From assembly GCA_963830915.1 (NCBI GenBank), contig CAWHOE010000042.1, positions 15,186 to 79,185 on the forward strand: 64,000 nt of DNA. The letters are read 5' to 3'. The notes under the pieces are model-generated. The model saw only the letters and a list, made by a program, of their open reading frames with translations, was not told the DNA's origin and did not search any database. The stretch comes from a candidate division FCPU426 bacterium. GTDB lineage: Bacteria > Oederibacteriota > Muellerivitia > Muellerivitales > Muellerivitaceae. The position numbers were made by a program, and so were the translations under genes. This document shows, one piece after another, positions 1 to 64,000 of the stretch. How positions within the stretch are numbered: the first letter of the stretch is position 1; the number at the start of each line of letters is the position of its first letter.

Positions 1-1
1 T

Positions 2-1174
2 TACATCATGATTATCGACAAATCCCAATCGTATAAGACCCTTTGCCGCTTGGCGGGTGGCCGGTATCTCAACTACGACCTGGACAGCAAACATCACCTG
101 AATATTTTCGATTATCCCTTGGATGAGATTAAAGAGAAGGAAGGGGAGATCGACCCGGAGCATATTTCCAGCATCATCATGTATTTGGGGGTGGTGCTCG
201 CCAACATCAAGGAAAACCGTATCGAGGAAACGGAGGAATTGGACAAGGCACTGATTCAGGAAGCCGTCAAGCAGACCTACCTGAACACCCTCACTGAGAA
301 CCGGGTGCCTCTTTTAACCGACCTCAAGGAAACACTCTTGAAGAAAGCGGAGGACAAGAAAGTTCCCGCCGAGTTCCAATATCTCTGCCGCAAACAAGCA
401 GAAGTCTTAAAACTTTTCACCGGAAAGGGGATGTACGCCAACCTGACGGACAGGGAATCCACCATCAAAGCGGACAATTCATTCATCGTTTTCGACACGT
501 CAGGCATCAGCGACAACGACAAGAAGGCCGTGGGTTTGGCCGTATTCGTCATTTCCAATTACTGTCTTCAAAAGGCAAAACAGAACAAGGAATTGAACCG
601 GCTCTCCCAACTCGCCATGGACGAGTGCTGGTATTTGGCCCAATACCCGGCTGGTTTAGCTTTCCTTCTTAGAATCGCCAAGACCGCAAGGCATTTGAGA
701 CTTCAACCTATTTTCGCCACCCAGGAAATTGGGGAGTTTTTCGGGGTGAAGGGTGTTGAGGCGATCCTGAAGAACACATCAACCAAAATCCTCCTGAAGC
801 TGGTAGGGGACGACATTGAACACGCCAAAGGCCTGCTCCAATTGAATCCGACCCAAGTGGAAAAGGTCATGAATCTCCATTTGGTAAAAGGAGTCTATTC
901 CCAAGCCCTCATCCACCAGACCCTTCGGCAGGGAATCGTGAATATCTACCCCGACGAATTGGCCTACCACATCGCCACCACTTACGGGCCTGAAGCGGCA
1001 ATCCGTGACCTCTATCTGGACACTTACGCGCCGGATGAGGACCCGGTAGCGACTTTGGGAGCCATCGCCAAGTGGATAGAGGACAAGGAAAACAAAACGG
1101 TTTTAAAACCCACCCAAAAGGATAAAACCGGCCAAACGAGTTCGAAAAAACCGGACGAGGTATTAATGAAATGA
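2..1174 (+). CDS. Conjugative type IV secretion ATPase, VirB4/TrbE/TraC-like, C-terminal part (5' end lies outside window)
   Basis: Frame open from window edge; motifs MDECWYL (DEAW-type Walker B), IFATQ and basic RK segment typical of VirB4-family C-terminal ATPase domain. Confidence 0.6.
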   Translation, partial: YIMIIDKSQSYKTLCRLAGGRYLNYDLDSKHHLNIFDYPLDEIKEKEGEIDPEHISSIIMYLGVVLANIKENRIEETEELDKALIQEAVKQTYLNTLTENRVPLLTDLKETLLKKAEDKKVPAEFQYLCRKQAEVLKLFTGKGMYANLTDRESTIKADNSFIVFDTSGISDNDKKAVGLAVFVISNYCLQKAKQNKELNRLSQLAMDECWYLAQYPAGLAFLLRIAKTARHLRLQPIFATQEIGEFFGVKGVEAILKNTSTKILLKLVGDDIEHAKGLLQLNPTQVEKVMNLHLVKGVYSQALIHQTLRQGIVNIYPDELAYHIATTYGPEAAIRDLYLDTYAPDEDPVATLGAIAKWIEDKENKTVLKPTQKDKTGQTSSKKPDEVLMK

Positions 1175-1767
1175 CTGAACCGAAAAAGGAGGATGAACAT
1201 TCCATTCTTGACCTCATTGAGCAGGAGCCAAAGAAAAAGGGATACACCGGGAAAATCATCATTGGACTCATTGTGGCCGTGGTTGGTTTGGGTTCCACCC
1301 TCTTTTGGGGAAAAACCGCCCAAGTTGTTGATTCAAAGAAGGATGTTTCTGTGGGTAGTTCCCAAACGGTGGGGAAAGACCCCCAATACGGGGACGTAAC
1401 CGACTTCGCGGAGAAGTTCAGCATTATGGCTTTCAACATTAGTTATACGGACATCAACCATCAGGTGGACAAGGTGGCGGGTCTTATGAGTGACAACATG
1501 ATGTCCTATTACCAGGAAGCTTTTTTGGACCCCAAGTGGGTCGCCTTTCTATCGGATAACAAAGCTTATGTCTCCTACCAGCAGATCGACCGGTCGAGCG
1601 TGGAGAACACGGACGGGACCCATTACTGGGTGAAGGTTATCGGGAAGAACCTTTACAACTCGGATGCCAGGGGCCAAGGGTCACAGATTGAATTGCCTTT
1701 CCATTTAGTCGTAGTGGTCAAGAAGGACAACGGAAAACTTATTGTGACGGATTTCCAGAGGTTTTAG
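1171..1767 (+). CDS. Membrane-anchored conjugation-associated protein (single N-terminal TM + periplasmic domain; VirB8/TrbF-like layout, family not certain)
   Basis: ATGA overlap with upstream ATPase gene; TM segment IIIGLIVAVVGLGSTLFW; no catalytic motifs. Confidence 0.3.
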   Translation: MTEPKKEDEHSILDLIEQEPKKKGYTGKIIIGLIVAVVGLGSTLFWGKTAQVVDSKKDVSVGSSQTVGKDPQYGDVTDFAEKFSIMAFNISYTDINHQVDKVAGLMSDNMMSYYQEAFLDPKWVAFLSDNKAYVSYQQIDRSSVENTDGTHYWVKVIGKNLYNSDARGQGSQIELPFHLVVVVKKDNGKLIVTDFQRF

Positions 1768-1769
1768 CC

Positions 1770-3242
1770 ATGGAAGAGAATGTACTTCAAATCAACCCGG
1801 AATTAGCCAGGCGGTGCCTTCAGTCCGCCCATTTGTGCATGGAAACAAACCGGTTCAAAGAAGCCTTGAAGCTTTTTGACGAGATAATCGGAAAACACCA
1901 GCCTCAGAACGTGGAAGCTCACCTGGAATCCGCGAAGATATACGCCATATACAAACAGCCTAATTCCATCCTCAAAGTGATTAACCGGCTTCATAATTTT
2001 TCCCAGAAGACTCCGGAAAGCCTCGTTCTTCTTGCCCGCGCCCAACTTCAGATGAGCCTCTATTCCGATTGTCGGGAAAGTCTAAGGGAGATTTTTACCA
2101 TACAGAGGGATTTTCCTGAGGCAGTGGCTTTGGAGGGGGAATTGTGCATTAGGACGGCGAAATATGAAAGCGCCGTCGAGAAGTTCGAGTCCTTAAGCCT
2201 CCGTTATCCCAAAAATTACAACTATTTGACTTTCCTGGCCGTTTCCCATTTTGCCAGCGGCAAATTCCACCGGACCATCACCCTTTGTACCACCCTCATG
2301 CAAGCAGGGGTTTCAGACCCCAAAATCACCCGGCTTTATGAAATGGCGAAAACAAAAAGACGGCACGAGGCCTTGGGAAAGCTGAAAAAAGTAAAACCAC
2401 TCAAATGGCTGTTTGCCCAACTCTTCGATCCATTCCTGGAAAAGGAAATGAGGGCCGAATCGGAAAGCCAGACCACCCAGGAGGATCTTGTTCAGGAAAC
2501 CTTAGTGGACCACAGGACCGGCCTTTTGAACGATAGGGCGGCGATGCTGCAAATCCCAGCCCTTGCCGCCAGGAGAAAGAACCACTTTTACGTTGCCATG
2601 GCTGATATAGACTTTTTCAAATCCTTTAACGACGTCCATTACAACCACCAGGTCGGAAATTCCGTCTTGAAAGCCTTGGCAAAGGCGGGACAACAAATCT
2701 TCACCAAAAACAAAATTTGGCGTTACGGCGGTGAGGAAATCGTCTGGGTTCTGGACGGGTCAGAAGCCGAAGTCGTCGAAAAAGCCGAACAGTTCAGGAA
2801 GCAATGCGAGGAAAAAGTCGTGGGGGAAGCGAATGATATCAACCAAAAGGAGGACATCCGGCACTTCACGGACGGGTTGGACCATAAGAAGGACGACCCG
2901 TTCCTTATCCATTACCCGGTGACGATCAGCCAGGCCGTTGTGGAATGGGGGGAAGACGGGACAAATCTGGAAGGAATCCTAACGGCGGCGGATCACGGCC
3001 TTTACACGGCTAAGGAAGGCGGAAGGAACACGGTTGTTTTCCGGGGAACCCCCAGGTGCGTTGGGCTCAAGCCGGTCAAGTACACCCCCGAGATGCTTGG
3101 AATCCTTCACAAGTTTAGCGTCAAGAAAGGGTCCTCAAACTGGTGGGCCTATTTGGAGACTGTCGATGAGAAGGCGAAAAACGATGCTTTGGAATATGCC
3201 AGGAACACACTGGCCGACATGGAGGCGTTAAAGAAAAAATAG
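1770..3242 (+). CDS. TPR-like helical N-terminal domain fused to GGDEF (diguanylate-cyclase-like) domain, active-site variant GGEEI
   Basis: DHRTGLLN, FYVAMADIDFFKSFND, RYGGEEIVWVL, AADHGLYTAKEGGRN are GGDEF-family hallmarks. Confidence 0.75.
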   Translation: MEENVLQINPELARRCLQSAHLCMETNRFKEALKLFDEIIGKHQPQNVEAHLESAKIYAIYKQPNSILKVINRLHNFSQKTPESLVLLARAQLQMSLYSDCRESLREIFTIQRDFPEAVALEGELCIRTAKYESAVEKFESLSLRYPKNYNYLTFLAVSHFASGKFHRTITLCTTLMQAGVSDPKITRLYEMAKTKRRHEALGKLKKVKPLKWLFAQLFDPFLEKEMRAESESQTTQEDLVQETLVDHRTGLLNDRAAMLQIPALAARRKNHFYVAMADIDFFKSFNDVHYNHQVGNSVLKALAKAGQQIFTKNKIWRYGGEEIVWVLDGSEAEVVEKAEQFRKQCEEKVVGEANDINQKEDIRHFTDGLDHKKDDPFLIHYPVTISQAVVEWGEDGTNLEGILTAADHGLYTAKEGGRNTVVFRGTPRCVGLKPVKYTPEMLGILHKFSVKKGSSNWWAYLETVDEKAKNDALEYARNTLADMEALKKK

Positions 3243-3279
3243 TTTCGCATTGGTCATTAATTTCAAAAGGAGAAAGAAC

Positions 3280-3621
3280 ATGGGTTTAAAAGTCAGGATT
3301 ACCAGGATGTTTCCCTATGACGGGGAACACACGAAGGCTTTTGTTGGAGCCAAAGTCCAGATATCCGGTCGTGTTTTTGGTTACAACGAATTGACGCTCG
3401 TTAAAAAGAAAGAAGGGAATGGTTTGTTCCTGGGCCTTCCTTCTCGGCCTGGAAGGCAGGAGGGGGAGTATCACGATATTTGTTACATGGACGCGAACAC
3501 GCGAAAAGATATTGAGAAAGTCGCAATCGCCGAGTACGAGAAGAAAATCAAGGAAAGCGCACAGGTGCCCATAGGGGATAACCAAGGAGTGAGGGTAGAA
3601 CGGAGAAAAGTGAAAAGGTGA
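3280..3621 (+). CDS. spoVG: SpoVG-family nucleic-acid-binding regulator (paralog 1)
   Basis: NGLFLGLPSRPGRQEGEYHDICYMDANTRKDIE matches SpoVG core ([25 protein letters not shown]); RBS aaaggag upstream of ATG 3280. Confidence 0.7.
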   Translation: MGLKVRITRMFPYDGEHTKAFVGAKVQISGRVFGYNELTLVKKKEGNGLFLGLPSRPGRQEGEYHDICYMDANTRKDIEKVAIAEYEKKIKESAQVPIGDNQGVRVERRKVKR

Positions 3622-3652
3622 CGGGCGAAATAAAAATCAATGGAGGCAACAA

Positions 3653-3955
3653 ATGGCTTTAAAGATCAGTGTCACTAGGATGTATCCCTATGAAGGGGAG
3701 AATACCCAGGCGTTTTTCGATGTTAAGGTCGCAATATCGAGTTACGAGTTCTTCTTCAACGACCTAACTTTGGTGAAGAAGAAGGATGGCGATGGGTTAT
3801 TTGTGGGTTTCCCATCCAGGCCGGGCAAAAAGGATGGGGAGTATTTCCACTTCTGCAACGCCAACAAGAAAGCCAAGGAAGAGATCGAAAAGGCGGCTGT
3901 TGCGGAGTTTAAAAAGAAATCCAAGGCCAAGGAAACCGCCCCAGCCAAGGAATAA
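3653..3955 (+). CDS. spoVG: SpoVG-family protein (paralog 2) with Lys/Ala-rich tail
   Basis: DGLFVGFPSRPGKKDGEYFHFCNANKKAKEEIE; tandem with paralog 1. Confidence 0.7.
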   Translation: MALKISVTRMYPYEGENTQAFFDVKVAISSYEFFFNDLTLVKKKDGDGLFVGFPSRPGKKDGEYFHFCNANKKAKEEIEKAAVAEFKKKSKAKETAPAKE

Positions 3956-3977
3956 TCCAGGGGTTTTGGAGAGAAGA

Positions 3978-4241
3978 ATGGAAGACAGGAGAAGATGGGA
4001 CCGAAGAAGAAAGGCCCAGGATTGCCTGATGTCAGATAGTCAAATAGCCGATTTGGCGGGGGTTTCCAAACACACCGTTAAATTTTGGCGTCTGGCTGGG
4101 ACCATCCCTTATGTGAAGGTTGGGCGTCACCCGAGGATTTGGCTTTCGGCCTTCCAAAAAGTTTTCCATCAACCTGATCCAAGCGGACCTTGGGAATTGT
4201 CCCCTAAGTTTGGTAAAATACCAAACGGCAAGGGACATTAG
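3978..4241 (+). CDS. xis: Excisionase / AlpA-Xis family helix-turn-helix DNA-binding protein
   Basis: SQIADLAGVSKHTVKFWRLAGTIPYVKVGRHPRIW is an excisionase-type HTH; sits immediately 5' of integrase. The listed ORF 3786-4241 overlaps SpoVG in another frame, so the shorter start is preferred. Confidence 0.55.
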   Translation: MEDRRRWDRRRKAQDCLMSDSQIADLAGVSKHTVKFWRLAGTIPYVKVGRHPRIWLSAFQKVFHQPDPSGPWELSPKFGKIPNGKGH

Positions 4242-4249
4242 GAGGCAGT

Positions 4250-5320
4250 ATGAGCAAGCCTAATGTTCACGGATTGCCCCAACATCTTCGGAGAGATGAA
4301 GGGGGATATTTCCTGGATTTTTTTGTCCAGGAAGAAGGGGTTAAAAAACGTAAAAGGGTGCGTTTGGGACAGATACCTTTGCCTCAGGCAAAGAAGGTCT
4401 TGGCCCAACACATGCAAGAGATCGTTGAAAACAGTTATTTGGCGCAGGATAAGCCGAAGATCACTTTCAACGAAGCCGCCGATTCCTTTATGGATTATTC
4501 GGTGTCCAGGAAGAAAAGTTTTCATAGGGATAAGTATTACGTGGCAAACCTAAAGGCGTTTTTCGGTGACAAGCCTTTGGACAGCCTGAATCTTGACCTT
4601 GCGGAAAAATATCTGACCTGGAGAAGGAAAACCGGAAAACCCAAAGGGGAGGAGATGAAGGCGGCCACGCTCAACCGGGATATTGCCTGCTTAAAAACCA
4701 TCGTGAATAGGGCGAAGTTAAACAGGCAGATTGACAGGAATCCAATCGAGGGGATCAGGTTGTTTAAGGAAATCCCCAGGGATAGGACACTTACCCCGGA
4801 AGAGTTTAAGCAACTCTTGGAATGCTGCCCGCCCCACCTTAAATCAATGGTCGAGTTGGCTTATTACACGGCCATGAGAAAGGGTGAAATCCTAGGGCTA
4901 AGATGGGAACAAGTGGATTTCCAAAAAGGGGTTATTTTTCTTGAGGCGGAGGATACGAAAACTCAAGAAAAGCGGGAAATACCAATTGATGAGAAATTGA
5001 AGCAAATCATCAAGAAGATTCCCAAGACCTTAGGAAGCCAGTTAGTTTTCACTTACAAAGGAAAAAGGCTAACGGCTTGCAGGACCGGGTTTAAAAGCGC
5101 TTGTGAAAAGGCCGGATTGGGAAATTTCCATTTCCACGACCTTCGTCATTGTGCGATAACGAATATGCGCAAAGCGGGGGTGCCGGATTCGGTCATAATG
5201 AGTGTTAGCGGACACAAAACTAACGCGGTATTTCGGCGATATGACAAGATTGATAGGGAAGACCGAAAATTGGCGTTGGAGCGGGTCCGGGAGTTCAATG
5301 ACACCAAGTTTGGAAGCTGA
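4250..5320 (+). CDS. int: Tyrosine site-specific integrase (phage integrase family), copy 1
   Basis: C-terminal catalytic motifs HDLRHCAI, SGHKT, VFRRYDK (R-H-R-Y tetrad); N-terminal SAM-like domain. Confidence 0.9.
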   Translation: MSKPNVHGLPQHLRRDEGGYFLDFFVQEEGVKKRKRVRLGQIPLPQAKKVLAQHMQEIVENSYLAQDKPKITFNEAADSFMDYSVSRKKSFHRDKYYVANLKAFFGDKPLDSLNLDLAEKYLTWRRKTGKPKGEEMKAATLNRDIACLKTIVNRAKLNRQIDRNPIEGIRLFKEIPRDRTLTPEEFKQLLECCPPHLKSMVELAYYTAMRKGEILGLRWEQVDFQKGVIFLEAEDTKTQEKREIPIDEKLKQIIKKIPKTLGSQLVFTYKGKRLTACRTGFKSACEKAGLGNFHFHDLRHCAITNMRKAGVPDSVIMSVSGHKTNAVFRRYDKIDREDRKLALERVREFNDTKFGS

Positions 5321-5501
5321 TTGACACGGGAATGACAAACGCCCTTTTCTGGGCGGGGAAGGAGAGGGATAAAAGTTCGTTTTCCGCTTTAGCTGTAAGG
5401 GTTTTAGAAGATTTAAGAAGAGAAGATCAAGCCAACCATTGCGACCCTCAAAATCTATCGGGAGCAATCCCATGTCGGTTCAAGTCCGACCTCGGGCACC
5501 A
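5321..5501 (+). mobile_element. Integrase-distal junction: conserved int-downstream segment ending in a 30-nt tRNA 3'-end fragment (att core) ...ATGTCGGTTCAAGTCCGACCTCGGGCACCA
   Basis: T-arm GTCGG-TTCAAGT-CCGAC + acceptor 3' strand CTCGGGC + A + CCA. No matching 5' acceptor strand upstream, so fragment only. Same segment repeats at 14474-14654. Confidence 0.6.
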
Positions 5502-5550
5502 ATTTTCTTTTTTCGTTCAACAAAAAAGCTAAAAAATAATTTTTCCTGTG

Positions 5551-5579
5551 AACTTCCGAACTTGTCGGAAGTTTTTTTG
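5551..5579 (+). terminator. Rho-independent terminator
   Basis: AACTTCCG-aacttgt-CGGAAGTT followed by TTTTTT. Confidence 0.6.
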
Positions 5580-5843
5580 TTTGTGTCAATGGCCCTCCCA
5601 ATTGCGAATGACACGCATATGACAAGAATTTCGAAAGAAAAATCTATTGAGGTTATGTGTTTCGGAAAACATTTGTTTTGGGCGTGTAATTAAAAATTAT
5701 TCCCTACAAGACCATAGGGCTCAGTAGACTTTCTGTAACGTGTGCTGGTCGATTTTTTCCCTAATAAGCTTGTCAATTATGCTTGTGCGAAATTAGAATT
5801 TTTATGTTTGCATCTAAAGTTCTTTCGGGTAAAGGACAACGTA

Positions 5844-6107
5844 ATGAGAACTAAGGGATGTAGAAAACTAGGGGCCAAACTATTGACTGTTGGGTTGAAT
5901 TCTGGAAAAGCGGAGCTGTTCCAGGAAGCGGTTGTGGAAATAGTAGAGCAACTTGGTGGGGTTGAAGCCTTTGCGAAGAAAGCGAAAATGTCGGTACGGG
6001 AATTGAAAAGGGCCTTAGCTAGTCGAGAGGCCTTTCAAAGATGGGTGGATATAGCCAAGGTGGTAAAGGCTCTGAGTGAAAGCCGGATGGCATTTTATGC
6101 AAAATGA
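5844..6107 (+). CDS. Hypothetical small protein, possible HTH/antidote-like
   Basis: ORF with RBS; weak resemblance to addiction-module antidote proteins (GGVEAFAKKAKMSVRELKRAL). Confidence 0.3.
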   Translation: MRTKGCRKLGAKLLTVGLNSGKAELFQEAVVEIVEQLGGVEAFAKKAKMSVRELKRALASREAFQRWVDIAKVVKALSESRMAFYAK

Positions 6108-6156
6108 GCAAAATTTCCCGCTATTCAGGATATAACAATAATGTTATATTTAATCC

Positions 6157-6504
6157 ATGAAGGTTGATCTGTTTAGAAGTTCATCGGGGCGGTCGCCCGT
6201 TGAGGATTTTATCAGTAACCTTTCTAAAGAGGATCAGGCCCTTTTTAAGACTATCCATGACGGGATAGAGCGGGAAGGCTTGAAATATCCATACGTTATT
6301 TTCAAACCCTTAGAAGGGAAGCTCTGGGAGATCAAATTTAAGGGTTTGGACGGTTCTTACCGGATTGGCTATGTTTTGGTGACGGGGCCAAAGATGTTTT
6401 GGCTTCATGTTTTTAAAAAGAAAACGCAGAAGATATCCAGGCTGGACTTTGAGTTGGCCTGGAAGCGGATGAAGGAGATTTTGGAATATGAAAAAAACTC
6501 ATAA
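6157..6504 (+). CDS. RelE/ParE-superfamily toxin, phage Gp49-like / HigB-type
   Basis: About 115 aa, Gp49-like (DUF891) composition; 17-nt overlap with downstream XRE-HTH gene. Confidence 0.55.
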   Translation: MKVDLFRSSSGRSPVEDFISNLSKEDQALFKTIHDGIEREGLKYPYVIFKPLEGKLWEIKFKGLDGSYRIGYVLVTGPKMFWLHVFKKKTQKISRLDFELAWKRMKEILEYEKNS

Positions 6505-6802
6505 ACCCTACACGGACGGAAAAGCCTTTTTCCACAAGTTGGAAAAAGACCCTGAAATTCGTATTTTGGTAAAACAGCAAGAAGAAAAGTTTCGCCTTGC
6601 CACTGCGATCAAAAGAGCCCGAGAACATGCAGGATTAAGCCAAGTTGCTTTGGCTAAGAAAATTGGAACCAAACAAAGCGCAATTTCTCGTGCGGAAAGC
6701 GGTGTTTACCGCTCGGTGCCTTCCTTGAGTTTCCTACAGAAAATTGCGGCGGCCTGCGGGGCTCATTTAGGCATTACATTTGATTTCCGTAAGGCCAGTT
6801 AG
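6488..6802 (+). CDS. XRE-family HTH antitoxin (HigA-like)
   Basis: AREHAGLSQVALAKKIGTKQSAISRAESG is a canonical XRE helix-turn-helix; toxin-then-antitoxin order as in HigBA. Confidence 0.6.
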   Translation: MKKTHKPYTDGKAFFHKLEKDPEIRILVKQQEEKFRLATAIKRAREHAGLSQVALAKKIGTKQSAISRAESGVYRSVPSLSFLQKIAAACGAHLGITFDFRKAS

Positions 6803-6934
6803 TATTTCATCGGCCTTCTTTTCCTTGAGCCCCAAAGCCCGCAAAGAGTGTACGCCATTAGTTTGGACGATGAATAAAGTCAATGATCTTATTCATTGGA
6901 CCCCGATTTAAAAAGAGTATAATAAATTCAACCT

Positions 6935-6987
6935 AAGGGGATGGAGTTCTCCCAAAACCGCCAATTCAATTGGACGATGACTCCTAC
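6935..6987 (+). promoter_or_regulatory. Fluoride riboswitch (crcB RNA motif) aptamer
   Basis: GGGGAUGGAGUUCUCCC-AAAACCGCC-...-ACGAUGACUCCUAC matches conserved GGnGAUGGnGUUCnCC / AAACnGC / AUGAnUCCUAC blocks of the crcB motif; TATAAT-like box at about 6915-6922. Confidence 0.85.
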
Positions 6988-7030
6988 TGCATGATGAAAC
7001 ATGCGGTGGGGCCATGTACTAACAAGTCAA

Positions 7031-7056
7031 ACCCGCCGCCCGGCGGGTTTTTTTAT
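7031..7056 (+). terminator. Intrinsic terminator forming the riboswitch expression platform
   Basis: ACCCGCCGCCCGGCGGGT followed by TTTTTTT, lying between aptamer and first ORF. Confidence 0.7.
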
Positions 7057-7098
7057 TTCCCGCCCTTTCATCCTGCAAGTAAATCTTGGAGGCGGGAT

Positions 7099-8316
7099 AT
7101 GACCCACGTTTGGGCGGAAGCTACGTTGTGGATCGGGTTGGCGCTGGTCGCAGTACTCATTTCCATCTGGCTAAAAATTGCCACAGCCTTATCGGAGATT
7201 GTGGTCGGTACGGTGGCACAACTGGTAATCGGGGCCTTAGTAGGTCAGGCTTTTTTAGGCACAAGCGAAAGTTGGATTACCTTCTTAGCGGGTGCGGGCT
7301 CCATCGTTCTGACTTTCCTGGCTGGGGCCGAGCTGGACCCGGTGGTGTTCAAGGCCAAGTGGAAGGAAGCTTCGCTTTTGGGGCTGGTGGCTTTTTTCGC
7401 TCCTTTCCTGGGATGCACGGCAGCCGCCTTTTACCTGCTTCACTGGAATCCTCAGGCCTCTTGGCTGGCTGGCGTAGCCCTTTCCACCACCTCCGTGGCG
7501 GTAGTTTATGCCGTGATGCTGGAACTCGGATTAAACAAGACCGAATTCGGAAAAATCATCTTGGCCGCCTGTTTTATCAATGACCTTGCTACGGTCATCG
7601 CGCTTGGGCTTATCTTCGCGCCATTTACCCTCAAGACTCTCGTCTTCGTGGGTGTCAGCGTTCCTGTCTTTTTTATCCTTCCTTGGCTTACACCCCGGTT
7701 CTTTAAATTGTATGGTGACCGTCCCTCGGAATTGGAAACCAAATACCTCTTGTTCCTCATGTTTGGACTGGGGGCTTTGGCGACTTGGGCCGATAGCGAA
7801 GCAGTTCTTCCGGCCTACCTTATTGGAATGGTTTTGGCAGGAACAGTCGGCAAAGACCATGTCTTGGTACGCCGCTTGCGAACCGTAACTTTTGGACTGC
7901 TGACGCCGTTTTATTTCATTCGGGCAGGTTCCTTCGTATCAGTTCCCGCCCTGGTGGCCGCTCCCCTGGCTTTCGTGGTCCTGCTTTTGGCAAAGATGGG
8001 AAGTAAGTTTGTGGGTGTTTTTCCCGTCACGAAATACCAGGGTTATGCCCATAAAGAAGGAATGTACACAACCCTTCTGATGTCCACGGGGCTCACCTTT
8101 GGCACCATTTCAGCATTGTTTGGATTATCACACCACGTTATCGACCAAACCCAATATTCGTTTTTGGTGGCTACCGTTATTTTGAGTGCGGTAGTGCCGA
8201 CGCTTATCGCCAACGCCTATTTCTTACCGCACTATCTTTTGCCTAAAGTCCACAAACCTGAGGCTGAAGTCGTTCCATTGGCCCCAAATAACTCAGAAAA
8301 CGGAGGCGCTTTATGA
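7099..8316 (+). CDS. Cation:proton antiporter (CPA1/CPA2-type Na+/H+ exchanger)
   Basis: About 12 TM helices; family-typical glycine-rich helices; GGAGG RBS 6 nt upstream of ATG 7099. The listed ORF start at 6970 would run through the riboswitch terminator. Confidence 0.8.
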   Translation: MTHVWAEATLWIGLALVAVLISIWLKIATALSEIVVGTVAQLVIGALVGQAFLGTSESWITFLAGAGSIVLTFLAGAELDPVVFKAKWKEASLLGLVAFFAPFLGCTAAAFYLLHWNPQASWLAGVALSTTSVAVVYAVMLELGLNKTEFGKIILAACFINDLATVIALGLIFAPFTLKTLVFVGVSVPVFFILPWLTPRFFKLYGDRPSELETKYLLFLMFGLGALATWADSEAVLPAYLIGMVLAGTVGKDHVLVRRLRTVTFGLLTPFYFIRAGSFVSVPALVAAPLAFVVLLLAKMGSKFVGVFPVTKYQGYAHKEGMYTTLLMSTGLTFGTISALFGLSHHVIDQTQYSFLVATVILSAVVPTLIANAYFLPHYLLPKVHKPEAEVVPLAPNNSENGGAL

Positions 8317-8732
8317 TTCCCCAAAAAATCCTGGTGGCATTTGATGGTTCGATCCATTCCGAGAAATCTTTTCAATATGCCCTTGAGACGGCTAAACGTT
8401 TTCAGGCTTCCTTGTTAGTGCTTTCCGTTGCCCCGATTCCAGAATTTGACATCGCTGTAGAGATGGAATCGGTGTTGGAATCCGCCCAAGAGCATTTCGA
8501 GGAGCAATTCAAGGATCTGAAAAAAAAGGCCGAAGTGGCTGGGGTTTCCTTGACTACGGAGGTCGTGGTTGGTCATCCCGCCGAACACATCATCCGAAAA
8601 GCAATTGATGAAAAAATCGATTTGATCGTTGTGGGTCATCGGGGCAAGAGCAAGATTGGCGAATGGCTCTTAGGATCGGTAGCTAAACGCGTTTCTAGCT
8701 ATGCTCCCTGTGCGGTCACGATAGTACGATAA
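8313..8732 (+). CDS. uspA: Universal stress protein UspA family
   Basis: ILVAFDGS...IVVGHRGKSKIGEWLLGSVAKRV ATP-binding Usp motif; ATGA overlap with antiporter. Confidence 0.8.
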   Translation: MIPQKILVAFDGSIHSEKSFQYALETAKRFQASLLVLSVAPIPEFDIAVEMESVLESAQEHFEEQFKDLKKKAEVAGVSLTTEVVVGHPAEHIIRKAIDEKIDLIVVGHRGKSKIGEWLLGSVAKRVSSYAPCAVTIVR

Positions 8733-8744
8733 AGGAGGCTGATA

Positions 8745-9125
8745 GTGAGCTTAAGCCAGTTTTTTTTCATCGTCACTGGTGCGTCCATCGGGGCTTTGAG
8801 CCGTTTTGGTTTAGGTCTATGGGTGACCGCTAAATTAGGGTCGAATTTCGCTTATGGTACTTGGTTTATCAATTTGATCGGATCTTTTGTACTGGGATTA
8901 TTTTTGACCCTTCACTTGGACAGGGGATTGTTCCATCCTAATGTTCGATATTTCGTGGCTGTCGGATGGTGTGCTTCCTTTACCACTTATTCGACCTTCA
9001 GTTGGGAGACTTTCCGGTACTTCCAGGAAGGAGACTTTATGAGGGCGGGTTTGAATGTCACCTTGACCTTGGTAGGTTGTTTTTTGGCTTCATGGGGCGG
9101 TGTTGTTGTGGCAAGACTGTTGTAA
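8745..9125 (+). CDS. crcB: Fluoride ion channel CrcB/FluC
   Basis: GALSRF...GTWFINLIGSF...TTYSTFSWE motifs of Fluc family; 4 TM; GTG start with AAAGGAGG RBS. Confidence 0.85.
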   Translation: MSLSQFFFIVTGASIGALSRFGLGLWVTAKLGSNFAYGTWFINLIGSFVLGLFLTLHLDRGLFHPNVRYFVAVGWCASFTTYSTFSWETFRYFQEGDFMRAGLNVTLTLVGCFLASWGGVVVARLL

Positions 9126-9143
9126 AAAGAAGGAGGGCTCAAT

Positions 9144-9515
9144 ATGGACGTTATAGGTAAATGCAAGGTACTCCGCGTTTATGTGGACGAAGAACTGAAG
9201 TGGAAAGGCAAACTCCTTTACAAAGCTATCGTGGATCGGTTGTTGGCGGAAAAAGTGACCGCTGGTGCGACGGTCTTCAAGTGTGTAGAGGGCTTTGGGT
9301 CTTCTTCACATCTTCACACCAGTCGTATCATTGAAGTCATGGAAGAATTGCCCATGATCATCGAAATAGTGGACAAGCCTAATCGAGCCTTGAAGGCCCT
9401 GAACATTATCGAGGAAATGCTTCCAAACCATTGCTTGGTGACAGTTCATGAAACCCAGGTGCTTCATTATCACAAGGCGGACGGCAAGCATACCAAGACG
9501 AAGAAGTGGAAATAA
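9144..9515 (+). CDS. DUF190 (PII-like) protein commonly found in fluoride-riboswitch regulons
   Basis: VLRVYVDEELKWKGKLLYKAIVDRL...GATVFKCVEGFGSSSHLHTSRIIEV...PMIIEIVD matches DUF190 consensus. Confidence 0.8.
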   Translation: MDVIGKCKVLRVYVDEELKWKGKLLYKAIVDRLLAEKVTAGATVFKCVEGFGSSSHLHTSRIIEVMEELPMIIEIVDKPNRALKALNIIEEMLPNHCLVTVHETQVLHYHKADGKHTKTKKWK

Positions 9516-11224
9516 AAATGAAGGATTTTCCGGGTCAGGATGGCAATTCCACGCCAAGCCTCCCGAATGATTCTCGGACTATTTTTACTGAAGCGGGGGA
9601 TATCCTGTCATTTGCGGATTCCATCGCCCGCCGCTGGGGTATTTCAGTTCTTCTACCTCAAATCTATAATTTATCCGAATTTATAAATGAATCCGATTCC
9701 GTGGATGTGGTCTTGTTGGGAAGATTCAAGGCGGGAAAAAGTTCAATCTTGAACGCCTTATTGGGCAGGAATATTTTTCCGGTCGATGTCCTGCCGGCAA
9801 CTGCGGTCATAACCCGCGTGTCCGGCGGGTTGACTGATCACGTGAGTGTTTTGTACAGGGACGGGCACTTGGAAACGGTGCCCTTGAGTGAAATTAAAGA
9901 ATATGTCACCGAAAGGGGAAACCCCCAAAATATCAGGAAAGTCGTTAGGGTTGAAGTTCGTGCGACTGGCTTGCGATCTTTTGGCGGGATTCGGTGGGTG
10001 GATTCGCCTGGTCTCGGAAGCCTGCATGCAAGCAACACCGAAGCGACTTTGGATTGGCTCCCTAGGGTGGGAGCTGCCCTGGTGGCGGTAGCCGTGGATC
10101 AGCCTCTTGGCGAAGAAGATCGGGTTCTTCTTCGCAAACTGGAGGAACAAACCCCGTTTATTGTGATTCTTTTAACTAAGGCCGATCTAATATCTGGAGA
10201 ACAATTGGAATCGGTCGTTCAATATGTCGATTCGCAATTGACAGAGAATTTTGAGAGGGAATTGCCAGTTTTTCCCGTTTCAACCCGACCTGGGTACGAA
10301 GAATCCGTTTCAAGACTTAAAAACAGCCTCCAAGCCAGACTTGGAGGGAACCGCACCAGTGAAGAAAACAAGATTATCCTCTACAAATTAGAAGCCATCC
10401 TGAAAAACTGCCGGGGTTACCTGGGGCTTTCACTCCGAGCCGCCCGTTCCGGGACTTTATCCGGGACGAAGCTTTCCCAAGCCATTGAAGAGGAATGGGT
10501 CTTCCTTTCCACTTTAGAGGATAATTTCCATCTGGTGGTGGATCAGTCAAGTCGTCGAATCCGGGAGTCTCTTGAGAGCTGTTTCGTTTCAAAGTCGCAG
10601 GAGTTGACCCGTAAGCTCCAAAGGGAATTGAAAGAGAAACTTTTGGGTTGGCGGGGAAATTTAGCCGAGGAAAGCAGGTGGTTTCAGGAATGGCTCGATT
10701 CCCAGTTGGTTTCCGAGTTGGACCGATTGGGCCGGGAAAACCAGGATGTTTGGAAGGTCCATGTCCGGAAAGTGGAGGGCGGTCTCAACCGGGATCTCCA
10801 GGCCTTTGGGGACCGGATTTCGATCAAAATTAAGGAAGCCCTTCAATACGAATACGCCGGGACTTCCTTTGAGGCAAAGTCGACCCCTTTGGAAAAGCCA
10901 AGCACCCATCTTGACAGGGTATTTGATACGCCCTTTGAAATCATATGGTTCCTAATTCCAATGCCGGTCTTCCGGGTTCTGGTTCACAGGCATTTCATCA
11001 ATTCCTTGCCGTGGCAGGTCGAAAAACATCTTTACCGTTTATCGTCGGAATGGACGGAGAGAATCATGGATTCCATCCAGGGAATGATGGAAAAGGCCGG
11101 AAAGCATGTTCGGGACGAGTTGGAGTCCCTCGCGAACCTTTTGAAGGAAAGGATGGATGCAAGTGGAAGTATTGAGAAAGATTTGGGCCGATTAGGCGAG
11201 TTGGAGAGTTTAATCCGTTTATGA
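9506..11224 (+). CDS. Dynamin-family large GTPase (bacterial dynamin-like protein)
   Basis: G1 GRFKAGKSSILNALLG, G3 DSPG, G4 TKAD; long helical stalk; start overlaps DUF190 stop (alternative ATG at 9518). Confidence 0.75.
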   Translation: MEIKMKDFPGQDGNSTPSLPNDSRTIFTEAGDILSFADSIARRWGISVLLPQIYNLSEFINESDSVDVVLLGRFKAGKSSILNALLGRNIFPVDVLPATAVITRVSGGLTDHVSVLYRDGHLETVPLSEIKEYVTERGNPQNIRKVVRVEVRATGLRSFGGIRWVDSPGLGSLHASNTEATLDWLPRVGAALVAVAVDQPLGEEDRVLLRKLEEQTPFIVILLTKADLISGEQLESVVQYVDSQLTENFERELPVFPVSTRPGYEESVSRLKNSLQARLGGNRTSEENKIILYKLEAILKNCRGYLGLSLRAARSGTLSGTKLSQAIEEEWVFLSTLEDNFHLVVDQSSRRIRESLESCFVSKSQELTRKLQRELKEKLLGWRGNLAEESRWFQEWLDSQLVSELDRLGRENQDVWKVHVRKVEGGLNRDLQAFGDRISIKIKEALQYEYAGTSFEAKSTPLEKPSTHLDRVFDTPFEIIWFLIPMPVFRVLVHRHFINSLPWQVEKHLYRLSSEWTERIMDSIQGMMEKAGKHVRDELESLANLLKERMDASGSIEKDLGRLGELESLIRL

Positions 11225-11269
11225 GCCGGTTTTGGCATTGGGCGTTCATTACTTTTAAGGAGAAGTTAA

Positions 11270-12544
11270 ATGGCAAAGATATCCTCGGTTAAGGCAATGG
11301 AAATTTTGGACTCAAGGGGAAACCCGACAGTGAGGGTTTGGGCGGAATTGGAAAGCGGCGTGAAGGTTTCAGCTTCCGTGCCTTCCGGCGCTTCCACGGG
11401 AGAAAACGAAGCGGTAGAGCTTCGGGACGGGGACAAGAAACGCTTCGGCGGGAAAGGGGTCCTGAAAGCCGTTGAGAACGTGAACAAGGTGATTGCCTCG
11501 GCTATCAAGGGAATGGATGCGGAGCGGCAGGCGGAGTTGGACCGGCGCATGATCGAGTTGGATGGCACTCCCAACAAGGCCAAATTAGGGGCCAATGCCA
11601 TCCTGGGGGTTTCCATGGCGGTGGCGCGGGCGGCGTCGGTCGAAGCCGAAATTCCCCTTTATTCATATCTTGGAGGAACGGGAGCCGTAAGGCTTCCAGT
11701 TCCCCAGATGAACATCCTCAATGGGGGTAAGCACGCGGACAACAGCGTTGACTTCCAGGAATTCATGGCTATGCCGATAGGCGCTCCCAATTTTACAGAA
11801 GCCCTTCGGTGGGGGGCCGAGGTTTTTCATGCCTTGAGGGGTATCTTGCACCAAAAGAAATATGCGACGGGGGTGGGGGATGAGGGTGGTTTCGCGCCGA
11901 ATTTAAAAAGCAATGAGGAGGCTGTGGAGGTGATTGTCCAGGCCATCGAGGTGGCGGGCTATAAGCCGGGCAGGGATGTCGCCATAGCACTGGACCCTGC
12001 GGCCAGTTCCTTTTACGAGAAAGGGGTTTATGCACTGACCAAGTCAGGGCAAGGGAACAAATCCAGCAAAGAAATGACCGAACTTTACAAGGGATGGGTT
12101 GAGAAATTTCCCATTGTTTCCATCGAGGATGGGTTGGATGAGAACGATTGGGATGGTTTCAAGGAACATACGGCGGTCCTGGGGGGCAAGATCCAGATTG
12201 TTGGGGATGACATTTACGTTACGAACACGAAGTTTATCGCTCGTGGCATCAAAGAAAAAACCACCAATTCAGTACTGATAAAGCTCAACCAGATTGGTAC
12301 GGTCACGGAAACTATTGAGGCTATTCAACTCTGCCGCAAGGCTGGGTGGAGTTATGTCATCTCCCACAGGTCGGGGGAAACCGAGGACGCCTTCATGGCG
12401 GATTTCGCGGTCGCCATGGGGGGTGGACAGATCAAGACCGGATCGGCTTGCCGGAGTGAAAGAATCGCTAAGTACAACCGTCTCTTGGAAATAGAAGCCG
12501 AATTAGGCAAATCTGCGGTCTTCGGTAATCCATTCAAGGAATAG
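11270..12544 (+). CDS. eno: Enolase (phosphopyruvate hydratase)
   Basis: Full-length enolase signature ([31 protein letters not shown]). Confidence 0.95.
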
Positions 12545-12554
12545 GGGAAGGCCT

Positions 12555-13226
12555 TTGGAAAAACACACTCCATACTTCAAGGTTTTGGAAACCATTCAAA
12601 AAAGCCGGGATTGCGGGTTGTGTGTTCTGGAAAAGGGAGCGGTTCATTCCTATTTTGAGGCATTCCTTTACGAGAATGTGAATGACCATGGTGCCCGCGA
12701 AGCCTTGCGGGCTTCCAGGGGTTGGTGCCCGTTTCATGCACACCACTTGATTGGATTCCACGACACCCTTGCACTTTCCATCCTCTTCAAAGAACAGGCG
12801 CTCCTTGCCGGGTATTTTCTTGAGAAACAGATGGAGAAAACACACTTCTTTTCAGAATGGGTCAGCCATGCAAAGTGTCCTGCGTGTATCCAAACCATAC
12901 AGATACGACAGCATTACCTTGCTATCTTGGTGAAGGGATTAATAGAGGAAGAGGAAATGCGTTCGGCTTTTTTTGGGAATTTTCATGTCTGCCTCAATCA
13001 TTTTATGTTGGTAGTGGACGCGCTGTCGGACGATGCCTTCAAGAGGCAATTGGTGGACCGGATGTGGCAACGCCTAGCCGATTTGGCTGGACGACTGGAA
13101 CAATATTGCCAGGACTGCCAGATAAACGCGGCGGGTGAAACTTTCGATTCACCCCACCGCTATGCTTGGAAGGAAGCTGTTGAGACAGTTGCCGGGTTGA
13201 AAGACGTTTTCGAGTCGCCGTTGTAA
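12555..13226 (+). CDS. Cys-rich hypothetical protein (CGLC, WCPFH, CPAC, CLNH, CQDC motifs; metal-binding candidate)
   Basis: ORF immediately after eno, same strand; paired CxxC motifs. Confidence 0.45.
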   Translation: MEKHTPYFKVLETIQKSRDCGLCVLEKGAVHSYFEAFLYENVNDHGAREALRASRGWCPFHAHHLIGFHDTLALSILFKEQALLAGYFLEKQMEKTHFFSEWVSHAKCPACIQTIQIRQHYLAILVKGLIEEEEMRSAFFGNFHVCLNHFMLVVDALSDDAFKRQLVDRMWQRLADLAGRLEQYCQDCQINAAGETFDSPHRYAWKEAVETVAGLKDVFESPL

Positions 13227-13402
13227 TAAGACCCGTTATCGTTTTTGGTTCCCAGAACCCCATAAGTTTTTTCGGGAGATCATCAAAGGAAAAGAAAAAG
13301 TGAGGTGGGGGTGTTACTTCCTATGCCCCTAGGGAAAGTTGCTTTTGAATCTATCCTCAATCCTGGTAAAATGCCAAACAGCAAGGGACATTAGGAGGCA
13401 GT

Positions 13403-14473
13403 ATGAGCAAGCCTAATGTTCACGGACTTCCCCAACATCTTCGGAAAGATAGCGGGGGATATTTCCTGGATTTTTTTATCCAGGAGGAAGGGGTTAGTAA
13501 ACGTAAAAGAGTGCGGTTGGGACAGATTCCTTTGCCTCAGGCAAAGAAGGTCTTGGCTCAACACATGCAAGAAATCGTTGAAAACAGTTATTTGGCCCAA
13601 GAAAGGCCGAAGATCACTTTCAACGAAGCCGCTGATTCCTTTATGGCTTATTCGGTGTCCAGGAAGAAGAGTTTTCATAGGGACAAGTATTACGTGGCAA
13701 ACCTTAAGTCTTTTTTTGGTGACAAGCTTTTGGAGAGCCTGAACCTTGACCTTGCTGAAAAGTATTTAACTTGGAGAAGGAAAACCGGAAAACCCAAAGG
13801 GGAGGAAATGAAGGCGGCAACGCTCAACCGGGATATTGCCTGCTTAAAGACGATTATTAATAGGGCGAAGTTAAACAGGCAGATCGACAGGAATCCAATC
13901 GAGGGGATCAGGTTGTTTAAGGAAATCCCCAGGGATAGGACCCTAACCCCGGAGGAGTTCAAACGGCTTTTGGAATGCTGTCCTTCCCACCTGAAATCAA
14001 TGGTCGAGTTGGCTTATTACACGGCCATGAGGAAAGGTGAAATCCTAGGGATGAAATGGGATCAGGTAGATTTCCAAAAAGGGGTTATTTTTCTTGAGGC
14101 GGAGGATACGAAGACTCAGGAAAAGAGGGAAATACCGATTGATGAGAAATTGAAGGAAATCATCAAAAAGATTCCCAAGACCATAGGAAGCCCGTTTGTT
14201 TTTACCTATAAAGGGAAAAGGCTAACGGCTTGCAAGACCGGGTTCAAAAACGCTTGTCAAAAGGCTGGATTGGGAAATTTCCATTTTCACGACCTTCGCC
14301 ATTGCGCAATCACGAATATGCGCAAAGCGGGGGTGCCGGATTCGGTCATAATGAGCGTCAGCGGACACAAAACCAACGCGGTTTTCAGGCGATATGACAA
14401 GGTGGATAGGGAAGACCGAAAATTGGCGTTGGAGCGGGTCCGGGAGTTCAATGACACCAAATTCGGGACCTGA
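13403..14473 (+). CDS. int: Tyrosine site-specific integrase, copy 2 (about 89% identical to copy 1)
   Basis: Same motifs as 4250-5320; homology begins about 30 nt upstream of ATG (ggtaaaatRccaaacRgcaagggacattaggaggcagtATG). Confidence 0.9.
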   Translation: MSKPNVHGLPQHLRKDSGGYFLDFFIQEEGVSKRKRVRLGQIPLPQAKKVLAQHMQEIVENSYLAQERPKITFNEAADSFMAYSVSRKKSFHRDKYYVANLKSFFGDKLLESLNLDLAEKYLTWRRKTGKPKGEEMKAATLNRDIACLKTIINRAKLNRQIDRNPIEGIRLFKEIPRDRTLTPEEFKRLLECCPSHLKSMVELAYYTAMRKGEILGMKWDQVDFQKGVIFLEAEDTKTQEKREIPIDEKLKEIIKKIPKTIGSPFVFTYKGKRLTACKTGFKNACQKAGLGNFHFHDLRHCAITNMRKAGVPDSVIMSVSGHKTNAVFRRYDKVDREDRKLALERVREFNDTKFGT

Positions 14474-14654
14474 ATGACACGGGAATGACAAACGCCCTTT
14501 TCGGGGCGGGAAAGGAGAAGGAAAAAAGTTCGTTTTTCGCTTTAGCTGTAAGGGTTTTAGAAGCTTTAAGAAAACAAAATCAAGCAACCCATTGCGACTC
14601 TCAAAATCTATCGACCTCACGGTCATGTCGGTTCAAGTCCGACCTCGGGCACCA
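14474..14654 (+). mobile_element. Second copy of int-downstream segment ending in the same tRNA 3' fragment (att core 14625-14654)
   Basis: ATGTCGGTTCAAGTCCGACCTCGGGCACCA identical to 5472-5501; flanks diverge immediately after CACCA. Confidence 0.6.
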
Positions 14655-14684
14655 AATTTCTCCAATTTAAAATATATTATTGAA

Positions 14685-14920
14685 AATTTGGTTGTGCTTG
14701 GACGTAGTCCAAGTACACCATTTATCTTCAATTCTGTGTGGTTGTACCCAGACGACCTGCCTGCCGGAACTTTAGTGAAGGCAGGAGTCTGGGTGCACCA
14801 ATTACATTTGGTTGTGCTTGGACGTAGTCCAAGTACACCAATTTTCGTCTTTGATGAGTGGTTGTACTCAGACGACCCGCCTGGCGTAACTTTAGTGAAG
14901 GCAAGAGTCCAAGCGCGCCA
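14685..14920 (+). repeat. Two tandem copies of a 120-bp repeat, each with a GC-rich hairpin (CTTGGA-cgtag-TCCAAG) and a long nested stem-loop (ACCCAGAC-GA-CCTGCC-[14 nt]-GGCAGG-A-GTCTGGGT) ending GCACCA
   Basis: Period 120 nt (ggttgtgcttgg at 14691 and 14811), about 88% identity between units. Confidence 0.7.
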
Positions 14921-14993
14921 CGCTCCACTTGACATCGAAAAGGAAATGGATAATTATGTATATAGAAGTAAATAACTATATACGGAATTATCC

Positions 14994-15617
14994 ATGCCGC
15001 AAACAACGCCCAAACCAAAAACGTATGAGAAAGCCATCCGGGTCTTTCGAGACCGCGGAGGACTACTTTCGTCCACTGAAGCCCTGCGGGAGGGTATCCA
15101 TCCCAGGGACCTTTATGCCATGCGGGACGGTAAACTGCTGAATCAGCTAAGCCGGGGTCTTTACCGGCTTTCCGATATGCCGTCCCTGGAAAACCCAGAC
15201 ATCGTGACGGTGGCCAGACGGGTGCCGGAAGGTGTCCTTTGTCTTATTTCAGCGCTTGCCATTCATGAACTGACCACCCAAATACCCCATGAGATTTATG
15301 TGGCCCTTGAGATGGGTGCCAGGATTCCACGACTGGAGAATCCACCCATTAGGGTATTCCACTTTTCGGGCAAAGCCTTTACGGAGGGGATCGAGCAACG
15401 AAAGGTAGATGGCATAACCTACAGGGTTTATTCCCGAGAGAAAACCCTGGCGGATTGTTTCAAATACCGGAATGTCGTTGGTATGGATACGGCCCTGGAA
15501 GCGCTCCGCAACTATTGGAGGAGTAAGTGGAAGAAAACGGATGAACTCACGAAATTCTCTAAGATCTGCCGTGTGGAGAGGGTGATGGCACCCTACCTGG
15601 AGGCTATCCAAGAATGA
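14994..15617 (+). CDS. abiEi: AbiEi-family antitoxin / transcriptional regulator (type IV TA, abortive infection)
   Basis: N-terminal wHTH (LLSSTEALREGIHPRDLYAMRDGKL) typical of AbiEi; 4-nt overlap with downstream AbiEii. Confidence 0.7.
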   Translation: MPQTTPKPKTYEKAIRVFRDRGGLLSSTEALREGIHPRDLYAMRDGKLLNQLSRGLYRLSDMPSLENPDIVTVARRVPEGVLCLISALAIHELTTQIPHEIYVALEMGARIPRLENPPIRVFHFSGKAFTEGIEQRKVDGITYRVYSREKTLADCFKYRNVVGMDTALEALRNYWRSKWKKTDELTKFSKICRVERVMAPYLEAIQE

Positions 15618-16552
15618 ACAAGCCCATCGTCAATATGGCGGCCTCGGTGCATCAACGGCTTCTCAATAAGGCCCAAAAGTCGAAGCGCCCATTTAATGAG
15701 CTTCTCCACTATTACGCGATGGAGAGGTTCCTGTACCGCCTATCGCGGTCCAAGTACTCGGAAAAATTCATCCTGAAGGGGGCCCTTCTTTTTACCGCCT
15801 GGGAAGTCGCCGAATCCAGGCCGACCATGGACATCGACCTATTGGGGAAAATGAAGAATGAACCGGGGAGCATAGCCCAAGTCGTGAAGGAGATTTGTGG
15901 TCATGATGATGATCATAATGATGGTCTTCGGTTTGACCCTGCAACGGTGAAAGCGACCCGGATCGTTGAAGGGGCCGATTACCATGGAGTAAGGGTCATG
16001 TTCCTAGCCAAGCTAGCTAACGCCAGGATACCCATGCAGATCGACATAGGTTTCGGCGATCCTCATTCAGGGGGTTCGGTTTCTTTAGTGTACCCAACCC
16101 TTTTGGATCATCCAGCACCCCACCTTAAGGGTTATCGGCCAGAAAACGCCATCGCGGAGAAATTCGAGGCTATGTGCAAGCGTGGAATGACCAATACCCG
16201 GATGAAAGATTTTTTCGACGTTTGGCTTTTGGCGCGCCGGTTCGACTTTGACGGGAGCGCCCTTTCAAAAGCGATCATGGAAACCTTTGCGAGTCGCCAT
16301 GTAGAAGTACCTATGGAGCCAACGGCGTTCGGATCAGGCTTTTCCAGGGATAAGGTCAAAAACGTCCAATGGAAAGCTTTCTTGAAAAAGAGTCGGGCGC
16401 CGCATGCCCCGATGAATCTTGCCGTCGCGGTTAAGGTAATAAAAGGATTTCTAGGTCCCATCGCAAAGACTTTGGCCGAGAAAAAGAATTTCGTCGGGAA
16501 GTGGAAGGCACCAGGGCCGTGGAAAATTCCGAGCGGGCGTCAAAAACACTAA
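15614..16552 (+). CDS. abiEii: AbiEii/AbiGii-family nucleotidyltransferase toxin (DUF1814)
   Basis: N-terminus SVHQRLLNKAQKSKRPFNELLHYYAMERFLYRL and central GFGDPH...Y(R)PE block as in DUF1814 NTases. Confidence 0.75.
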   Translation: MNKPIVNMAASVHQRLLNKAQKSKRPFNELLHYYAMERFLYRLSRSKYSEKFILKGALLFTAWEVAESRPTMDIDLLGKMKNEPGSIAQVVKEICGHDDDHNDGLRFDPATVKATRIVEGADYHGVRVMFLAKLANARIPMQIDIGFGDPHSGGSVSLVYPTLLDHPAPHLKGYRPENAIAEKFEAMCKRGMTNTRMKDFFDVWLLARRFDFDGSALSKAIMETFASRHVEVPMEPTAFGSGFSRDKVKNVQWKAFLKKSRAPHAPMNLAVAVKVIKGFLGPIAKTLAEKKNFVGKWKAPGPWKIPSGRQKH

Positions 16553-16554
16553 AA

Positions 16555-16600
16555 CACAAACCCCTTAGTTATTAAGGGGTTTGTGAAATTTGTAGTTTTC
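16555..16600 (+). terminator. Hairpin terminator after AbiEii (also usable on minus strand)
   Basis: CACAAACCCCTTA-gttat-TAAGGGGTTTGTG, 13-bp perfect stem. Confidence 0.45.
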
Positions 16601-16631
16601 GTGTGTTGGGTCAGGCCTGACCCCAGGTTTA

Positions 16632-16691
16632 ACCGCCTGCCGGAACTTAGTGAAGGCAGGAGTCTGGGTGCACCATGAATTGGTTGTGCTT
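16632..16691 (+). repeat. Third (partial) copy of the 120-bp repeat hairpin, CCGCCTGCCGGAACTTAGTGAAGGCAGGAGTCTGGGTGCACCA + TGAATTGGTTGTGCTTT
   Basis: Near-identical to 14757-14812; together with 14685-14920 brackets the AbiE cassette. Confidence 0.7.
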
Positions 16692-16933
16692 TGCCGTTGT
16701 TGATGTTTTCTATTCGTTGTTTTTATCTGTGCCTCTTGATCCTTCGCTTTTCCTCTCCCCAGCCGATCAAATTGATCCTCGATTTATTATTTTGATAGAA
16801 CGAAATTTCAAGCTAGTTCTCCTCCCTCCATTGATGTTCGATCCCTAAACACCGATATTGAATCTAGGAATAATCAGAAGGACATTCCAAAGACTTGAGA
16901 ATTTTCAGGTCGTTTCAACAAAAGGAGCAGCCA

Positions 16934-17533
16934 ATGAAAGCGAAGGTATTCAGTTGCCTGTTAGTTTCAACCCTGCTCATGGGGTTGGCCGGGATATGCA
17001 AGGCGGATGACGATAACCGGGTCATCAGCAAATTGGGCCAAAACAGCCCTCAGGATCATCTCAGGACCGCCTCGTTCTATTTGGTCTTCAAGGACAACAA
17101 ATCGGACAGCCTTCCCGCGGTGCAATCAGGGGACACTGCCCGCTTCTATTCCAAGGTTTGGGACGGCCTCTATCTGCAGGTCACGACCGAGAACGGGGAT
17201 AGGGGAACCGCTGGTTATATGTTCTCATTTTCGACCGATGAGGCGGGTCTCACCCCCGTGGAAACGAATGAACTCAGGGATGTGCCCTCGCTTCGGGAAA
17301 TTACGGCCGGTGATTTCCGCTCCGATGATAATTTCTCGGTCCGTGTATTGAAGCCAGGTCCCGGTACCCCGAAAGACCGCGGCGCTTTCAGAATGGTCAA
17401 ATATGACGGATTTGACGTGGAGATCAGGGTGTTGGAATTCAGTATCGGCGACGCTGGATTGAAGAATAAGCCTTTCTTTAAATCCCTCTCGACCCTAGTG
17501 ACGGTCAGGGAAAAAGCGGAGAGTACCAAGTAA
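16934..17533 (+). CDS. Secreted hypothetical protein (signal peptide)
   Basis: MKAKVFSCLLVSTLLMGLAGICKA signal; AAAGGAG RBS. Confidence 0.5.
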   Translation: MKAKVFSCLLVSTLLMGLAGICKADDDNRVISKLGQNSPQDHLRTASFYLVFKDNKSDSLPAVQSGDTARFYSKVWDGLYLQVTTENGDRGTAGYMFSFSTDEAGLTPVETNELRDVPSLREITAGDFRSDDNFSVRVLKPGPGTPKDRGAFRMVKYDGFDVEIRVLEFSIGDAGLKNKPFFKSLSTLVTVREKAESTK

Positions 17534-17656
17534 ATACGATATCAACCCAAGGAACCGGTCCGAACCGCGAAAGTTCCGTTCGTACCGGTCCTGGAAGTTG
17601 AGGTCTTGCTTTAATTGAAGAGTGGTTTTTAAAATAAAAGTTAGGGGAGTTTTCAA

Positions 17657-17803
17657 ATGTTATACACGATCGCCGTTATCCTGCTGATCCTTTGGGTATT
17701 AGGTCTGGTCAGTTCTTACACCATGGGTGGGTTCATCCACCTTTTTCTGGTGATCGCCCTCATTGTCATCGTTGTCCGATTATTGCAAGGCCGCAAGTTA
17801 TAA
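17657..17803 (+). CDS. lmo0937-family small membrane protein (48 aa; below ORF-track cutoff)
   Basis: MLYTIAVILLILWVLGLVSSYTMGGFIHLFLVIALIVIVVRLLQGRKL matches the two-helix lmo0937 family pattern; RBS GGGGAG 8 nt upstream. Confidence 0.6.
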   Translation: MLYTIAVILLILWVLGLVSSYTMGGFIHLFLVIALIVIVVRLLQGRKL

Positions 17804-17865
17804 CTCTCCGCGTTATTATTTTCTGCGACAAATGAGCGCCTGAAATCGAAAGGTAGATCGAAACC

Positions 17866-18480
17866 TTGATCCATTGGCTTCAGTCCGTATTGGCCCATGA
17901 CGGCTACGGGATCCTGTTCCTACTGGTGTTCTTGAACGAACTGTGCCTGCCATCGCCCGGCGATAAAACGATGATGGTGGCAGGTTTCCTGGTGGGGAAG
18001 GGTGACCTTTCCTTGTGGGCGGTGATCGGCATCGGGACTGCGGCTGGCTTCCTGGGTTGCGCCCTCGCCTATTGGTCCGGAAGAAGGATGGGGAACCAGT
18101 TGTTGTTAAGGATCAAATGGTTGAGGATCACGCCTGATCGACTCAAAAAGATGGAAGGCTTTTTTGAAAAGTACGGGGCCAAGACGGTATTTTACGCCCG
18201 GTTCGTGGCCTTGCTCCATCCCATCACGGGCCTGTTAGCGGGCATATGGAAAACGCCCCCGCGGCCTTTCCTTCTGTATAACCTTGGGGGTACTTTCGCC
18301 AATGTGATCCTCTATACCCTCGCCGGCCGTTTTTTGGGGCACACATGGGAACTTCACAAAAACAGCATGGGAGCCATCATCCTTTACCTGCTTCTGGTTC
18401 TTTTGACCTATCTATTGATGGGTCTTTATTTGAAACGAGCCCTCCGGAAATTTTTCAAGGAACCTGAACTAACCCCGTGA
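17866..18480 (+). CDS. DedA/SNARE-associated family membrane protein
   Basis: DedA core (GYGILFLLVFLNELCLPSPGD...FYARFVALLHPITGLLAG). Confidence 0.8.
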   Translation: MIHWLQSVLAHDGYGILFLLVFLNELCLPSPGDKTMMVAGFLVGKGDLSLWAVIGIGTAAGFLGCALAYWSGRRMGNQLLLRIKWLRITPDRLKKMEGFFEKYGAKTVFYARFVALLHPITGLLAGIWKTPPRPFLLYNLGGTFANVILYTLAGRFLGHTWELHKNSMGAIILYLLLVLLTYLLMGLYLKRALRKFFKEPELTP

Positions 18481-18509
18481 TCTGGGGCCGGACGATCCTA
18501 TAAGTTGGC

Positions 18510-18540
18510 AAAAAAAGGGGACCCTTTTGGGGTCCCCTTT
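18510..18540. terminator. Bidirectional intrinsic terminator between convergent genes
   Basis: AAAAAAA-GGGGACCC-tttt-GGGTCCCC-TTT. Confidence 0.75.
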
Positions 18541-18552
18541 CGCGTGAAAGGA

Positions 18553-19776
18553 TCAGTCATCCTGGGATGTGGCCGCGTTGTAAGGGTTGCCTTGGGCGTC
18601 GAACAGGTCGAAAGACCCGTCATTCAATCTCAGGACGATCTCCAAAGGCCTGCCGTTGCTCACGTCCGAATACTGGATGCTTTGTACGCCTGAAGCCAGA
18701 TAGATGGGGCTGAAGGCCGAAGGGTCCGCCGTGTCGTACAAGAAGGCGTCACCTTCTCCTGGCACGATCTTGACTGACCGTTTGCCGTCCGGGCTGTTAT
18801 AGGCCGTCTCGCCGGCCTGCTCCTGGCCGCTCACGACCACTGGATCATCCGCGGAGTTGGCGGGGATGTAATTGTCGTCGTTATAGACGTAAAGCTCGCC
18901 GACGTGGTAAGGGTCCTGCCACCACCAATAATTGTCGTTGTAGAAGCACCAGCGGTTAAAGCCGCTGTCGTACCACCACCAACGGCCGTTGTAATTGCGG
19001 GTCCAAAAGAATTGATCCCCCGCGTACCAGCCGTACCAGTGGTATCCCGAATGGTCGATGTAATGGGAATAAGAAAAGCCGCCATCCGTATGCCAATAAT
19101 AATGGTCCCTTTCGGTCTCCACGCGGTTTTCCTGGTCGATCCTCTGCATGTAGGCCGGACGGTTCACGGCCGACATCTGGTTTCGCACTACCGAGCCGTT
19201 GAATTGGCGGGCGGAAACCATCGTTCCCTTGAACGCCTCCCCTTTGGGGCCGGTCCTGGGAGCCCCGATGATCGAATGGGCCCGGTCGGTAGAAACGATC
19301 TCGGACCGGTCGGTGATGTACTTGGGTTCGGTTTTCACGCCTATCTTGGCCATCTTTTGACGGACATAACCGGGCGTATAGGTGTGATGGCGGACCGCCA
19401 CGGCCTCCCTGGCGACAGGCGCGCGAGCGGTATTTGGTTGGCGCACGGGCTGGGATTGGACCGGCGCCGTTCTTTGAAAGGTATGTTGCGCGACCGGAGC
19501 GGTTCGGGTCCTTTGGACCTGCCCGTAAGAAGGCTGGTAGGCCTGGTGATAGCCTGTGCTGGGGCTGGTACGGTTCATCTGGATCCGCACTGGCTGGCGG
19601 AATTGCGCCTGGGCGCGGACCGTTCCTCTACTTCTGGCGATCGTGCTGTTTCCTCTCACTACTCCGACTTTACTATCCTTCGGATTCCCGCCATTTCCAT
19701 CCCTGTCTCCCGCCGCGTAGACGGCGGCCCCCATGGAAAAAGATAAGATCAAAGTTAATACCGTAATTCGTTTCAT
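18553..19776 (-). CDS. Secreted Trp/Tyr-rich hypothetical protein
   Basis: Signal peptide MKRITVLTLILSFSMGAAVYA; central W/Y-rich repeats (WWWYDSGFNRWCFYNDNYWWWQDPYH). Confidence 0.6.
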   Translation of the reverse strand: MKRITVLTLILSFSMGAAVYAAGDRDGNGGNPKDSKVGVVRGNSTIARSRGTVRAQAQFRQPVRIQMNRTSPSTGYHQAYQPSYGQVQRTRTAPVAQHTFQRTAPVQSQPVRQPNTARAPVAREAVAVRHHTYTPGYVRQKMAKIGVKTEPKYITDRSEIVSTDRAHSIIGAPRTGPKGEAFKGTMVSARQFNGSVVRNQMSAVNRPAYMQRIDQENRVETERDHYYWHTDGGFSYSHYIDHSGYHWYGWYAGDQFFWTRNYNGRWWWYDSGFNRWCFYNDNYWWWQDPYHVGELYVYNDDNYIPANSADDPVVVSGQEQAGETAYNSPDGKRSVKIVPGEGDAFLYDTADPSAFSPIYLASGVQSIQYSDVSNGRPLEIVLRLNDGSFDLFDAQGNPYNAATSQDD

Positions 19777-19814
19777 GTTGCCCCTTTAGAAAATGAAGTC
19801 CTGGTAGGGTTAAA

Positions 19815-19828
19815 GCAAGAAACGAGCC
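19815..19828 (-). promoter_or_regulatory. sigma-54 -24/-12 promoter (minus strand GGCTCGTTTCTTGC) for 18553-19776
   Basis: GG-N10-GC spacing, followed by TTTAAC as in the other copies; ATG about 40 nt downstream. Confidence 0.5.
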
Positions 19829-19905
19829 GTTCAAAACATGGCCTCTCATCCCGGGATCGTTATCAAAGGGATAGGAAAGGTCGTTAAACTTCAAATTAAT
19901 AAAAT

Positions 19906-19984
19906 GGATCGTTCGATCGAATCGAGTATGACCAAAAATAGGCTATCAATATGAGAGCGATCAGTTCGATCATTTAACATGGAA
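19906..19984. promoter_or_regulatory. Upstream paired GATC-A/T-tract sites (candidate enhancer/UAS) in the divergent region 19777-20185
   Basis: GGATCGTTCGATCGAATCGAG and ATCAATATGAG-N4-GATCAGTTCGATC. Confidence 0.4.
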
Positions 19985-20185
19985 TTTAGCCGAATACCCG
20001 CTTTATTTATTAATAAAGAGTAGTATGGACACTGTCGGGCGGTTCATCCCCCCTTCCTCCCAGGCCCCGGTGAATGTCTTCAAGGAATCCGGACCAAATT
20101 TTATCGTTTTGGTTCAACCAACTCGGCCCCCTCTACACTCTCACGTTGATCTACCGGCAGGCTGAACCCTGCCCAGGAGCCGAAC

Positions 20186-21814
20186 ATGCGCGTCGAAGAC
20201 CTCGACCTAAAAGAACTTTTGGAATATGACCCATCTGGAGGCAAGATCCGTTTTGCCGGACAAAGAGCCCTGATATTCGACGCCGTTTCCCAGGGGCTCC
20301 TTCGCAAAGAGTTGGTCGCCACCTATGGCGAAAGGATCGCCCGGGGCATCCTCAGCCGCTACGGCTATATCCACGGCCGTCGCCTGGCCGAGACCCTGAA
20401 GAACAAGTTCAACTGGGATACGGAAGAAGACTGGCAAAAGGCCGGAGCCCGGGTCTTTGCCCTGCAGGGATTATTCATGCAGGAGCCCGGCATGCCCATC
20501 GCCTTCGGCATGGAAGGCGGGACCTGGCGTGTTTCCTATGAGGCCGAACAGCACCTGCTCCATATGGGCCGTTCGGACGCCCCTGTCTGCTGGAACTTGT
20601 GCGGGCTCATCAGCGGCTACTTGAGCTACGTCGCCGAGAAGGAAATGTACGCGCTGGAGGACAAGTGCGTGGGCAAGGGCGATACGGCCTGCCACGTGAT
20701 GATCAAGACCGAGGAGGAGTGGGGCGAGATCGCGGGCGGGGAATTGGCGGTTTTCAAACGCATGGGCATCGATGACGCCTTGAAGGACGTCACCAGCTCG
20801 CTGAAGCGCACGGAAAGCGAGTTGCGGGAAAAGACCAGGAAGTTGACCCTCATCGCCAAGATCGAGGAGGACCCGGCGGAACTCATGGCGCGCAGCCCGG
20901 GGATGCGCAAATTGATGGAACTGGCCAAGACCATCGCCGCCATCGATTCCACGGTCCTGATCACGGGCGAGAGCGGCACCGGCAAGGAAAGGGTGGCGCG
21001 GTTCGTCCACGACCATTCGGCCCACGCGGACGGCCCCTTCATCGCGGTCAATTGCGGGGCCATCACCGAGACATTGCTGGAGAGCGAGCTCTTCGGCCAC
21101 GCCCGCGGGGCCTTCACCGGCGCGACCACGGACCGGGCCGGCCTTTTCGAGGCGGCCAACGGCGGGACCCTGTTGCTCGACGAGGTGGGCGAGATATCCC
21201 TGCCCATGCAGGTGAAGCTCCTCCGGGCCATCCAGGAGCGGGAAGTGCGAAGGGTCGGCGAGAACAAGAACCGGCCGGTCAGGGTGCGCATCGTCAGCGC
21301 CACCAACAAGGACCTGTCGATCGAGGTGGCAGAAAAAAGATTCCGGGACGACCTCTATTACCGCCTGAACGTGGTGGAACTGGCCGTGCCGCCCCTGCGC
21401 CAAAGGCGGGAGGACATCCTTCCCCTCGCGCGCCTGCTCCTGGCCGAATCGGCCCTTCAAATGAAGCGCCCCGTGGACGGGATGACGCCCGCGGCGGCGG
21501 ACAAATTGCTGGAATACTCCTGGCCCGGCAACGTGCGGGAACTGGCGAACGCCATGGAAAGGGCGGTGGCGGTTGCCAAGACCAACCGCGTGGACGTGGA
21601 GGACCTGCCCCCCCAGGTGCTTTTGATGACGCCGATGGCTTCCAACCAGGGGGATCCCCGGGCCATGAAGGATGTGGAGAAGGATTGCATCCTGAACGCC
21701 CTGGAAAAAACCGACGGCAACCGCCGGAAAGCGGCGGAATTGATGGGACTGGGCGTGGCGACCCTATACCGAAAACTCCGGGCCTACAAGTTGTTGGATA
21801 AGGTGCAGGAATGA
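20186..21814 (+). CDS. sigma-54-dependent transcriptional activator (bEBP) with XylR-N/V4R-type sensor domain and C-terminal Fis-type HTH
   Basis: GESGTGKE Walker A, GAFTGA sigma-54 contact loop, ESELFGH, C-terminal HTH (ALEKTDGNRRKAAELMGL). Confidence 0.85.
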   Translation: MRVEDLDLKELLEYDPSGGKIRFAGQRALIFDAVSQGLLRKELVATYGERIARGILSRYGYIHGRRLAETLKNKFNWDTEEDWQKAGARVFALQGLFMQEPGMPIAFGMEGGTWRVSYEAEQHLLHMGRSDAPVCWNLCGLISGYLSYVAEKEMYALEDKCVGKGDTACHVMIKTEEEWGEIAGGELAVFKRMGIDDALKDVTSSLKRTESELREKTRKLTLIAKIEEDPAELMARSPGMRKLMELAKTIAAIDSTVLITGESGTGKERVARFVHDHSAHADGPFIAVNCGAITETLLESELFGHARGAFTGATTDRAGLFEAANGGTLLLDEVGEISLPMQVKLLRAIQEREVRRVGENKNRPVRVRIVSATNKDLSIEVAEKRFRDDLYYRLNVVELAVPPLRQRREDILPLARLLLAESALQMKRPVDGMTPAAADKLLEYSWPGNVRELANAMERAVAVAKTNRVDVEDLPPQVLLMTPMASNQGDPRAMKDVEKDCILNALEKTDGNRRKAAELMGLGVATLYRKLRAYKLLDKVQE

Positions 21815-21838
21815 GCCGTTTTCCCAGGGGGTTCCTCC

Positions 21839-22759
21839 GTGGGGAATGAACCCGTCGTCACCCAAGGGTCCGCGCAGGAGAAATCGAAGATCAAGGTCCT
21901 TCTCGCGGAGGATCGGCCGGGAGGCTCGCCCTTTTGGGAACAGATCCTCGCCGAAGTCCCGGACGCGGAAATAGAATTCAGCCTGGTCGAGAAATTCGCC
22001 GATGACGCCAAACACTTCGAGGTCAGGACCCCGGACGTCATCATTCTGGACCTTTCCCTGCCGGCGGCGGGATTGGAGGCTTTTTTATCCGTCTATAACA
22101 CGGCCCCCAACATCCCCATCATCGTCGTGACCGGGACGGACAACCAAAAGTTGGCGGTCCAGGCCGCCCTGGCGGGCGCCCAGGACTGCCTGGTCAAGAG
22201 CGATATCAGCGGTTTCCTTTTGAGCCGTTCAATTCGTTACGCTATCGGCCGTCAAAACCATTTAAAACAACTTAAAGCCGTCTCGGTCATCGACGAATTG
22301 ACGGGCCTCTACAACCGGCGGGGTTTCCTGATCTTGGCCGACCAGCGGATCAAAATGTCCGAACGGACGGGGGAATCCCTCTTCCTGGTCTTCGCCGATG
22401 TGGACGGGTTGAAAGCCATCAATGACACTCTGGGGCACCACGGGGGGGACCTGGCGCTCATGGAAAGCGCCCATGTCCTGAGGGAAGCCTTCCGTGAGAC
22501 GGATATATTGGGAAGATTGGGCGGGGATGAGTTCGTGGCCCTTTTAGCCGACGGCGGGGGGGTCAGTCAAGGATCCTTGAGGGAGAGGTTCCAGGGGACG
22601 GTCCAGGAGCATAATGCCTATCGCACCCGAAGCTTCAAACTTTCCATTAGTATCGGCATATCCCTTTTCGATCCCCGCACACCTTGTTCCATCGGGGACC
22701 TGTTGGATAAAGCGGATAAGGAAATGTACGTGCAAAAAAAGGCGGGGAAGGTCGGGTAA
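21839..22759 (+). CDS. Response-regulator receiver domain fused to GGDEF diguanylate cyclase (PleD/WspR-like)
   Basis: REC: KVLLAEDR...DVIILDLSLP; GGDEF: IDELTGLYNRRGF, RLGGDEFVALL, KADKEMY; GTG start. Confidence 0.8.
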   Translation: MGNEPVVTQGSAQEKSKIKVLLAEDRPGGSPFWEQILAEVPDAEIEFSLVEKFADDAKHFEVRTPDVIILDLSLPAAGLEAFLSVYNTAPNIPIIVVTGTDNQKLAVQAALAGAQDCLVKSDISGFLLSRSIRYAIGRQNHLKQLKAVSVIDELTGLYNRRGFLILADQRIKMSERTGESLFLVFADVDGLKAINDTLGHHGGDLALMESAHVLREAFRETDILGRLGGDEFVALLADGGGVSQGSLRERFQGTVQEHNAYRTRSFKLSISIGISLFDPRTPCSIGDLLDKADKEMYVQKKAGKVG

Positions 22760-22823
22760 AAGAGGCGGTCTGAACGGCCAAAGACTTCTTTTGCGTCTCC
22801 AAAACCCTTATTCGCGGGATGTC

Positions 22824-23537
22824 TTAGTTCAGCAGCGCTGGTAGGTTGAAAAGTAATATTTCGGTTGGTTCCTGCGCGGTGAAAGATACCGCTATTTCCA
22901 CCGAGAACCCCGCCCCATCCCCCACGAGAAGTTGAAGGTCGGCCAGGTCGATCTTTCCTTTGACCACGTGCAGCCAGGCGTTCCGGCCGGGTTTCAGCTC
23001 GTGGACCATATGGTTCCCCTTGTGGATGAGCGTGGAATACATTTCCACGTCCTGGCGTATCTTGAGCGAGTCGTCCTTCCCGTCGGGTGAAGCGATGAGT
23101 TTGAGGATGCCCTTGCGGTCGGCCAGGGTGAAGTGCTTGTTTTCGCCGCCCGGTTCGGCCACGCCAGCGCCCGGCGCGAACCCGCTTTGGAATAGGCGGG
23201 CTTCATCGTCAGGGGAGACGTTCAGGGAAAATTGTTTGACGCCGGCCTGGGTTTCAGCCTGATGGAAATCGCCCGCCCGCATCAAGCCGCTCTTGCCCTG
23301 CTGGGGCCTATTGAAGACCATGACCCCTTCATGGAGGTAGGTCACGATCACCATGTCCTTTTGCGTTTGGAGGACGAAGGTCCGGCCCGGCTTTAGGATC
23401 TCCTCATTGAATATCTTGAGCACTCCGAAACCGTTCTGCAGGGGATCGGCTTGGTTTTCATGATCGAAGGTCATCCAGGTCTTTTGATTTTCTGACTCGA
23501 TATGGCGGCGATCCGCCGATCTTCGGATGGTGATCAT
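22824..23537 (-). CDS. Pirin-family cupin protein
   Basis: MITIRRSADR N-terminus and bicupin layout typical of pirin. Confidence 0.75.
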   Translation of the reverse strand: MITIRRSADRRHIESENQKTWMTFDHENQADPLQNGFGVLKIFNEEILKPGRTFVLQTQKDMVIVTYLHEGVMVFNRPQQGKSGLMRAGDFHQAETQAGVKQFSLNVSPDDEARLFQSGFAPGAGVAEPGGENKHFTLADRKGILKLIASPDGKDDSLKIRQDVEMYSTLIHKGNHMVHELKPGRNAWLHVVKGKIDLADLQLLVGDGAGFSVEIAVSFTAQEPTEILLFNLPALLN

Positions 23538-23971
23538 TTCATTTTCCTTAGACGCTTATTTTCCGGACTAACGCTCCCATTGACGATAGAACCGCTTTTA
23601 AACCCACCGACCAACGCCGACTCCACATCCGGAAAAGACCTTAAAAAAGTGTTGAATTCCAATAGCTTGTAGATATCCGTGACGTCCGGACTCATGCCCG
23701 CCAAGACCAGGTCCCCATTCTGCCCGCGGATCTTCTTGATCTCGCTGATGAAGATGCCCCAGCCGGCGCTGCTGATGTATTCCACGTCCGTCAGGTCGAT
23801 CACCAACTTGAACTTTTTATCGTTCAGGACCGACCGAAAGCGTTCCTCGAACTCGGAAGCCGTGACCGTGTCGATCACACCCTGGACTTTTATTAACGTG
23901 ATCCCTTTGTTTCGCTCGTTTTCGGATATGCCGACCGAAATGTGGCTTTTCCCCCCGTCGATATTCATCAC
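23534..23971 (-). CDS. STAS-domain anti-sigma-factor antagonist (SpoIIAA-like)
   Basis: VIDLTDVEYISSAGWGIFISEI, conserved phospho-Ser region of STAS proteins. Confidence 0.7.
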   Translation of the reverse strand: MMNIDGGKSHISVGISENERNKGITLIKVQGVIDTVTASEFEERFRSVLNDKKFKLVIDLTDVEYISSAGWGIFISEIKKIRGQNGDLVLAGMSPDVTDIYKLLEFNTFLRSFPDVESALVGGFKSGSIVNGSVSPENKRLRKMK

Positions 23972-24020
23972 TTTCGATGTCCCAACCGCGCGTTTTCACG
24001 AGAAGCTTTAAGAAAAAGAA

Positions 24021-24034
24021 GCAAGAAACAAGCC
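24021..24034 (-). promoter_or_regulatory. sigma-54 promoter (minus strand GGCTTGTTTCTTGC) for STAS gene
   Basis: GG-N10-GC with TTGC; about 50 nt upstream of ATG 23971. Confidence 0.5.
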
Positions 24035-24095
24035 GGTTCTTATTGGAAATTAGCAACGAATCAGGCTGGTCTTTGATCGGATTTCATCAATGAAA

Positions 24096-24130
24096 ATCAA
24101 AACGAGAATTGAGGGCGATCAATTTGATCG
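24096..24130. promoter_or_regulatory. Candidate UAS: ATCAAAACGAG-N10-GATCAATTTGATCG shared by divergent STAS and OMP promoters
   Basis: Same paired site recurs at about 10 other promoters in the window. Confidence 0.5.
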
Positions 24131-24205
24131 TTCGCGGTCTATAGAAGAACGCGCCGCGGAACGGAAACCGATTTTTATCCTGACCAGCGGAGGGTTTCTG
24201 GGGGG

Positions 24206-24219
24206 GTATGGAACTTGCT
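24206..24219 (+). promoter_or_regulatory. Degenerate sigma-54-like promoter (GGGTATGGAACTTGC, then TTAACACC) for OMP gene
   Basis: Homologous to the CTTGCTTTAACACC core, 1-nt deletion; GG-N10-GC retained. Confidence 0.35.
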
Positions 24220-24257
24220 TAACACCAATGGTCAAATGTTTTCTTGAGCAAAAATAA

Positions 24258-24836
24258 ATGAATGAAAGAGTGATCATGAAAAGGTTTTCTTTAGCGCTGG
24301 GTTGTTCTTTGCTTTTAACGTTGGGAAGCGGCTTCGCTTATGCCGATGAGTCCGTCTCGCCGGTAGGGCCCACGGTGCGTTTGGGCGTGGAGGGAGGTTT
24401 TAACCTGGCCAACTTGAACGGCGCGAACGTGAATGACGCGGTCGGTTCCCGATTAGGGTTCGTGGGGGGCGCTTTCCTGGGTCTGCCCTTGGGAACGAGC
24501 CTGACGCTCCAGCCCGAGATCCTCTATTCCCAAAAAGGCGGGAAGTACAACGGTAATCCCTATCAACTGGATTATTGGGAGATCCCCATTTTGTTGGACG
24601 TGAACCTGGTGGGGCCTTTGGGCCTGCTGCTGGGCCCTTCCTTCGATTTCAACGCGGCGAGTAACGGTGTGGCCAATATCAACAATTCGGACGTAGGGCT
24701 GGTCGTGGGCGGTCAAGTGAATCTCAGCCGTTTCCTGGTCAGCGGTCGTTATGAAGTGGGCCTGACGAACGTGACCAACAATCAAAGCGTCCAGAATGGG
24801 ACCTTCACCTTCATGGTCGGCCTTTCGTTCATTTAA
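24258..24836 (+). CDS. Outer-membrane beta-barrel protein (OmpW/OmpA-like small barrel)
   Basis: Signal peptide, alternating amphipathic strands, C-terminal FMVGLSFI aromatic terminus. Confidence 0.7.
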   Translation: MNERVIMKRFSLALGCSLLLTLGSGFAYADESVSPVGPTVRLGVEGGFNLANLNGANVNDAVGSRLGFVGGAFLGLPLGTSLTLQPEILYSQKGGKYNGNPYQLDYWEIPILLDVNLVGPLGLLLGPSFDFNAASNGVANINNSDVGLVVGGQVNLSRFLVSGRYEVGLTNVTNNQSVQNGTFTFMVGLSFI

Positions 24837-24866
24837 GTATAAAAAACCCATTTACCACGGAGACAC

Positions 24867-24955
24867 ATGCCGACCTTCAATAAAAAAGCTTTAAAAGAGG
24901 TCGGTATAGTACCGATTTCCAATTAATTCAAATTGGATAATCGGCACAGAGACAC
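24867..24955 (+). repeat. Structured repeat family A, copy 1 (ATGCCGACCTT...AGAGGTCGGTATAGTACCGATTTCC...AATCGGCACAGAG)
   Basis: Four-arm inverted-repeat element shared with 27584, 30560, 56252(-), 62172(+), 62289(-). Confidence 0.7.
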
Positions 24956-25050
24956 AGCTAGCTTTTCCACAAAAAATTTGGTTTTAAATCAAAAATCAAG
25001 TTGTAACTGTGAACTCTGTGAGCTGCCGAAGGCAGCCTGTGGTGAAAAGA
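24943..25050 (+). repeat. Repeat family B module: CACAGAG runs plus hairpin GCTGCCGAAGGCAGC-CTGTGGTGAAAAG
   Basis: Same module at 38176-38285 (GCGCCGCCGAAGGCGGC-CTGTGGTAAAAAG). Confidence 0.55.
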
Positions 25051-25100
25051 TTTTATGTTTCAGTGGTGAATAGGTTTTTTGTGAGGGGAAAGGGGCGGTG

Positions 25101-25709
25101 ATGTCCTACAAAGGCCAAAGTTACAAGAGCCTGATCGGAATGCCGGGATTCAGCGATGAATTACTGGATATCCACTTGAAGCTTTACGAGGGTTACGTCG
25201 CCCATTTCAGTTCCATGATCGATTCCCTGAACAAATCAACCAGGGATCCGGGAATGGTTGAGGAGATCGAACGGGAATTTTCCTGGGAGTTCAACGGTGT
25301 CCGGCTCCACGAGGCTTATTTCGGGAACGTGACGAAGCATTTCAATGTCCTGAACCCAGCCTCGGACCTGGCGTTACAGATCGTCAAGGATTTTGGGTCC
25401 GTGGAAGCCTGGGGGGATGATTTCAAGCGGGTGTGCCTCACCCCGGGGGCAGGCTGGGCGGTCCTGGCCTGGAACCCGGAAGAGAAGAGAATGGTCGATC
25501 TGTGGATCGAGGGGCACGAGGTGGGGCCCCTTTTCTACTGTGTTTCCATCCTGGTCAATGATTGTTTCGACCACGCCTATAGGACCGATTATGGGGACGA
25601 CCGGTCGGACTATACTGACGCTTTCCTCAATGTCATCGACTGGAAGGAAATCCAAAAACGATTCCAAACCGTTATCCAATTGTCGAGAGCTTTTGAGTAT
25701 TCCTTATGA
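25101..25709 (+). CDS. Fe/Mn superoxide dismutase family protein (divergent N-terminal motif)
   Basis: C-terminal DCFDHAYRTDYGDDRSDYTDAFLNVIDWKEIQKRF matches the DvWEHAYY...W-V-NW SOD signature; N-term HLKLYEGY in place of HHxKHH. Confidence 0.6.
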   Translation: MSYKGQSYKSLIGMPGFSDELLDIHLKLYEGYVAHFSSMIDSLNKSTRDPGMVEEIEREFSWEFNGVRLHEAYFGNVTKHFNVLNPASDLALQIVKDFGSVEAWGDDFKRVCLTPGAGWAVLAWNPEEKRMVDLWIEGHEVGPLFYCVSILVNDCFDHAYRTDYGDDRSDYTDAFLNVIDWKEIQKRFQTVIQLSRAFEYSL

Positions 25710-25971
25710 CCAAACGATCCATGAATAGACAAAAAGCTAAATTGATCCGGCGAAAAGTCACCCCTCTGTTGCCTCCACCCCAGAATAAAAGGGAAGGATC
25801 GCTTCCCCAGGAACCTGGTTTCCTCAACGAGGTGGATTGTTATGACGAGGGGATATTGTGGAAGCGTTTCAATGAAACAAGGCTTTCCGCCGCGTCCTAT
25901 AGCCGGGGTTGGCCCCGGTGGTATTCATAGTGGTTCGACCTGATGTTTTTCCATGGCGGAACTGGATAAGC

Positions 25972-27015
25972 ATGGGCCTTTTGATAATGCCATCCTGGGC
26001 CGTTGCCCAAACCCCGACGGCAAGCACCACGCCCGTTCCAAGCAAGAACCTGGTCTATGTGTTGGACAAGATATGGCCCGGGGATGGGACGAACGGGCTT
26101 AGCCTGAAGGACCCGGAAGCCTTGTCCTGCGCTCCTGACGGCTCGGTCTATATCGCCGACACGGGGAACAACCGCATCGTTCAATGGAAACAGGATAAAA
26201 AAGTCATCCGGACCATCGGAAAATTCGGCGCCCAGGCTGATTGGGCCAATCCTCCCGAGTTCAACCAACCCAGCGGCATCCTCATCCATCCTTCAGGCCG
26301 TATTTATGTGGGGGACACCCTTAACCACCGGATCGTGAAGTTGGACGCCGATGGGATGGTGGTGACGGTTTTTGGGGGGCAGGGTTCGGAAACTGGTTTC
26401 TTCAACATGCCGCGGACCATCGCCAATGACCGCTACGGGAATATATGGGTCCTGGATACGGGGAATTCCAGGATCCAGATCTTCAGCGCCATGGGCGAGT
26501 TCCAATTCGCTTGGGGGTCCTTTGGGACGGGTGATTATCAGCTCAATAATCCCATGGGCATGGCCATCAACCCGATCGACCAGGGAATCATCGCCGATAC
26601 GGGCAATTTCAGGTTCGAGGTTTTTAATGACGCCGCGGCCCCGGTCACCCAGGTGGGTTGGTACGGCAATGGGCCCCAGCAGTTCAAAGAGCCCTCGGGG
26701 ATCGCGGTCTCCAAAACGGGTCTAATGGCCATCGCCAACGCGGACCGGGTCGACTTTTATAACGATAACGACGGTGATTTTGAATATATGGGACGATGGA
26801 AACCGGATAGCCATTGGGATAGGTTGAAAACAGGTCCGCGGTTCCGTGGTATCGCCTGTGACCGGAAGAACCGGATCTATGTGACCGACGTCAATAATAA
26901 CTGGTTGGTCCGTCTTAAACCGGTGGACCGATTTAGGGTTCAGGCTACCCCGGAACCATCGCCAACCCCTCCGCCTTCTGAACCATATACCGGGAACGGT
27001 TATCCCATCCGATAA
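25972..27015 (+). CDS. NHL-repeat beta-propeller protein, secreted
   Basis: Repeated ...YIADTGNNRIV / YVGDTLNHRIVK / WVLDTGNSRIQIF blocks; signal peptide from M22 of the listed ORF. Confidence 0.75.
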   Translation: MGLLIMPSWAVAQTPTASTTPVPSKNLVYVLDKIWPGDGTNGLSLKDPEALSCAPDGSVYIADTGNNRIVQWKQDKKVIRTIGKFGAQADWANPPEFNQPSGILIHPSGRIYVGDTLNHRIVKLDADGMVVTVFGGQGSETGFFNMPRTIANDRYGNIWVLDTGNSRIQIFSAMGEFQFAWGSFGTGDYQLNNPMGMAINPIDQGIIADTGNFRFEVFNDAAAPVTQVGWYGNGPQQFKEPSGIAVSKTGLMAIANADRVDFYNDNDGDFEYMGRWKPDSHWDRLKTGPRFRGIACDRKNRIYVTDVNNNWLVRLKPVDRFRVQATPEPSPTPPPSEPYTGNGYPIR

Positions 27016-27102
27016 GTCCGCTATTAAAATTGTCTGATGAGTCAACGCCCGTGAGAAAAAATGATTTATAATTTCCCATCGGTAGGTAATGAAAGAGGGA
27101 AA

Positions 27103-27570
27103 ATGAGGACGAACACCCGAAAAATATTCGGTTTCATTTGTGGTGTCGGACTTATGATCGGATCGGCCGGGTGCGCGGTGACCCTTTATGATTGGCCGGC
27201 GGTCGCTCAAAAGCTGGATGGGGAAGGGTCCTATCCCGCCTTGAATACCAGCGAGGTCTATTTCTTTCTCTCGAAAGAAGCTTTCCCCCCGGACCTCCAT
27301 TGGGTGGAAGTCTGTACGCTCCTGCCGCCCCAGAGATGCGAATGGTCGGATCGGAAGCTGATCAGCGAGTTCCAGGTGAAAGCGGCGGAAAACGGCGCCA
27401 ACGCGGTCATATTCGATTCGGTGAATACGATCAAGACGGAATTCGGTTTCTTTGTTTATACCGGACGCGCCACCTGTTACAGGCTATACAAACAAGACCC
27501 CTCGGAGGATGTGGATCTTAGTTCCTCCCAATACGGGACCCAGGCCCCTAACCTAACAGAAGTTAAATAA
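27103..27570 (+). CDS. Hypothetical lipoprotein
   Basis: Lipobox LMIGSAGC after N-terminal basic stretch. Confidence 0.5.
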   Translation: MRTNTRKIFGFICGVGLMIGSAGCAVTLYDWPAVAQKLDGEGSYPALNTSEVYFFLSKEAFPPDLHWVEVCTLLPPQRCEWSDRKLISEFQVKAAENGANAVIFDSVNTIKTEFGFFVYTGRATCYRLYKQDPSEDVDLSSSQYGTQAPNLTEVK

Positions 27571-27583
27571 AAAACTATTCAGC

Positions 27584-27690
27584 ACAGTGCCGACCTTTAT
27601 ATAAGTAATTAAAGAGGTCGGTATTGTACCGATTTCTTATACATCTATTATTTTGGTGAATCTGTATAAGACACAGAGTCACATGCCGAG
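27584..27690 (+). repeat. Repeat family A, copy 2
   Basis: GTGCCGACCTTT...AGAGGTCGGTATTGTACCGATTTC...AATCTGTATAAGACACAGAG. Confidence 0.65.
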
Positions 27691-27727
27691 GCCGGGCCAA
27701 ATTACCGATATCGTTTATTTCGGGATT

Positions 27728-27904
27728 TTATCTCGTTCCGCTTCGTATGTATTTTTCAGCTTCGAGCCAATCGGTCAATTCATCTCCCGCCTGTTCGATC
27801 CTTCCCCGATTCAAATAACTGTAATAAGCGGCTTCCTCGATCTTCTGGGTGTTATCCACGCTCTTTGAGAGCGGGATGGTTTTCTCTGTTTTCTTATTGA
27901 ACAT
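27728..27904 (-). CDS. DUF2934 small protein (paralog 1)
   Basis: IEEAAYYSYLNRGRIEQAGDELTDWLEAEKYI matches DUF2934 core (AY..WE.RG.P.G.D..DW..AE); start chosen at MFNKKTEK downstream of the sigma-54 site. Confidence 0.65.
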   Translation of the reverse strand: MFNKKTEKTIPLSKSVDNTQKIEEAAYYSYLNRGRIEQAGDELTDWLEAEKYIRSGTR

Positions 27905-27972
27905 AACGACTTCCTTGATCGGATTATGCTGCCCAACCTGTTCGTTACATCGGCTTTTGCTTATCCGTAAAA

Positions 27973-27986
27973 GCAAGAAACGAGCC
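27973..27986 (-). promoter_or_regulatory. sigma-54 promoter (GGCTCGTTTCTTGC) for DUF2934 gene
   Basis: GG-N10-GC; about 57 nt upstream of ATG 27904. Confidence 0.5.
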
Positions 27987-28036
27987 GTGTTTTGATGGGC
28001 GAAAGTACCGAATTTTCACCTTTCATTATTTTTGGC

Positions 28037-28070
28037 GATCAAAACGAGAGGCAAATGTCTTTATTGATCG
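28037..28070. promoter_or_regulatory. Candidate UAS GATCAAAACGAG-N12-TTATTGATCG shared by divergent promoters
   Basis: Motif family as at 24096, 31343, 39674, 50944. Confidence 0.45.
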
Positions 28071-28110
28071 CATCGATGAAATAAATAGTCATGACAGCGG
28101 GAAAACCCGC

Positions 28111-28124
28111 GGCACGTTCCTTGC
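28111..28124 (+). promoter_or_regulatory. sigma-54 promoter GGCACGTTCCTTGC (+TTTAACACCCTCC) for DUF3494 gene
   Basis: Perfect match to TGGCACG-N4-TTGC consensus; 27-nt block identical to 39803-39830. Confidence 0.6.
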
Positions 28125-28188
28125 TTTAACACCCTCCATGGTTTTCGTTCTCAAAACAGAAATCCAAATAATACGCAAGGAAGTTAAA

Positions 28189-28986
28189 GTGAAAAAGTTC
28201 ATAGCTCTTTCGATCATGCTGGCACTGTTCCCGGCGGTCTTTATGACGGGATGTACCGGCTCAACGCCGACAGGTTCAAGCAACAATGGGGGCCCGACCG
28301 CAACACCAACGGCCACACCCATTCCGGGCATTTATTTAACGCCCCAAACCACCCCTCAAGCGCAGGTCTCCCTATTGACCGCGGCTAATTACGTGATCCT
28401 GTCCTACACGGGGATCACCAATAGCGGGCCCAGCACCACCTGCGGGGGTTATGGGGTCTATCCGGATGGATTGACCTCGGTAACGGGTTCTCCCGCGATC
28501 GTGGAGAATTGCGGCGGGGCCATTGATGTGGGCGATGCCACCGCGGATCAGGCCAAAAAAGACCTGGGAACGGCATATACCAACATCGGGAACCGGGTAG
28601 GCGGCGCGCCCATCCCGTCAGGCGCCGATATCGGGGGAACGACCCTGTATCCCGGTCTGTACATTGACAACGGGGACCTGAACATATCCTCCTCGGATTT
28701 GACCCTGGACGCCCAAGGCGACTCGACCGCCATCTTTATCTTCAAGGTTTCGGGCGTACTGACCGTCGCGACCAGCCGAAAGGTCACCCTGGCCAATAAC
28801 GCGAACGCCGCCAATGTCTATTGGTGGTTGACCAAGAACTGTACCTTGAACGCTTCCGTCCAAATGAAGGGGACCATCATGGCTTATACCTCCGTCACCT
28901 TCGGCAACAGTACCGTGCTGACCGGGCGGGCCCTGGCCGAAAACGGGGATGTAACTTTGCTGACCAATACCATTACCCATCCTTAA
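28189..28986 (+). CDS. DUF3494 / ice-binding-like family lipoprotein (beta-solenoid)
   Basis: Lipobox AVFMTGC; ILSYTGITNSG, IDVGDATADQAKKDLGTAY, GTTLYPGLY, NVYWWL, GTIMAYTSVTF, GRALAENGDVTL match the ice-binding-like fold family; GTG start (ATG at 28138 lies before the promoter-proximal segment). Confidence 0.65.
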   Translation: MKKFIALSIMLALFPAVFMTGCTGSTPTGSSNNGGPTATPTATPIPGIYLTPQTTPQAQVSLLTAANYVILSYTGITNSGPSTTCGGYGVYPDGLTSVTGSPAIVENCGGAIDVGDATADQAKKDLGTAYTNIGNRVGGAPIPSGADIGGTTLYPGLYIDNGDLNISSSDLTLDAQGDSTAIFIFKVSGVLTVATSRKVTLANNANAANVYWWLTKNCTLNASVQMKGTIMAYTSVTFGNSTVLTGRALAENGDVTLLTNTITHP

Positions 28987-29016
28987 ACGAAGGTAGAGGA
29001 GAACGTGAGTCAAAGG

Positions 29017-29052
29017 AAAGCGCGGACCAGGCCAAAGCCCGGTCCGCTTTTC
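29017..29052 (+). terminator. Rho-independent terminator
   Basis: GCGCGGACCAGG-ccaaag-CCCGGTCCGC followed by TTTT. Confidence 0.6.
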
Positions 29053-29110
29053 CATATTGAAGGGATTCAAAACTGTTGAACGGGTCTCAAAAATAAAGGA
29101 GGTTTCTGTC

Positions 29111-29401
29111 ATGGGCGCGAAAAGGGACGCTTACGTTGAGGAAATAAAAGGGAAGATCGACCATTGGAACCTGGAGATCGATAAGTTCCAGGCCAAGGCG
29201 GACATTGCCAAGGCGAAGGCCCAAGTCCAATACCTGAAACATATCGAGGAATTGAAGGACAAACGCAAGGAAGTCGAAGCGAAGCTGGATGAAATTCAGC
29301 GGTCCAGCGAAACGGCCTGGGAAGACGTGAAAGCCGGGGCGGATAAAGCATGGAAGTCCATGAGTGAGACGATCAAGATCGCTCGATCCAGGTTCAAATG
29401 A
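29111..29401 (+). CDS. Small coiled-coil hypothetical protein
   Basis: AAGGAGG RBS; heptad-rich KAKAQVQYLKHIEELKDKRKEVEAKLDEIQ. Confidence 0.45.
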   Translation: MGAKRDAYVEEIKGKIDHWNLEIDKFQAKADIAKAKAQVQYLKHIEELKDKRKEVEAKLDEIQRSSETAWEDVKAGADKAWKSMSETIKIARSRFK

Positions 29402-29415
29402 CGATCGAAGGGGGT

Positions 29416-30534
29416 ATGAAAGCCAGGACCAGCAGTTCAAATTCGCTTCTCATTCCTTTTCATTACAAGTCATTGAACATGCGCAACCGTTTTGTCATGG
29501 CCCCCATGACCCGTAATTTCTCGCCCAACGGTATACCCACCGCAGAGGTGGCCGCCTATTACCGACGCCGCGCCGAGGGGAATGTGGGGCTCATCCTTTC
29601 CGAAGGCACGGTCATTAATCGGCCGTCGAGCGCCAACTTGCCGGGTATTCCGCGTTTTTACGGGAAAGAATCCCTGGAGGGCTGGAAGGGAGTCATCGAT
29701 AGTGTCCATGAGGCGGGAGGGGTGATGGGTCCTCAGATCTGGCATGTGGGTATCGGGAGCCCGACCCCAACCGGGAATTGGAAACCCGATGCTCCTGCCG
29801 AGGGTCCCTCAGGCTTGTATGGCCCCAGTCTTTCCAACGGTGTCGCCATGAGCGAGAAGGACATCCAGGACACTATCCAGGCTTATGGGGACGCCGCGGG
29901 CGAGGCCAAGCGGATGGGATTCGATACGGTCGAGATCCACGGGGCCCATGGTTATCTTATCGATGAGTTTTTTTGGGCCGCCACCAATCAGCGGGAAGAT
30001 AGTTACGGCGGGAAGACCCTGCCAGAAAGATCCAGATTCGCGATCGAGGTGGTTGAGGCGGTGCGCCGAGCGGTCGGTGATGAATTCACTGTTATCTTGA
30101 GGCTTTCCCAATGGAAGCCCATGGACTACAAGGCCAAGCTGGCCCAAAACCCCAAGGAAATGGAAGCCTGGCTTGTTCCATTGGCCGAGGCGGGTGTGGA
30201 CATTTTCCATTGTTCCCAGCGCAGGTTCTGGGAGGCCGAGTTTCCTGAATCCAGTCTTAATTTCGCAGGATGGGCCAAAAGGTTGACCGGAAAACCGACC
30301 ATCACGGTGGGCTCGGTGGGTTTGACCGGGGAATTCATCGGCGCTTTCAAAGGCGAGGGCTCGGAAGCCCACTCGACCGATGACGTGATCCGCCGTTTCG
30401 AGAATGGGGAGTTCGACCTGGTGGCTGTGGGCCGGGCGGTGCTGTCCGACCCCAACTGGGTCCTTAAGATCGAGCGGGACCGGTTCACGGAATTGATTGG
30501 GTTCAACCAGGAAGACCTGAAAAGACTGACTTAG
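29416..30534 (+). CDS. Old Yellow Enzyme family NAD(P)H:flavin oxidoreductase (alkene reductase)
   Basis: FVMAPMTR, GLILSEGT, HGAHGYLIDEFF, VGRAVLSDPNW are canonical OYE motifs. Confidence 0.85.
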   Translation: MKARTSSSNSLLIPFHYKSLNMRNRFVMAPMTRNFSPNGIPTAEVAAYYRRRAEGNVGLILSEGTVINRPSSANLPGIPRFYGKESLEGWKGVIDSVHEAGGVMGPQIWHVGIGSPTPTGNWKPDAPAEGPSGLYGPSLSNGVAMSEKDIQDTIQAYGDAAGEAKRMGFDTVEIHGAHGYLIDEFFWAATNQREDSYGGKTLPERSRFAIEVVEAVRRAVGDEFTVILRLSQWKPMDYKAKLAQNPKEMEAWLVPLAEAGVDIFHCSQRRFWEAEFPESSLNFAGWAKRLTGKPTITVGSVGLTGEFIGAFKGEGSEAHSTDDVIRRFENGEFDLVAVGRAVLSDPNWVLKIERDRFTELIGFNQEDLKRLT

Positions 30535-30559
30535 AACTCAAAACGGAAATGTTCTTAAA

Positions 30560-30862
30560 CCACATGCCGACTTCCGATTAAAAAATATTTTAAAGATGTC
30601 GGTATTGTACCGATTTCAAAATTTTATATGGAGAATCGGCACAGAGTCGCACGGAGTCACACGTGCCGCTTTTCAATAGACATAATAAGAATGCGGTATT
30701 GTCCCGATTTCTTTGGCCTTTCGGGCCAAAGGGGACAGAGTTAAGTCTCTTTTTTGTAAATCCCATCAATCCCATTAATCTGTGGCTAAAACATCTTTTG
30801 GTTTAATGTGGAATCAAATCCCAATGTCTTACTCTGTGTGACTCCGTGCGACTCTGTGGTGA
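30560..30862 (+). repeat. Composite repeat: family A copy 3 (30560-30652) plus inverted CACAGAGTCGCACGGAGTCACAC / CTCTGTGTGACTCCGTGCGACTCTGTGG pair flanking about 160 nt
   Basis: CATGCCGACTTCC...AGATGTCGGTATTGTACCGATTTC...AATCGGCACAGAG; second TATTGTCCCGATTTC half-copy at 30693. Confidence 0.6.
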
Positions 30863-30871
30863 AAGCCTTGC

Positions 30872-31051
30872 TTATGGTTCTGTTAGGCTATCCCACACCT
30901 CTTTTTCAGCTTCGGCCCAGTCACACATCTTGTCGCCCGCCTGGGCGTAACGCTCCCGGTTCAAATAACAGTAATAGGCGGCTTGTTCGATCTGTTGGGT
31001 GATCTCAGTCTCGGTCAGCGCGACTTTTTTTTGTTTTGTGTCATCGCTCAT
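30872..31051 (-). CDS. DUF2934 small protein (paralog 2)
   Basis: IEQAAYYCYLNRERYAQAGDKMCDWAEAEKEV; start at MSDDTKQKK. Confidence 0.6.
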   Translation of the reverse strand: MSDDTKQKKVALTETEITQQIEQAAYYCYLNRERYAQAGDKMCDWAEAEKEVWDSLTEP

Positions 31052-31081
31052 TTCGGATCCTTTTTGGGAGTATTCATCATT

Positions 31082-31245
31082 AACCACCAAGGCACCAAGA
31101 CACCAAGAAAATCTTTTTGAAGGTGTTTGAAAAACCAAGAAGGCAATCTAAATGAATCTCTTGTTTGAATTTGTAACTTAAAGAATTTTTCTTCACAAAG
31201 ACTACAAGGGTTTCTTTGTGCCTTGGTGCCTTGGTGGTTCAAATT
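31082..31245. mobile_element. MITE-like element: inverted repeats TTAACCACCAAGGCACCAAGACACCAAGAAAAT / TTTGTGCCTTGGTGCCTTGGTGGTTCAAATT flanking about 105 bp
   Basis: Arms built from CCTTGGTG octamer iterations; second full copy at 52779-52952, solo arm at 45592-45628. Confidence 0.55.
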
Positions 31246-31267
31246 GTGTTTTGGGTTAACAGTGAGT

Positions 31268-31281
31268 GCAAGAAACAAGCC
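31268..31281 (-). promoter_or_regulatory. sigma-54 promoter (GGCTTGTTTCTTGCA) upstream of DUF2934 paralog 2
   Basis: GG-N10-GC with TTGCA; long (about 200 nt) leader containing the MITE-like element. Confidence 0.4.
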
Positions 31282-31342
31282 GAGTCGTTTCGATCCGATC
31301 TTTTGTAATTTGACCCTTTTTCGATGGTTCCATCCCAAGAAA

Positions 31343-31376
31343 ATCAAAACGAGACCGAAACCGATCATTTTGATCG
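31343..31376. promoter_or_regulatory. Candidate UAS ATCAAAACGAG-N9-GATCATTTTGATCG
   Basis: About 95-125 nt upstream of the sigma-54 core at 31468. Confidence 0.5.
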
Positions 31377-31467
31377 GGAAGTCAGCGTCACATACAGGGA
31401 CGCGGGTTCCGCCCCGCAAATATCGACCTTTCTCCTTTGTTCGGTGGGGTGGAGCCGCGCCAGCGGG

Positions 31468-31481
31468 GGCACGTTCCTTGC
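31468..31481 (+). promoter_or_regulatory. sigma-54 promoter GGCACGTTCCTTGC for SPFH/PRC-barrel/H+-ATPase operon
   Basis: Perfect -24/-12 consensus; ATG 31536. Confidence 0.6.
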
Positions 31482-31535
31482 TTTAACACTAACCTCAAGT
31501 CATGGGATCAAATATCTTTCACGGAGGCTTTTGAA

Positions 31536-32465
31536 ATGAGAAACGGAAGTTCTTTTCCGATGTTGGTGTTCTGCGTCATTGTGGCACTCGGCGGCGGTTT
31601 GGCTTATGTAATCTATCTCGGCAATCCATCCAATTTTCCTGTCAGCGTTTTCATCGGGGCACTTACTTTTGCCGCCGCCCTGATAAGCTCGCTCGCGATC
31701 AAGGTCGCGGACCAATGGGAAAGGGTCGTGATCCTGCGTCTGGGCAAGTATCGGTCCCTGGAAGGCCCCGGCCTGTTCTTCATCATCCCCATCATCGACG
31801 ATATCGCCTATTGGATCGACACCCGGGTGATCACCTCCGCCTTCAAGGCCGAGAAGACCCTGACCAAGGACACGGTGCCGGTGGACGTGGACGCGGTGCT
31901 GTTCTGGAAAGTGGTGGATCCCAAGAAAGCGGCCCTGGACGTGGCCGATTACCAGAGCGCCATCCAATGGGCCTCCCAGACGGCCCTGAGGGACGTGATC
32001 GGCAAGACCATGCTCTCCGACATGCTGGAAGGCCGGGAAAAGATCAGCAGCGAGCTCCAAAAGATCATCGATGTGCGCACCGAGCCCTGGGGCATCAACG
32101 TCATCTCGGTGGAGGTGAAGGACGTGCTGATCCCCGCGGCCTTGGAGGACGCCATGTCCATGCAGGCCCAGGCGGAAAGGGAGCGTCAGGCCCGCGTGAT
32201 CCTGGGTGATTCGGAACGCCAGGTGGCGGAGAAGTTCGGGGAAGCGGCCAAGACCTATATCAACAATCCGGTCGCCCTTCATTTGAGGGCCATGAACATG
32301 CTTTACGAGGGGTTGAAGGCCAATTCCACGATCGTCATCGTGCCAAGTTCGGTGGTGGAAACCATGCAGTTGGGAGGGATGGCAGGACTGACGGCCTTGA
32401 CCATGGGTATCGGGCAGGAACAGGCGAACAAAGCGAAGGTTATTGGACCAGGAACCCAAACGTGA
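31536..32465 (+). CDS. SPFH/band-7 (stomatin-like) membrane protein
   Basis: N-terminal TM + SPFH core (QWERVVILRLGKY...TKDTVPVDVDAVLFWKVVDP...) and coiled-coil tail. Confidence 0.8.
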   Translation: MRNGSSFPMLVFCVIVALGGGLAYVIYLGNPSNFPVSVFIGALTFAAALISSLAIKVADQWERVVILRLGKYRSLEGPGLFFIIPIIDDIAYWIDTRVITSAFKAEKTLTKDTVPVDVDAVLFWKVVDPKKAALDVADYQSAIQWASQTALRDVIGKTMLSDMLEGREKISSELQKIIDVRTEPWGINVISVEVKDVLIPAALEDAMSMQAQAERERQARVILGDSERQVAEKFGEAAKTYINNPVALHLRAMNMLYEGLKANSTIVIVPSSVVETMQLGGMAGLTALTMGIGQEQANKAKVIGPGTQT

Positions 32466-32508
32466 AGTCGGCGGTGAAAAGATACTCAAAGCTCGAAAGG
32501 AAATCAAA

Positions 32509-33279
32509 ATGTTGAATAAAGCAAAAAACATGCAGGGTTACAAATTGCACGGCAAGGATGGGGAATTGGGAACGATCCAGGAGTTCTTCTTCGACGACCA
32601 CCACTGGACGATCCGCTATCTGGTGGTTGACACGGGAACCTGGCTCGCTGGCCGACAGGTATTGATCTCTCCCTACGCGGTGACCTCGGTCCAACATGAG
32701 GGAAGATATGTCAGTGTCGAGTTGACCAAAAGGCAGATCGAGAACAGCCCGTCGTTGGAAAGCGACAAGCCGGTCTCGAGACAATTCGAGGAAACCTATC
32801 ACGACTATTACAAATTTCCCGTCTATTGGGGAGGCGCCTTCGCCTGGGGCCCCTATTCCTACATCAACCGCAACCGAGAAAACAGGGAAGAACCTGTAGC
32901 CGCTCATAAGGAGTGGGACCGCAACTTGCGCAGTACGGAAGACGTCACGAACCACCACATCCAGGCCCTGGACGGCGAGGTCGGATATGTCGAGGATTTC
33001 ATCATTGACGACGAGAACTGGGCGATCCGCTACCTGGTCGTCAGTACCAATAATTGGCTGCCGGGAAAACACGTCCTCTTGTCGACCCGCTGGATCCAGA
33101 GCGTGAGCTGGAACGAACAGAAGGTATTCGTCGGCCTGACCAGGGAGGCCATCAAGAACTCGCCTGAGTTCTCGGCCCATTCCCTCCTGACCCGGGAATA
33201 CGAGGTGGGACTGCACCGCCATTACGACCGCCATGGCTATTGGCTTGATGACCTGGAAGTTGTCAAAACCACCCATTGA
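32509..33279 (+). CDS. Tandem PRC-barrel domain protein (paralog A)
   Basis: Two repeats of LxGxxV.D..G..xG.V.DF..D...W.IRYLVV.T..WL.G..VL.S motif. Confidence 0.65.
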   Translation: MLNKAKNMQGYKLHGKDGELGTIQEFFFDDHHWTIRYLVVDTGTWLAGRQVLISPYAVTSVQHEGRYVSVELTKRQIENSPSLESDKPVSRQFEETYHDYYKFPVYWGGAFAWGPYSYINRNRENREEPVAAHKEWDRNLRSTEDVTNHHIQALDGEVGYVEDFIIDDENWAIRYLVVSTNNWLPGKHVLLSTRWIQSVSWNEQKVFVGLTREAIKNSPEFSAHSLLTREYEVGLHRHYDRHGYWLDDLEVVKTTH

Positions 33280-33328
33280 AATGGTCGTTCACCCGCCGTA
33301 CCGCAGTTGAAGTGGAAAGGAACTCTTT

Positions 33329-33649
33329 ATGATGGAAAAAGTCAGGCCGCTGAAAAACTACAAATTATTCGACCGCGCTGGCGTGTTGGGAAAGATCAAG
33401 GAATTCTATTTCGACGATAACCACTGGACCATCCGTTATTGGGCCGCGGGAATGGGAAAACTGCTTTCGGGCAGGGAAGTAACCATCTCACCCTACGAGC
33501 TGGCCGGGGTGAACAAGGGAAACCACCGCATCACGGTCGATCTGGGTAAAAAGCGGATGGAAGAGCGTCTGCCCGCGCGGGATGGACTGGCCGGTCTGCG
33601 CCTGCATTACAAACTCCAGGCTTGCTGGGTCGATGAGATGACCCGTTAA
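33329..33649 (+). CDS. Single PRC-barrel domain protein (paralog B)
   Basis: KLFDRAGVLGKIKEFYFDDNHWTIRYWAAGMGKLLSGREVTISPYEL. Confidence 0.55.
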   Translation: MMEKVRPLKNYKLFDRAGVLGKIKEFYFDDNHWTIRYWAAGMGKLLSGREVTISPYELAGVNKGNHRITVDLGKKRMEERLPARDGLAGLRLHYKLQACWVDEMTR

Positions 33650-33684
33650 AAACGGCCAAAACAAAGTCAAGGAAGGAATGAACC

Positions 33685-34461
33685 ATGCTGAACAAAACCA
33701 AAATTCTGAAGGGTTACAAATTGCACGGCCTGGACGGGGAAATAGGCGAGGTCAATGAGTTCTATTTCGATGACCAGTTTTGGACGGTCCGTTATCTGGT
33801 CGCCAACACGGTCCGGTGGCTTCCGGGACGGCCGGTGTTGATCTCGCCATACGCGCTGGGCGCGGTGGATAAGGAAAACCGGAGCATCACGGTCAAATTG
33901 ACGAAAAAACAGATCGAGGAAAGTCCCTCGTTGGAAAGCGATAAGCCCGTCTCGAGGCAGTTCGAGGAGGCTTACCACGAGCATTACGGTTGGCCTGCCT
34001 ATTGGAGCGGCGTATACGCTTGGGGACCTAATCCATTCATTTTGCCGGGTCGTGATAAACCTAAAAAAAACCTGTTCGGCGGTAAAAGGCCGGACCACCA
34101 TTTACGCAGTACGGATAAGGTGAGCGGATATGTCATCCAAGCGTCGGACGGTGAGATCGGCCATGTCTCTGATTTCATCATCGACGAAGAGACCTGGGCG
34201 ATCCGTTACCTGGTCATCGATACGAGGAATTGGCTGCCCGGAAAGTATGTCCTGGTCTCGACCAAATGGATCGAGCGGGTGAGCTGGGTTGAATCCAAGG
34301 TGTACGTCAATCTTTCCAGGGAGATGATCAAGTCTTCGCCCGAATACACGCCCGAATCCCTATTGACCCGGGATTACGAGATCGGCCTGCACCGTCATTA
34401 CGACCGCCACGGATATTGGGTGGAAGAGGTGGGAGCCGGAAAAAGCGCCCACATTGGGTAG
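33685..34461 (+). CDS. Tandem PRC-barrel domain protein (paralog C)
   Basis: About 65% identical to paralog A incl. SPSLESDKPVSRQFEE and LLTR(D/E)YE(I/V)GLHRHYDRHGYW blocks. Confidence 0.65.
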   Translation: MLNKTKILKGYKLHGLDGEIGEVNEFYFDDQFWTVRYLVANTVRWLPGRPVLISPYALGAVDKENRSITVKLTKKQIEESPSLESDKPVSRQFEEAYHEHYGWPAYWSGVYAWGPNPFILPGRDKPKKNLFGGKRPDHHLRSTDKVSGYVIQASDGEIGHVSDFIIDEETWAIRYLVIDTRNWLPGKYVLVSTKWIERVSWVESKVYVNLSREMIKSSPEYTPESLLTRDYEIGLHRHYDRHGYWVEEVGAGKSAHIG

Positions 34462-34566
34462 ATGGTCGGCGGGGCAGCCCTGCCGTTGGAAGAGGGAGGG
34501 TCCTATGGCAACGATGAGCCGAAAGCCCCGTGAATGGTTTAAAGAAAAAATGATGGGAGATAACCG

Positions 34567-37107
34567 ATGACAGAACAAGAAGGCAAAAAGAAACCTGAGC
34601 CTAAGGCCGGGTTGCAACTGATCCCTCAGGATGACCTGCAAAAACTGCCCCTGGCTGAAGTGGAGAAAAAGTTGGGATCGACGCCCGACGGCCTCACTCA
34701 GGCTGAGGCGCAAAAACGGCTGGCCCAATACGGGCCCAATGAGATCGAGGAAAAAAAGACCAACCTTTTCCTGAAATTCCTAGGCTATTTTTGGGGGCCC
34801 ATCCCCTGGATGATCGAGGCGGCCGTGATCCTTTCGGCGGCGGCGCGCCATTGGCCCGATTTTTTCATCATCCTTCTTCTGCTTTTCGCCAACGCCGTCG
34901 TCGGGTTCTGGGAAGAACACCAGGCGGGCAACGCTATCGAGGCCCTGAAGGCCAAGCTGGCGGTCAAGGCCAGGGTATTGCGGGATGGGAAGTGGACCAC
35001 TCCGCCGGCCAAGGAATTGGTGCCGGGCGATGTCATCCGCCTGCGCCTGGGCGACATCGTTCCGGCGGACGCGCGCCTGCTTTCGGGCGACGAAGTGGAG
35101 GTGGACCAGTCCGCCTTGACAGGGGAATCCCTGCCCGTCGTGAAAAAGTCCGGAGAAGCGGTGTTTTCGGGTTCGATCCTCCGGCAGGGGGAAATTGGCG
35201 CCATGGCCTATGCCACGGGCGGGAACACTTTTTTCGGAAAGACGGCCAAACTGGTGCAGGACGCCCATACCGTCAGCCATTTCCAAAAAGCGGTCTTGAA
35301 GATCGGCGATTACCTGATATTCCTCGCGGTGGCGTTGGTGGCGTTGATCATCATGGTCGCCATATTCCGCGGCGACCCGATCCTCACCACGCTCCAGTTC
35401 GCCCTGGTGCTGACGGTGGCCGCCATCCCCGTGGCGATGCCGACGGTCTTGTCGGTGACCATGGCGGTGGGGGCGCGCCTGCTCGCGAAAAAACAGGCGA
35501 TCGTCAGCAAACTGGTGGCCATCGAGGAATTGGCGGGAGTGGACGTGCTTTGCGCGGACAAGACCGGCACCCTGACCCAGAACAAGCTGACCCTGGGCGA
35601 TCCCTTCTGCCTGGATAAGATCACCCCGGAGCAGGTGATCCTCAACGCCGCGCTGGCCTCGCGTGCGGAAAATAACGACACCATTGACCTGGCCGTCCTG
35701 GGGGGGCTGAAGGACCCAGCGGTCCTGAAGGAATACCAGGTGGCTCATTTCACGCCCTTCGACGCCGTGCATAAGCGCACCGAGGCCACCGTCAAGGATA
35801 AGGATGGAAAGGAATTCAAGGTCACCAAGGGCGCGCCCCAGGTCATCTTGGCCCTGTCGGCGAATGCCTCGCAGGAAAAGCCCGCCGTTGAGAAGGCCGT
35901 CGATGAGTTCGCGGCCCGTGGTTTTCGTTCCTTGGGCGTGGCCCGGGCCGAGGGGGGAGGTCCTTGGCAGCTCCTGGGCGTCCTGCCTTTGTTCGACCCT
36001 CCCCGGGAAGACGCAAAGGAAACCATCGCGACCGCCCTGAAGATGGGCGTGAAGGTCAAGATGGTCACGGGCGACGCGCTGGCCATCGCCAAGGAAACCG
36101 CCAAAAAACTGGACATGGGCGTGAATATCCTGGACGCGGCCAGTCTAGGCGACTCCAAAAAAGAAGAATCGTCGGAGACGGCCGAATCCATCGAGAAGGC
36201 GGATGGGTTCGCCCAAGTGTTCCCCGAGCACAAGTTCCATATCGTGGATGTCCTTCAAAAACGCGGGCATCTGGTCGGGATGACCGGCGACGGGGTGAAC
36301 GACGCCCCGGCGTTGAAGAAGGCCGATTGCGGCATCGCCGTTTCGGGCGCCACGGACGCGGCCCGCGCCGCGGCCTCCATCGTATTGATGACCCCCGGTT
36401 TGTCGGTGATCATCGACGCGGTCAAGGAAAGCCGGAAAATTTTCCAACGGATGAACAGCTACGCCATCTACCGGATCTCCGAGACCCTGCGTGTGCTCTT
36501 ATTCATGACGGCGTCGATCCTGGCGTTCAACTTTTACCCCGTGACCGCCGTGATGATCGTGATGCTGGCCTTGCTCAATGACGGCGCCATCCTGTCTATC
36601 GCCTACGACAACGTAAAATACAAGGATCAGCCCGAGGCCTGGAACATGCGGATGGTCCTGGGAATATCCACGGTCCTTGGCGTCATTGGGGTTGTCTCCG
36701 CTTTCGGTTTGTTTTACCTCGGGGAAAGGGTTTTCCACCTTGACCGTTCCCATATCCAGACGCTGATGTATTTGAAGCTGTCCGTGGCGGGCCATCTGAC
36801 GATATTCCTCACGCGCACGCGCGGCGCTTTCTGGACCATACGTCCCGCGAAGATATTATGGATCGCCGTGCTTGGCACCCAGATCATCGCGACCTTGATC
36901 GCGGTCTATGGTTTCCTGATGACGCCGCTGGGTTGGGGCTGGGCGGGTTTCGTGTGGGGGTACGCGCTGGTTTGGTTCCTCATCAATGACCGGTTGAAAC
37001 TGCTGGCCTACCGGATATTCGATCCCTCGAAAACCGATGTTGGACCAAGGGAAGAGAATCGCAGAGTGGAAAAACTGGGCGCCGAAAGAAGCGCCAGCGT
37101 TGGTTAG
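34567..37107 (+). CDS. P-type ATPase, type IIIA plasma-membrane H+-ATPase-like
   Basis: CADKTGTLTQNKLT phosphorylation site, MVTGD, GMTGDGVNDAPALKKAD, TGESLPV; overall similarity to PMA1/AHA-type pumps. Confidence 0.9.
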   Translation: MTEQEGKKKPEPKAGLQLIPQDDLQKLPLAEVEKKLGSTPDGLTQAEAQKRLAQYGPNEIEEKKTNLFLKFLGYFWGPIPWMIEAAVILSAAARHWPDFFIILLLLFANAVVGFWEEHQAGNAIEALKAKLAVKARVLRDGKWTTPPAKELVPGDVIRLRLGDIVPADARLLSGDEVEVDQSALTGESLPVVKKSGEAVFSGSILRQGEIGAMAYATGGNTFFGKTAKLVQDAHTVSHFQKAVLKIGDYLIFLAVALVALIIMVAIFRGDPILTTLQFALVLTVAAIPVAMPTVLSVTMAVGARLLAKKQAIVSKLVAIEELAGVDVLCADKTGTLTQNKLTLGDPFCLDKITPEQVILNAALASRAENNDTIDLAVLGGLKDPAVLKEYQVAHFTPFDAVHKRTEATVKDKDGKEFKVTKGAPQVILALSANASQEKPAVEKAVDEFAARGFRSLGVARAEGGGPWQLLGVLPLFDPPREDAKETIATALKMGVKVKMVTGDALAIAKETAKKLDMGVNILDAASLGDSKKEESSETAESIEKADGFAQVFPEHKFHIVDVLQKRGHLVGMTGDGVNDAPALKKADCGIAVSGATDAARAAASIVLMTPGLSVIIDAVKESRKIFQRMNSYAIYRISETLRVLLFMTASILAFNFYPVTAVMIVMLALLNDGAILSIAYDNVKYKDQPEAWNMRMVLGISTVLGVIGVVSAFGLFYLGERVFHLDRSHIQTLMYLKLSVAGHLTIFLTRTRGAFWTIRPAKILWIAVLGTQIIATLIAVYGFLMTPLGWGWAGFVWGYALVWFLINDRLKLLAYRIFDPSKTDVGPREENRRVEKLGAERSASVG

Positions 37108-37180
37108 AAGGTTCCATTGGAATCAGGTGTGCCCTCAAAAGGGGTGATGGATGAAGTTAGAAGGACCAAGGAGGCGGTAC

Positions 37181-37552
37181 ATGAAGGGTTTAAGTTTTTT
37201 GATGGTCTCGATTTGGTTGTTAGGAACGGCAGGGTTGGCTTCGGCGCAAACGACGAACGCGCAGGGGCAATTCATCGAAGGCGCGCAAATGTCGAAGGCC
37301 CAGATATGGGGCCGGGTCCATGACCAGATCGCCAGGGTTAACGCGGCCTCCAAAGTGGGCAAGCTGCTCATAGGTGAAGCCGCCTCGCTCCTGGCTCAAT
37401 TGCAGTCGATCAGGGACACGATCAAGGCTGATTACGTCGAGAACGGGAAAAAAGAACTGAGCGACGACCAGAAGATCGCGTTGAATGACATGTTGGATGG
37501 GACCGCCAGAAGTATATCGGACAAGGGCGGGTATCAGTACGCTTCTCCCTGA
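37181..37552 (+). CDS. Secreted hypothetical protein
   Basis: Signal peptide MKGLSFLMVSIWLLGTAGLASA. Confidence 0.45.
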   Translation: MKGLSFLMVSIWLLGTAGLASAQTTNAQGQFIEGAQMSKAQIWGRVHDQIARVNAASKVGKLLIGEAASLLAQLQSIRDTIKADYVENGKKELSDDQKIALNDMLDGTARSISDKGGYQYASP

Positions 37553-37671
37553 ATAGGGGTTTGGTAGGGCCTGAAATTCTCCCGGGCTCGCTGTCCGGGA
37601 GGGCCCTCGTTCAACACAACTTTCCGGCTCTTTTGTTCTTCAAACAATGAAGTCAAACCCATCAAAAAGAT

Positions 37672-37760
37672 TTGCCACAGACGCATGGGATTCATGAGAT
37701 TTCAAAACTGTCATGATTTTAAACTGTTTCTTTGCCCATCCTGTGTGTCCCATGCATCTG
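37672..37760 (+). repeat. Repeat family C (GCCACAGAYSCATGGGAWWCATGWGATTT ... TGTTTCTTTGCCCMTCYTRTGYRTCCCATGCAT) at a convergent gene junction
   Basis: Second copy at 43960-44046, also between convergent genes. Confidence 0.5.
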
Positions 37761-37864
37761 TGGCTGATTTAGCCGTAGCTGTGCTTTTTGTTTTAAAACA
37801 ATAAAATCTTTTGACTTGATCATCTTTGGCATCGGGGTCACGCCTTTCTTGGACGAAAGCGCAA

Positions 37865-38119
37865 CTAAGTGTAGTTTTCATAGGTCCCGTCGGTGACCGA
37901 GGCCACCACGATCTTGTTGACCACTTCTCGAACCCCTCCGATCCCCTCGACCAAGGTATCGATCTCCCGCTTGGTCTTGAAATCGTCCGCGATGCCGGAC
38001 AGGGTGACCAGGCCTTCTTTTACTTGAACGTGCAGTTCGGTGCCCATCTGCCGGATACGGCTTTGGATCAGGGCTTCCAATTGGACATCTTTTGGATCGT
38101 TGTGGTTTCCAGTCGTCAT
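37865..38119 (-). CDS. BON-domain protein
   Basis: HVQVKEGLVTLSGIADDFKTKREIDTLVEGIGGVREVVNKIVV matches BON consensus. Confidence 0.7.
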   Translation of the reverse strand: MTTGNHNDPKDVQLEALIQSRIRQMGTELHVQVKEGLVTLSGIADDFKTKREIDTLVEGIGGVREVVNKIVVASVTDGTYENYT

Positions 38120-38175
38120 GTTGGACCTCTTTTTTTGAACCTTAATGATAAAAAAACTATTAATAACATCTATTC

Positions 38176-38285
38176 ACCACAGAGACACAGAGGGCACAGA
38201 GTAAGGCTTAAAGATTAAGATTTTTCTAATTAAAGATTTACTCTGTGAAACTCTGTGCGCCGCCGAAGGCGGCCTGTGGTAAAAA
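38176..38285 (+). repeat. Repeat family B module (CACAGAGACACAGAGGGCACAGAG ... ACTCTGTGAAACTCTGTGCGCCGCCGAAGGCGGCCTGTGGTAAAAAG)
   Basis: Matches 24943-25050. Confidence 0.55.
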
Positions 38286-38309
38286 GTATTTCCAGTCCTG
38301 AAAAATGAA

Positions 38310-38606
38310 TTACTTGGTTTTATCCGCTGAATCGGGGTGCGACATCATGGGAGAGCCGTAATCGCAATGTCCCCAGGTACAGCCGTCCCGATGGCGGTCC
38401 GTGAAGAAACAGAAAAGAGCGGCCAGGACCAATCCCAGGATCACTCCCTTGAAGATGCCTCCACAGTGACTGCAGCCATGCAGGCCCATGCCGGCCTCGT
38501 GGCTTGAGCAGCATTTTCCGCCGCCCGTCATGAGGCTTTTCGAGGTCTCGTGACGTAACTTTTGATCGGCGATGATGCGGTCTTTTTCTTCTTGCGTGAA
38601 TTCCAT
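38310..38606 (-). CDS. Small Cys/His-rich membrane protein, hypothetical
   Basis: Start MEFTQEEKDR downstream of sigma-54 site; GGGKCCSSHEAGMGLHGCSHCGG then TM helix. Confidence 0.4.
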   Translation of the reverse strand: MEFTQEEKDRIIADQKLRHETSKSLMTGGGKCCSSHEAGMGLHGCSHCGGIFKGVILGLVLAALFCFFTDRHRDGCTWGHCDYGSPMMSHPDSADKTK

Positions 38607-38646
38607 GTTCTCCCTTTCGAGTCTTATTAACTGAGGGATTAATAAA

Positions 38647-38660
38647 GCAAGAAGCAAGCC
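38647..38660 (-). promoter_or_regulatory. sigma-54 promoter (TGGCTTGCTTCTTGC) for 38310-38606
   Basis: GG-N10-GC, TTGC; about 40 nt upstream of ATG 38606. Confidence 0.5.
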
Positions 38661-38711
38661 ACGGGAACGAAGGGTTTATTCCGATATTTTCGGGCTGTTC
38701 GGGAGGGGATT

Positions 38712-38745
38712 ATCAAAATGAGAGTCCGGAGGGTTGTTTTGATCG
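38712..38745. promoter_or_regulatory. Candidate UAS ATCAAAATGAG-N10-GTTGTTTTGATCG
   Basis: Motif family. Confidence 0.45.
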
Positions 38746-38750
38746 ATGGC

Positions 38751-38963
38751 CTATTTGGTTCCGACCACCAAGGGAAGGGGATGGGTCCTGGGACGCCAGG
38801 ATAGGTCCAGCGTGAACACATAGGTCATGATGGCCGTCAGCATCAGGACCATGACGACCCAAAAACGCCAGTCCCGGTGGGCCCGGCGCCAATAAGGGGC
38901 GCGGAATTCAGCGGCCTCCAGTCCCGGATTCAGCGGATGGATCTCATGTTTGTGTTTGGTCAA
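38751..38963 (-). CDS. Small membrane protein, hypothetical
   Basis: 70-aa ORF with one TM (WRFWVVMVLMLTAIMTYVF). Confidence 0.35.
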   Translation of the reverse strand: MTKHKHEIHPLNPGLEAAEFRAPYWRRAHRDWRFWVVMVLMLTAIMTYVFTLDLSWRPRTHPLPLVVGTK

Positions 38964-39085
38964 GGTTTGCCTCTTTCAAGATAGGATAGGGAAGTTAAAG
39001 AAAAAGGGAGCGGAGTCCGATAACAGGGCCCGCTCCCTTGATCCGTTACAACAGACCGGCTCCCGATTTCGGGAGCCGATCAATA

Positions 39086-39334
39086 CTATTGATCCTCGTG
39101 CCACGGATGATCATGACGATATTGGTCGTCGTGATTGGTGTCGTAATCCCACCTGGCGAAGGAATGACCGCGATGATAATTGTCATCATAGTCATGGTCA
39201 TAATGCCAACGAGCGTCATGGGTCTCGATACCGATCCCGATACCGGCCCCATTCGCGTGCGCGTAACAGCCGGCGTTGATGACGCCGAACGCCGCGAAGA
39301 ACAACGAGTAAAAACTGAACACTAGAATCCTCAT
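39086..39334 (-). CDS. Secreted His/Asp-rich small protein (possible periplasmic metal binder)
   Basis: Signal peptide MRILVFSFYSLFFAAFGVINAGCYA; HDARWHYDHDYDDNYHRGH... Confidence 0.4.
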   Translation of the reverse strand: MRILVFSFYSLFFAAFGVINAGCYAHANGAGIGIGIETHDARWHYDHDYDDNYHRGHSFARWDYDTNHDDQYRHDHPWHEDQ

Positions 39335-39391
39335 CGGACACCTCCTGAAAGTTTCAGGATGACGCGAATCCGCCATCCCTTTTAGTCGCCT

Positions 39392-39571
39392 TTAAACGGA
39401 TCGGCTCTTGGGTCCCGCCGCGTACCAGATAATGAGTCCCAAAACCGGCAATAGGATCACCAGAAAGCACCATAGAAACTTGGCCCCTCCGGAAGCGGCG
39501 CTCCTCAAGATCGAGAGGATCGCTCCTATGTCGAGAATGAAAACGATCAAACCAACCAAACCAGTAAACAT
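39392..39571 (-). CDS. PLDc_N-family small membrane protein (59 aa; below ORF-track cutoff)
   Basis: MFTGLVGLIVFILDIGAILSILRSAASGGAKFLWCFLVILLPVLGLIIWYAAGPKSRSV matches ILDI..A....K.LW..L...P..G...Y pattern of PLD-nuclease N-terminal domain proteins. Confidence 0.6.
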   Translation of the reverse strand: MFTGLVGLIVFILDIGAILSILRSAASGGAKFLWCFLVILLPVLGLIIWYAAGPKSRSV

Positions 39572-39615
39572 TTCCCGCCCTCCTTCCGCTGTCGATACGT
39601 CTGCTTGTGGTCAAA

Positions 39616-39629
39616 GCAAGAAGCGGGCC
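39616..39629 (-). promoter_or_regulatory. sigma-54-like promoter (GGCCCGCTTCTTGC) for PLDc_N gene
   Basis: GG-N10-GC; about 45 nt upstream of ATG 39571. Confidence 0.4.
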
Positions 39630-39673
39630 GTGCCGCGAATGGAGCTCTATCCGCCGATCGGTCGTTCTGGAGG

Positions 39674-39708
39674 GATCAAAACAAGAGAAGGGAAGATCAT
39701 TTTGATCG
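39674..39708. promoter_or_regulatory. Candidate UAS GATCAAAACAAG-N9-GATCATTTTGATCG
   Basis: Shared by divergent PLDc_N and LysM promoters. Confidence 0.5.
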
Positions 39709-39802
39709 GGATCATCACCCCGAAACGAGGAAGGGAATGGAAGGGCGGCCTTTTATCGCCATTCCCCTTCATTTTGGGGTTCGGCCCGCCCAGGGACATA
39801 AG

Positions 39803-39816
39803 GGCACGTTCCTTGC
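39803..39816 (+). promoter_or_regulatory. sigma-54 promoter GGCACGTTCCTTGC (+TTTAACACCCTCCATGG) for LysM gene
   Basis: Identical 27-nt block to 28111-28137. Confidence 0.6.
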
Positions 39817-39886
39817 TTTAACACCCTCCATGGATTTCGTCGATGGCTTAGGAATCCAAATTCTGGAATGAAATTAGGGAAATGAA

Positions 39887-40321
39887 ATGAAAAAGACACT
39901 CAAAGCGGGAACGCTCCTCACTTTAGGGGCGGCGGTATTGTTGGTTTGCGGCTGCGCTGGTCCAAAGGTACAGAGCACGGAAGTTCCCAAGGGGCCGGAA
40001 GAGACCCAAGTCGTCAAGGCTGAGGAGCCGGTCCAAGCGGCGCCGGTCGAGCAGAAGTACACGGTCAAAGCCGGGGATACCCTTTGGGCGATCTCGGATA
40101 AAACCGGCATTTACTCCGATTCCTACCAATGGCCTTTGATCTTCAAGGCCGATCGGGACCAGATCCAGGACCCGGACATGATCGTCCCAGGGGAGATCCT
40201 TATCATCAGCCAGGGACAAACGGCACAGCAAGTGGCGCACGCCAGGCAATTGGCCAGCGATACGCCGGCTTTCGTGAAGCATGATGAGCCTCGTACGACC
40301 CTGCCGCTCAATTATTTCTGA
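39887..40321 (+). CDS. LysM-domain lipoprotein
   Basis: Lipobox LLVCGC; LysM YTVKAGDTLWAISDKTGIY...PGEILII. Confidence 0.75.
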   Translation: MKKTLKAGTLLTLGAAVLLVCGCAGPKVQSTEVPKGPEETQVVKAEEPVQAAPVEQKYTVKAGDTLWAISDKTGIYSDSYQWPLIFKADRDQIQDPDMIVPGEILIISQGQTAQQVAHARQLASDTPAFVKHDEPRTTLPLNYF

Positions 40322-40392
40322 TCAAAGATCAAGGGACAGCTCATGGTACTGGGATCCTTCTTTAACAGTCCGGCTGAAAAGGCGGTAAGGCT

Positions 40393-40749
40393 ATGAGCGG
40401 TTTGGTGATCGCGCGGGATTCTGAGAAGAACAAGACCCAAGAAAGCTGGGGTTCGTTGACCTGGATGGCCAACCAGTCCCTGTCGGGAAGTTCCGTGACG
40501 GTCGGGCGGTTGATCCTCTATCCCGGTCTTTCCGATTCCCTTCACAGCCATCCCAACGCCGATGAGGTGATCTTCCTTTTGAAGGGAAGGGTCAGCGTCC
40601 AGATGGGCGGGGCGGAATTCGACCTCCGCCCGGGGGACGCCTTGACCATCCCCTTGAAGCTCGTTCATCGGATCACGAACATCGGCGACCATGAGGCCGA
40701 AATGACCCTTTCCTACTCGTCCGGCATCCGTAAATACACGGCCGAATAA
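40393..40749 (+). CDS. Cupin-domain protein
   Basis: Two-His cupin motifs (HSHPNADEVIFLLKG ... PLKLVHRITN). Confidence 0.65.
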   Translation: MSGLVIARDSEKNKTQESWGSLTWMANQSLSGSSVTVGRLILYPGLSDSLHSHPNADEVIFLLKGRVSVQMGGAEFDLRPGDALTIPLKLVHRITNIGDHEAEMTLSYSSGIRKYTAE

Positions 40750-41960
40750 TGACACCGCCGTCCCCCCCACCGGAAAACTCCCCTCGGTTCGTCCGTTTCG
40801 AGCTGGCGCCCTCGACCATGATCACCCTGGTCGGGGTCATTGCCGGTTTGTGGCTGTTGTTCAAACTTCTCCCTGTTTTCCTCGTGCTGATCGCGGCTTT
40901 CTTCGTGGTGGGCACCCTGAACCCCGCGGTCCACTGGCTTGAAAAAAGGGGGATGGGCCGAAATCTCGCGATCGGGATCGTGTTCGGCTCCCTCCTGATC
41001 GTCGCGCTGGCGGCCGCCATCCTGATCATCCCGGCGCTTTTGGCCCAGGCGACCACTATCCTGGAGCAGGAACCGGTCATGCGCGCCCAATTGGCGGACC
41101 GGCTGTCCGGGTTCCCCTTGAGCGAAGCCCTGGCGAAATGGCTGCGTAATTTCAAATATGGCGGGCCCATCACCACCGCCGGGGCCTCGGCCTTCGCTTA
41201 TTCCATGGAAGCCCTCACCTTCGTCACCTACGCGCTCAGCGCGCTCTTTCTGGGGCTCTATATCATGTTGGACAGGGACCGATTGCGGGGGGGATTGTTC
41301 GCCGTCATGCCCCGGTCCCACCATATCCGCCTTTCCCGCGTCCTGATGAACCTGGAAACCATCGTGGGCGCCTATATCCGTGGCCAAGTCATCACCAGCG
41401 CGGCCATCGGCTTCTTCATCCTGATCCTTTTGATCTGCTGCGGGATCGAGAACGCCCTGGCCCTGGCTGTTTTCGGCTCGGTCGCCGATATCCTTCCTTA
41501 TATAGGGGTCTTCCTGCCTATCGCCGCCGCGGTCCTTTCCGCCGGGTCCCATGGGCCGGTGGTCACCATGGTGGTCCTGGCCTTGATGCTCCTCTATATG
41601 GAATTCGAAAGCAGGATATTGGTGCCCAGGGTCTACGGACAGGCCCTCCGTCTGCCTTCCACGGTGGTGCTCTTCTCGCTCCTGGTCGGGGGAACCTTGA
41701 TGGGCATCCCTGGTTTCCTGCTGTCCCTGCCTTTCGCGGCCGCCATCATGATGCTCATCGATGAGTTGAGGGTCCAATTGCCCGGGGAGCAGGTCCAGGT
41801 GGCGGACGGGATCCAGAAAGAAAAGGACGAAAAGGGCGAGGAAGAATACGAGCGCCGGACCGAGGGGCAGACGGCCCAGGAATCGGCCGCGATCGCGGTG
41901 GAGATCTCGGGAGACCGGGTAAAGGAAGAGAACCAGACCTTGGAAGATAAGGCGTTGTAA
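40749..41960 (+). CDS. AI-2E family transporter (PerM/YhhT-like)
   Basis: 8-TM topology, AI-2E conserved segments; C-terminal acidic tail. Confidence 0.8.
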   Translation: MTPPSPPPENSPRFVRFELAPSTMITLVGVIAGLWLLFKLLPVFLVLIAAFFVVGTLNPAVHWLEKRGMGRNLAIGIVFGSLLIVALAAAILIIPALLAQATTILEQEPVMRAQLADRLSGFPLSEALAKWLRNFKYGGPITTAGASAFAYSMEALTFVTYALSALFLGLYIMLDRDRLRGGLFAVMPRSHHIRLSRVLMNLETIVGAYIRGQVITSAAIGFFILILLICCGIENALALAVFGSVADILPYIGVFLPIAAAVLSAGSHGPVVTMVVLALMLLYMEFESRILVPRVYGQALRLPSTVVLFSLLVGGTLMGIPGFLLSLPFAAAIMMLIDELRVQLPGEQVQVADGIQKEKDEKGEEEYERRTEGQTAQESAAIAVEISGDRVKEENQTLEDKAL

Positions 41961-41984
41961 ATCGGGATAAAAAAGGAGACTCAT

Positions 41985-42779
41985 ATGCAAAGGAACAAAC
42001 GGTTGGAAGCGCTTCAGGAAAAATTGATCTCGATGTCCAAAAAGGTCTACGCGGGCCCTTGGAAAGTGGATAAATTCTCCAAGAACGACCGGGCCAACGA
42101 GATCATCAACAATATCGGGGAAAAGCCGCACGTTTTCGTCATGGGCTGCATCCTGGGCCACCGGATGCACGATGACAAGGGTTGGGAGACCTTGGCTTAC
42201 CTTGAAGAAAGGATCGGCACGCTGGACATCAAGAAATTGAGCCGGTTGACCCTGGCCGACTGGGAAAAGGCCTTCATGAAACCCACGCCCCTGCACCGCT
42301 TTTATTACGAGTCGGCCAGGGACATCCTGGCGGCCATCCAGAGGATCATGAGGGAATACGAGGGCGACGCCTCGCTGATCTGGAGCCATTCCCCCTCCAG
42401 CGCCACGGTGATCAAGCGGTTCCTGGAGTTCGACGGGATCGGCCAGAGGACTTCCACCATGGCCGCCGACATCCTGGCGAGGTATTTCAAGATCACCATG
42501 AGCGACTATTATTCCATAGACGCCACGGTGGACGCGCCCACGAAAAGGGTCCTGGCGAGGATGGGCATCGTGGACTCGAAAAAGCCCATTTACATCCAAC
42601 TGACGATGAGGGAAATGTATCCCAAATATCCTGGAATCTTCGATCCGGTCCTGTGGAATATCTCCAAGTACCATTGTTTCCCGGTCCGGCCGAATTGTTC
42701 GGAGTGCCCGGTCCATGAGCTGTGCCTTTACAGTTTGGAGCATGTCAAGGGATCAGGGACGCTCGTCGGGGCGCGTTGA
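41985..42779 (+). CDS. HhH-GPD superfamily protein with EndoIII-type [4Fe-4S] loop (DNA glycosylase-like)
   Basis: HhH GIGQRTSTMAADIL; C-terminal C-x6-C-x2-C-x5-C (CFPVRPNCSECPVHELC). Confidence 0.6.
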   Translation: MQRNKRLEALQEKLISMSKKVYAGPWKVDKFSKNDRANEIINNIGEKPHVFVMGCILGHRMHDDKGWETLAYLEERIGTLDIKKLSRLTLADWEKAFMKPTPLHRFYYESARDILAAIQRIMREYEGDASLIWSHSPSSATVIKRFLEFDGIGQRTSTMAADILARYFKITMSDYYSIDATVDAPTKRVLARMGIVDSKKPIYIQLTMREMYPKYPGIFDPVLWNISKYHCFPVRPNCSECPVHELCLYSLEHVKGSGTLVGAR

Positions 42780-42782
42780 CCC

Positions 42783-43886
42783 ATGAATAAGCCGGGGAGC
42801 TTTAGGGCGGGTCATGCCTGGGAATCCGCTTTTTTTCTCGCGCTCGCGATCCTTGGCCTCGTGGGATGCGGTTCTGTCCCACTCCGGATTGTTCCCCGGA
42901 CCCTCATTACGAGTTTTCCGCCCGTCAAACCCAGCCTGGTCCGTTTGCCGGTCGAGATCGTCTTTCCCAGCGGCGGCGATCTGCTCCAACATCTTTCCAA
43001 CATGGTCAAGGGAGGCCTGAAGCAGATCATGCCGGACCTGCGCGCCCTTCCCGGTCTGGCGATGGACTCCCACATCGCGGATGTTTGGCAGAAGATGCAG
43101 GAGCCTATCTTCCTGGAAAAGGATACCTGGCTTTTGATCCGTCCCGCGACCCTCGCGGTGGGCTTGATGAGGACCGACCTGAGAAGGGAATCGACCCTGC
43201 GCACGGTCCTGGAGATGACCGCCGAGCCGGAGGTGGTGTTCGGACCCATGCCCTTGGTGACGCCCCAGAAAAGACCGCCCCTTCAGACATTCAAGCCTGG
43301 CCCGGGGATATTCGAGGCGATGAGCAATACAAGGATCAGCTGGGAAGAGGCCACCCAATATCTGCTCGATCCCAGGCTGAAACTCCTTGGCATGGTCTTT
43401 CCCGGGACTGGGGGCCAGAAGGTGACCCTGATGGGTTTCCGGTTCTCAGGGTCGGAGGGGCAAGTGAAGGTCCGGGTGAAGCTCCATTACAACCCGCTGG
43501 TCATCAACTTAGGGGGCAAACCGGCGGACCTGACGGTCTACCTGAGGGGCACCCCTCGCTATCTTCCGAACCAGAGGGTGTTCGATTTTCCGGACCTGGA
43601 CTATGACATCAAGTCGGGCGACCTGGTGATCCAGGTGGCCGACTGGCTGAACAAGGGGGATTTCACCAAGCGTCTGCGCCGATATTTGAGGATACCGATC
43701 GGTCCCAAGTTGGATGAGTTCAAGGCGAGGATGAACAAGGTCCTGAACAGGAGGTTGAGCGAATTCACCCGTCTGAGCGCCCAGGTGAATTCCTTCAGGG
43801 TGTTAGGGGGCTTCGCGGATGATGAGGGCATCGAAATGAGGCTCTCGGTGAAGGGAACAGCCATCCTGGAAGTGAAGTGGAATTAA
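42783..43886 (+). CDS. DUF4403-family lipoprotein
   Basis: Lipobox LGLVGCGS; length/composition consistent with DUF4403. Confidence 0.45.
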   Translation: MNKPGSFRAGHAWESAFFLALAILGLVGCGSVPLRIVPRTLITSFPPVKPSLVRLPVEIVFPSGGDLLQHLSNMVKGGLKQIMPDLRALPGLAMDSHIADVWQKMQEPIFLEKDTWLLIRPATLAVGLMRTDLRRESTLRTVLEMTAEPEVVFGPMPLVTPQKRPPLQTFKPGPGIFEAMSNTRISWEEATQYLLDPRLKLLGMVFPGTGGQKVTLMGFRFSGSEGQVKVRVKLHYNPLVINLGGKPADLTVYLRGTPRYLPNQRVFDFPDLDYDIKSGDLVIQVADWLNKGDFTKRLRRYLRIPIGPKLDEFKARMNKVLNRRLSEFTRLSAQVNSFRVLGGFADDEGIEMRLSVKGTAILEVKWN

Positions 43887-43959
43887 CATGAAAACGAAAA
43901 TTGGCTGAGATGTTATGTGTTTGATTTGAAATATAAGATTTCACACACTTCAAAAAAAT

Positions 43960-44046
43960 TAGCCACAGATCCATGGGATACATGTGATTTTTACAAACGA
44001 CAAATAATAAGAATGTTTCTTTGCCCCTCTTATGCATCCCATGCAT
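43960..44046 (+). repeat. Repeat family C, copy 2
   Basis: TTAGCCACAGATCCATGGGATACATGTGATTTT ... TGTTTCTTTGCCCCTCTTATGCATCCCATGCATGCCGAC. Confidence 0.5.
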
Positions 44047-44078
44047 GCCGACTTGCTATTGGAATGAATGAAGGTTGA

Positions 44079-44426
44079 CTATTTTTTCCGTCGAGGACTG
44101 GGCTTTTTCCCCCGGAAGGCGGCCCAAAGGCTGCCGGCCAGGACCCCAGCGGCTGCCGCGATGGCCATGGCTTTTTTGGGGTTTTCCTCGATGTATCGTT
44201 CGGTTTTCTTCCCATAGTCCTCCAGATGACGCTTGGCGTTATGAATTTTTTTACCCATCCCGTTGGCTCCCCCGAGGAGTCTTTGTACTTTCTTATCGCC
44301 TCGGATGAGGCGCTCCAAGGACATCAACTTATTCTTTCCATCCACTAAATAGCGGCCGACCTTGGTCTTGAGCCCCGCGTTATTGTCATTCGCCATTGTT
44401 TTTTCCAGCCTTTCGTCCCTTTCCAT
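44079..44426 (-). CDS. DUF883 family (ElaB/YqjD-like) membrane-anchored ribosome-associated protein
   Basis: C-terminal ENPKKAMAIAAAAGVLAGSLWAAFRGKK TM anchor and N-terminal coiled coil typical of YqjD/ElaB. Confidence 0.65.
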   Translation of the reverse strand: MERDERLEKTMANDNNAGLKTKVGRYLVDGKNKLMSLERLIRGDKKVQRLLGGANGMGKKIHNAKRHLEDYGKKTERYIEENPKKAMAIAAAAGVLAGSLWAAFRGKKPSPRRKK

Positions 44427-44832
44427 CTTTCACCTCTCCTTTGTTCTTATTCCAGCCCGGCTTTGAAAATCTCAAGATCAAGAACCCCAAAAGCCCGCCG
44501 CCGATCAGGACGAACCCCCGGGGTATGTGGCCGTAATCCACCGCGATGAAGAAAAGGCCGAGGATCAGGAACATCATGCTCATGAAAATGGAAAGAACGT
44601 GGAAGGACGTCCAGAGGAGCCAATTTTGGAATGACTTCTTGTAGCCTTCCAGGTTTTTCTCCGCCTGGTCCTCAATGGCCAGAAGGGTCCTTAAGGATCG
44701 ATGGGCCGCCTTCCAAAGACCGCCGATGATCGAATCGTCCTCGGGTTTTGGGGGCAAGGGGTTGCCGGACTTTTGGACTAGGGTTGGATGGGGGATAAGG
44801 GTCTCCTGAATGAGCGGTCGAACGAATGTCAT
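44386..44832 (-). CDS. DUF1469 / phage-holin-like family membrane protein (YqjE-like)
   Basis: Two TM helices (WLLWTSFHVLSIFMSMMFLILGLFFIAVDY / GFVLIGGGLLGFLIL); gene order with DUF883 mirrors yqjD-yqjE; ATG at 44832 preferred over upstream TTG. Confidence 0.5.
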   Translation of the reverse strand: MTFVRPLIQETLIPHPTLVQKSGNPLPPKPEDDSIIGGLWKAAHRSLRTLLAIEDQAEKNLEGYKKSFQNWLLWTSFHVLSIFMSMMFLILGLFFIAVDYGHIPRGFVLIGGGLLGFLILRFSKPGWNKNKGEVKDGKGRKAGKNNGE

Positions 44833-44851
44833 GAATCTCCTCCTGAATAAA

Positions 44852-44865
44852 GCAAGAACCAAGCC
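44852..44865 (-). promoter_or_regulatory. sigma-54-like site (TGGCTTGGTTCTTGC) upstream of 44386-44832
   Basis: Good consensus but only about 8 nt between predicted TSS and ATG 44832. Confidence 0.3.
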
Positions 44866-45042
44866 ACGGTGCCAGGTCTATTCAGCCCACTGTCCCTTCC
44901 TTTTTTTGCCCTGGTTCCCCAAAGGAACTCAAATGGGGAATGGGCCTATCGTTTTGATCGGGAAGGGTCGGGGGAAGGTTGGGCGGGAAGGAAAGACCGG
45001 CGGAATAGAGAGGATTACGGTCATTCGCGCCGGATCGAGGAC

Positions 45043-45057
45043 GGCATATTCCTTGCA
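45043..45057 (+). promoter_or_regulatory. sigma-54 promoter GGCATATTCCTTGCA for GlsB-family gene
   Basis: GG-N10-GC with TTGCA; ATG 45129. Confidence 0.5.
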
Positions 45058-45128
45058 CTAAAGGGAAGGGTGATCCGGACCCAAGTGGAACGGAACGCGC
45101 ATCAACCATTTCAAAGGGAGCGTACAGC

Positions 45129-45407
45129 ATGAACGATTGGATAGGTTTTCACGGGATGTTCTGGTTTTTCGTCGTGGGCGGTTTGGCCGGTTGGTTGGGA
45201 AGCGTGTTGGTAACCGGCGGGGGCATGGGCGTCTTGGCGGATATCGCGGTCGGCATCGCGGGGGCCATCGTGGGCGGATTCATCGCCAATACCCTCAACT
45301 GGTACGTCTATGGTTTTTGGAGCGTCCTGGGGGTCTCGTTGTTGGGCTCGGTCATTTTGCTTGTTCTTTTCCGGGGCTTTAACGGCAGGCGGGGACTGCG
45401 CTCTTAA
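45129..45407 (+). CDS. GlsB/YeaQ/YmgE-family stress-response membrane protein
   Basis: GWLGSVLVTGGGMGVLADIAVGIAGAIVGGFIAN glycine-zipper helices. Confidence 0.8.
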   Translation: MNDWIGFHGMFWFFVVGGLAGWLGSVLVTGGGMGVLADIAVGIAGAIVGGFIANTLNWYVYGFWSVLGVSLLGSVILLVLFRGFNGRRGLRS

Positions 45408-45591
45408 TCCCGCTTCGAGATTATCAAGATCGATCTCATTTAAAGCCGCCAGGGCTTTCCGCATGGCGGCTTTTCTTTTGTGCCGATGAACCTGACTTCG
45501 ATAAATGAAATAGGGACATTCCCTTATTTTTTTTATTAAAAAGAGATTCATGGGAATGTGTGAAAGTTTAAAAAAAGTAATTAGATTTTGC

Positions 45592-45628
45592 TTTTCTTGG
45601 TGCCCTTGGTGCCCTTGGTGGTTCAATT
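45592..45628 (+). repeat. Solo arm of the CCTTGGTG-octamer inverted repeat (TTTTCTTGGTGCCCTTGGTGCCCTTGGTGGTTCAATT)
   Basis: Same arm as 31214-31245 and 52917-52952; its 3' end (GGTGGTTCAATTGC, 45617-45630) also fits GG-N10-GC. Confidence 0.5.
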
Positions 45629-45656
45629 GCCGTTTTTTGAAAGAAAGAAGGACGCC

Positions 45657-46298
45657 GTGAAAAGAAAAATATTGGTCCTGGCGGCCGCGCTGGCCGTGGG
45701 TGGGTTGGTCTGGAGCGCCGTCGCTTTGAACCGTGATTCCAATGGCCAACCGGGCCAGATCCCCCCCGACTTCCTGCGTGGCTCCCAGGTCTGGGTCGAG
45801 GGCAACTCGTCCCTCCACCGCTATTATTTGAATGTGGAAGGCATCTCCGCCCAGACCGACCTGGAGTCGTCCGGCTCCCTGGCGAAGGCCTTGCTGTCCA
45901 TGGTCCTGGGCCACAAGGGGCATAAGCTGGTCGTCACCCTGCCGGTGAGGGAACTGAAGTCGGGCAATCGGGGGATGGACCAGATCGCCCATGAGAAGCT
46001 CCGGGAAGGGAGATTCCCCAATGTCGTATTCACCCTGGGCGATTATGTGATCAAGGCTTTCCCCGGAAGCCTCACGACCTACGCCCTCCTCGTGTCGGGG
46101 AAACTCAGCATCGCGGGAGTGGAAAAGGACGTGGTCCTGGAGCCCACCATGGTCCTGGGAAGGGACGGTATCAGGATCTATGGAAGCCAGGACGTCTTCC
46201 AAAAAGATTACGGTATTTCCCCCTACAGCGTTGCGGTGGTCATGACCACGGACAACAAGATCGTGGTCCATTACATGATCGTGCTGGGGTTAAGATAG
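45657..46298 (+). CDS. YceI-like periplasmic protein
   Basis: GTG start before signal peptide KRKILVLAAALAVGGLVWSAVA; C-terminal YceI-like beta-barrel blocks. Confidence 0.5.
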   Translation: MKRKILVLAAALAVGGLVWSAVALNRDSNGQPGQIPPDFLRGSQVWVEGNSSLHRYYLNVEGISAQTDLESSGSLAKALLSMVLGHKGHKLVVTLPVRELKSGNRGMDQIAHEKLREGRFPNVVFTLGDYVIKAFPGSLTTYALLVSGKLSIAGVEKDVVLEPTMVLGRDGIRIYGSQDVFQKDYGISPYSVAVVMTTDNKIVVHYMIVLGLR

Positions 46299-46302
46299 GG
46301 TC

Positions 46303-47508
46303 ATGGCCAAACCAAGGAAAAAACCCTCAACCTCAAGTTCGCGCCAAGCCTGGACAGGGGAGAAGCTTTATTTCGAGGGAGATGACTATTTCAATGATGT
46401 CCTGAGAGCCATCCGGGGGGCCAAGCGCCGGGTGGACTTTGAGGTCTATATCTTTGAAAAAGGGGAGCTGGGGGACAGGGTCACCGCCGCCCTGCTTCAA
46501 GCGGCCCAAAGGGGGGTCAAGGTCCGCCTGCTGGTGGATGGCATCGGTTCCCCCCAATGCGCCGACGAATACGGCCCCAGGCTGTCCCAAGGCGGGGTAT
46601 CCTTCCGGGTCTATCGCTTTTTCCCCTCGTTATTCAGGATATTCCCCCGGTTCATCACATCCTGGTTCAACCGCAAGACCTCCCATCGGTTCCGGAGTTT
46701 CCGGTACCGCATGAACCGGCGGGACCACCGAAAATTGATCATGGTGGACGGGGAAAAAGTTTGGCTGGGAGGGTTCAATGTTTCCGACCAGCTTCTGGGG
46801 TCGATCGTGGGGAAAAAGGCTTGGCGGGACACGGGGCTGCGCCTTTCGGGCGTTCGGGAACCGGCGTTCAGGTTGGCCTTCGAGACGGCCTGGTATGACA
46901 AATTCCACCGTAGATCATGGAAGTTCTACCGGCATAAGCTGATCGACCGGCTGTCCCGAAGGACTTCCTCCGACCCCGTTCAGATCAACGCCACCCGCAG
47001 GCTTCGCGGCAAGTTCCATAAGCAATTGCTGGCGCGTCTGGGTTCGGCACGCCGGCGGATCTGGGTCACCACACCCTATTTCGTCCCGGCCTTGCCGGTC
47101 CTGCGGGCCTTGCTGGGCGCGGCCCAGAGGGGCTGCGAGGTGCGCCTGCTTCTCCCTGAAAAATCCGACGTTCCTTTCGTTCGGTGGGCTTCCATGACCT
47201 TTTTTCACGGCCTTCTAAGCGCGGGGTGCCGGATCTTCGAGTACCGCCGAAGCGTCCTGCACGCCAAAACCCTTTTGGTGGATGATTGGGCCCTGGTGGG
47301 CTCGAGCAATTTCAACCACCGTAGTTTCCTGTTCGACCTGGAGGTGGACGTGGTCTTGCGGAGCGCCGCCGCCGTGAGGGCGCTGGAGCGCCGGACGGTC
47401 CATGACTTCGAGCGGAGCGGGGAGATCAGGCTCCCGGGTTTCGAATCGCGTCCCTTTTGGGAAAGGTGCTTGACCCGGATATTTTTCCGGCTTCACCATT
47501 GGTTGTAG
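46303..47508 (+). CDS. Phospholipase D family protein (two HKD motifs; ClsB-like cardiolipin synthase)
   Basis: HRKLIMVDG...GGFN and HAKTLLVDDWALVGSSNFNHRS. Confidence 0.8.
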   Translation: MAKPRKKPSTSSSRQAWTGEKLYFEGDDYFNDVLRAIRGAKRRVDFEVYIFEKGELGDRVTAALLQAAQRGVKVRLLVDGIGSPQCADEYGPRLSQGGVSFRVYRFFPSLFRIFPRFITSWFNRKTSHRFRSFRYRMNRRDHRKLIMVDGEKVWLGGFNVSDQLLGSIVGKKAWRDTGLRLSGVREPAFRLAFETAWYDKFHRRSWKFYRHKLIDRLSRRTSSDPVQINATRRLRGKFHKQLLARLGSARRRIWVTTPYFVPALPVLRALLGAAQRGCEVRLLLPEKSDVPFVRWASMTFFHGLLSAGCRIFEYRRSVLHAKTLLVDDWALVGSSNFNHRSFLFDLEVDVVLRSAAAVRALERRTVHDFERSGEIRLPGFESRPFWERCLTRIFFRLHHWL

Positions 47509-47545
47509 CTTTTTTGTCCGACGGCCGATGAGGGCCTCGCGACTT

Positions 47546-47590
47546 CGATCAAATTGATTTCATAAGATCCATTCGCCATCATTTTGATAG
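47546..47590. promoter_or_regulatory. Paired GATC/A-T sites CGATCAAATTGATTTC ... CATCATTTTGATAG
   Basis: Motif family; upstream of 47706 gene. Confidence 0.35.
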
Positions 47591-47705
47591 AGGAATGACT
47601 CCCCGAAAATAATTATTTTCCGAACCGCCTTCCTTCCGCTTGTTTAATCCCTTCCGACGACCGATAGTGACCCTGTCGAAAAAATCAAAAAAAGGAAAAT
47701 CAAAA

Positions 47706-48104
47706 ATGAAGAATTTTTTGGCGGTCGTGATGAGCTTGTTTTTCTTGACGGCGGTCGGGGTTTCCCGGGCGGAGGAGTCGGCGCTGCAGAACGACAAGGA
47801 CAAGGCGGAGAAGAAGGTGGATGTGGACCAAAAGAACCTCGATAGATCCAATGACGAAATGAAAGCGGATAAAAGCGAGATCAAGAGCCACAACGAGAAC
47901 ATCAGCAGCGAGAAGAAGGAGATCAATAAGGACTCCAAGTCCTTGAAGAAACACCGCGCCAAGAGGGCCAAGAAGATCTCGGCCTTGAAGGATGAGCGCA
48001 AGGAAAACATGAAGATGACCAAGGACCTGGACGCCAGCAAACAGAACTTGGAAAAGACCGATGAGAAGATCGAGGATAAGAAACAGGACGGGGCCGCTAA
48101 GTAA
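47706..48104 (+). CDS. Secreted Lys/Glu-rich coiled-coil protein
   Basis: Signal peptide MKNFLAVVMSLFFLTAVGVSRA then KE-rich heptads. Confidence 0.45.
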   Translation: MKNFLAVVMSLFFLTAVGVSRAEESALQNDKDKAEKKVDVDQKNLDRSNDEMKADKSEIKSHNENISSEKKEINKDSKSLKKHRAKRAKKISALKDERKENMKMTKDLDASKQNLEKTDEKIEDKKQDGAAK

Positions 48105-48132
48105 TCAAAACTTCCTAACTTCAAGTCTCTCA

Positions 48133-48165
48133 AGGGCGGGCCTCAAAGCACCCGCCCTTTTTTAT
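48133..48165 (+). terminator. Rho-independent terminator
   Basis: AGGGCGGG-cctcaaagca-CCCGCCCT followed by TTTTTT. Confidence 0.7.
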
Positions 48166-48205
48166 TGCCGTGTTCGTGGCAAGCGCTTATTGGGGACGGG
48201 ACGAT

Positions 48206-48237
48206 GGATCATTTTGATAGTCCTTAGGATCATTTCG
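48206..48237. promoter_or_regulatory. Candidate UAS GGATCATTTTGATAG-N7-GATCATTTCG
   Basis: About 100 nt upstream of the sigma-54 core at 48332. Confidence 0.4.
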
Positions 48238-48331
48238 CCATGAAAGAGGCCGTCTTCCTCCGGGACCGATCCCGGAACAGGGATTTCCCAGGCCCGCGGA
48301 GGTCCTTGGCCGGTCGGATCGGGTCCGGCGG

Positions 48332-48345
48332 GGCACGATAGTTGC
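48332..48345 (+). promoter_or_regulatory. sigma-54 promoter GGCACGATAGTTGC (+TCTTAAC) for 48411 gene
   Basis: TGGCACG-N4-TTGC consensus. Confidence 0.55.
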
Positions 48346-48410
48346 TCTTAACTGAACAGGGTTAAACGGCCATTCGGTCATTAGCCGATCAAAACTTTAT
48401 CGGAGAAAAC

Positions 48411-49220
48411 ATGAGAACGAGATTTTTGGGCTTCCTGAAATTCGCTGGTGTTTGCGCGTTCCTATTCGTCGTCTCTTTCCTGGCGGGCACGAGGATCCTT
48501 TGCGCCGACCCCACCTTGCTTCACCTGGATTTCCAGGATGGCCAGGGAGGGAAGGTCCATGTGTCCCACGCCAAGCTGGTCCTGGTGGTGGACAATTACG
48601 TCGATAAGAAATACCTGCCGATCGGGGCGGACGGGGGCGTGGATATTCCCCTGGACGCTTCCTGGCTGAGGGCCAATTGGCCGGGCGGAAAGAACAGGAT
48701 CAAGAACCTGGAACGGGTCTATATCTTCCTGAAAGCACCGGGCTACGCCGCCGTCTGCTCGGACCCGATCCATTGGATGGGAACGGAGTCGGACGGTACG
48801 GAGAAGAACGTGGTGATCACCTTCCCCAGAGGCAAGACCGCGGCCATCTCGAAAGGCGACAAATTCTCCATGACCGTGAGTTTCCGCAAGCCGGTCGACC
48901 GTTCGGTGAAGGTTTCCGACGGGAAGGGACATCCCCTCCCGGGAGTCCTGGTGAAGTCCTTCGTTTATTGGTCCAAGACGGATAAAGGGGCATTGAACGG
49001 CGCTGATTTCCTGGGGGTGGGGACAAGCGACGCCGACGGCAAGGTGCCGGTGATCGACGGGGATTTTACCTATGCCCTGCAGGTGACCCGCCCGGAGGTT
49101 GATGGAAAAGCCTCGGGAACCATCCTGGTGGTGAAGAAGTTCGAGGATAAGGACCAGGAAGCCCCCGTCGCTGTGCCGACCGACGGCCCGACGGTGATCG
49201 ATATGCAAAAGGCCCAATAA
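48411..49220 (+). CDS. Secreted hypothetical protein
   Basis: Signal peptide FLKFAGVCAFLFVVSFLAGTRILCA. Confidence 0.5.
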   Translation: MRTRFLGFLKFAGVCAFLFVVSFLAGTRILCADPTLLHLDFQDGQGGKVHVSHAKLVLVVDNYVDKKYLPIGADGGVDIPLDASWLRANWPGGKNRIKNLERVYIFLKAPGYAAVCSDPIHWMGTESDGTEKNVVITFPRGKTAAISKGDKFSMTVSFRKPVDRSVKVSDGKGHPLPGVLVKSFVYWSKTDKGALNGADFLGVGTSDADGKVPVIDGDFTYALQVTRPEVDGKASGTILVVKKFEDKDQEAPVAVPTDGPTVIDMQKAQ

Positions 49221-49232
49221 ACCGACAAAAGG

Positions 49233-49427
49233 ATGGAATTGATGAAATTACTTATGGCTGGGTTGTTCTCCTGCTTTTTACTTTTATACACTGCCTTCGG
49301 GACGGGCTGTGAACCCTATCACCATCACAATGACGTTCGGGTGAATAAGGATGACCCGGACAACCACCATAACCACCAGGGCGGTAATCCTGAGAACATC
49401 ACCGACCACCAAGAGGATAACCATTGA
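49233..49427 (+). CDS. Small His-rich lipoprotein candidate
   Basis: Lipobox-like FGTGC; HHHNDV...NHHNHQGG; short, low complexity. Confidence 0.3.
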   Translation: MELMKLLMAGLFSCFLLLYTAFGTGCEPYHHHNDVRVNKDDPDNHHNHQGGNPENITDHQEDNH

Positions 49428-49479
49428 CCAAAGGAAGACCCTTCCTGGCGCTGGTTCGCGTCAGGAAGGGTCTTGGGTC

Positions 49480-50556
49480 TTACGCCTTCAGGATCACCTT
49501 CAGGGCCTTGGCCTGGGCGGCGTTGGCGAAAGTCTCATAGGCCTTGATCATTTCGGTGAGGGCGTATTCATGGGTGCCCATCTTCTTGGCGTCCAGTTTT
49601 CCCGACACTAATACCTTCAACAACATGGGCGTGGTCGCGGTATCCACCAGCCTGGTGGTGATGGCGATGTTCCTGTCCCAAAGCCTTTCCAGATGCAATT
49701 CCACCGGTTTGCCGTGCACCCCGATGTTCGCGATCCTTCCGCCCGCCCCAATGATGGACTGGCAGGTATCGAAAGAGCCGGGCGTCCCGACGGCCTCGAT
49801 GGCCACATCCACCCCGTCCCCGTTGGTCAAGGCCTTGATCTTTTCCTCCACCTTCTCCAGCTTGAAGTTGATGGTATGGGTAGCCCCGAAGGACTTGGCC
49901 ACTTTGAGCCGGTTGTCGTCCATATCGATCATGATCAGCTTGGCGGGGGAATAGAACTGGGCGGTCAGGAGGGCGGCCAACCCGATGGGGCCGGATCCCA
50001 CGATGGCGACCGTATCCCCGGGTTTCACCTGGCCGTTCAAGACCCCGCACTCATGTCCCGTGGGAAAGATGTCCGACAGCATCACCAGGGCGCCCTCATC
50101 CACGCCCTCGGGGGCGTGATAAAGGCTGTTATCCGCGTGGGGAATGAGGACATATTGGGCCTGGGTGCCGTCGATGGTGTTGCCCAGTATCCAGCCGCCG
50201 TTTCGGCAATGGGAAAACATCCCCTTCTTGCAGAAATCGCATTTACCGCAGGACGTGACGCAGGAAATAAGGACCTTGTCCCCTTTCTTGAAATTGGTGA
50301 CCGCTGTCCCGCATTCCTCGATGACGCCGACCCCCTCATGGCCCAGGATCCTTCCGTCCGTGACGGCCGGTACGTCGCCTTTCATGATGTGCAGGTCCGT
50401 CCCGCAGATGGTCGTGGTGGTGATACGGACGACCGCGTCGGTGGTCTTTCCCAGGACCGGTTTGGGTTTGTCCTCCCAGGCTTTTTGGTTCGGCCCGTGG
50501 TAGACCAGGGCCTTCATGGTGGCGGTCTTGACCTCTTCCTTGATCATCGTGCTCAT
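49480..50556 (-). CDS. adh: Zinc-dependent alcohol dehydrogenase (MDR family)
   Basis: GHEGVGVIEECG, catalytic/structural Zn Cys cluster CVTSCGKCDFCKKG, Rossmann GSGPIGL. Confidence 0.9.
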   Translation of the reverse strand: MSTMIKEEVKTATMKALVYHGPNQKAWEDKPKPVLGKTTDAVVRITTTTICGTDLHIMKGDVPAVTDGRILGHEGVGVIEECGTAVTNFKKGDKVLISCVTSCGKCDFCKKGMFSHCRNGGWILGNTIDGTQAQYVLIPHADNSLYHAPEGVDEGALVMLSDIFPTGHECGVLNGQVKPGDTVAIVGSGPIGLAALLTAQFYSPAKLIMIDMDDNRLKVAKSFGATHTINFKLEKVEEKIKALTNGDGVDVAIEAVGTPGSFDTCQSIIGAGGRIANIGVHGKPVELHLERLWDRNIAITTRLVDTATTPMLLKVLVSGKLDAKKMGTHEYALTEMIKAYETFANAAQAKALKVILKA

Positions 50557-50635
50557 AACGTCTCCCCTCGTTTATTTGGTGCCCGTTCGAATGGTCCGAA
50601 AGGGTTCTGCGACTAATGGATGGGTAGGAATTAAA

Positions 50636-50649
50636 GCAAGAAATGAGCC
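50636..50649 (-). promoter_or_regulatory. sigma-54 promoter (GGCTCATTTCTTGC+TTTAAT) for ADH
   Basis: GG-N10-GC; about 68 nt upstream of ATG 50556. Confidence 0.5.
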
Positions 50650-50943
50650 GACCAAGACCCGGCTTTGTCATGGATCTACATGTCTATCAGCAAAGCGCAC
50701 CTATATATGGACTTTAGTCAATTTGTTAGAAGCACAATCTCCCCCTCTGAAAGAGGGGGAACAAGGGGGAGTTAGTTTTTATAGGTTATTTCGGTAACGA
50801 CTAATACCCCCCTACCCCCCTTTTTCACCCCCATTTCTTCATTTAAAAATCACAAAAATGAGAATGGGGACGTCCCCATGCCCCGTGATATTTTCCCAAA
50901 AGAGGCATGGGGGAATGGGGGTGTCTGTACCTGGTCCTGAAAA

Positions 50944-50977
50944 ATCAAAATGAGGGTCGGAACGATCAATTTGATCG
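50944..50977. promoter_or_regulatory. Candidate UAS ATCAAAATGAG-N9-GATCAATTTGATCG shared by divergent ADH and rhodanese promoters
   Basis: Motif family. Confidence 0.5.
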
Positions 50978-51038
50978 TAATCGATCCCTAAGTTGAGGAA
51001 CGGGGAAGGGTTAAGGGTGTAAACGCTTGGATTCCAAC

Positions 51039-51052
51039 GGTACAGAACTTGC
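51039..51052 (+). promoter_or_regulatory. sigma-54-like promoter GGTACAGAACTTGC (+TTTAACCC) for rhodanese gene
   Basis: GG-N10-GC, TTGC. Confidence 0.45.
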
Positions 51053-51099
51053 TTTAACCCACAGGCAAGTACCTAACAAAATCTCAAGGAGTGAAACGC

Positions 51100-51462
51100 A
51101 TGCCGATATCCAAAGAAGGCGTCAAGGACAGGATGAAGGACCAGAACGTGGTGGTGTTGGATGTTCTGCCCGAGGCCGAATTCGCGAAGCTTCACATCAA
51201 GGGATCGGAAAACTTTCCTTTGAGCCAGAACGTGGCTGAATTCGTCCAGGCAGTCGAGGCTAAATACGGAAAGAATAAGTTCCTCATCACCTATTGCGCG
51301 GACGTGACCTGCAACGCGGGCCCGAACGCGGCCAAGGTCCTGAAGGAAAAAGGCTTCAAAGCCATCGATTACGCTGGCGGGATCAAGGAGTGGTCGGAGG
51401 CTGGTTACCCGACCGAAGGTTCACAAGCGAAGGTTTCAACGGCACCAGCGGCTTCCAAGTAA
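51100..51462 (+). CDS. Rhodanese-domain (sulfurtransferase) protein
   Basis: Catalytic loop ITYCADVTCNAGPNAA with active-site Cys. Confidence 0.75.
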   Translation: MPISKEGVKDRMKDQNVVVLDVLPEAEFAKLHIKGSENFPLSQNVAEFVQAVEAKYGKNKFLITYCADVTCNAGPNAAKVLKEKGFKAIDYAGGIKEWSEAGYPTEGSQAKVSTAPAASK

Positions 51463-51657
51463 ATTATTTTATTAGGCCCCGTGTTTTTCCAAGCGGATGC
51501 GGGCACCCTTAACAATGTCTTGGTTCACCGTGGGGAAGGAATGACCCCCTTAGGACCATTCGGTCGGCTTTTTAAACCGAAAAGCGGTCTATAGGGTTCC
51601 CCGCAAAAAACAATAAAGCCGTGAAAGAGGAAACCATGTTCTTCGTTTTTCAAGAAA

Positions 51658-52149
51658 ATGTTGGTGATGTTTTTGATGATGGGCGGGATGTTTTTGGCGC
51701 CGGCCCTGGCCAAGGCGGATTCGGGATATAGCCCCACCGAATACGGCGGAAATTTCGGCTTAGGGTTGGAGTTCGGCGAGCCTGGATCCTGGGGAGCGAC
51801 GGGAAAGATCTGGCTGGACCGGGATAACGCCTTTCAACCGGCGGTGAAGTTCAATGACGGCGGATCGGCGATCCTCCAATTGGATTATCTATGGCACAAC
51901 TTCGACATCATCAACATGAGGAATTCCAGCGGGGAAATGCCTCTGTACATCGGTGTGGGCGGCAATTTGGTACTTCAAAACACGGTGGAGATCGCGGCCC
52001 GTCTACCCCTGGGAATTTCCTACATCTTCAACAAACGGAATGTCCCGGTGGATATCTATCTACAGGCCGTCCCGACCCTCTGGTTCCCGACCGGGAATAC
52101 CACGGTATTCGATATCTATGGCGAATTGGGTGCCCATTACTACTTCTGA
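51658..52149 (+). CDS. Small outer-membrane beta-barrel protein (paralog 1)
   Basis: Signal peptide; C-terminal ...GELGAHYYF. Confidence 0.5.
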   Translation: MLVMFLMMGGMFLAPALAKADSGYSPTEYGGNFGLGLEFGEPGSWGATGKIWLDRDNAFQPAVKFNDGGSAILQLDYLWHNFDIINMRNSSGEMPLYIGVGGNLVLQNTVEIAARLPLGISYIFNKRNVPVDIYLQAVPTLWFPTGNTTVFDIYGELGAHYYF

Positions 52150-52253
52150 GTTCCTGCTGAAAATGCAAATTAAGGACCATAGGGCGGCCTCTGTTTCGGG
52201 GCCGCCTTATGTTTTTGGCAACCGCGTATCGAAGGTAGCTCAAGGAAAAGAAA

Positions 52254-52760
52254 ATGACGCCTTTCATTAAAAAACTCATGATGGCTTTGGGAGTGATGGG
52301 GATGTTCGTGCTTCCGGTTTATTCCCAAACCGAAACTTCCCAAGAACCTGTGGAAAAGGGAAGTATCGGTTTGGGATTGGAATTGGGCGAGCCTGGCACC
52401 TGGGGCGCTCTGGGCATCATTTGGATCGACCCGACCTTCGCCTTTCAACCGGCGGTCAAGGCCGACAGCGGGGGGAAGATCATCCTGCAAGTGGACGCCC
52501 TCTTGCATGATTTCGGGATATTTCCCATGAAGGCGTCGGACGGCGCCCTGCCTTTATATATCGGGGTGGGATTCGACGGATTGTTTCCCAGCTCCTCGCA
52601 GATGGCCGTCAGGTTCCCCTTGGGCATCTCCTACATTTTCGACAAAGCTAAGGCGCCGTTGGATTTCTACCTGCAGGCCGTACCGACCTATTGGTTCATG
52701 GACTTAGGTCCGACGGGTTGGGATCTTTATGTGGAAGCCGGCTCCCGGTTTTATTTTTGA
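52254..52760 (+). CDS. Small outer-membrane beta-barrel protein (paralog 2)
   Basis: About 45% identical to 51658-52149 (LG.ELGEPG.WGA.G.IW.D...AFQPAVK, PLYIGVG, LGISYIF, YLQAVPT.WF); ends ...GSRFYF. Confidence 0.5.
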   Translation: MTPFIKKLMMALGVMGMFVLPVYSQTETSQEPVEKGSIGLGLELGEPGTWGALGIIWIDPTFAFQPAVKADSGGKIILQVDALLHDFGIFPMKASDGALPLYIGVGFDGLFPSSSQMAVRFPLGISYIFDKAKAPLDFYLQAVPTYWFMDLGPTGWDLYVEAGSRFYF

Positions 52761-52778
52761 TTAAAGGAAGAATTGAAT

Positions 52779-52952
52779 AATTAACCACCAAGGGCACCAA
52801 GTTCACCAAGAACTAATAAAGACTTAAATTGAAAGATTTTGGAAATCGATACGACGCCGACTGCCTTAAATGTTTTCGGTGTTGGTGAATGTTCAAACAA
52901 GTGATTCTTTTTTGATTTTCTTGGTGCCCTTGGTGCCTTGGTGGTTCAATTC
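52779..52952. mobile_element. MITE-like element, copy 2: AATTAACCACCAAGGGCACCAAGTTCACCAAGAACT ... TTTTCTTGGTGCCCTTGGTGCCTTGGTGGTTCAATT flanking about 100 bp
   Basis: Same inverted-repeat family as 31082-31245. Confidence 0.55.
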
Positions 52953-52967
52953 CTATTTTTTGATTAA

Positions 52968-55277
52968 TTGTTTGGAGGACTTATCCCAAAATCCATCGTA
53001 CCCAAAGCTGTCCGCAAGATCGCCATGCTGGGCAGTCATTTGCCCCGTCTTTGCGGCATCGCGACCTTCACGTCCGACCTGAGCGACGCCCTCCAGGGCC
53101 AATCCCCCGATATCGACCTGTTCGTTCTGGCCATGAACGACGGCGAGAAGCGCTACCCCTACCCGGGCCGGGTCCGGTTCGAACTGGCCGAAAGCGACTT
53201 GGCTTCCTACCGTCGGGCGGCGGATTTCCTCAACGTCAACACGGTGGATGTGCTGTGCCTTCAGCACGAGTACGGCATCTTCGGCGGCAAGGCCGGGGGC
53301 CATGTGCTGGCGCTCTTGCGGGAACTGCGTATGCCGGTGGTGACGACCCTTCACACCATCCTGACCGAGCCCAACGAGACCCAGAGAGCCGTCATGGACG
53401 AGATCACCCGTCTTTCCGAACGCCTGGTCGTCATGACCGCCCACGGCGCCGCCACGCTCAAGGAAGTGCACGGGGTATCCGCCGATAAGATCGACCTGAT
53501 CCCCCACGGCATCCCTTACGTGCCATTCGACTGCGTGAACAAGGACCAGCTGGGCGTGGAAGGCAAAAAGGTGCTCCTGACCTTCGGGCTTCTCTCGCCG
53601 GACAAGGGCATCGAGAACGTCATTGAGGCCCTGCCCGCCATCCTGGCCAAGCACCCGGACACGGTCTATATCGTGCTGGGCGCCACCCATCCGCACGTCA
53701 AGGCCAACCACGGCGAGATGTACCGGCTGGGGCTGGAGAACCTGGCCAAGAAACTGGGCGTGGATTCGGCCATCATTTTCCACAACCGCTTCGTCAGCCA
53801 GATGGAACTTACCCAGTTCCTTTCCGCCGCCGACATCTACGTCACCCCCTATCTCAACAAGGAACAAACCACTTCCGGCACCCTGGCCTACGCCATGGGG
53901 TCGGGCAGGGCCGTTATTTCCACCCCTTACTGGCACGCCAGCGAGCTTCTGGCTGATGGGCGGGGAGTGCTGGTGCCTTGGAAGGACCCTACAGCTATCG
54001 CCGCCGCGGTGAACGATCTTCTTTCCAACGACGACAAAAGGCTGGCCATGCGCCGGCGGGCCGCAGACCTGGGCAAGGAAATGCTCTGGCCCGCGGTGGG
54101 GAACAGGTACCTTCGCAGTTTCGAGCAGGCCAGCGGGGAGCATTCGGTCAGGCTTAAATCCGTTTTCCAGGCCAAGACCCTGGTCGAACAACCGGCCGAC
54201 TGGCCCGACATCAAACTGGAACATCTCCAGTTAATGACGGACGAGACAGGCCTGCTTCAGCACGCGGCCTTCAGCGTGCCCCGTTACGAGGACGGCTACT
54301 GTCTGGATGACAACGCCCGGGCCCTGTTGCTGATGACCCTCATCGAGGACTCGGAAGCGGGAAGCGTCAAGGAAACCCGCGCCCTGGCTTCCCGCTATTT
54401 GGCTTTCGTGAATCACGCGTTCAACGTGGAAAAGGGAAGGTTCCGTAATTTCCTGCCCTACTCCCGCCATTGGGTGGAGGAACTGGGTTCGGAAGAAAGC
54501 CATGGGCGGGCCCTCTGGGCCCTGGGGAGCGTGGTGGGCCGGGCGGTCAACCCTGGCCATCTGAGTTTGAGCCGTGACCTGTTCCAATCGGCCCTGCCGG
54601 CGATCCAAAGTTTTTCCAGCCCCCGGGCCTGGGCCTACTCCCTGTTGGGGATCGAGGAATATCTGAGGGCCTTTGACGGGGACCGGGGCGTGCAAAACAT
54701 CCGTAAGACCATCGCGGAGAGACTTCTGGGGCTTTACCAACGAACCAGCGGGTCCAATTGGCCCTGGTTCGAGAATAAGGTGACCTATTGCAACGCCAGG
54801 CTGTGCCAGGCCTTGATCGTCTCGGGAAGTTGGATGGGGGACAAAACGATGCTAGAGGCTGGCCTAGCCTCTCTGACTTGGCTGGCCGGTATCCAACGGA
54901 CGGAGGAAGGCCTTTTCGCCCCCGTCGGTTCCAACGGTTTCTACACCAAGGACGGAGCCAAAGCGATCTTCGATCAACAGCCAGTGGAAGCCTGCGGGAT
55001 GGTCTCGGCTTGCCTGGAAGCGCTCCGGGCCACAGGGGACCGAACGTGGTTGGACCAGGCCCGTCGGGCTTTCAACTGGTTCCTGGGGGAAAACCAACTG
55101 CGCCAATCCCTCTATGAGATCACGACGGGCGGGTGCAGGGACGGGTTACACGCTGAGCGTGTGAACGAGAACCAGGGGGCGGAATCGACTTTGTCGTTCC
55201 TGCTCGCCCTTTGTGAGATGAGGTCCGCCGATGTCGCTGGCGGGGTCGATCCAGACGGACGGAGGACAAGACGATGA
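52968..55277 (+). CDS. GT4-family glycosyltransferase fused to a C-terminal (alpha/alpha)6-barrel-like domain
   Basis: N-terminal GT-B fold blocks (KIAMLGSH..., EX7E-like LAYAMGSGRAVISTPY); C-terminal about 350 aa helical domain; TTG start, ATG alternative at 53025. Confidence 0.7.
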   Translation: MFGGLIPKSIVPKAVRKIAMLGSHLPRLCGIATFTSDLSDALQGQSPDIDLFVLAMNDGEKRYPYPGRVRFELAESDLASYRRAADFLNVNTVDVLCLQHEYGIFGGKAGGHVLALLRELRMPVVTTLHTILTEPNETQRAVMDEITRLSERLVVMTAHGAATLKEVHGVSADKIDLIPHGIPYVPFDCVNKDQLGVEGKKVLLTFGLLSPDKGIENVIEALPAILAKHPDTVYIVLGATHPHVKANHGEMYRLGLENLAKKLGVDSAIIFHNRFVSQMELTQFLSAADIYVTPYLNKEQTTSGTLAYAMGSGRAVISTPYWHASELLADGRGVLVPWKDPTAIAAAVNDLLSNDDKRLAMRRRAADLGKEMLWPAVGNRYLRSFEQASGEHSVRLKSVFQAKTLVEQPADWPDIKLEHLQLMTDETGLLQHAAFSVPRYEDGYCLDDNARALLLMTLIEDSEAGSVKETRALASRYLAFVNHAFNVEKGRFRNFLPYSRHWVEELGSEESHGRALWALGSVVGRAVNPGHLSLSRDLFQSALPAIQSFSSPRAWAYSLLGIEEYLRAFDGDRGVQNIRKTIAERLLGLYQRTSGSNWPWFENKVTYCNARLCQALIVSGSWMGDKTMLEAGLASLTWLAGIQRTEEGLFAPVGSNGFYTKDGAKAIFDQQPVEACGMVSACLEALRATGDRTWLDQARRAFNWFLGENQLRQSLYEITTGGCRDGLHAERVNENQGAESTLSFLLALCEMRSADVAGGVDPDGRRTRR

Positions 55278-56233
55278 CCACCAAGAACGGCTATGAAGTA
55301 TTGTTCGAGCGGCACGGGAAGAACCCCATCCTGACGGCGGACGATTGGCCCTATCCGGTCCATTCGGTCTTCAACGCGGGGGCGACCAAACTTCAGGACG
55401 GCACGACCCTTTTGCTCTGCCGGGTCGAGGACCGGCGGGGGCATTCCCATCTCTGCGCGGCCCGTTCCAAGAATGGTGTGGACGGCTGGGTTGTCGACAA
55501 AGAACCGACCCTTCTTCCCGATCCGGCGCATTTTCCGGAGGAACTTTGGGGCATCGAGGACCCCCGTATCACATTCCTGGCCGAGACCGGCCTGTACATG
55601 GTGGCTTACACGGCCTACAGCAAGGGCGGGCCCGGCGTGGCCCTGGCCGAGACGCAGGATTTTCATGTCTTCAAGCGCTACGGCATGGTCATGCAGCCTG
55701 ATGACAAGGACGCGGCCTTGTTCCCCCGTCGGATCGACGGAAGTTTCGCCCTGATCCACCGGCCCCTGACCGACCAGGGGGCCAATATCTGGATCTCTTA
55801 CTCGCCCGACCTGCAGAACTGGGGTAACCATAAACTGGTCCTGCCTGCCCGCCGGGGGGCCTGGTGGGACGCCAATAAGGTGGGGTTGACCGGGCCATTG
55901 ATCGAAACGACCAGGGGATGGCTGATGCTTTATCACGGGGTGCGCCAGACGGCATCGGGATGTATTTACAGGCTGGGGGCGGCGCTTTTGGACCTAGCCA
56001 ACCCGGAGAAATGCCTGCTCCGGGGTGATTCCTGGATATTCAGCCCCGAGGCCCCCTATGAGCGGTCGGGGGACGTGGCCAATGTGGTTTTCCCCTGCGG
56101 GCAGACCATAGACGAGGATGGGGATACCATCCGGCTTTATTACGGCGCGGCTGATACCAGCATCGCCCTGGCTACCGGGTCCATCCGCCAACTTTTACAG
56201 TGGTTGGATGAGCATGGGCAAATAACGGCCTAA
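55274..56233 (+). CDS. GH130-family glycoside hydrolase/phosphorylase (beta-mannoside phosphorylase-like)
   Basis: ATGA overlap with upstream GT; FNAGATKLQDGTTLLLCRVEDR, EDPRITFL, five-bladed propeller blocks typical of GH130. Confidence 0.75.
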   Translation: MTTKNGYEVLFERHGKNPILTADDWPYPVHSVFNAGATKLQDGTTLLLCRVEDRRGHSHLCAARSKNGVDGWVVDKEPTLLPDPAHFPEELWGIEDPRITFLAETGLYMVAYTAYSKGGPGVALAETQDFHVFKRYGMVMQPDDKDAALFPRRIDGSFALIHRPLTDQGANIWISYSPDLQNWGNHKLVLPARRGAWWDANKVGLTGPLIETTRGWLMLYHGVRQTASGCIYRLGAALLDLANPEKCLLRGDSWIFSPEAPYERSGDVANVVFPCGQTIDEDGDTIRLYYGAADTSIALATGSIRQLLQWLDEHGQITA

Positions 56234-56251
56234 ATTTGAGCCCAGCTGTCA

Positions 56252-56336
56252 TTGTGCCGATTTACCAATGAAATAAATGTATTGGAAATCGGTACTACAC
56301 CGACCTCTTTAATGGATTTATGGGAAGGTCGGCATG
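56252..56336 (-). repeat. Repeat family A, copy 4 (inverted orientation)
   Basis: Revcomp reads CATGCCGACCTTCC...AGAGGTCGGTGTAGTACCGATTTCC...AATCGGCACA. Confidence 0.65.
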
Positions 56337-57268
56337 CGACGAGTGACCGCCGAATAGGCGGTCGATTACGAGGTGGCAACCTCAGTCCGGGATAAGCCTT
56401 TTCACAATCCCTCCCCGTCGCCCGGGTGGATTTATAACGCCGTTATAAATTAAGGGGTCTGAATTATCACGGCGTGGTAATTTCTGATGCCTAACCCCCG
56501 CACCCATACCCCCAAATATTACCGGGTAATAAAAATTGGCAAGTGCCGGTAAATGTGCCGGTCACCGATGACATTAATTGGCAAGTCAAAAGGGGGGATT
56601 GTCGGATACTCCGACAATTAAAATAAGGGAATTTGGTGTATTTTCGAACCCAGCCCCGCTCTTGCCCAGCCGCTGGACAAAAATCCCCCGCTTGCCCCGC
56701 CGCGGGGCCCCTGTGCTGATGGTCCTTTTGCCCCGACTCGGGGCAAAGCAGTTCAGATTCTGAAAAAACTCAAATGTCCGTGACAACATTGAGGTCTTCT
56801 GTAGAGAGGGGTAAGGTGTATACGTCCAAGAGCTGTCAGCTGTTAGCTGTCGACTGCCAGCTGCCGTTAGTGAGCTGTCGACCGTCAACTGTCGACTGTT
56901 GTTCGTTGTCTCTCGGCTATCGTCCGCCCACTTGACCAATAACTTGACCGATCATTAACGAATGCAAAGAGGGAATTGGGTCCAGAGAATTTGAATGTTT
57001 CCGATCCGTAATATTTGGCCCGATGGTAAGAGGACGCTTTGATCAGAACCGTCGTACCACCGCCCCGTTTTTCACGAGAGCTCAGGTCTTATATATCGTT
57101 AAAACGCCCCTTTCTTAAAGGGTGCACTAATTCTGTCCGCTTTTGAAAAGTTCGGAAAACGCTCCCTTCGAAGGATGGATTCCGACAAAAGATATGCCTG
57201 TGAAATTAGTTTTATGTTTTAATGAGCCCCGTTGATTTGGCCATTTACCATTTCGAGGGAGGCTTCTC

Positions 57269-57954
57269 ATGATGTCGTTCCCCAAAGTATCCAGGTTGAC
57301 CATTTGTATTTTGACCCTGTTGGCGTGTTTTTATTTCGCGGGCGGGAAGGCCTATTCACAAGCCGATAAACCCGCCGCCGTGGAAACGGCCGCGCCCCCG
57401 GCGGCACCCGCGCCCCCGCCAGCCTCTCCCTCCATCCCCGATTTCGAGACCAAACTGATCGCGTCAACCCCCCTGGGGTCCTTGTGGACCTGCTTCTCGC
57501 GGGCGTGGTGACCGGGGCCATCGGCGGTCTGGGCCATCGTTTGAGCCTGATGGACGAAGCTCCCTTCGCCGACCTGTCCTGGAGCCAATTGGAACAGAAA
57601 CCCGCCTTCCTGGGTGACATTCTGCTGGGCGTCATTGGGGCCTTCGCCTTCAATTACTTCTTGAAGACCGATACATTCCTCGGTTTCTGGTCCATCGCCT
57701 TATTGGGCGGGTACGGCGGCAAGGCCCTGTTGAACGGCCTGATCACCAAATTCCAACTCTCGGCGGCCCAAGCGGCCCTGAAGAAAACATCCGACGATAA
57801 GGATGAGCTGACGAAGACCCTCAAAAAGGTCCACGACGCGGTGAACACCGCGCCGGCCGCTCTTACCGCGACGGCCCAAGTTGCGGGCCAGACCGCGGAC
57901 CCCCGCCTGGACCTTATCACCCAGGCGCTGAATGAGCATAAATTCCAGGTTTGA
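57269..57954 (+). pseudogene. Signal-peptide/membrane protein split by an apparent frameshift at a C6 run (57469-57480); ORFs 57269-57511 and 57484-57954
   Basis: Upstream ORF has signal peptide + Pro/Ala linker; downstream ORF continues in +1 frame with TM helices; junction at aaCCCCCCtgggg. Confidence 0.35.
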
Positions 57955-57996
57955 TATTGGTGGTTGGCCGTACCTATGAATAAAAACAGGAGGCAT

Positions 57997-58932
57997 ATGA
58001 TGGGTCCGATGAAAATGCTGATGGCGATATTTCTGGTCCTGGGGACGGGGGCCGCGTTCGCGCAGGACTCCACGCCCACCCCCGGCGCCGCCGTGCCGGC
58101 CGCCAAAAAAGCCCACAAGGCCCAGGTCAAGGCCGCCCCAGAGGCGGGCAAGCCCGTCACCGTGACGACCACGACCGATCTGGGAAAATTACGCCGTGAC
58201 TGCATGAGGGTGTTCAACCTGGACGACAGCGGTAAGAACGTGAAGGGCGGGGACAAGAACCAGGTCGTTTTCGATTACAAGAGCCAGACCCCCTTGTGGC
58301 AGTTGAGGAAGGTGGATTTCGGGGACACGGTAACGTTCCATGTGGTGAATTTCGACTCGGGCGTCACCATCCAGATCCTCGCCCAGGTCGTCCAACCGGA
58401 CCTTTCCGCCGTCGCTTCCATGGTCAGTTCCATGAAGAACGCCCAGGGGGTGACGCTCACCTCGGCGAACCCCGTTTCACAAGGGCCCGACCCGGGGGTC
58501 ACCGTCAATCACGTGTCCTCGGTCCCGACACTGGCGACCGGCAAATATATCCTGTACTCCATGATCGTCAACGACGGCAGCGGCCCGACGACCATCAGCA
58601 ATTTCTATAAGGTCCGGGTGAAAGGGGCCATTTTCGAGTCGTCCGTGGGCCTGATGGGGGTCTTTGACGGCCTTTCGTCCCCTTTTACCATCACCCAAAC
58701 CACCCCCGCGATCTTCGCCCATCTGGAGTTCATCCCCGAGCTATTCACCATCCAGGACCTTTCCGTCGCCGGTACGGTCGGATTGGGGACCAACGGTTCG
58801 CAGAATTTGGGGTATTTCTTCGGCCTTTCCTTCCTGTATGGAAGCGACCAACGGTTGGTCCTTTCAGGCGGAACGAGCCTCTGGGCCGACCGGACCTATC
58901 CCACCCTGGCCGTTTCCTTCGCGGGTTTTTGA
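57997..58932 (+). CDS. Outer-membrane beta-barrel hypothetical protein
   Basis: AGGAGG RBS; signal peptide MMGPMKMLMAIFLVLGTGAAFA; C-terminal ...LAVSFAGF. Confidence 0.5.
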   Translation: MMGPMKMLMAIFLVLGTGAAFAQDSTPTPGAAVPAAKKAHKAQVKAAPEAGKPVTVTTTTDLGKLRRDCMRVFNLDDSGKNVKGGDKNQVVFDYKSQTPLWQLRKVDFGDTVTFHVVNFDSGVTIQILAQVVQPDLSAVASMVSSMKNAQGVTLTSANPVSQGPDPGVTVNHVSSVPTLATGKYILYSMIVNDGSGPTTISNFYKVRVKGAIFESSVGLMGVFDGLSSPFTITQTTPAIFAHLEFIPELFTIQDLSVAGTVGLGTNGSQNLGYFFGLSFLYGSDQRLVLSGGTSLWADRTYPTLAVSFAGF

Positions 58933-58962
58933 CGGCGGGTCATCCCTAGGCAAGGTGAGAGA

Positions 58963-59349
58963 ATGGGAAAATTCATCGATGTCATCAAAGAATTCCTCGA
59001 AAAATTCTGGAAAATAGGATTTTGGGGGCGTGTTTTCGTCGGTGTCATCATTTTGATATTGGTTTCAGCTTATTTTTTCAAGATCGCTCAGGTCAAACCG
59101 GACGCGTTCCTGAAATCCCTCGTCGAGATGGCCAGGCCTGCGCCAACCCCAACGCCTGTCCCGAAACTGTCCTTCAAGGACTGCGCGGAAAAATACAAGA
59201 CCTGGAGGGGGAAATCCCAGAAGGCGTTCGATGACCTGACCGTGGATGAAAAGATCGAGAACTGTAAGAAACTGGAAGTGTGCGATAACGGCGAATCGAG
59301 CCTGCAAAAGCAAAAAAACGACAAATGGTCGGAGGGGAAACTGCCATGA
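58963..59349 (+). CDS. Membrane-anchored hypothetical protein
   Basis: One TM (FWGRVFVGVIILILVSAYFF). Confidence 0.4.
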   Translation: MGKFIDVIKEFLEKFWKIGFWGRVFVGVIILILVSAYFFKIAQVKPDAFLKSLVEMARPAPTPTPVPKLSFKDCAEKYKTWRGKSQKAFDDLTVDEKIENCKKLEVCDNGESSLQKQKNDKWSEGKLP

Positions 59350-60314
59350 AAAATCATCTATGGTTGATCCTCCTGTTGGGCCTGGGTCTTTCCCCCGTTT
59401 ACGGCGATTCGGTCTCCGGTTCCATCGATAGTTATAACCAGGCCTTGGCCTTGATCGCCCAAAGCCGGTTCGACGACGCCATCTCCATATTGAACGGGCT
59501 CAAGGAACAACAGATAAATTATAAATATCTCTATGTGACCTTGGGCGACGCGTACGCGGGGAAAGGGGACTACGCTTCGGCCCAGGAAAACATGCTGTTC
59601 TATTTGAACGATATCGGCAATAAAACGGAAGACCCGGAGCGCTATGGGATCGCCCTCGGTCATTATTTGGAGGTCCTGAGCAAATTGAAGGATTGCGCGG
59701 GCGTGGACCTCTATTTCAAAAAATCCCTGGATTCCCCCGTGACGGTCTATGACGACCAGATCGACCGCGTCCAGACCTATCTCGATATAGCGGGTTTCAA
59801 GGGATGCCGCCCCGCGGATAAATTGAGATATATCAAGGAAGGGATCAAGATCCTCGGCTCGCTCGAGGCCTCGGCCTCCCAAAAAACCTGGTTCAATAAC
59901 GACTTTGGGCACGCGCTCATCCTGAAACAGACCTTTTATAACGCCGAAAGCGCGACCAAGGCCGGGGATCTGGCCCTGGCCCACCAGTATTTCCTGAACG
60001 AGAAAAAAATAAACCCAAGCGCCGTGGTGGATTGCAATATTTCCGTTTCCACCAGGCTGTTGGGCGAGAATTACAAGGAGCTGTTCTTGACCCATGTGGA
60101 TCAGGCGGGGGCGGATGGGAAAACATTGGCGGGCTACGCCAAGAACGCCGTCTCTTACTTTGAAAAGGCCTTGTCCGAATTGGAAATGGCGAAACAAGAG
60201 AAGGATTTCCCCAAATATCAGGACAGGTACACGAAATTAGCAAGTTTCGGCCAGTCCTTATTGGATTCTTTTAAGAACAGGGAAGTGGTCAAGAAGTATC
60301 TCGAGGAAAAATGA
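59346..60314 (+). CDS. TPR-like helical repeat lipoprotein, hypothetical
   Basis: Signal peptide MKNHLWLILLLGLGLSPVYG; helical repeat content. Confidence 0.5.
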   Translation: MKNHLWLILLLGLGLSPVYGDSVSGSIDSYNQALALIAQSRFDDAISILNGLKEQQINYKYLYVTLGDAYAGKGDYASAQENMLFYLNDIGNKTEDPERYGIALGHYLEVLSKLKDCAGVDLYFKKSLDSPVTVYDDQIDRVQTYLDIAGFKGCRPADKLRYIKEGIKILGSLEASASQKTWFNNDFGHALILKQTFYNAESATKAGDLALAHQYFLNEKKINPSAVVDCNISVSTRLLGENYKELFLTHVDQAGADGKTLAGYAKNAVSYFEKALSELEMAKQEKDFPKYQDRYTKLASFGQSLLDSFKNREVVKKYLEEK

Positions 60315-60316
60315 GG

Positions 60317-60394
60317 CCTTCCCGGAGAGGGGAAGGTTTTGGGCGTTCATTGGGGTTTGAAAGGGATGTGTCCAAAGGCACATCCCTTTTTTTA
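60317..60394 (+). terminator. Two tandem intrinsic terminators
   Basis: CCTTCCC-ggagag-GGGAAGG-TTTT and GGGATGTG-tccaaagg-CACATCCC-TTTTTTT. Confidence 0.65.
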
Positions 60395-60795
60395 TGCCTA
60401 AATCGAGCGGCCGTCTGTTTTATTAGATATAGACAACCAAAAGGGAAGCGTGCCAGCTCACCCGTTTCAACCGGGTGGTCTTTTTTATTTCCGGGGGTTG
60501 ATCATGTTCGATCGTGGACCAGGATGGGGAAGGGTCCCGCATCCGCTCCACCGCCCTGTTCGATCCCTTGGGCCTGGGGGGCCAGTTCTATGGGTGGTTC
60601 CTTTTTCCCATCCACAAGCTCATTTTCCGGGGCATGCTCCGGGCCATCGTCCGAAAAGCCCAAGCCAAAAAGGGGTCTTGACGCCCTCTGCTGGCCAAGC
60701 GCTACCCGGACCTAAATTTTTGAAATAAGATTACCTTAGCCGTATGATGGTTCATTGCCGATGCTGTGAACATCAACATATTGAAAGTTTAAAAA

Positions 60796-61383
60796 ATGAG
60801 AACCAGACCTACCGTTTATGTGATCGCCGGGCCGAACGGCACGGGCAAGACCACTTTCGCCACGCAGTTCTTGCCCAAGATCGCGGATTGCCGCAATTTC
60901 ATCAACGCGGACCTGATCGCCAAAGGTTTATCGCCCTTCAATGTGGATGCCGCCGCCATGCAAGCGGGGCGTCTATTCCTGGGAGGCATCCAGGAACAGG
61001 TCCGGCGAGGGGCCGATTTCGGGTTTGAAACCACTTTGTCGGGCAAGGGGTACGTGAACTTGTTCAAGGATCTTCGGGCCAAGGGTTATCTCATAAAGCT
61101 TTATTTCCTTTGGATCCCTGGGCTGGCTTTGGCCCTCAAACGGATCGCCGACCGCGTGAGCATGGGTGGTCATGATGTGCCTGCGGAAGTGGTGCAACGC
61201 CGGTTCACCAAAGGGTTGAACAACCTCTTTCAAACCTATATGGAATTAGCGGATTACTCCGCCATATTCGACAATTCTTCTTCCGCTCCAAGGCTGGTGT
61301 TTGAACGGTCCTTAGGCCGTGATAGCATTATTGAACCGAATACTTACGGAATGATCGTCAAGATGCTGGAGGAAAGTAAATGA
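60796..61383 (+). CDS. Zeta-toxin-like P-loop kinase (COG4185-type predicted ATPase)
   Basis: VYVIAGPNGTGKTTFA Walker A at N-terminus, about 190 aa. Confidence 0.6.
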   Translation: MRTRPTVYVIAGPNGTGKTTFATQFLPKIADCRNFINADLIAKGLSPFNVDAAAMQAGRLFLGGIQEQVRRGADFGFETTLSGKGYVNLFKDLRAKGYLIKLYFLWIPGLALALKRIADRVSMGGHDVPAEVVQRRFTKGLNNLFQTYMELADYSAIFDNSSSAPRLVFERSLGRDSIIEPNTYGMIVKMLEESK

Positions 61384-61688
61384 AGCCTTCCAAAAAACAA
61401 AGTCCTTTGAGAGCCTCCAGGGCCGCGAAAGTCGTCAAGGGTCATCCGTCCAAAGAGGGATTGATGGCCGAAAAGGCGTTGAAGATGGCCGTGGCCGGCG
61501 TCATCGAGGAACATCGGCGCCTGGGTTTGCCCATCGCCGTCATGAAGAACGGCAAAGCTGTTTATGTGAGCGTGAATGAAAAAGTACCGGCTCTTTCAGA
61601 GGTTCGAGAACTTCCGGCGCCTTACGCGGGTAAAAAACCCCTGACGGATAGACCGATAAAGAAGGTGAAGCGCAAGGGAATGGCCTGA
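61380..61688 (+). CDS. Small basic protein overlapping the zeta-like gene stop (possible partner/antitoxin)
   Basis: ATGA overlap; 102 aa; no recognised domain. Confidence 0.35.
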   Translation: MKPSKKQSPLRASRAAKVVKGHPSKEGLMAEKALKMAVAGVIEEHRRLGLPIAVMKNGKAVYVSVNEKVPALSEVRELPAPYAGKKPLTDRPIKKVKRKGMA

Positions 61689-62164
61689 CCTAGGGCTTAT
61701 CCTATAGCGGTCCTTTCTGTAGGCCTTGCTCACCGGCTTGACCAATAACTTGACTAATACTTGACTAATAATTTGGGGCAGTTTGTGGTGGATTTCTTCT
61801 TTCGGCCGACCTGCCCATCGACCTGCCCTCCGTAACCTTGGTGAAGGAGGGAGCCTTGGCGTAGGCGGATGGCGTAGGCCGAGGGTGCCCAAAAAACGAG
61901 GAAAATCATTTAGCCTTTTGATGAGGGTGTAGGTTCAATCGTGGGCCAGGTCGGAGGGACCCGATAAACGGAGAAAATCTATTTTCTACGGTTTGGGGGA
62001 CGGCCCCTGTAGCAGAGCCTATCGGCACGCTACAGGGCATGCTGTAAGGGCAACGCCATGAAGTGTGCCCGCAGGGCTCTACTTCATGGGTGGTCCAAAG
62101 GACCAACCACGATTATCTTTATCTATATCGGTGTTCATCGGTGGCTAAATCGATTTTGATGTAT

Positions 62165-62385
62165 CTGTGTCCATGCCGACCTTCATATGATTATTTATTG
62201 AGGTCGGTATAGTACCGATTTCCATATTATTAATTTCATTAGGGGAATCGGCACATCTGTGGCAAAGAATGTCTTACTCTGTGTGACTCTGTGCCGATTC
62301 ACAGAAGAAATAGAAAAATAGGAAATCGGTACTATACCGACCTCTTTAACATATTTTAAAAGATGGTCGGCATGTTAACTCTGTG
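62165..62385. repeat. Repeat family A, head-to-head pair (copies 5 and 6: 62172-62255 plus, 62289-62375 minus)
   Basis: CATGCCGACCTTC...GAGGTCGGTATAGTACCGATTTCC...AATCGGCACA | TGTGCCGATT...GGAAATCGGTACTATACCGACCTC...GGTCGGCATG. Confidence 0.7.
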
Positions 62386-62482
62386 GTTAATTGCTTTTTC
62401 TGCTGTCTGTCAGCTTTTAGCTGTCATCTGTCGACCGTCGACTGCCTTTCCATCTATGGCGAATATTATTTTTAGGACGGTT

Positions 62483-62797
62483 ATGGCTGAAGTCAAGAAA
62501 AGCGCCGGGTCCATCATCCTCAATGGGAAGCAGGCGGATTATTTCCTCCAATGGGATGGCGCGTCCTACCTGGATCTTCAGGTGCGCTGGGCCAGACCCG
62601 GCCTATTCGAAAAGACCTACGACCATTCGTTCATCCTTTCCGACGGCGGGGAAGGGATCAGGGATTGCGATAAGAAATTCCCCGGCCTACGTCCCCTCCT
62701 GGCCAAGCGATACCCTGACTTGGGTCCTATCCTTCTGTTACGGACCTCTCTTTCCCTGCCGCTTGACAGGAACCAGCGTAAGACCGATAATGTCTAA
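62483..62797 (+). CDS. Hypothetical protein
   Basis: AGGACGG RBS before ATG 62483; a degraded homologous fragment lies at about 60600-60720 (CTGGCCAAGCGMTACCCKGAC). Confidence 0.35.
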   Translation: MAEVKKSAGSIILNGKQADYFLQWDGASYLDLQVRWARPGLFEKTYDHSFILSDGGEGIRDCDKKFPGLRPLLAKRYPDLGPILLLRTSLSLPLDRNQRKTDNV

Positions 62798-62831
62798 CTG
62801 AAAGTACAACATTCAATTAGGCAGGCCCCTT

Positions 62832-64000
62832 GTGATCCCTCGAATCCTTGAAAAAAAGCTTCTTTCCACAGCCCGGCAATACCCGATCGTGACGGTCACC
62901 GGTCCCAGGCAATCCGGCAAAACCACCCTGGTCCGGCACGCCTTTCCAAAGCACCCCTATATTTCCATGGAAAATCCCAGCCAGCGCCAACTGGCGATGG
63001 AGGACCCTCAAGCTTTCCTGGCCCGTTATCCTCAAGGGGTCATCCTGGACGAGGCTCAACGCGTACCCGATCTGTTTTCCTATCTACAGGGCGTCGTGGA
63101 TGAAAACCCGACTCCGGGCCGTTTTATCCTGACAGGTTCGGAAAATTTCCTGCTTCTAAGGACCATCTCCCAATCGCTGGCTGGTCGGTGCGGCATCCTG
63201 CATTTGCTACCGCTTTCGCTCGCGGAGTTGGAAGCCCGCGGACCTTATGACCTTGAGAAATCGGGGGTCCTTTCAGGGAAAGGTCTTCATCCGGCCAAGC
63301 GGGTCAAAGCCGGCCGCCAATGGCCGTCGGTCCTTTGGAGGGGTTTTTATCCGGCCATTCACGATAAAAAGCTGGAACCCTCCGATTGGCTGGACCCCTA
63401 TGTTCAAACCTATCTGGAAAGGGATGTCCGGGACCTTCTAAACGTAGGAAACCTGGAGACTTTTGGACGGTTCCTGAGGCTTTGCGCCGGCCGGTCAGGC
63501 CAGCTTTTGAGCCTTTCAGGCCTCGCGACCGATTGCGGCGTCAGCCAGCCGACCGCGCGCCAATGGTTGTCGGTCCTCAAAGCCAGCTTCATCGTCACGC
63601 TGGTGGAACCCTACCACCGCAACTTCAACAAACGGATCATCAAGACACCCAAGCTATATTTCCTGGATACGGGTCTGCTTTGCAATCTGCTGCGGATAAG
63701 CACGCCGGAAAACCTGGCCCAACACAGCCTTCGGGGCGCGGTTTTCGAGACGTTCGTCGCGTCCGAATTAGTGAAGAATTTTATGAACCGGGGATCCCGG
63801 CCTGAATTGTATTTCTGGAAGGATAAGACGGGCCATGAGGTCGATTTTGTGGTCGAGGGGGCCAAAGGTTGTGTCGCCCTGGAGGCTAAATCAGGGGAAA
63901 CGGTCCAGGACGATCTTTTTACCGGTTTGCGTTACTGGAAAAGCCACAACCCTGCCGGGACCAAAGCGATGGTTTTGCTTTATGGAGGCGCCGAAGCCTA
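62832..64000 (+). CDS. AAA+ ATPase with DUF4143 C-terminal domain (3' end outside window)
   Basis: GTG start; PIVTVTGPRQSGKTTLVRH Walker A, ILDEAQRVPDLF Walker B; frame open to window end (absent from ORF track because no stop). Confidence 0.7.
   Translation, partial: MIPRILEKKLLSTARQYPIVTVTGPRQSGKTTLVRHAFPKHPYISMENPSQRQLAMEDPQAFLARYPQGVILDEAQRVPDLFSYLQGVVDENPTPGRFILTGSENFLLLRTISQSLAGRCGILHLLPLSLAELEARGPYDLEKSGVLSGKGLHPAKRVKAGRQWPSVLWRGFYPAIHDKKLEPSDWLDPYVQTYLERDVRDLLNVGNLETFGRFLRLCAGRSGQLLSLSGLATDCGVSQPTARQWLSVLKASFIVTLVEPYHRNFNKRIIKTPKLYFLDTGLLCNLLRISTPENLAQHSLRGAVFETFVASELVKNFMNRGSRPELYFWKDKTGHEVDFVVEGAKGCVALEAKSGETVQDDLFTGLRYWKSHNPAGTKAMVLLYGGAEA

Follow-up and report, generated by a model that had tools for sequence, protein, structure and literature searches.

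A proposed clustered sigma-54 regulon in the candidate division FCPU426 lineage, probably run by a XylR-family activator and directed to stress, envelope and detoxification genes

Genes for aromatic degradation are the usual targets of XylR/DmpR-type activators. What, then, does such an activator control when the genes around it seem to serve protection against stress and of the envelope? This question is raised by a stretch of 64,000 nucleotides (the window) from a bacterium of soil or peat, uncultured and belonging to the candidate phylum FCPU426. Our preferred reading, to which we give a probability of roughly 0.72, is that a 34-kb gene island between ~18.5 and 52.8 kb would constitute a clustered sigma-54 regulon of this lineage, in which a XylR-family activator would run genes for stress, the envelope and detoxification rather than a catabolic operon. 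The start sites in this island, its dependence on sigma-54 and the binding of the activator are inferred from sequence. A sequence-only reading had proposed a dense sigma-54 regulon whose promoters have a common core and a paired enhancer, the likely activator being a XylR-type bEBP, and the promoter, enhancer and comparative data presented here support that proposal.

A consensus scan and a weight matrix, the latter built from the sites themselves, both recovered 15 of 15 -24/-12 elements between 19.8 and 51.1 kb. The GG-N10-GC spacing is canonical in every element, as had been stated, and extends to CTTGCTTTAAC; leave-one-out scores of the 15 promoters range from 11 to 31 bits. At 12 bits or more the matrix gave 19 matches in the window, against 1.4 expected and a maximum of 5 in first-order Markov shuffles. 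The four surplus matches lack the GG or lie within coding sequence; 32535- and 33685-, for instance, are the reverse strand of the LNKAK N-termini in PRC paralogues. All 15 elements are intergenic and correctly oriented, and the ORF starts 8-118 nt past the estimated start site. They had been placed in at least 15 intergenic regions; the number of elements stands, but they occupy just nine regions, six with a divergent pair, because 12 of the 15 promoters form six back-to-back pairs. That most promoters are divergent pairs with one common polar enhancer had escaped the earlier reading.

The 23-nt block GGCACGTTCCTTGCTTTAACACC occurs three times at no more than one mismatch (0 expected). The promoter copies at 28111 and 39803, previously described as identical over 27 nt, are identical across 31 nt, and their likeness continues into the 5' UTR. 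Invariant promoter positions are exactly the GG and TTGC at sigma-54 spacing, and the extended -12 block TTGCTTTAAC may be the general sigma-54 consensus of the lineage, not a feature of the regulon.

Two pseudo-palindromes of 13 bp, AATCAAAAYGAG and GATCAWTTTGATCG, lie inverted to each other and make up the enhancer; their centres are 21-22 bp apart (two helical turns), and the polarity of the pair is fixed. The first arm, AATCAAAAYGAG, points toward the GGCTYGTTTCTTGC promoter at a distance of ~60-90 bp, and promoters of this kind mostly drive small proteins; the second arm, GATCAWTTTGATCG, points toward the GGCACGTTCC or GGTATGGAAC promoter at ~80-128 bp, and those drive longer operons. An arm with at most one mismatch is found 30-220 bp upstream of 14 of the 15 promoters (random mean 1.26, maximum 6 in 5000 trials), which confirms the suspected co-occurrence of promoter and upstream site; the sole promoter with no arm within 220 bp is 50649-. 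The strict composite ATCAAAATGA-N11-13-TCATTTTGAT, allowing up to 4 mismatches, occurs seven times in the window versus 0.75 expected. Six of the seven lie in the 19.8-51.1 kb range and serve 10 promoters, and degenerate composites serve 27986-/28111+, 44865-/45043+, 48332+ and 19828-, in agreement with the claim that most promoters have a paired upstream site. Degeneracy or a different spacing marks the sites at 19944, 28037, 44927 and 48207, and a good composite at 16765 has no accompanying promoter. From enhancer centre to GG we measured 58-128 bp, so that the earlier figure of 100-130 nt upstream was roughly right. Geometry and polarity are consistent in 40 promoter-enhancer pairs from the window, eight genome loci and five metagenome contigs; helical phasing of enhancer to promoter is only weakly supported (Rayleigh p ~0.03 among type B and ~0.08 among type A pairs, the orthologues not being independent). 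Features are listed in Table 1.

Table 1. Coordinates of the activator gene, its neighbour, and the predicted promoters and enhancers. Promoters are sigma-54 type and are named by the first G of the GG and the strand.
Feature	Position	Strand	Details
bEBP gene, 542 aa	20186..21814	+	XylR_N + V4R sensor, Sigma54_activat, AAA_lid, HTH_8 (Pfam)
Response-regulator/GGDEF gene	21839..22759	+	Pfam; starts 25 bp past bEBP gene
Promoter 19828-, type B, GGCTCGTTTCTTGCTTTAACC	19808..19828	-	18553-19776 (secreted Trp/Tyr-rich protein); divergent from bEBP gene; conserved in L001 and L002
Atypical compressed enhancer-like site, TATCAATATGAG-AGC-GATCAGTTCGATC	19944..19971	.	between promoter 19828- and bEBP gene; first arm only conserved in L001
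Promoter 24034-, type B	24014..24034	-	STAS (23534-23971), pirin (22824-23537)
Shared enhancer, AATCAAAACGAG-N9-GATCAATTTGATCG	24095..24130	.	kept in seven genomes
Promoter 24205+, type A variant, GGTATGGAACTTGC	24205..24225	+	OMP beta-barrel, SOD-like, NHL, further genes (24258-27570); GGTAT variant conserved in orthologues
Promoter 27986-, type B	27966..27986	-	DUF2934 small protein (27728-27907)
Shared enhancer	28037..28070	.	first arm good (GATCAAAACGAG), second degenerate (..TTGATCG)
Promoter 28111+, type A	28111..28131	+	Ice_binding/DUF3494, coiled-coil protein, OYE flavin oxidoreductase (28138-30534)
Promoter 31281-, type B	31261..31281	-	DUF2934-like small protein (30872-31138)
Shared enhancer, AATCAAAACGAG-N8-GATCATTTTGATCG	31342..31376	.	
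Promoter 31468+, type A	31468..31488	+	SPFH, 3 PRC-barrel proteins, type IIIA H+-ATPase, downstream ORFs (31536-~38218)
Promoter 38660-, type B	38640..38660	-	98-aa protein (38310-38606)
Enhancer, TATCAAAATGAG-N10-GTTGTTTTGATCG	38711..38746	.	
Promoter 39629-, type B	39609..39629	-	small proteins (39354-39572, 38751-38963)
Shared enhancer, GATCAAAACAAG-N8-GATCATTTTGATCG	39674..39708	.	
Promoter 39803+, type A	39803..39823	+	LysM, cupin, AI-2E transporter, 264-aa protein, DUF4403 (39887-43886)
Promoter 44865-, type B	44845..44865	-	148-aa protein, DUF883 (44079-44832)
Shared enhancer	44927..44960	.	first arm degenerate, second good (TATCGTTTTGATCG)
Promoter 45043+, type A	45043..45063	+	GlsB/Transgly_assoc, YceI-like, PLD-family genes (45129-47508)
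Enhancer variant, GATCATTTTGATA, then GATCATTTCGCCA 21 bp on	48207..48240	.	
Promoter 48332+	48332..48352	+	269-aa and 64-aa proteins (48411-49427)
Promoter 50649-, type B	50629..50649	-	Zn-ADH (49480-50556)
Enhancer, AATCAAAATGAG-N8-GATCAATTTGATCG	50943..50977	.	
Promoter 51039+, GGTACAGAACTTGC	51039..51059	+	rhodanese, two paralogous 163/168-aa proteins (51100-52760); rhodanese-g51658 order kept in L007, L009, L011, L017

The protein encoded at 20186-21814 is the sole bEBP in the window, and Pfam assigns to it the XylR-N/V4R-type sensor that had been read from its sequence. It is 35% identical to XylR of pWW0 over the full length, and the DmpR structure 6iy8 aligns to its residues 7-474. The GAFTGA loop, the Walker motifs and the zinc site are all intact; the zinc ligands C135/E158/C161/C169 are invariant in the compared homologues, and two additional residues beside them, C139 and H170, are nearly invariant. 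The recognition helix of the HTH, GVATL(Y/H)RKL, is conserved in the window protein and in FCPU426 and high-GC relatives. This bEBP is probably the activator of the island promoters, its link to the enhancer being comparative. The response-regulator/GGDEF gene behind it is probably co-transcribed with it; in two related loci (L001 and L007) the orthologue of this gene follows pirin, downstream of a regulon-type sigma-54 promoter. The Pu promoter of XylR (pWW0) reads TTGATCAAATC...GATTTGCTCAA. The XylR-type palindrome TTGATCAATTGATCAA cited in the earlier reading is absent from Pu, and therefore the likeness of the FCPU426 enhancer to the XylR site is limited to the GATCAAA core and the inverted two-site layout.

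Searches of Pfam and NCBIfam matched most of the target families that had been named from the sequence, namely STAS, OMP beta-barrel, DUF2934 (one clear match and one weak), Ice_binding/DUF3494, SPFH, three PRC proteins, the type IIIA H+-ATPase (TIGR01647, 1080 bits), LysM, DUF883_C, Transgly_assoc (GlsB), Zn-ADH and rhodanese, and also pirin, OYE, cupin, AI-2E, DUF4403, YceI and PLDc_2. BON, DUF1469 and PLDc_N, also named earlier, had no Pfam match among the scanned ORFs, and eleven target ORFs had no family match in Pfam/NCBIfam. The label of 'general stress' or 'stress' for these targets is drawn from gene content and rests on family names.

The same mechanism could serve a narrower function: rather than answering to multi-signal general stress, the regulon would be devoted to toxic aromatics from plants or peat, with phenolics, flavonoids, quinones or solvent-like compounds perceived directly through the XylR-type pocket. 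Along its whole length the sensor is homologous to the domains with which XylR and DmpR bind their effectors, and the pocket tryptophan (W114) is conserved together with the zinc site. The histidine that anchors phenol in the effector pocket of DmpR (PMC7264223) is replaced by Phe91 in the FCPU426 bEBP and by Tyr in XylR. Among the targets, a quercetinase-type pirin shows the tightest linkage with the bEBP in both clades, further targets include OYE, Zn-ADH, cupin, YceI and membrane-remodelling proteins, and the related MAGs derive, according to their record names, from palsa peat and Danish environmental samples. However, conservation of the pocket does not identify the ligand, and the near invariance of C139 and H170 hints at altered metal or redox chemistry. 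Several targets also have no obvious aromatic link (DUF2934, DUF883, PRC, STAS and ice-binding-like proteins), nor do groES-groEL and Usp, which together with hemerythrin also adjoin the bEBP in the sister clade. We regard this narrower function as a tentative and somewhat unlikely alternative.

Comparison with relatives bears on the identity of the activator. In L001-L011 the regulon families cluster around the orthologue of the bEBP. Across ten related FCPU426 loci the gene families are shuffled, but they still adjoin the activator gene, and the promoter and enhancer blocks are kept. Orthologous intergenic DNA of seven genomes (mean column identity 52%) is conserved only in the -24/-12 block and in both arms of the enhancer. 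An arm lies upstream of 28 of 32 promoter matches in the related loci, compared to ~8% expected. A metagenome scan with the enhancer alone retrieved six contigs, all of which carry regulon-type genes; a promoter is present 119-127 bp away in five, and the available stretch of the sixth ends at GGCACG. In Planctomycetota-like relatives (L021-L023, 64-70% GC) the bEBP is 67-71% identical, and the 13-mer is retained almost exclusively in the intergenic region between the bEBP gene and pirin, where sigma-54 promoters accompany it.

The regulon and its enhancer could be real and yet answer to another bEBP outside the window, a paralogue or an unrelated protein, with the local bEBP controlling only its immediate neighbours or something else. 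The visible part of the genome is 64 kb only, and in some related genomes a second bEBP paralogue carries the same recognition helix: two related MAGs have two bEBP loci each on separate contigs (L004 and L007; L003 and partial L010), and L003 and L004 lack regulon genes yet retain GVATLYRKL. The enhancer could therefore belong to a paralogue alone or be used by both proteins. Against this, every FCPU426 locus with regulon genes has the bEBP orthologue lying within the island, the AT-rich 13-mer of the distant high-GC relatives is almost confined to the intergenic region adjoining the bEBP gene, and in one of the six enhancer-only metagenome contigs the enhancer adjoins a bEBP fragment. Control by an outside bEBP appears improbable to us. 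It is scarcely credible that the blocks are left over from an intergenic cassette that was duplicated or mobile, or that they are promoters of another sigma factor (e.g. ECF) with a coincidental sigma-54 likeness. The extended identity between the copies at 28111 and 39803 does suggest some copying from one locus to another, and GGAAC is present in the GGTATGGAAC variant. But the DNA separating the blocks shows no relationship, either within the window or from genome to genome, GG and TTGC are invariant at the exact sigma-54 spacing, the island encodes a bEBP with GAFTGA, no -10-like CGTT element follows GGAAC, and orthologous genes retain the blocks upstream despite shuffled gene order and a 53-to-70% GC shift.

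In the preferred reading, a regulon run by the local XylR-family bEBP, RNA polymerase with sigma-54 would sit on the 15 promoters (GG at -24, TTGC at -12) as a closed complex. Co-occurrence and conservation indicate that one enhancer serves each promoter or each back-to-back pair, and linkage suggests that it is bound by the 20186-21814 protein. By analogy with the XylR/DmpR family, each 13-mer would be bound by one bEBP dimer, and the sensor domain would restrain the ATPase until the signal arrives. Upon that signal the bEBP would oligomerise, reach the promoter on either side by looping and open it with ATP; DNA bending may be aided by an A/T-rich block that lies between second arm and distal promoter. 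Judged from gene content, the output would be protective and fall into three classes: functions of the envelope and membrane (OMPs, SPFH, a PLD-type lipid enzyme, H+-ATPase, GlsB, DUF883, YceI and LysM), redox and detoxification functions (pirin, cupin, OYE, Zn-ADH, SOD-like and rhodanese) and small stress-type proteins (DUF2934 and STAS). Our preferred guess is that the signal is either a compound of hydrophobic or aromatic nature or a disturbance of the membrane or of redox state, perceived through the conserved V4R pocket and zinc site. If so, a family normally devoted to aromatic degradation would here govern a chemical-stress or general-stress regulon and not a catabolic one.

Fifteen -24/-12 elements were located between 19.8 and 51.1 kb of the 64-kb window, using a consensus scan together with a weight matrix built from the sites, in line with the sequence-only reading, which had counted at least 15 intergenic regions with such an element. 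All 15 carry both GG-N10-GC and TTGC in a TGGCAC-N5-TTGC-like context, match the consensus at 9-11 of 12 positions and are oriented toward an ORF start a short way downstream. An extension, (C/G)GGC(A/T)YGTT(C/T)CTTGCTTTAAC, is common to the promoters. Leave-one-out scores of the matrix range from 11 to 31 bits, with the information content highest at the GG and CTTGC positions, and at 12 bits or more the window contains 19 matches as compared to 1.4 expected from Markov shuffles. The four extra matches either have no GG or lie inside coding sequence and were not accepted as promoters. Matches 32535- and 33685- (matches and promoters are named by the first G of the GG and the strand) were rejected as antisense promoters because the GG is missing from them and their sequence is that of the strand opposite the one coding for the conserved LNKAK N-termini of PRC-barrel paralogues.

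The promoters had earlier been assigned to at least 15 intergenic regions; the number of promoters stands, but they occupy nine regions, since twelve of them form six back-to-back pairs (see table). The longer shared block was borne out, its 23-nt form occurring three times against an expectation of zero, and the copies at 28111 and 39803, described as identical over 27 nt, are in fact identical over 31 nt. The promoter block TTGCTTTAAC may be a lineage-wide sigma-54 feature rather than one specific to this regulon. Two flavours of promoter can be distinguished: type B, GGCTYGTTTCTTGC, mostly present ahead of small proteins, and type A, GGCACGTTCC or GGTATGGAAC, present ahead of long operons.

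At about -85 to -150 there is an enhancer made of two inverted sites. The paired upstream site of the sequence-only reading exists, but it is better described as an inverted repeat, ATCAAAATGA-N11-13-TCATTTTGAT, in which two 13-bp pseudo-palindromes, AATCAAAAYGAG and GATCAWTTTGATCG, have their centres 21-22 bp (two helical turns) apart. The strict composite is found seven times in the window against 0.75 expected. Co-occurrence and spacing statistics agree with the proposed association, as an enhancer arm with at most one mismatch is located 30-220 bp upstream of 14 of the 15 promoters, while random placement served a mean of 1.26 promoters and a maximum of 6 in 5000 trials. The polarity of the enhancer is fixed. 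The AATCAAAAYGAG arm lies toward the type B promoter in every case, with 58-88 bp (mode 79) from the enhancer centre to the GG, and the GATCAWTTTGATCG arm lies toward the type A promoter, for which the window shows distances of 80-112 bp and the relatives mostly 119-128 bp. Four of the enhancers depart from this pattern, being degenerate or having another spacing. Helical phasing of the enhancer relative to the promoter is only weakly supported by these non-independent data (p about 0.03 and 0.08) and is therefore not claimed. We estimate a probability of about 0.9 that the 15 elements are sigma-54 promoters with a cognate enhancer; the dependence of these promoters on a bEBP-bound enhancer is suggested at the level of sequence co-occurrence.

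Positions of the features discussed in the text, in the window unless another locus is named (L008 and L011, related FCPU426 loci; L021-L023, high-GC loci)
Feature	Position	Strand
Region resembling a mobile element	1-18000	
Notable left-flank coordinates	8-1174; 4250-5320; 13403-14473; 14994-16552	
Region resembling a fluoride-response unit	6928-12544	
Fluoride riboswitch	6928-6993	+
ORFs downstream of the riboswitch	6970-8316; 8313-8732; 9506-11224; 11270-12544	
Tandem 115-120-nt units	14686-14920	
Enhancer-like composite	16765-16798	
Gene of the 407-aa secreted protein	18553-19776	-
Conserved blocks upstream of the bEBP start	20040-20150	
bEBP gene	20186-21814	+
Region of C139 and H170 in the bEBP gene	about 20600-20695	
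Back-to-back promoter pairs	24034/24205; 27986/28111; 31281/31468; 39629/39803; 44865/45043; 50649/51039	
Degenerate or differently spaced enhancers	19944; 28037; 44927; 48207	
A/T-rich blocks, second arm to type A promoter (examples)	24166-24181; L008 17567-17600; L011 13360-13380	
Similar 5' UTRs	28111-28190; 39803-39890; L008 14547-14625	
ATG of the 13-codon ORF	39830	
G-rich and C-rich runs with hairpin	50700-50930	
High-GC clade sites	L021 7455-7560; L022 9840-9885, 9955-9980; L023 9855-9890, 9955-9980	

Promoter 50649- has no enhancer arm nearby. The gap between it and 51039+ is unusually long (390 bp) and contains G-rich and C-rich runs and the hairpin CCCCCTCTGAAAGAGGGGG; an insertion at this place may have parted 50649- from its enhancer. 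In type A regions, a GAAAAWTTT block recurs about 25 bp past the second arm, as does an A/T-rich GAAAnCGnTnTTTATC about 55 bp upstream of the GG. By analogy with the IHF site of Pu, these blocks could be bending, architectural-protein or UP-like elements. Control by Dam-type methylation was set aside because the GATC count, 418 where 376 are expected, points to no depletion and no great enrichment.

Left of the island, the clustered sigma-54 regulon, the DNA looks like an integrated mobile element. A TraG-like P-loop gene and an AbiEi/AbiEii toxin-antitoxin pair are present in it, as are two genes for tyrosine integrases, which lie 9153 bp from each other and share 92% identity over at least 300 nt. 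Immediately before the AbiEi gene, a unit of 115-120 nt occurs twice in tandem, the copies being 84% identical. The GC content of this flank is 45-49% as compared to 50-61% in the island. An enhancer-like composite, GATCAAATTGATC-N8-TTATTTTGATAG, near which no -24/-12 element is present, is located after the AbiEii terminator and before an ORF for a 212-aa secreted-looking protein; the composite is an orphan site or else matches by chance. A gene of the Na+/H+-exchanger family is preceded by a fluoride riboswitch (Rfam RF01734, 49 bits, the gathering score being 34) and followed by genes for a Usp protein, a dynamin-like GTPase and enolase. This stretch has the appearance of a unit responding to fluoride and having no relation to the sigma-54 island.

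No exact copy of the bEBP encoded in the window was present in public assemblies, and its lineage was deduced from homologues of 71-91% identity. The same arrangement is seen in relatives. Ten related loci, labelled candidate division FCPU426 or uncultured bacterium, contain the same promoters and enhancers and the same families, differing in order and clustered round the bEBP gene. The families kept are pirin, STAS, DUF2934, rhodanese, a 163-aa protein, OMP, SOD-like, GlsB, LysM, AI-2E, DUF4403, ice-binding-like, YceI, PRC and cupin. An arm lies 30-220 bp upstream in 28 of 32 promoter matches, where about 8% would be expected. Alignment of the region upstream of the OMP gene from seven genomes reveals that the two arms and the -24/-12 block are its sole conserved parts, and the GGTATGGAAC promoter variant is also preserved among these orthologues. 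As a blind test, metagenomes were scanned with the enhancer alone. Exact matches were required and therefore only six contigs were obtained, which is adequate as a blind check but too few for a census of the regulon. All six carry regulon-type genes, and five have a -24/-12 element 119-127 bp downstream of the enhancer, one of them together with a divergent type B promoter and a bEBP fragment; in the sixth, the stretch seen ends at GGCACG. The sequence-only reading was largely right, and the finding is real and conserved.

The bEBP gene codes for the sole bEBP in the window and, as had been proposed, its product has a XylR-type sensor. The domains identified are XylR_N (6e-26), V4R (4e-9), Sigma54_activat PF00158 (1e-69), AAA_lid and HTH_8 (4.5e-14). 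Their order, XylR_N, V4R with a Cys/Glu/Cys/Cys zinc site, B-linker, AAA+ with GAFTGA and HTH_8, is that of XylR and DmpR, and the protein is a member of the XylR/DmpR subfamily by architecture. It is 35% identical to XylR of pWW0 over the full length, the DmpR structure 6iy8 aligns to its residues 7-474, and the structures of ZraR, NtrC1 and PspF match it with E-values from 1e-88 to 1e-55. Walker A (GESGTGKE), Walker B (LLLDEVGE) and GAFTGA are intact. Zinc ligands C135, E158, C161 and C169 (Cys-X23-Glu-X2-Cys-X7-Cys) show no variation and the pocket tryptophan W114 almost none; all five are also present in XylR. In DmpR, the phenol hydroxyl is anchored by a histidine, His100 (PMC7264223), whose equivalent is Phe91 in the bEBP and Tyr in XylR. 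Residues C139 and H170, which adjoin the zinc ligands, are nearly invariant in the clade and absent from XylR, and they hint at an altered metal or redox chemistry of the sensor. An Fe-S redox sensor analogous to that of OrpR was considered and dropped, since OrpR senses through a PAS domain and offers no precedent for redox sensing by V4R.

The recognition helix GVATL(Y/H)RKL is kept in all bEBP homologues, including those of the high-GC clade, and in some genomes a paralogue carries an identical helix. Three blocks distinct from the enhancer, GGCCCCGGnGAATGTC, GAATCCGGACCAAA and TTGGTTCAACCAACTCGGCC, are conserved upstream of the bEBP start in the window and in L001 and L002, two of the related FCPU426 loci, and presumably represent the promoter or leader of the bEBP gene itself. 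This upstream region gave no match to the sigma-70 consensus, a result that is uninformative for this phylum. In FCPU426, the gene conserved in divergent orientation beside the bEBP gene encodes a 407-aa secreted protein with a Gln/Arg/Pro-rich region and a strikingly Trp/Tyr-rich domain (…GWYAGDQFFWTRNYNGRWWWYDSGFNRWCFYNDNYWWWQDPYH…), for which no family match was obtained.

The more distant homologues suggest a connection between the activator and the enhancer. Contigs of 64-70% GC encode bEBPs of 67-71% identity, and PSCyt, PSD1 and DUF1501 genes, typical of Planctomycetota, are among the neighbours. Here the bEBP gene is divergent from pirin, and it is flanked by groES-groEL, Usp, hemerythrin, AI-2E, SOD-like, ice-binding-like, PLD and RR-GGDEF genes. 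Promoters of the canonical form TGGCACG-N4-TTGC occur in these loci, and the AT-rich 13-mer is essentially confined to the bEBP-pirin intergenic region, which in one case contains the full two-arm composite in the usual polarity. This confinement, together with the conserved recognition helix, is the strongest available argument that the bEBP family reads the enhancer, and the linkage argues for this family rather than another protein as the likely reader. It is probable that the local bEBP is the activator of the regulon. In L021, one of the high-GC loci, TGGCACG-N4-TTGC stands ahead of groES and a copy of GATCAAAATGAT lies in the groES leader. In two genomes, a second palindrome, GTCTnTCAAAATGATAGAS, precedes the start codon of the bEBP gene by about 30 bp and could be an autoregulatory operator.

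Target families were assigned using Pfam and NCBIfam, and these assignments support the earlier target list except for BON, DUF1469 and PLDc_N, for which the unassigned ORFs gave no match even at E-values up to 5. Targets in the island are STAS, pirin, OMP, SOD-like, NHL, ice-binding-like, OYE, DUF2934 (twice, one match being weak), SPFH, three PRC barrels, a type IIIA H+-efflux ATPase (TIGR01647, 1080 bits), LysM with a Kbp-like C-terminus (NF008399 match), cupin, AI-2E, DUF4403, DUF883, GlsB, YceI, PLD, Zn-ADH and rhodanese; eleven target ORFs have no family assignment in Pfam or NCBIfam. As far as visible, the regulon genes are clustered rather than dispersed. No partner-switching or anti-sigma module was identified, the STAS protein being a lone one, and Rfam detected no known RNA family in the 5' UTRs of the island. 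The similarity of the ice-binding-like and LysM promoters runs into the 5' UTR (CCATGGWTTTCGT ... GAAWTCCAAAT) and is partly common to the L008 orthologue. An ATG in the LysM copy starts a 13-codon ORF, and the similarity may reflect a leader peptide or UTR element.

The gene content fits a protective programme for envelope, redox and detoxification functions and would be compatible with a general response to multiple stresses. From this content, and from the groESL and Usp genes of the sister clade, we infer that 'stress regulon' is a fair label, although the chances that 'stress response' is the right functional description are about even. The trigger may be either an aromatic or hydrophobic toxicant or a physiological signal; the former would fit the ancestry of the sensor and the tight linkage to a quercetinase-type pirin.

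Members of the XylR/DmpR subfamily are activated by directly binding an aromatic effector and control an aromatic or hydrocarbon catabolic operon, usually through one or two promoters beside the regulator gene. They are one-ligand, one-pathway switches of aromatic catabolism and are much used as biosensors. The adjacent aromatic catabolic operon, which is the functional hallmark of the subfamily, is absent here, where 15 promoters with stress, envelope and detoxification targets are found instead; neither oxygenase nor ring-cleavage genes are present among the 40 island ORFs or in L001-L011 and L021-L023. As in XylR/Pu and DmpR/Po, two inverted sites lie roughly 100-150 bp upstream of a -24/-12 promoter. 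The palindrome named in the sequence-only reading for XylR/DmpR is absent from Pu, whose sites on the TOL plasmid pWW0 are TTGATCAAATC and GATTTGCTCAA, the Ps region having TTAATCAATTGGTTAATC, and the resemblance is therefore partial. Common to both are the GATCAAA core and the inverted two-site plan only; the island pseudo-palindromes differ from Pu in sequence and spacing. An A/T-rich block lies between island enhancer and promoter, where Pu has its IHF site, and could be a comparable element. The recognition helix reads GVATLYRKL in the bEBP and RPAMAYRL in XylR, and the Phe in place of the phenol-anchoring histidine and the clade-specific C139 and H170 set the sensor apart. The bEBP is also unusually conserved, the closest homologues being 91-67% identical over two phylum-level lineages.

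Divergent sigma-54 promoters served by one activator site occur in E. coli, with ZraR at zraP/zraSR and FhlA at hyc/hyp. OrpR together with IHF activates two divergent orp operons in Desulfovibrio vulgaris (PMC8359166). These systems resemble the island in having one enhancer between back-to-back sigma-54 promoters, both of which are activated. In contrast to them, the island has six copies of the module within 31 kb, with a polarity that is fixed and promoters of two flavours, and the design is conserved across genomes. We found no description in the literature of a six-fold divergent module with these properties.

General stress regulons are controlled by alternative sigma-70-family factors, namely sigma-S in E. 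coli, sigma-B in Bacillus and EcfG/PhyR in Alphaproteobacteria. Their families include DUF883 (ElaB/YqjD type), Transgly_assoc (YmgE/GlsB), YceI, LysM, STAS, PRC barrel, Zn-ADH, pirin, Usp and GroESL. The island families overlap with these (Usp and GroESL in the relatives), but the predicted control is by sigma-54 with an ATP-dependent enhancer-binding protein and not by replacement of the sigma factor. In a survey of Planctomycetia, the lineage of the bEBP sister clade, genes for chaperones, Usp and MscS were computationally predicted to have sigma-54 promoters (PLoS One 2025, PMC12316311), and the survey resembles the present case in predicting, at the level of the promoters, sigma-54 control of stress-type genes. 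The keyword passages of that survey contain no link to a XylR-type activator, an enhancer or pirin, mention V4R in the introduction only, and include no treatment of FCPU426 that we could find. Literature on FCPU426 with sigma-54, on pirin with sigma-54 and on V4R/XylR with stress yielded no description of this system. The finding is best read as a XylR-family sigma-54 regulon of an uncultured phylum, in which control of catabolism has given way to a protective programme of several operons.

By analogy with XylR and DmpR, one bEBP dimer would bind each 13-mer, and the sensor would hold the ATPase repressed until a signal arrives. The bEBP would then oligomerise, loop to either flanking promoter and open it with ATP. 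Sigma-54-type promoters, a polar two-site enhancer at a distance typical of bEBPs and a competent bEBP in the island, all of them shown by sequence and conservation, form the basis of this proposal. A wider reading is tentative and, as a whole, rather unlikely: FCPU426 and the Planctomycetota-like sister clade may run their general stress response through sigma-54 and one conserved XylR_N/V4R bEBP instead of sigma-S, sigma-B or EcfG, with the ancestral aromatic pocket and the zinc site (with its added Cys and His) repurposed for a physiological stress signal, and with polar bidirectional modules from which one bound activator fires both a gene for a small protein and, in the opposite direction, a long protective operon.

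To our knowledge, FCPU426 is a phylum without a cultured representative. At least 15 of its promoters, serving envelope, redox and small stress proteins, appear to be under the command of a XylR/DmpR family member, and in a second lineage the counterpart of this activator has chaperonin and Usp genes alongside. If this is true, a XylR/DmpR sensor can be wired to a global protective programme, and the co-ordination of stress genes in PVC-related bacteria of soil and peat would have a concrete explanation that can be tested. The compact set of parts, made up of one activator, a 35-bp enhancer and promoters of two flavours, could then be rebuilt in E. coli with no need to culture the organism. 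With its conserved polarity, the bidirectional module would also offer a clean system to study how one enhancer-bound AAA+ assembly picks between two promoters.

Follow-up and report, generated by a model that had tools for sequence, protein, structure and literature searches.

In an uncultured soil and peat bacterium of the candidate phylum FCPU426, a stress-protection gene cluster is arranged as back-to-back pairs, each of which appears to be switched on from one common activator-binding site located between two outward-facing sigma-54 promoters. Judged from sequence, each of the intergenic regions is probably a compact, bidirectional sigma-54 control module. New features are the host and the use, throughout a regulon, of an asymmetric design with two classes of promoter; to our knowledge, no regulon with a bidirectional enhancer module as its standard building block has been described so far, and the matches listed in our literature search include no paper on gene regulation in FCPU426.

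Anatomy of the intergenic regions

A first-pass annotation of the window (the whole 64-kb stretch of DNA that was analysed) had reported six intergenic regions in which a minus-strand and a plus-strand sigma-54 core face outward, with one paired site between them. Motif matches bear this out for all six. Each region contains a three-part module, consisting of a minus-strand L core, an activator site composed of two dyads and a plus-strand R core, and the two coordinates by which the annotation had designated each region are in every case the starts of the flanking divergent ORFs. The L-type core follows the pattern GGCyyrnTTCTTGC (minus strand), the R-type core the pattern GGyAyNNwmCTTGCTTTAAC (plus strand); in the activator site, a weak dyad, (r)ATCAAAAyGAG, is separated by a gap of 9–12 nt from a strong dyad, GATCAwTTTGATC(G). 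The design is repeated at least six times in 31 kb, and all modules of the window share one orientation. Two further units, at 19815 and 38647, which the annotation had not included, carry an L core and a site without an R core. The elements are as follows (activator sites are given without strand).

19815–19828, minus strand: L core GGCTCGTTTCTTGC of an L-only unit, predicted to drive the gene of a 407-aa secreted protein (18553–19776), divergent from the activator gene
19945–19972: variant activator site ATCAATATGAG-AGCG-ATCAGTTCGATCA, between the 19815 L core and the activator gene
20186–21814, plus strand: gene of a 542-aa sigma-54 enhancer-binding protein, the candidate activator
24021–24034, minus strand: region 1 L core GGCTTGTTTCTTGC, facing a STAS gene (23534–23971) and a pirin gene (22824–23537)
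24096–24130: region 1 enhancer, weak dyad ATCAAAACGAG and strong dyad (G)ATCAATTTGATCG
24205–24218, plus strand: region 1 R core GGTATGGAACTTGC, facing an outer-membrane beta-barrel gene (24258–24836) and a SOD gene (25098–25709)
27973–27986, minus strand: region 2 L core GGCTCGTTTCTTGC, facing a DUF2934 gene (27728–27904)
28038–28072: region 2 enhancer with an intact weak dyad; of the strong dyad, only the right half is left (TCTTTATTGATCG, 28060–28072)
28111–28124, plus strand: region 2 R core GGCACGTTCCTTGC, facing an ice-binding-like lipoprotein gene (28189–28986)
31268–31281, minus strand: region 3 L core GGCTTGTTTCTTGC, facing a DUF2934 gene (30872–31051)
31343–31376: region 3 enhancer ATCAAAACGAG-N10-ATCATTTTGATCG
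31468–31481, plus strand: region 3 R core GGCACGTTCCTTGC, facing an SPFH gene (31536–32465), then PRC-barrel genes and a P-type ATPase gene
38647–38660, minus strand: L core GGCTTGCTTCTTGC of an L-only unit, facing a small gene (38310–38657)
38712–38745: enhancer of this L-only unit, ATCAAAATGAG-N10-GTTGTTTTGATCG
39616–39629, minus strand: region 4 L core GGCCCGCTTCTTGC, facing the gene of a small PLDc_N membrane protein (39392–39571)
39675–39708: region 4 enhancer ATCAAAACAAG-N10-ATCATTTTGATCG
39803–39816, plus strand: region 4 R core GGCACGTTCCTTGC, facing a LysM lipoprotein gene (39887–40321), then cupin, AI-2E transporter and DUF4403 genes
44852–44865, minus strand: region 5 L core GGCTTGGTTCTTGC, facing the gene of a 148-aa membrane protein (44386–44832) and a DUF883 gene (44079–44426)
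44928–44960: region 5 enhancer, degenerate weak dyad CTCAAATGGGG (44928–44938) and strong dyad ATCGTTTTGATCG
45043–45056, plus strand: region 5 R core GGCATATTCCTTGC, facing a Transgly_assoc (YeaQ-like) gene (45129–45407), then YceI-like and PLD genes
50636–50649, minus strand: region 6 L core GGCTCATTTCTTGC, facing a zinc alcohol dehydrogenase gene (49480–50556)
50944–50977: region 6 enhancer ATCAAAATGAG-N10-ATCAATTTGATCG
51039–51052, plus strand: region 6 R core GGTACAGAACTTGC, facing a rhodanese gene (51100–51462)

The central site of region 1 is exactly the paired site that the annotation had placed at 24096–24130. Compared with dinucleotide shuffles of the window, the L pattern was found 8 times (0.06 expected), the R pattern 6 times (0.04 expected) and the strong-site pattern 9 times (0.02 expected), ratios that are inflated by the patterns having been drawn up after the instances had been seen. 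Every one of these matches lies in intergenic DNA and on the expected strand. ORFs preceded by Shine-Dalgarno sequences begin 19–250 nt downstream of every core, and each core is oriented toward its gene.

The cores have the features of sigma-54 promoters, with a GG and a GC doublet at a distance of exactly 10 bp in a YTGGCACGrNNNTTGCW-like context (GGCACGTTCCTTGC and GGTATGGAACTTGC among the R cores, GGCTTGTTTCTTGC among the L cores). The two classes differ systematically at the fourth base after GG, with A against T/C (P = 5e-9), and the L cores, with GGCTT in place of GGCAC at the -24 element, are the poorer fit to the sigma-54 consensus; given this deviation, they could be weak or silent. 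Between the cores, the two 13-bp dyads are spaced 21–22 bp apart. Their centres, derived from the gaps, fall at about -93/-115 from L and -135/-157 from R, in keeping with the enhancers (upstream activating sequences) of NtrC-family activators, where at least two dyad-symmetric sites lie some 80–160 bp upstream of the -24/-12 core. A further promoter of the window, at 48331, is preceded by a variant site. In region 3, the L arm includes a leader of about 205 nt with a long inverted repeat before the DUF2934 gene.

Sigma-70 promoters were rejected for either arm, because consensus matches within the cluster do not exceed chance expectation, with almost none in the six regions, for a consensus that may not be the lineage's own. 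An ECF-type reading (GGAAC ... CGTT) of the GGAAC spacer of the R core was likewise set aside, as no matching -10 element was seen by eye. We found no ORF with an RpoN box (rpoN) in the window or in the module loci compared with it.

A candidate activator adjoining the cluster

The gene at 20186–21814, which adjoins the cluster, encodes XylR_N and V4R sensory domains, an AAA+ domain (Sigma54_activat) with the GAFTGA motif and an HTH_8 domain (Pfam), the architecture of XylR and DmpR. Its product matches the DmpR/CapR structure 6iy8 over the full length (residues 7–474 aligned), is 35% identical to XylR of plasmid pWW0 over the full length, and scores 323.7 bits against the curated NCBIfam MobR model NF041906, far below the cutoff of 999. 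The product is the only GAFTGA protein encoded in the window and the candidate activator of all modules. A search for known RNA families gave no match at the conserved leader of the gene; elsewhere, the window has a fluoride riboswitch as the sole match. Orthologues with 71–87% identity adjoin modules in FCPU426 MAGs, the co-location of activator gene and module is kept in at least eight loci, and a strong-dyad-like palindrome lies directly upstream of the orthologous genes; on metagenome contig L023, the end of an activator gene is found beside a module. In the pWW0 sequence, read directly, the XylR target region contains TTAATCAATTGGTTAATC, with the same ATCAA/TTGAT half-sites as the modules. 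We take this stretch to be the XylR site, and TTGATCAATTGATCAA to be the XylR consensus.

Both arms could depend on sigma-54 and yet not be governed solely by the adjacent gene, if the central site were bound by another protein (an activator encoded elsewhere or a paralogue) or if two RpoN paralogues read the two core classes. The systematic difference between L and R cores would fit such a division, as would the variant upstream site at 48331, and some MAGs do encode a 77–79% identical activator paralogue with the same HTH recognition helix. We nevertheless consider this reading unlikely in view of the conserved co-location, the site directly upstream of the activator gene, the lack of a second GAFTGA protein in the window and the resemblance of the half-sites to those of the XylR target region.

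Conservation and use of the two arms

The same oriented L-site-R module recurs among other FCPU426 genomes and among contigs from soil/peat metagenomes. Metagenomes were scanned for the enhancer pattern by itself, and the surroundings of 40 non-redundant enhancers were searched for the generic pattern GG-N8-TTGC. Outward-facing cores were detected on 36 of the 40 strong-dyad sides and on 17 of the 40 weak-dyad sides, with both present at 16 of the 40 enhancers; inward-facing cores numbered zero on one side and one on the other. The gap between the weak dyad and the L core measures 45–68 bp (typically about 62 bp) in differing genomes and gene contexts; that between the strong dyad and the R core measures about 75–109 bp, mostly 100–109 bp. 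Both gaps are under constraint and show helical phasing (Rayleigh P ~3e-4 for L and 1e-3 for R). The L core of region 6 lies 294 bp from an intact enhancer, compared with the usual distance of about 62 bp.

Among the 19 metagenome enhancers that were fully covered, 11 serve an R core alone, indicating that bidirectionality is optional rather than the rule. The weak dyad scores 9–11 of 11 both with and without an L core (background mean 4.8). As it is equally conserved in R-only modules, the pair of dyads constitutes one enhancer, with no extra site in L-containing modules, and an arrangement in which each promoter has a site of its own, the weak dyad serving L and the strong dyad R, was rejected. 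Presence of an L core tracks a divergent left neighbour gene (P = 7e-4).

As to how ring and polymerase might be brought together, looping assisted by IHF of the E. coli type was rejected, the WATCARNNNNTTR consensus having one match in 39 R arms and none in 16 L arms. The R arms do contain conserved blocks. Separately, the L arm might be bent intrinsically by phased A-tracts, a tentative idea, since the periodicity peak at 10.5–11 bp is broad and was measured against a weak shuffle null.

These data bear on whether the R arm alone works as a promoter. L cores might then be non-productive or regulatory sigma-54 sites (decoys, roadblocks or places that hold polymerase near the enhancer), and the minus-strand genes would use other promoters. 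The prevalence of R-only modules, the off-consensus -24 element of the L cores and the several divergent left genes that have no L core all point this way, and there is precedent in E. coli, where one study reports non-productive sigma-54 sites to be common (PMC4591121). Against this stand the positions of the L cores, which always face a gene with a ribosome-binding site and a start 19–250 nt downstream, their correlation with a divergent neighbour, their fixed distance from the weak dyad whatever the genome or gene context, the L-only units (38647 and 19815 in the window, and one at another locus, L014), and the lack of enrichment of sigma-70-like alternatives. An R arm working alone is, on this balance, improbable, and we infer that both arms are active where both cores are present. 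Bidirectional activation from one enhancer, as put forward in the first-pass annotation, gains support from the recurrence of the module, the outward-facing cores, the conservation of the weak dyad and the link between L core and gene orientation, all of them features of sequence.

It is very improbable that the repeated design merely results from duplication or a mobile promoter cassette and is not a selected architecture. Regions 2 and 4 do have a 38-nt identical stretch in common, regions 2, 3 and 4 share 22–23 nt around the R core, all window modules have one orientation and the cluster contains small repeat families. However, BLAST among the eight intergenic regions matched motif blocks only, so that the regions are not recent duplications; arm lengths and sequences differ, and from genome to genome the modules are paired with different genes but retain their motif positions and orientation rules.

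Regulon content

The content of the regulon is consistent from genome to genome. Genes facing L cores encode pirin, receiver domains, STAS, Crp, DUF2934, SOD and BON proteins; those facing R cores encode ice-binding-like proteins (nine cases), rhodanese (six), Transgly_assoc (four), OMP, SPFH, LysM and PRC proteins. The targets are thus stress- and envelope-type genes and not the aromatic or hydrocarbon catabolic genes of XylR/DmpR-type regulators. Taken together, the modules would make up a regulon driven by sigma-54 and similar in gene content to a general stress or dormancy response.

Discussion

Based on these results, we suggest the following mechanism for the bidirectional module. Dimers of the XylR/DmpR-type activator (20186–21814) would bind the strong and weak dyads, about 21–22 bp apart, on the same face of the DNA and, upon sensing of a signal by the XylR_N/V4R domain, form an active AAA+ ring. 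Sigma-54 RNA polymerase would be held in closed complexes at the two outward-facing cores, a T-rich "short-arm" L core about 62 bp past the weak dyad and a consensus-like "long-arm" R core about 75–109 bp past the strong dyad. DNA looping would carry the ring to either polymerase, where ATP hydrolysis would open the promoter, such that two divergent operons are co-induced by one enhancer. Bacterial enhancers work in either orientation. Structural work suggests that an activator ring contacts a single sigma-54 at any one time, so the two arms would probably share its activity by being fired alternately, and their relative output may be set by the differing arm lengths and core classes.

Beyond the individual module, we tentatively entertain the possibility that FCPU426 relies for a general stress or dormancy response on sigma-54 with one XylR-like activator (or two paralogous ones) and not on an alternative sigma-70-family factor. 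The regulon would then consist of asymmetric bidirectional enhancers, at each of which one ring partitions between a short-arm, T-rich class, mostly of cytoplasmic or regulatory genes, and a long-arm, consensus-like class, mostly of envelope or secreted genes. If true, this split of one ring between core classes could yield a constant ratio of output from the two arms, or firing that is mutually exclusive, and would offer a natural system for studying promoter choice by a bacterial enhancer that has two promoters to serve.

Should both arms be active, the modules would provide natural variants for the sharing of one AAA+ activator ring between two polymerases, with arm lengths of 45–109 bp, dyads that are strong, weak or half-lost, and one-arm as well as two-arm forms. 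They would also supply compact bidirectional parts for synthetic biology and a first map of regulation in an uncultured phylum of soil and peat, and would suggest that sigma-54 in FCPU426 fills the role played elsewhere by RpoS, SigB or EcfG.

Comparison with known systems

The first-pass annotation had called the repeated design unusual. This holds for its repetition and asymmetry only, because divergent sigma-54 pairs served by a common activator region have already been described as single cases, for ZraR and for the OrpR and T3SS loci of Desulfovibrio. In E. coli and Salmonella, the enhancer-binding protein ZraR (HydG) serves the divergent sigma-54 promoters of zraP and zraSR from a common intergenic region, with protection from envelope stress as the output (PMC4987338). 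The likeness lies in two divergent promoters under one activator. However, ZraR is a two-component response regulator acting at a single locus, whereas the candidate activator here is a one-component XylR_N/V4R protein with many pairs, and the FCPU426 enhancer is oriented, with a weak and a strong dyad and with two core classes at different distances. In Desulfovibrio vulgaris, the T3SS (DVUA0100) and orp loci carry divergent sigma-54 pairs with a common activator region (PMC4641369, PMC3897727); at orp1/orp2, which depend on OrpR and IHF, there are palindromic activator sites between the promoters, and expression is synchronised (PMC3897727). These are again single loci, unlike the FCPU426 design, which is repeated and recurs across genomes, and orp needs IHF sites in both arms, whereas FCPU426 arms show no enrichment of the E. 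coli-type IHF consensus.

With XylR/DmpR and their Pu, Ps and Po promoters (TOL plasmid pWW0 for XylR), the candidate activator shares its domain architecture and the modules share the ATCAA/TTGAT half-sites, although the half-site spacing differs from that of the XylR site by 1 bp. As in xylR/xylS, the activator gene and a sigma-54 target point away from each other, and sites lie near the activator gene's own promoter. Unlike those systems, the FCPU426 targets are stress-type rather than aromatic catabolic genes, and bidirectional use appears routine.

In gene content, there are parallels in the general stress regulons governed by RpoS, SigB and EcfG, alternative factors of the sigma-70 family, to which we would assign DUF883 (ElaB/YqjD-like), Transgly_assoc (YeaQ/YmgE-like), BON, YceI, SOD, PRC-barrel, STAS and pirin proteins. 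The promoters of those regulons are of the -35/-10 type; in FCPU426 they belong to the -24/-12 sigma-54 class and have a remote enhancer, and control would be exerted by an ATP-dependent activator instead of by sigma-factor competition.

A tripartite module in six divergent intergenic regions

The six intervals singled out by the first-pass annotation are indeed intergenic regions between divergent ORFs, with ORF starts that match the interval coordinates exactly.

Table. The six divergent intergenic regions and the genes on their L (left) and R (right) sides
Region 1, 23971/24258: L operon, STAS, pirin; R operon, outer-membrane beta-barrel, SOD
Region 2, 27904/28189: L, DUF2934; R, ice-binding-like lipoprotein
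Region 3, 31051/31536: L, DUF2934; R, SPFH, then PRC-barrel genes, then P-type ATPase
Region 4, 39571/39887: L, PLDc_N; R, LysM, then cupin, AI-2E transporter, DUF4403
Region 5, 44832/45129: L, membrane protein and DUF883; R, Transgly_assoc, then YceI-like, PLD
Region 6, 50556/51100: L, alcohol dehydrogenase; R, rhodanese

Side-by-side comparison confirmed that all six share one layout, in which a central paired site lies between a minus-strand and a plus-strand core:

Left, minus strand: L core, AAGCAAGAAAcaAGCCG, reading CGGCTyGTTTCTTGCTT on the minus strand, a GG-N10-GC sigma-54 core
Middle: enhancer, composed of a weak dyad (ATCAAAAyGAG), 9-12 nt and a strong dyad (GATCAwTTTGATCG)
Right, plus strand: R core, GGCACGTTCCTTGCTTTAACAC or GGTAyrGAACTTGCTTTAAC

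Counts in the window were 8 for the L pattern, 6 for the R pattern and 9 for the strong dyad, where dinucleotide shuffles predict 0.06, 0.04 and 0.02, respectively; these ratios are generous because the patterns were defined after the instances were known. All matches were intergenic, and the strand bias was total, with every L match on the minus and every R match on the plus strand. In BLAST comparisons, similarity between the regions was restricted to the motif blocks, save for 22-38 nt around the R core common to regions 2, 3 and 4, which argues that the regions are not recent copies of one another.

Individual modules deviate from the consensus. One half of the strong dyad is lost in region 2, and the weak dyad is degenerate in region 5. 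In region 6, 294 bp containing C/G-run hairpins separate the L core from an intact enhancer; this stretch may be an insertion into a once compact module. The gap (50650-50943, about 290 bp) carries C5/G5-run hairpins at 50739-50761 and 50864-50884 and degenerate enhancer-like pieces at 50717-29 and 50852-62. In two more units, an L core occurs together with the site and no R core is present:

19815-28, with site 19945-72: L-only unit, divergent from the activator gene
38647-60, with site 38712-45: L-only unit; judging from the ORF list, the DNA right of the site seems to belong to the end of a gene on the minus strand

The enhancer is oriented and apparently shared by both arms

Around 40 non-redundant enhancers, a scan with a generic GG-N8-TTGC pattern, which did not presuppose two core classes, found outward-facing cores on the strong-dyad side in 36, on the weak-dyad side in 17 and on both sides in 16, as compared to inward-facing cores in none and one, respectively. 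The enhancer therefore has an orientation, and the cores act like promoters directed away from it. Weak-dyad-side cores read GGC-y-y-r-n-TTC-TTGC and lie 45-68 bp away; in strong-dyad-side cores the fourth base following GG is A (GGyAy; Fisher P = 5e-9 for the class difference), and most of these cores lie 100-109 bp away, fewer of them 50-61 or 72-94 bp away. The three apparent exceptions to this class rule all involve degenerate enhancers, whose orientation was probably called wrongly. Gaps were phased at 10.5 bp on both sides (Rayleigh P ~3e-4 for L, ~1e-3 for R).

The presence of an L core follows the orientation of the left gene (Fisher P = 7e-4, curated cases): the left neighbor was divergent in 15 of 16 cases with an L core, the core was absent in 15 cases with a co-directional left neighbor, and nine divergent left neighbors lacked one. 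An alternative solution is seen on one related contig (L026), where two back-to-back enhancers have one R core each.

Among modules retrieved only via their R core and strong dyad, the weak dyad matched at 9, 11, 11, 9, 11, 9, 10, 5 and 11 of 11 positions where no L core was present, and at 8, 10, 11, 11, 8, 11, 9, 10, 11, 11, 10 and 7 where one was, against a background mean of 4.8. Conservation of the weak dyad without an L core argues that the R promoter uses both dyads; as modules with an L core contain no additional site, we suggest that the enhancer is shared. The earlier proposal of bidirectional activation from one enhancer is thus supported, the evidence in its favor being comparative.

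The arms differ in character. The short L arm is rich in A-tracts, with a weak periodicity signal. The long R arm, from the strong dyad to the R core (e.g., 24131-24204 and related loci L013, L015, L018, L029 and L037), contains semi-conserved blocks, namely GAAAAATTT about 27 bp past the strong dyad, the dyad GAAAnCGnTGTTTC and, some 40 bp short of the core, the G-rich GGCyGGCGGAGGATTyGG, which resembles a TGGCA-N6-TTGG pseudo-core. The E. coli IHF consensus was not enriched in either arm, and none of the R-arm blocks matched it.

An activator gene with a conserved leader

The gene at 20186-21814 (+) encodes the only GAFTGA protein of the window, with XylR_N, V4R, Sigma54_activat and HTH_8 domains; a receiver-GGDEF gene follows it. 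Residues 7-474 align with the DmpR/CapR structure 6iy8, identity to XylR of pWW0 is 35%, and the score is far under the cutoff of the curated MobR model. Given its XylR/DmpR architecture, its failure in the curated model and the absence of aromatic catabolism control, we regard the protein as working like these regulators, not as a member of their group.

Used as a query against genomes, the activator retrieved orthologues of 71-87% identity, mostly in MAGs labeled candidate division FCPU426 or "uncultured bacterium" (two are otherwise labeled). The same modules are present at these loci, and a strong-dyad-like site lies immediately upstream of the activator gene. In addition, a metagenome scan with the enhancer alone as query yielded 26 contigs; the 19 enhancers with full flanks had both cores in 5 cases, R only in 11, L only in 1 and neither in 2. 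On one contig (L023), the end of an activator orthologue adjoins a module. Moreover, pWW0 carries TTAATCAATTGGTTAATC between xylS and xylR; we take this to be a XylR site, and it has the same ATCAA/TTGAT half-sites as the enhancer. Based on these half-sites and on the conservation of the activator gene beside the modules, we tentatively assign the enhancer to the XylR-type activator family.

Some FCPU426 MAGs encode a paralogue of the activator at 77-79% identity (loci L003, L004 and L010, in the same MAGs as, e.g., L007); in L003 its HTH recognition helix, VATLYRKLKAY, is unchanged. No full module was found at these three loci.

Some 70-90 nt of strongly conserved sequence, here called the leader element, follow a sigma-70-like -10 box and precede the start codon of the activator:

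Window, 20053-20140 (+): leader element upstream of the activator gene
L001, 5724-5828; L002, 1939-2033; L005, 9865-9955; L006, 9821-9911: relatives at related loci
L007, 5195-5285; L008, 9865-9956; L011, 9764-9856: relatives at related loci

It is absent at L003 and L004. The consensus, ...GGCCCCGGyGAATGTC..GGAATCCGrAyCAA-(variable loop)-TTGGTTCAACCmACTCGGCC, was folded by RNAalifold into an outer stem (GGCC/GGCC) and a second one (GAACCAAG/yTTGGTTC) capped by a variable loop, with compensatory changes at two pairs among eight sequences. The single-sequence fold was not better than shuffles, and the element had no match in Rfam. The element may represent a novel cis-regulatory leader RNA or, alternatively, an operator in the DNA.

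Gene content and further sites

The gene content flanking the six modules resembles that of RpoS, SigB or EcfG general stress regulons. Sigma-70-like consensus matches were no more frequent than chance in the cluster, and the six regions had almost none. Across genomes, the L and R classes are predicted to drive different families: pirin (four cases), receiver domains (four), STAS, Crp-like, DUF2934, SOD and BON for L; ice-binding-like (nine), rhodanese (six), Transgly_assoc (four), DUF5670, OMP, SPFH, LysM and PRC for R. Left/right partners vary by genome; opposite rhodanese, for instance, there may be ADH, STAS, Crp or no partner at all. The geometry of the motifs stays the same despite these changes.

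Modules are absent from positions 1-17000, so that the stress cluster starts at about 18.5 kb. That segment has a lower GC content (45-52% versus 50-61%), and its likely genes, among them a GGDEF/TPR protein, a dynamin-like GTPase and enolase, lie on the plus strand. A fluoride riboswitch (RF01734, 49 bits; 6928-6993, +) immediately precedes a gene of the Na+/H+-exchanger family (6970-8316); an enolase gene belongs to the same block.

Several other elements were noted:

16764-16796 (-), 47546-47590 (-), 8616-8628 (+), 8868-8880 (+): enhancer-like sites with no sigma-54 core nearby, the last two within ORFs
48207-48345 (+): further consensus-like sigma-54 core, GGGCACGATAGTTGC, with a variant upstream pair, GATCATTTTGATAG ... 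GATCATTTCGCC
31082-31115/31206-31239, 52789-52941, 45596-45617: repeats based on CCAAGGCACCAAG

The 47546-47590 site extends into the best sigma-70-like promoter match of the cluster (47584-47613), where the activator could repress. The 48207-48345 element, upstream of a gene (48411-49220) for a 269-aa protein with no Pfam match, could represent either a module that has diverged or a site used by a paralogous activator. The small CCAAGGCACCAAG family looks REP- or MITE-like; its copies form inverted repeats 34 nt long with 88% complementarity, and the ~205-nt leader of the predicted region 3 L transcript contains one.

Proposed mechanism

The dyad centers lie at about -93 and -115 relative to the L promoter and at about -135 and -157 relative to the R promoter. 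We propose that dimers of the XylR-type activator encoded next to the modules would occupy the strong and weak dyads, two helical turns apart. Signal sensing by the XylR_N/V4R module would release the AAA+ domain to form an active ring, which DNA looping would bring to sigma-54 polymerase waiting at the L or R core. An activator ring engages a single sigma-54 at once, and the arms would therefore be expected to fire alternately. Judged from sequence, we consider this mechanism as a whole probable.

Comparison with known systems

We found no description of gene regulation in FCPU426 in the literature examined, and no precedent for a regulon whose recurrent unit is a bidirectional module combining an oriented two-dyad enhancer with two promoter classes at two characteristic distances. 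To this extent, the earlier description of an "unusual, repeated design" holds for the recurrence and asymmetry of the module. It does not extend to the sharing of one activator by divergent promoters: such sigma-54 pairs are documented for ZraR at zraP/zraSR (PMC4987338), for the Desulfovibrio T3SS (PMC4641369) and for OrpR with IHF at orp1/orp2 (PMC3897727), so that the principle is not new. PexR, in turn, has activator sites that overlap a sigma-70 promoter (PMC12754779).

Follow-up and report, generated by a model that had tools for sequence, protein, structure and literature searches.

Family A, a two-hairpin REP/MITE-like mobile element at CA dinucleotides in candidate division FCPU426 and its relatives

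Family A is a real non-coding mobile element of about 80 bases, composed of two hairpins and located intergenically at CA dinucleotides. It is a new family of the familiar REP/MITE-like kind and not a new RNA gene. The reading we favour, and consider probable, is that of a non-autonomous element which is inserted and lost seamlessly and is recognised as single-stranded hairpins, in the manner of REP or PATE sequences.

Copies in the window and in other genomes

The core GGTCGGTAnnGTACCGATTTC, with ≤3 mismatches allowed, has six matches in the window (the whole 64-kb stretch of DNA analysed here) compared to 0.02 expected, and none of 100 shuffled sequences reached six. Placing the copies by covariance-model search (cmsearch, filters off) gave six clear copies, a seventh degenerate one and two possible relics. 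All six copies reported in the initial annotation were recovered within 1–3 nt and with the arms described there, while the element, put there at roughly 90 nt, measures about 80 nt from one flanking CA to the other. Copy 1 (24866-24948, plus strand, 82.6 bits) begins with TGCCGACC and ends with AATCGGCA between two CAs, is nested inside an octamer block (ACCACGGAGACA-CA(..)CA-GAGACACAG) and has the OMP and SOD genes on either side. Copy 2 (27586-27668, plus strand, 58.7 bits), in which the 3' arm b' has decayed (GAATCTGTATAA), is flanked by a 169-aa ORF (27061-27570, plus strand) and a DUF2934 gene (27728-27976, minus strand). Copy 3 (30563-30643, plus strand, 77.6 bits, GACTT/GGAG subtype) and copy 4 (30662-30737, plus strand, 31.6 bits) interrupt the first and the third octamer, respectively, of the same left arm of a family-B inverted repeat, family B being a second, larger inverted-repeat element with octamer blocks in its arms. 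Copy 4 is the degenerate variant, with stems that are altered yet paired (GCCGC/GCGG, and GTCCC..GGGAC with inner TTTGGCC/GGCCAAA). Copy 5 (56253-56336, minus strand, 80.2 bits) lies 20 nt past the stop codon of a GH130 gene (Pfam GH130), with a hairpin module (56337-56365) directly adjoining it. Copies 6 (62172-62255, plus strand, 78.0 bits) and 7 (62290-62374, minus strand, 78.2 bits) are the left and right halves of the head-to-head pair noticed earlier, separated by a spacer of 34 nt, and copy 7 is nested inside the block AACCACAGAGTTAA-CA(..)CA-GAGTCACACAGAGTAAG. Both possible relics are on the minus strand: one at 45479-45543 (cmsearch 18.1 bits, E 0.017) adjoins a family-B block, and a weak one at 52815-52883 (cmsearch 11 bits, E 0.9), where a repeat search picked up what may be a remnant of the A core (GGAAATCGATACGACGCCGACTG), is enclosed by the loop of an inverted repeat of family B.

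Family A also occurs outside the window. About 190 core matches were counted overall, in the window, in 15 species-level MAGs and in 86 peat and soil metagenome contigs, and the hosts form an uncultured lineage of soil and peat that comprises candidate division FCPU426 and its relatives (the MAGs are mostly FCPU426). The 15 species-representative MAGs contribute 66 loci, with 2 to 22 exact-core matches each in 10 MAGs and one each in the other five. A total of 96 copies, from the window, the MAG loci and relatives of the SOD locus, were mapped with model R1. At the MAG loci the copies nearly always lie outside long ORFs, and inverted doublets like that of the window recur at loci L005, L021 and L009. 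In the JOPF088 genome many identical copies are present, multiplied within a larger B::A composite rather than as A alone. No family-A copy was found among viral contigs, plasmids, phages or Rfam.

Two hairpins maintained by compensatory changes

Each unit consists of hairpin 1 (ATGCC..-loop-..GGTAT), one linker base and hairpin 2 (GTMCC..-loop-..GGSAC). Covariation supports this fold, in which a pairs with a' and b with b': 91.9% of alignment cells are paired, changes on both sides were seen at 14 of the 21 base pairs, and 66 double-change cells were observed compared to 10.6 ± 2.7 after shuffling (0 of 500 shuffles reached this number; slid controls gave ≤24). In variant subfamilies whole stems are replaced and still complementary (GCCAGCC/GGCTGG, GCCACC/GGTGG, GTCCCACA/TGTGGGAC, CCCGCAT/ATGCGGG). 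The initial annotation had proposed pairing of a with a', of b with b' and also of a with b', hence a two-hairpin or cloverleaf-like structure; the first two pairings covary, but a:b' simply follows from the likeness of the arms within the main subfamily and is lost in the variants. It had also named confinement to the window and arms free of compensatory changes as grounds against the element, and neither objection applies, as compensatory changes are present and copies were found outside the window. Folding as single-stranded DNA gave -12 to -18.5 kcal/mol with z-scores of -2.8 to -6.9 on both strands, and G.U pairs are present on the plus strand of the element.

Sequence and spacing are less constrained than pairing. 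The loops are long (17–25 nt), AT-rich and tolerant of insertions, with additional hairpins within them at loci L008, L012, L013, L034, L043, L033 and L056, so that the element, ~76–80 nt between the flanking CAs, reaches up to ~115 nt. The a-a' and b-b' spacings are free, the half-sites being ~17 to ~50 nt apart with hairpin insertions, and the a'-b spacing is fixed. A perfect 6-bp terminal inverted repeat (TGCCGA/TCGGCA, with ends TG..CA) characterises the main subfamily; in variant subfamilies the complementarity of a:a' and b:b' persists, but the two ends no longer form an inverted repeat. All four arms have the 9-nt motif RTRCCGAYY in common, in alternating orientation. Together with the fixed a'-b spacing this motif could be read as a set of duplex binding sites for a host protein (nucleoid-associated, Xer-type or similar), two palindromes with two half-sites each, a reading we consider extremely improbable as arm sequence is replaceable given pairing, compensatory stem swaps argue against it, the spacing within each palindrome is free, and the element is gained and lost at orthologous positions. 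Selection appears to act on hairpin formation and not on arm sequence or terminal inverted repeats, with loop length left free; recognition is therefore most likely as folded single-stranded DNA, presumably by an enzyme acting in trans.

Borders, target and orthologous sites

The copies are sharply bordered by CA/TGCC...GGCA/CA in about 97% of 148 distinct sites (CA before TGCC in 144, CA after GGCA in 143), and adjacent positions are variable. One type of favoured target is the CA-rich strand of octamer blocks (CACCAAGN, CACAGAGN) in family-B arms, where A occupies the first, second or third octamer depending on the copy; the other is a CA overlapping a start codon (CATG). Insertions show an apparent 2-bp CA duplication and empty sites keep a single CA, a pattern that fits a true 2-bp duplication and a target CA joined to an element ending in CA equally well; as the flanking CA is invariant, target specificity and target duplication are inseparable. 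Insertion at a CA dinucleotide would leave CA on both sides. For copies 3 and 4 the empty site can be read within the window itself, from the intact right arm of the family-B repeat that they interrupt (30823-30862, minus strand): upon excision of 30565-30643 and 30664-30737, each comprising the element and one CA, the left arm matches the right arm, and the restored match spans both junctions. Taking out the element with one CA likewise gives the state of the empty orthologous sites at OMP-SOD and ftsE.

Presence and absence were likewise seen between species. The OMP-SOD spacer is 261 nt long in the window, where it contains the element, compared to 22–25 nt in relatives that lack the element and have an SOD 62–65% identical. 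A site at ftsE is filled in five species and empty in five others, whose FtsE is 54–82% identical to the protein of locus L039; at the empty sites of these five species cmsearch gave no element match, and they share the sequence context ..TAATTTAnnnn(n)C/ATG with the filled ones. In the FtsE tree filled and empty states are interspersed among relatives. The ftsE insertions (five species) are all in sense orientation, with a conserved -10-like box upstream, the ATG downstream and GGAG 9 nt before the ATG. Across species they share the GACTT and GGAG subtype features, with FtsE only 46–76% identical, which could mean that the copies were kept at this site because they serve the host. As a side effect of insertion an apparently leaderless gene would have acquired a structured leader of ~80 nt carrying GGAG, and other individual copies may be co-opted by neighbouring genes in the same incidental way.

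Two further mechanisms of mobility bear on these borders. A MITE of a DDE transposase would have duplex-recognised terminal inverted repeats (5'-TGCCGA...TCGGCA-3') and a 2-bp CA duplication, with arms a' and b as extra binding sites, in line with the perfect 6-bp repeat of the main subfamily, the direct CA repeat at ~97% of sites with one CA when empty, and the RTRCCGAYY motif in all four arms. We consider it unlikely: the termini of variant subfamilies are not inverted repeats while their stems still pair, half-site spacing ranges from ~17 to ~50 nt, no full-length IS with such ends was found in 1.1 Mb around the copies, and the repeatedly clean empty ftsE sites are atypical of cut-and-paste footprints. 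A site-specific recombinase (IS607-like serine or similar) would use CA as the crossover dinucleotide, hence CA on both sides and precise excision, with which the single CA of empty sites and the interspersed ftsE states are compatible. Joined to each other, the ends would read TCGGCA-CA-TGCCGA, a palindrome serving as crossover site; the b'-CA-a junction is indeed palindromic, as is the a'-TAG-b centre. Covariation, however, tracks the hairpins and not the junction palindrome, the b'/a symmetry is broken in variant subfamilies, and no resolvase or integrase was found close to any copy (the two tyrosine integrases of the window lie 10–20 kb from the nearest copy and are part of an integrated element), which makes a recombinase of this type very unlikely.

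Gene context, search for a mobilising enzyme and related systems

In the initial annotation the copies were described as usually sitting at the 3' end of genes. This holds in the window, where they are located 3' of an OMP beta-barrel gene, 3' of GH130 and between OYE (Oxidored_FMN) and a second DUF2934 gene (a weak match with E 0.0076 and 16.3 bits, under the 22-bit cut-off), but not over the 66 loci outside it, in which a 3'-end preference is absent and spacers between divergent genes are not depleted. Based on crude ORF calls, the four orientation classes relative to the flanking genes comprise 19, 16, 16 and 15 of these loci, i.e. orientation is random, with 16 copies antisense to both neighbouring genes and 15 between divergent ORFs. 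The neighbouring genes are ordinary housekeeping genes. Transposition of single-stranded DNA on the lagging strand is expected to give an orientation bias relative to replication; orientation versus local GC skew was 55:40 (p 0.18), with no significant bias in what is a weak test.

The suggestion that the element might be a small structured RNA did not hold up. In Rfam 15 the only match at gathering score in the window is a fluoride riboswitch elsewhere, nine other element-bearing loci had no match at the element, and a search of one copy at E up to 10 returned nothing but a chance miRNA match. Promoter or terminator signals at the element were not above chance: terminator-like sites numbered 16 compared to 10.4 ± 3.4 expected, and the only part of the element flagged was the small a':b hairpin at its centre, in two copies and on their minus strand. 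A discrete small-RNA gene is unsupported because there is no Rfam match, no orientation bias and no excess of promoter or terminator signals. An intrinsic terminator was rejected as well, the hairpins being followed not by a U-tract but by CA and then variable sequence, and terminator-like sites being at chance level. A cis-acting RNA structure of the host (a UTR stabiliser, terminator-like barrier or translational leader), selected in the transcript and dispersed secondarily, would suit the compensatory changes in both stems, the G.U pairs on the plus strand, the position of most window copies 3' of genes, and the sense-oriented ftsE copies between -10-like box and ATG. We nevertheless hold it to be decidedly improbable in view of the random orientation, with about a quarter of copies (16/66) antisense to both neighbours and 15/66 between divergent genes, the lack of U-tracts and of an Rfam family, the absence of the element from the same ftsE and OMP-SOD sites in close relatives, and the equally good single-stranded folding of both strands (DNA folding only).

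For the preferred REP/PATE-like reading, the candidate analogues would be REP or REPIN sequences with RAYT, or PATEs derived from IS200/IS605 with a Y1 HUH transposase; RAYT and Y1 HUH type systems cut at the foot of a hairpin and join seamlessly. Neighbouring genes were searched over 1.1 Mb around the copies by ORF clustering, Pfam on recurrent neighbours and motif regex. No transposase, RAYT or IS200-like gene was detected within 1.5 kb of any of the ~190 copies, and the crude motif regex gave no HUH-type or TnpA-like motif anywhere in the 1.1 Mb. The other proposal of the initial annotation, a REP/MITE-like element whose dedicated recombinase is encoded elsewhere, fits as far as the element is concerned: it is found in multiple genomes, is intergenic, randomly oriented and sharply bordered, and orthologous sites occur both with and without it. 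No RAYT or other recombinase could be tied to family A.

The REP, BIME and REPIN sequences of Proteobacteria reportedly go together with RAYT, of the Y1 HUH type. A RAYT (Y1_Tnp) gene, itself flanked by repeats, is present in genomes with REP and BIME, which show a 3'-end bias and are rare between divergent genes; REPs have a conserved GTAG/GTGG tetranucleotide 5' of the hairpin and, in E. coli, CT as border dinucleotide. Like family A they are short, imperfectly palindromic, extragenic and repeated tens of times or more (7 copies in 64 kb here), with frequent inverted doublets and no transposase adjoining the copies; the foot of the hairpin has conserved bases, and the border dinucleotide is fixed (CT in E. 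coli, CA in family A). Family A differs in lacking GTAG/GTGG, its hairpin feet being CATGCC and AGTACC or AGTCCC, in having two different hairpins per unit with fixed polarity, each with a long, AT-rich, insertion-tolerant loop, in not being depleted between divergent genes, and in that RAYT was not found in the 1.1 Mb around its copies. With the IS200/IS605-derived PATEs (IS608/ISDra2 'peel and paste') it shares one hairpin per end without a true TIR, and apparently also orientation-specific insertion by a short fixed sequence, seamless empty sites and selection of fold rather than sequence. In contrast to these, its target is 2 nt (CA) instead of 4–5 nt read by guide bases, its hairpins begin right at the cut sites, no tnpA was found in the 1.1 Mb, and no replication-strand bias was detected (GC skew 55:40). 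The Correia/CREE (Neisseria) and RUP/BOX (Streptococcus) MITEs are similar in size (~80–150 nt), intergenic position, nesting in other repeats, a fixed 2-bp flanking repeat (TA in Correia) and the ability to donate promoter or UTR parts to adjacent genes; compared to such bacterial MITEs, the TIR of family A is just 6 bp and dispensable in variants, internal hairpin pairing being conserved instead. Integron attC sites are likewise folded single-strand recombination substrates with variable terminal structure near gene 3' ends, but they form one hairpin instead of two, and family A has neither RYYYAAC/GTTRRRY boxes in its consensus nor a cassette array, integrase or attI context.

It is possible, though we would not expect it, that family A is the twin-hairpin, single-strand-recognised substrate of an undescribed system whose enzyme, confined to an uncultured phylum, seamlessly inserts the element at a bare CA and excises it again. 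Such a system would prefer single-stranded or structured DNA as its target, namely the arms of other palindromic repeats and the points where transcription of leaderless genes begins. It would also rewire genes, as at ftsE, by giving them a structured leader that contains a ribosome-binding site.

Copies, spread and fold of family A

All four arms of the family A element, a (TGCCGACCT), a' (AGGTCGGTA), b (TACCGATTTCC) and b' (AATCGGCACAG), can be read at each of the six places named in the initial annotation, and the central 21-mer GGTCGGTAnnGTACCGATTTC gave 6 matches with ≤3 mismatches in the window against 0.02 expected. A covariance model (R1) made from 61 copies and run on the window without filters found the same six copies: 24866-24948 (+, 82.6 bits), 27586-27668 (+, 58.7 bits, 3' arm decayed), 30563-30643 (+, 77.6 bits), 56253-56336 (-, 80.2 bits), 62172-62255 (+, 78.0 bits) and 62290-62374 (-, 78.2 bits). 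It also located a degenerate seventh copy at 30662-30737 (+, 31.6 bits) and two possible relics at 45479-45543 (-, 18 bits) and 52815-52883 (-, 11 bits). The opposite strand of every copy matches R1 as well, with about 30 bits less, and the element is thus a pseudo-palindrome with a defined polarity. Two contigs of the same strain (L067, L068) are identical in sequence to the window.

The repeat is not restricted to this window. A scan for the exact 20-mer core, using one genome per species, yielded 66 loci in 15 MAGs, which are mostly deposited as candidate division FCPU426 and in a few cases as proteobacterium, delta proteobacterium or Firestonebacteria, and 86 JGI metagenome contigs match the same core pattern. 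Altogether there are about 190 core matches in 1.1 Mb of sequence, and 96 copies were located with R1 in the window and the first loci. Viral contigs gave zero matches to the core pattern, and plasmids and phages zero family A matches by blastn. No Rfam family fits, whether in a gathering-threshold scan of the window, in a scan of nine element-bearing loci or in E-value scans of 56150-57350 and of one copy, and a search of the FCPU426 literature returned ecology papers only. Family A is real and phylum-wide. Its small non-autonomous repeats have not been described before and are the first interspersed-repeat family on record in candidate division FCPU426 and relatives; they add a member to the REP/PATE/MITE kind and do not represent a new kind of system. 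Knowing the family should help to annotate MAGs, to keep its copies from being miscalled as sRNAs or riboswitches and to understand why assemblies break, and it should also serve to mark strains.

RNAalifold predicts from 61 copies two adjacent hairpins, a:a' and b:b', with one joining base. Pairs were counted on a wider MAFFT alignment of 76 distinct sequences that includes diverged copies; here 91.9% of the cells are paired in the two-hairpin model, and both sides have changed in 14 of the 21 pairs. The model has 66 double-change cells compared to 10.6 ± 2.7 in shuffled alignments (0 of 500 as high), and slid controls do not exceed 24. Stem 1 occurs, depending on the subfamily, as GCCGACC/GGTCGGT, GCCAGCC/GGCTGGT, GCCACC/GGTGGT or CCCGCAT/ATGCGGG, and stem 2 as TACCGATT/AATCGGCA, CACCGATC/GATCGGCG or GTCCCACA/TGTGGGAC; such subfamilies, with wholly different yet complementary stems, are the clearest evidence for the predicted twin-hairpin fold. 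Pairing of a with b' and of a' with b is also possible in the main subfamily, because RTRCCGAYY is common to all four arms. This alternative, however, has only 13 double-change cells and is disrupted in the variant subfamilies, which argues for the twin hairpin as the conserved fold. Of the arm complementarity described initially, a:a' and b:b' are therefore upheld by compensatory changes, whereas the a:b' pairing and the cloverleaf derived from it are ruled out as the conserved structure. The loops are AT-rich and about 17 to 50 nt long, with an extra GC-rich hairpin in several copies (L008, L012, L013, L034, L043, L033 and L056). When folded as single-stranded DNA, the two strands are of about equal stability (-12 to -18.5 kcal/mol, z -2.8 to -6.9).

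Borders, host repeats and empty sites

Among 148 distinct sites, CA directly precedes TGCC at 144 and directly follows GGCA at 143, and the positions beyond the flanking CA vary. Many copies sit within runs of octamers (CACCAAGN, CACAGAGN, CACAAAGN), the period of which is regained when TGCC...GGCA and one CA are removed. Family B consists of such octamer runs paired in inverted orientation, and the pair at 30640/30828, which serves as a control within the window, carries two family A copies in its left arm. After deletion of 30565-30643 and 30664-30737 this arm reads CTTAAACCACAGAGTCGCACGGAGTCACACGGAGTTAAG and can be aligned to the uninterrupted right arm (reverse complement) over both junctions, perfectly at the first. 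The octamer that harbours family A (first, second or third) differs from copy to copy, which indicates independent insertions. In the MAG JOPF088 many identical copies lie within a B::A composite of about 270 nt with the ends TTAAGAACCTCTAACAAAAA...TTTTTGTTAGAGCCTCTTAA, so that the copy number in this MAG is partly owed to family B.

Family B itself is made of inverted pairs of octamer or decamer blocks (CACCAAGN, CACAGAGT...), which form hairpin-like inverted repeats of about 120-220 nt, some of them interrupted by family A, for which family B is the preferred host site. In the window its blocks lie at 24855-25045, 30640-30862, 31082-31239, 38178-38257, 45594-45623, 52783-52943 and 62268-62294, and in JOPF088 family B alone is a MITE-like unit of about 190 nt with the ends TTAAGAACCTCTAACAAAAA / TTTTTGTTAGAGCCTCTTAA. 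A reading of the blocks as sigma-70 promoters (TTGGTG-18-TTCAAT) was dropped as unneeded, the blocks being found as inverted pairs in intergenic contexts of every kind. At several unrelated loci (window 56337-56420 (-), L036, L041, L032, L051 and L046) a hairpin module (GACCGCCTATTCGGCGGTC + ACTCGTCG, after ..CTGAGGTTGC..) adjoins the 5' end of family A, and ATGAC then follows its 3' end; judged by sequence, module and element together look like another composite repeat.

Filled and empty sites were also found at orthologous genes. The gap between the OMP and SOD genes measures 261 nt in the window, with a family A copy in between. In two relatives, with SOD identities of 65% and 62%, it is 25 and 22 nt long and lacks the element. 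Upstream of ftsE the site is filled in five species (L003, identical to L097; L039; L040; L128; L152). Here the element, oriented in sense, separates a conserved promoter-like TTGCGR-17-TAATTT from the start codon, with the exact junctions ..TAATTTAnnnnn-CA[TGCC...GGAGAATCGGCA]C-ATG. Further FtsE orthologues were picked irrespective of whether they carry the element, and cmsearch detected no family A upstream of ftsE in the five with DNA (L162, L164, L166, L168 and L170), where the sequence reads ..TAATTTAnnnn(n)C-ATG. On a sixth contig, for which the gap length alone was considered, yceG and ftsE are 73 nt apart, too short for the promoter region plus the element. Identity to the FtsE protein of L039 is 54-82% in empty and 52-76% in filled species, and the two states are interspersed on a neighbour-joining tree of FtsE alone, which gives an approximate topology. 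The element has either inserted into this one site repeatedly or repeatedly been lost from it with precision; both imply mobility with clean junctions. Exact boundaries, covariation and pairs of empty and filled sites are unusually clean in family A.

In the five empty sequences 6-7 nt separate the end of the TTGCGR-17-TAATTT box from the ATG, and ftsE without the element appears to be a leaderless gene. Filled ftsE would gain a twin-hairpin leader of about 80 nt with GGAG 9 nt before the ATG. The locus offers a natural example of a mobile repeat seemingly turning a leaderless gene into a leadered one, which, like the mobilising enzyme, is worthy of follow-up.

Gene context and mode of mobilisation

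With respect to the nearest long ORFs, 19 elements are co-directional in sense, 16 convergent, 16 co-directional in antisense and 15 divergent. The location at the 3' end of genes described in the initial annotation is accordingly a feature of the window only, and the even distribution over the four classes speaks against a role as a strand-specific RNA. The hairpins are not followed by a U-tract, and terminators or promoters were not in excess in a consensus scan. A small ORF starting at the ATG of the element (MPTFHKAVKEVGIVPIS) was rejected, as most copies interrupt its frame by breaks or stops, and an Rfam scan did not bear out that the L036 copy upstream of glmS is part of a glmS ribozyme.

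What is conserved is the pairing, and neither the arm sequence nor the terminal inverted repeats; the length of the loops is unconstrained, and each border is a fixed dinucleotide at a hairpin foot. These properties point to an element that would be recognised in folded, single-stranded form by a trans-acting enzyme. Recognition of this kind has been described for REP elements with REP-associated tyrosine transposases (RAYT) and for IS200/IS605 ends with TnpA, and the seamless empty sites agree with the chemistry of both. The CA...CA flanks and the 6-bp ends TGCCGA/TCGGCA would also suit a DDE-type MITE that duplicates 2 bp, or an element moved by a serine recombinase with CA as crossover, but we rate both lower than single-strand recognition because the variant subfamilies lose the terminal symmetry yet retain the hairpins. 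No transposase-like ORF was found within 1.5 kb of any copy (500 ORFs clustered, recurrent ones examined by Pfam), nor a transposase among the ORFs between paired copies; the recurrent neighbours are FtsE/FtsX/YceG, ORF6N, a helicase, a cyclase and a membrane protein. Crude regular-expression scans of about 1.1 Mb around the copies gave no HUH, RAYT or IS200 motifs, and a search for solo hairpins as ends of an autonomous element returned decayed copies and variants only. Orientation relative to local GC skew, taken as a test for replication-strand bias, is 55:40 and not significant. Seamless CA-specific insertion, together with selection on hairpins instead of terminal repeats, makes family A a clean test case for an enzyme search by phylogenetic co-occurrence.

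Other features of the window and loci

The stretch 8-16552 is integrated mobile DNA, none of whose genes adjoins family A. It comprises a TraG-like ATPase (8-1174), an HTH_17 ORF (3786-4241), two tyrosine-integrase genes with 92% identity (4250-5320 and 13403-14473) and an AbiEi/AbiEii toxin-antitoxin pair (14994-16552). A fluoride riboswitch (RF01734, 49 bits) at 6928-6993 (+) lies upstream of an ORF at about 7000-8316, and a CrcB-like ORF is found nearby at 8745-9125.

The motif GGCACGTTCCTTGCTTT, which we take to fit the sigma-54 -24/-12 consensus, is repeated at 28111, 31468 and 39803 (+) and at 19810, 27968, 39611 and 50631 (-). At the sites inspected it is near a start codon; for example, about 10 nt separate it from the ATG (28138) of an ice-binding-like gene, and another copy closely precedes DUF2934 at 27976. 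Palindromes of the type ATCAAAAnGAG...TTTTGATCG at 31343, 38712, 39675 and 50944, about 100 nt further upstream of these motifs, could be activator sites.

Between 32497 and 34433, internal DNA repeats D1, D3 and D5 (150-300 nt, 64-75% identity) extend over neighbouring ORFs that begin with MxxKxxxLKxYKL..FYFDD, suggesting tandem paralogous genes. The region 56337-57260, about 900 nt without a convincing ORF and with no Rfam match at E up to 5, contains GC-rich hairpins as well as AGCTGTCAGCTGT-type repeats at 56831-56900, which recur at 62405-62446. A group II intron domain (RF02003, 57.8 bits) is located at 6069-6201 (+) of L035, a locus of MAG MFD05512.bin.1.167; its distance to a family A copy is about 3 kb.
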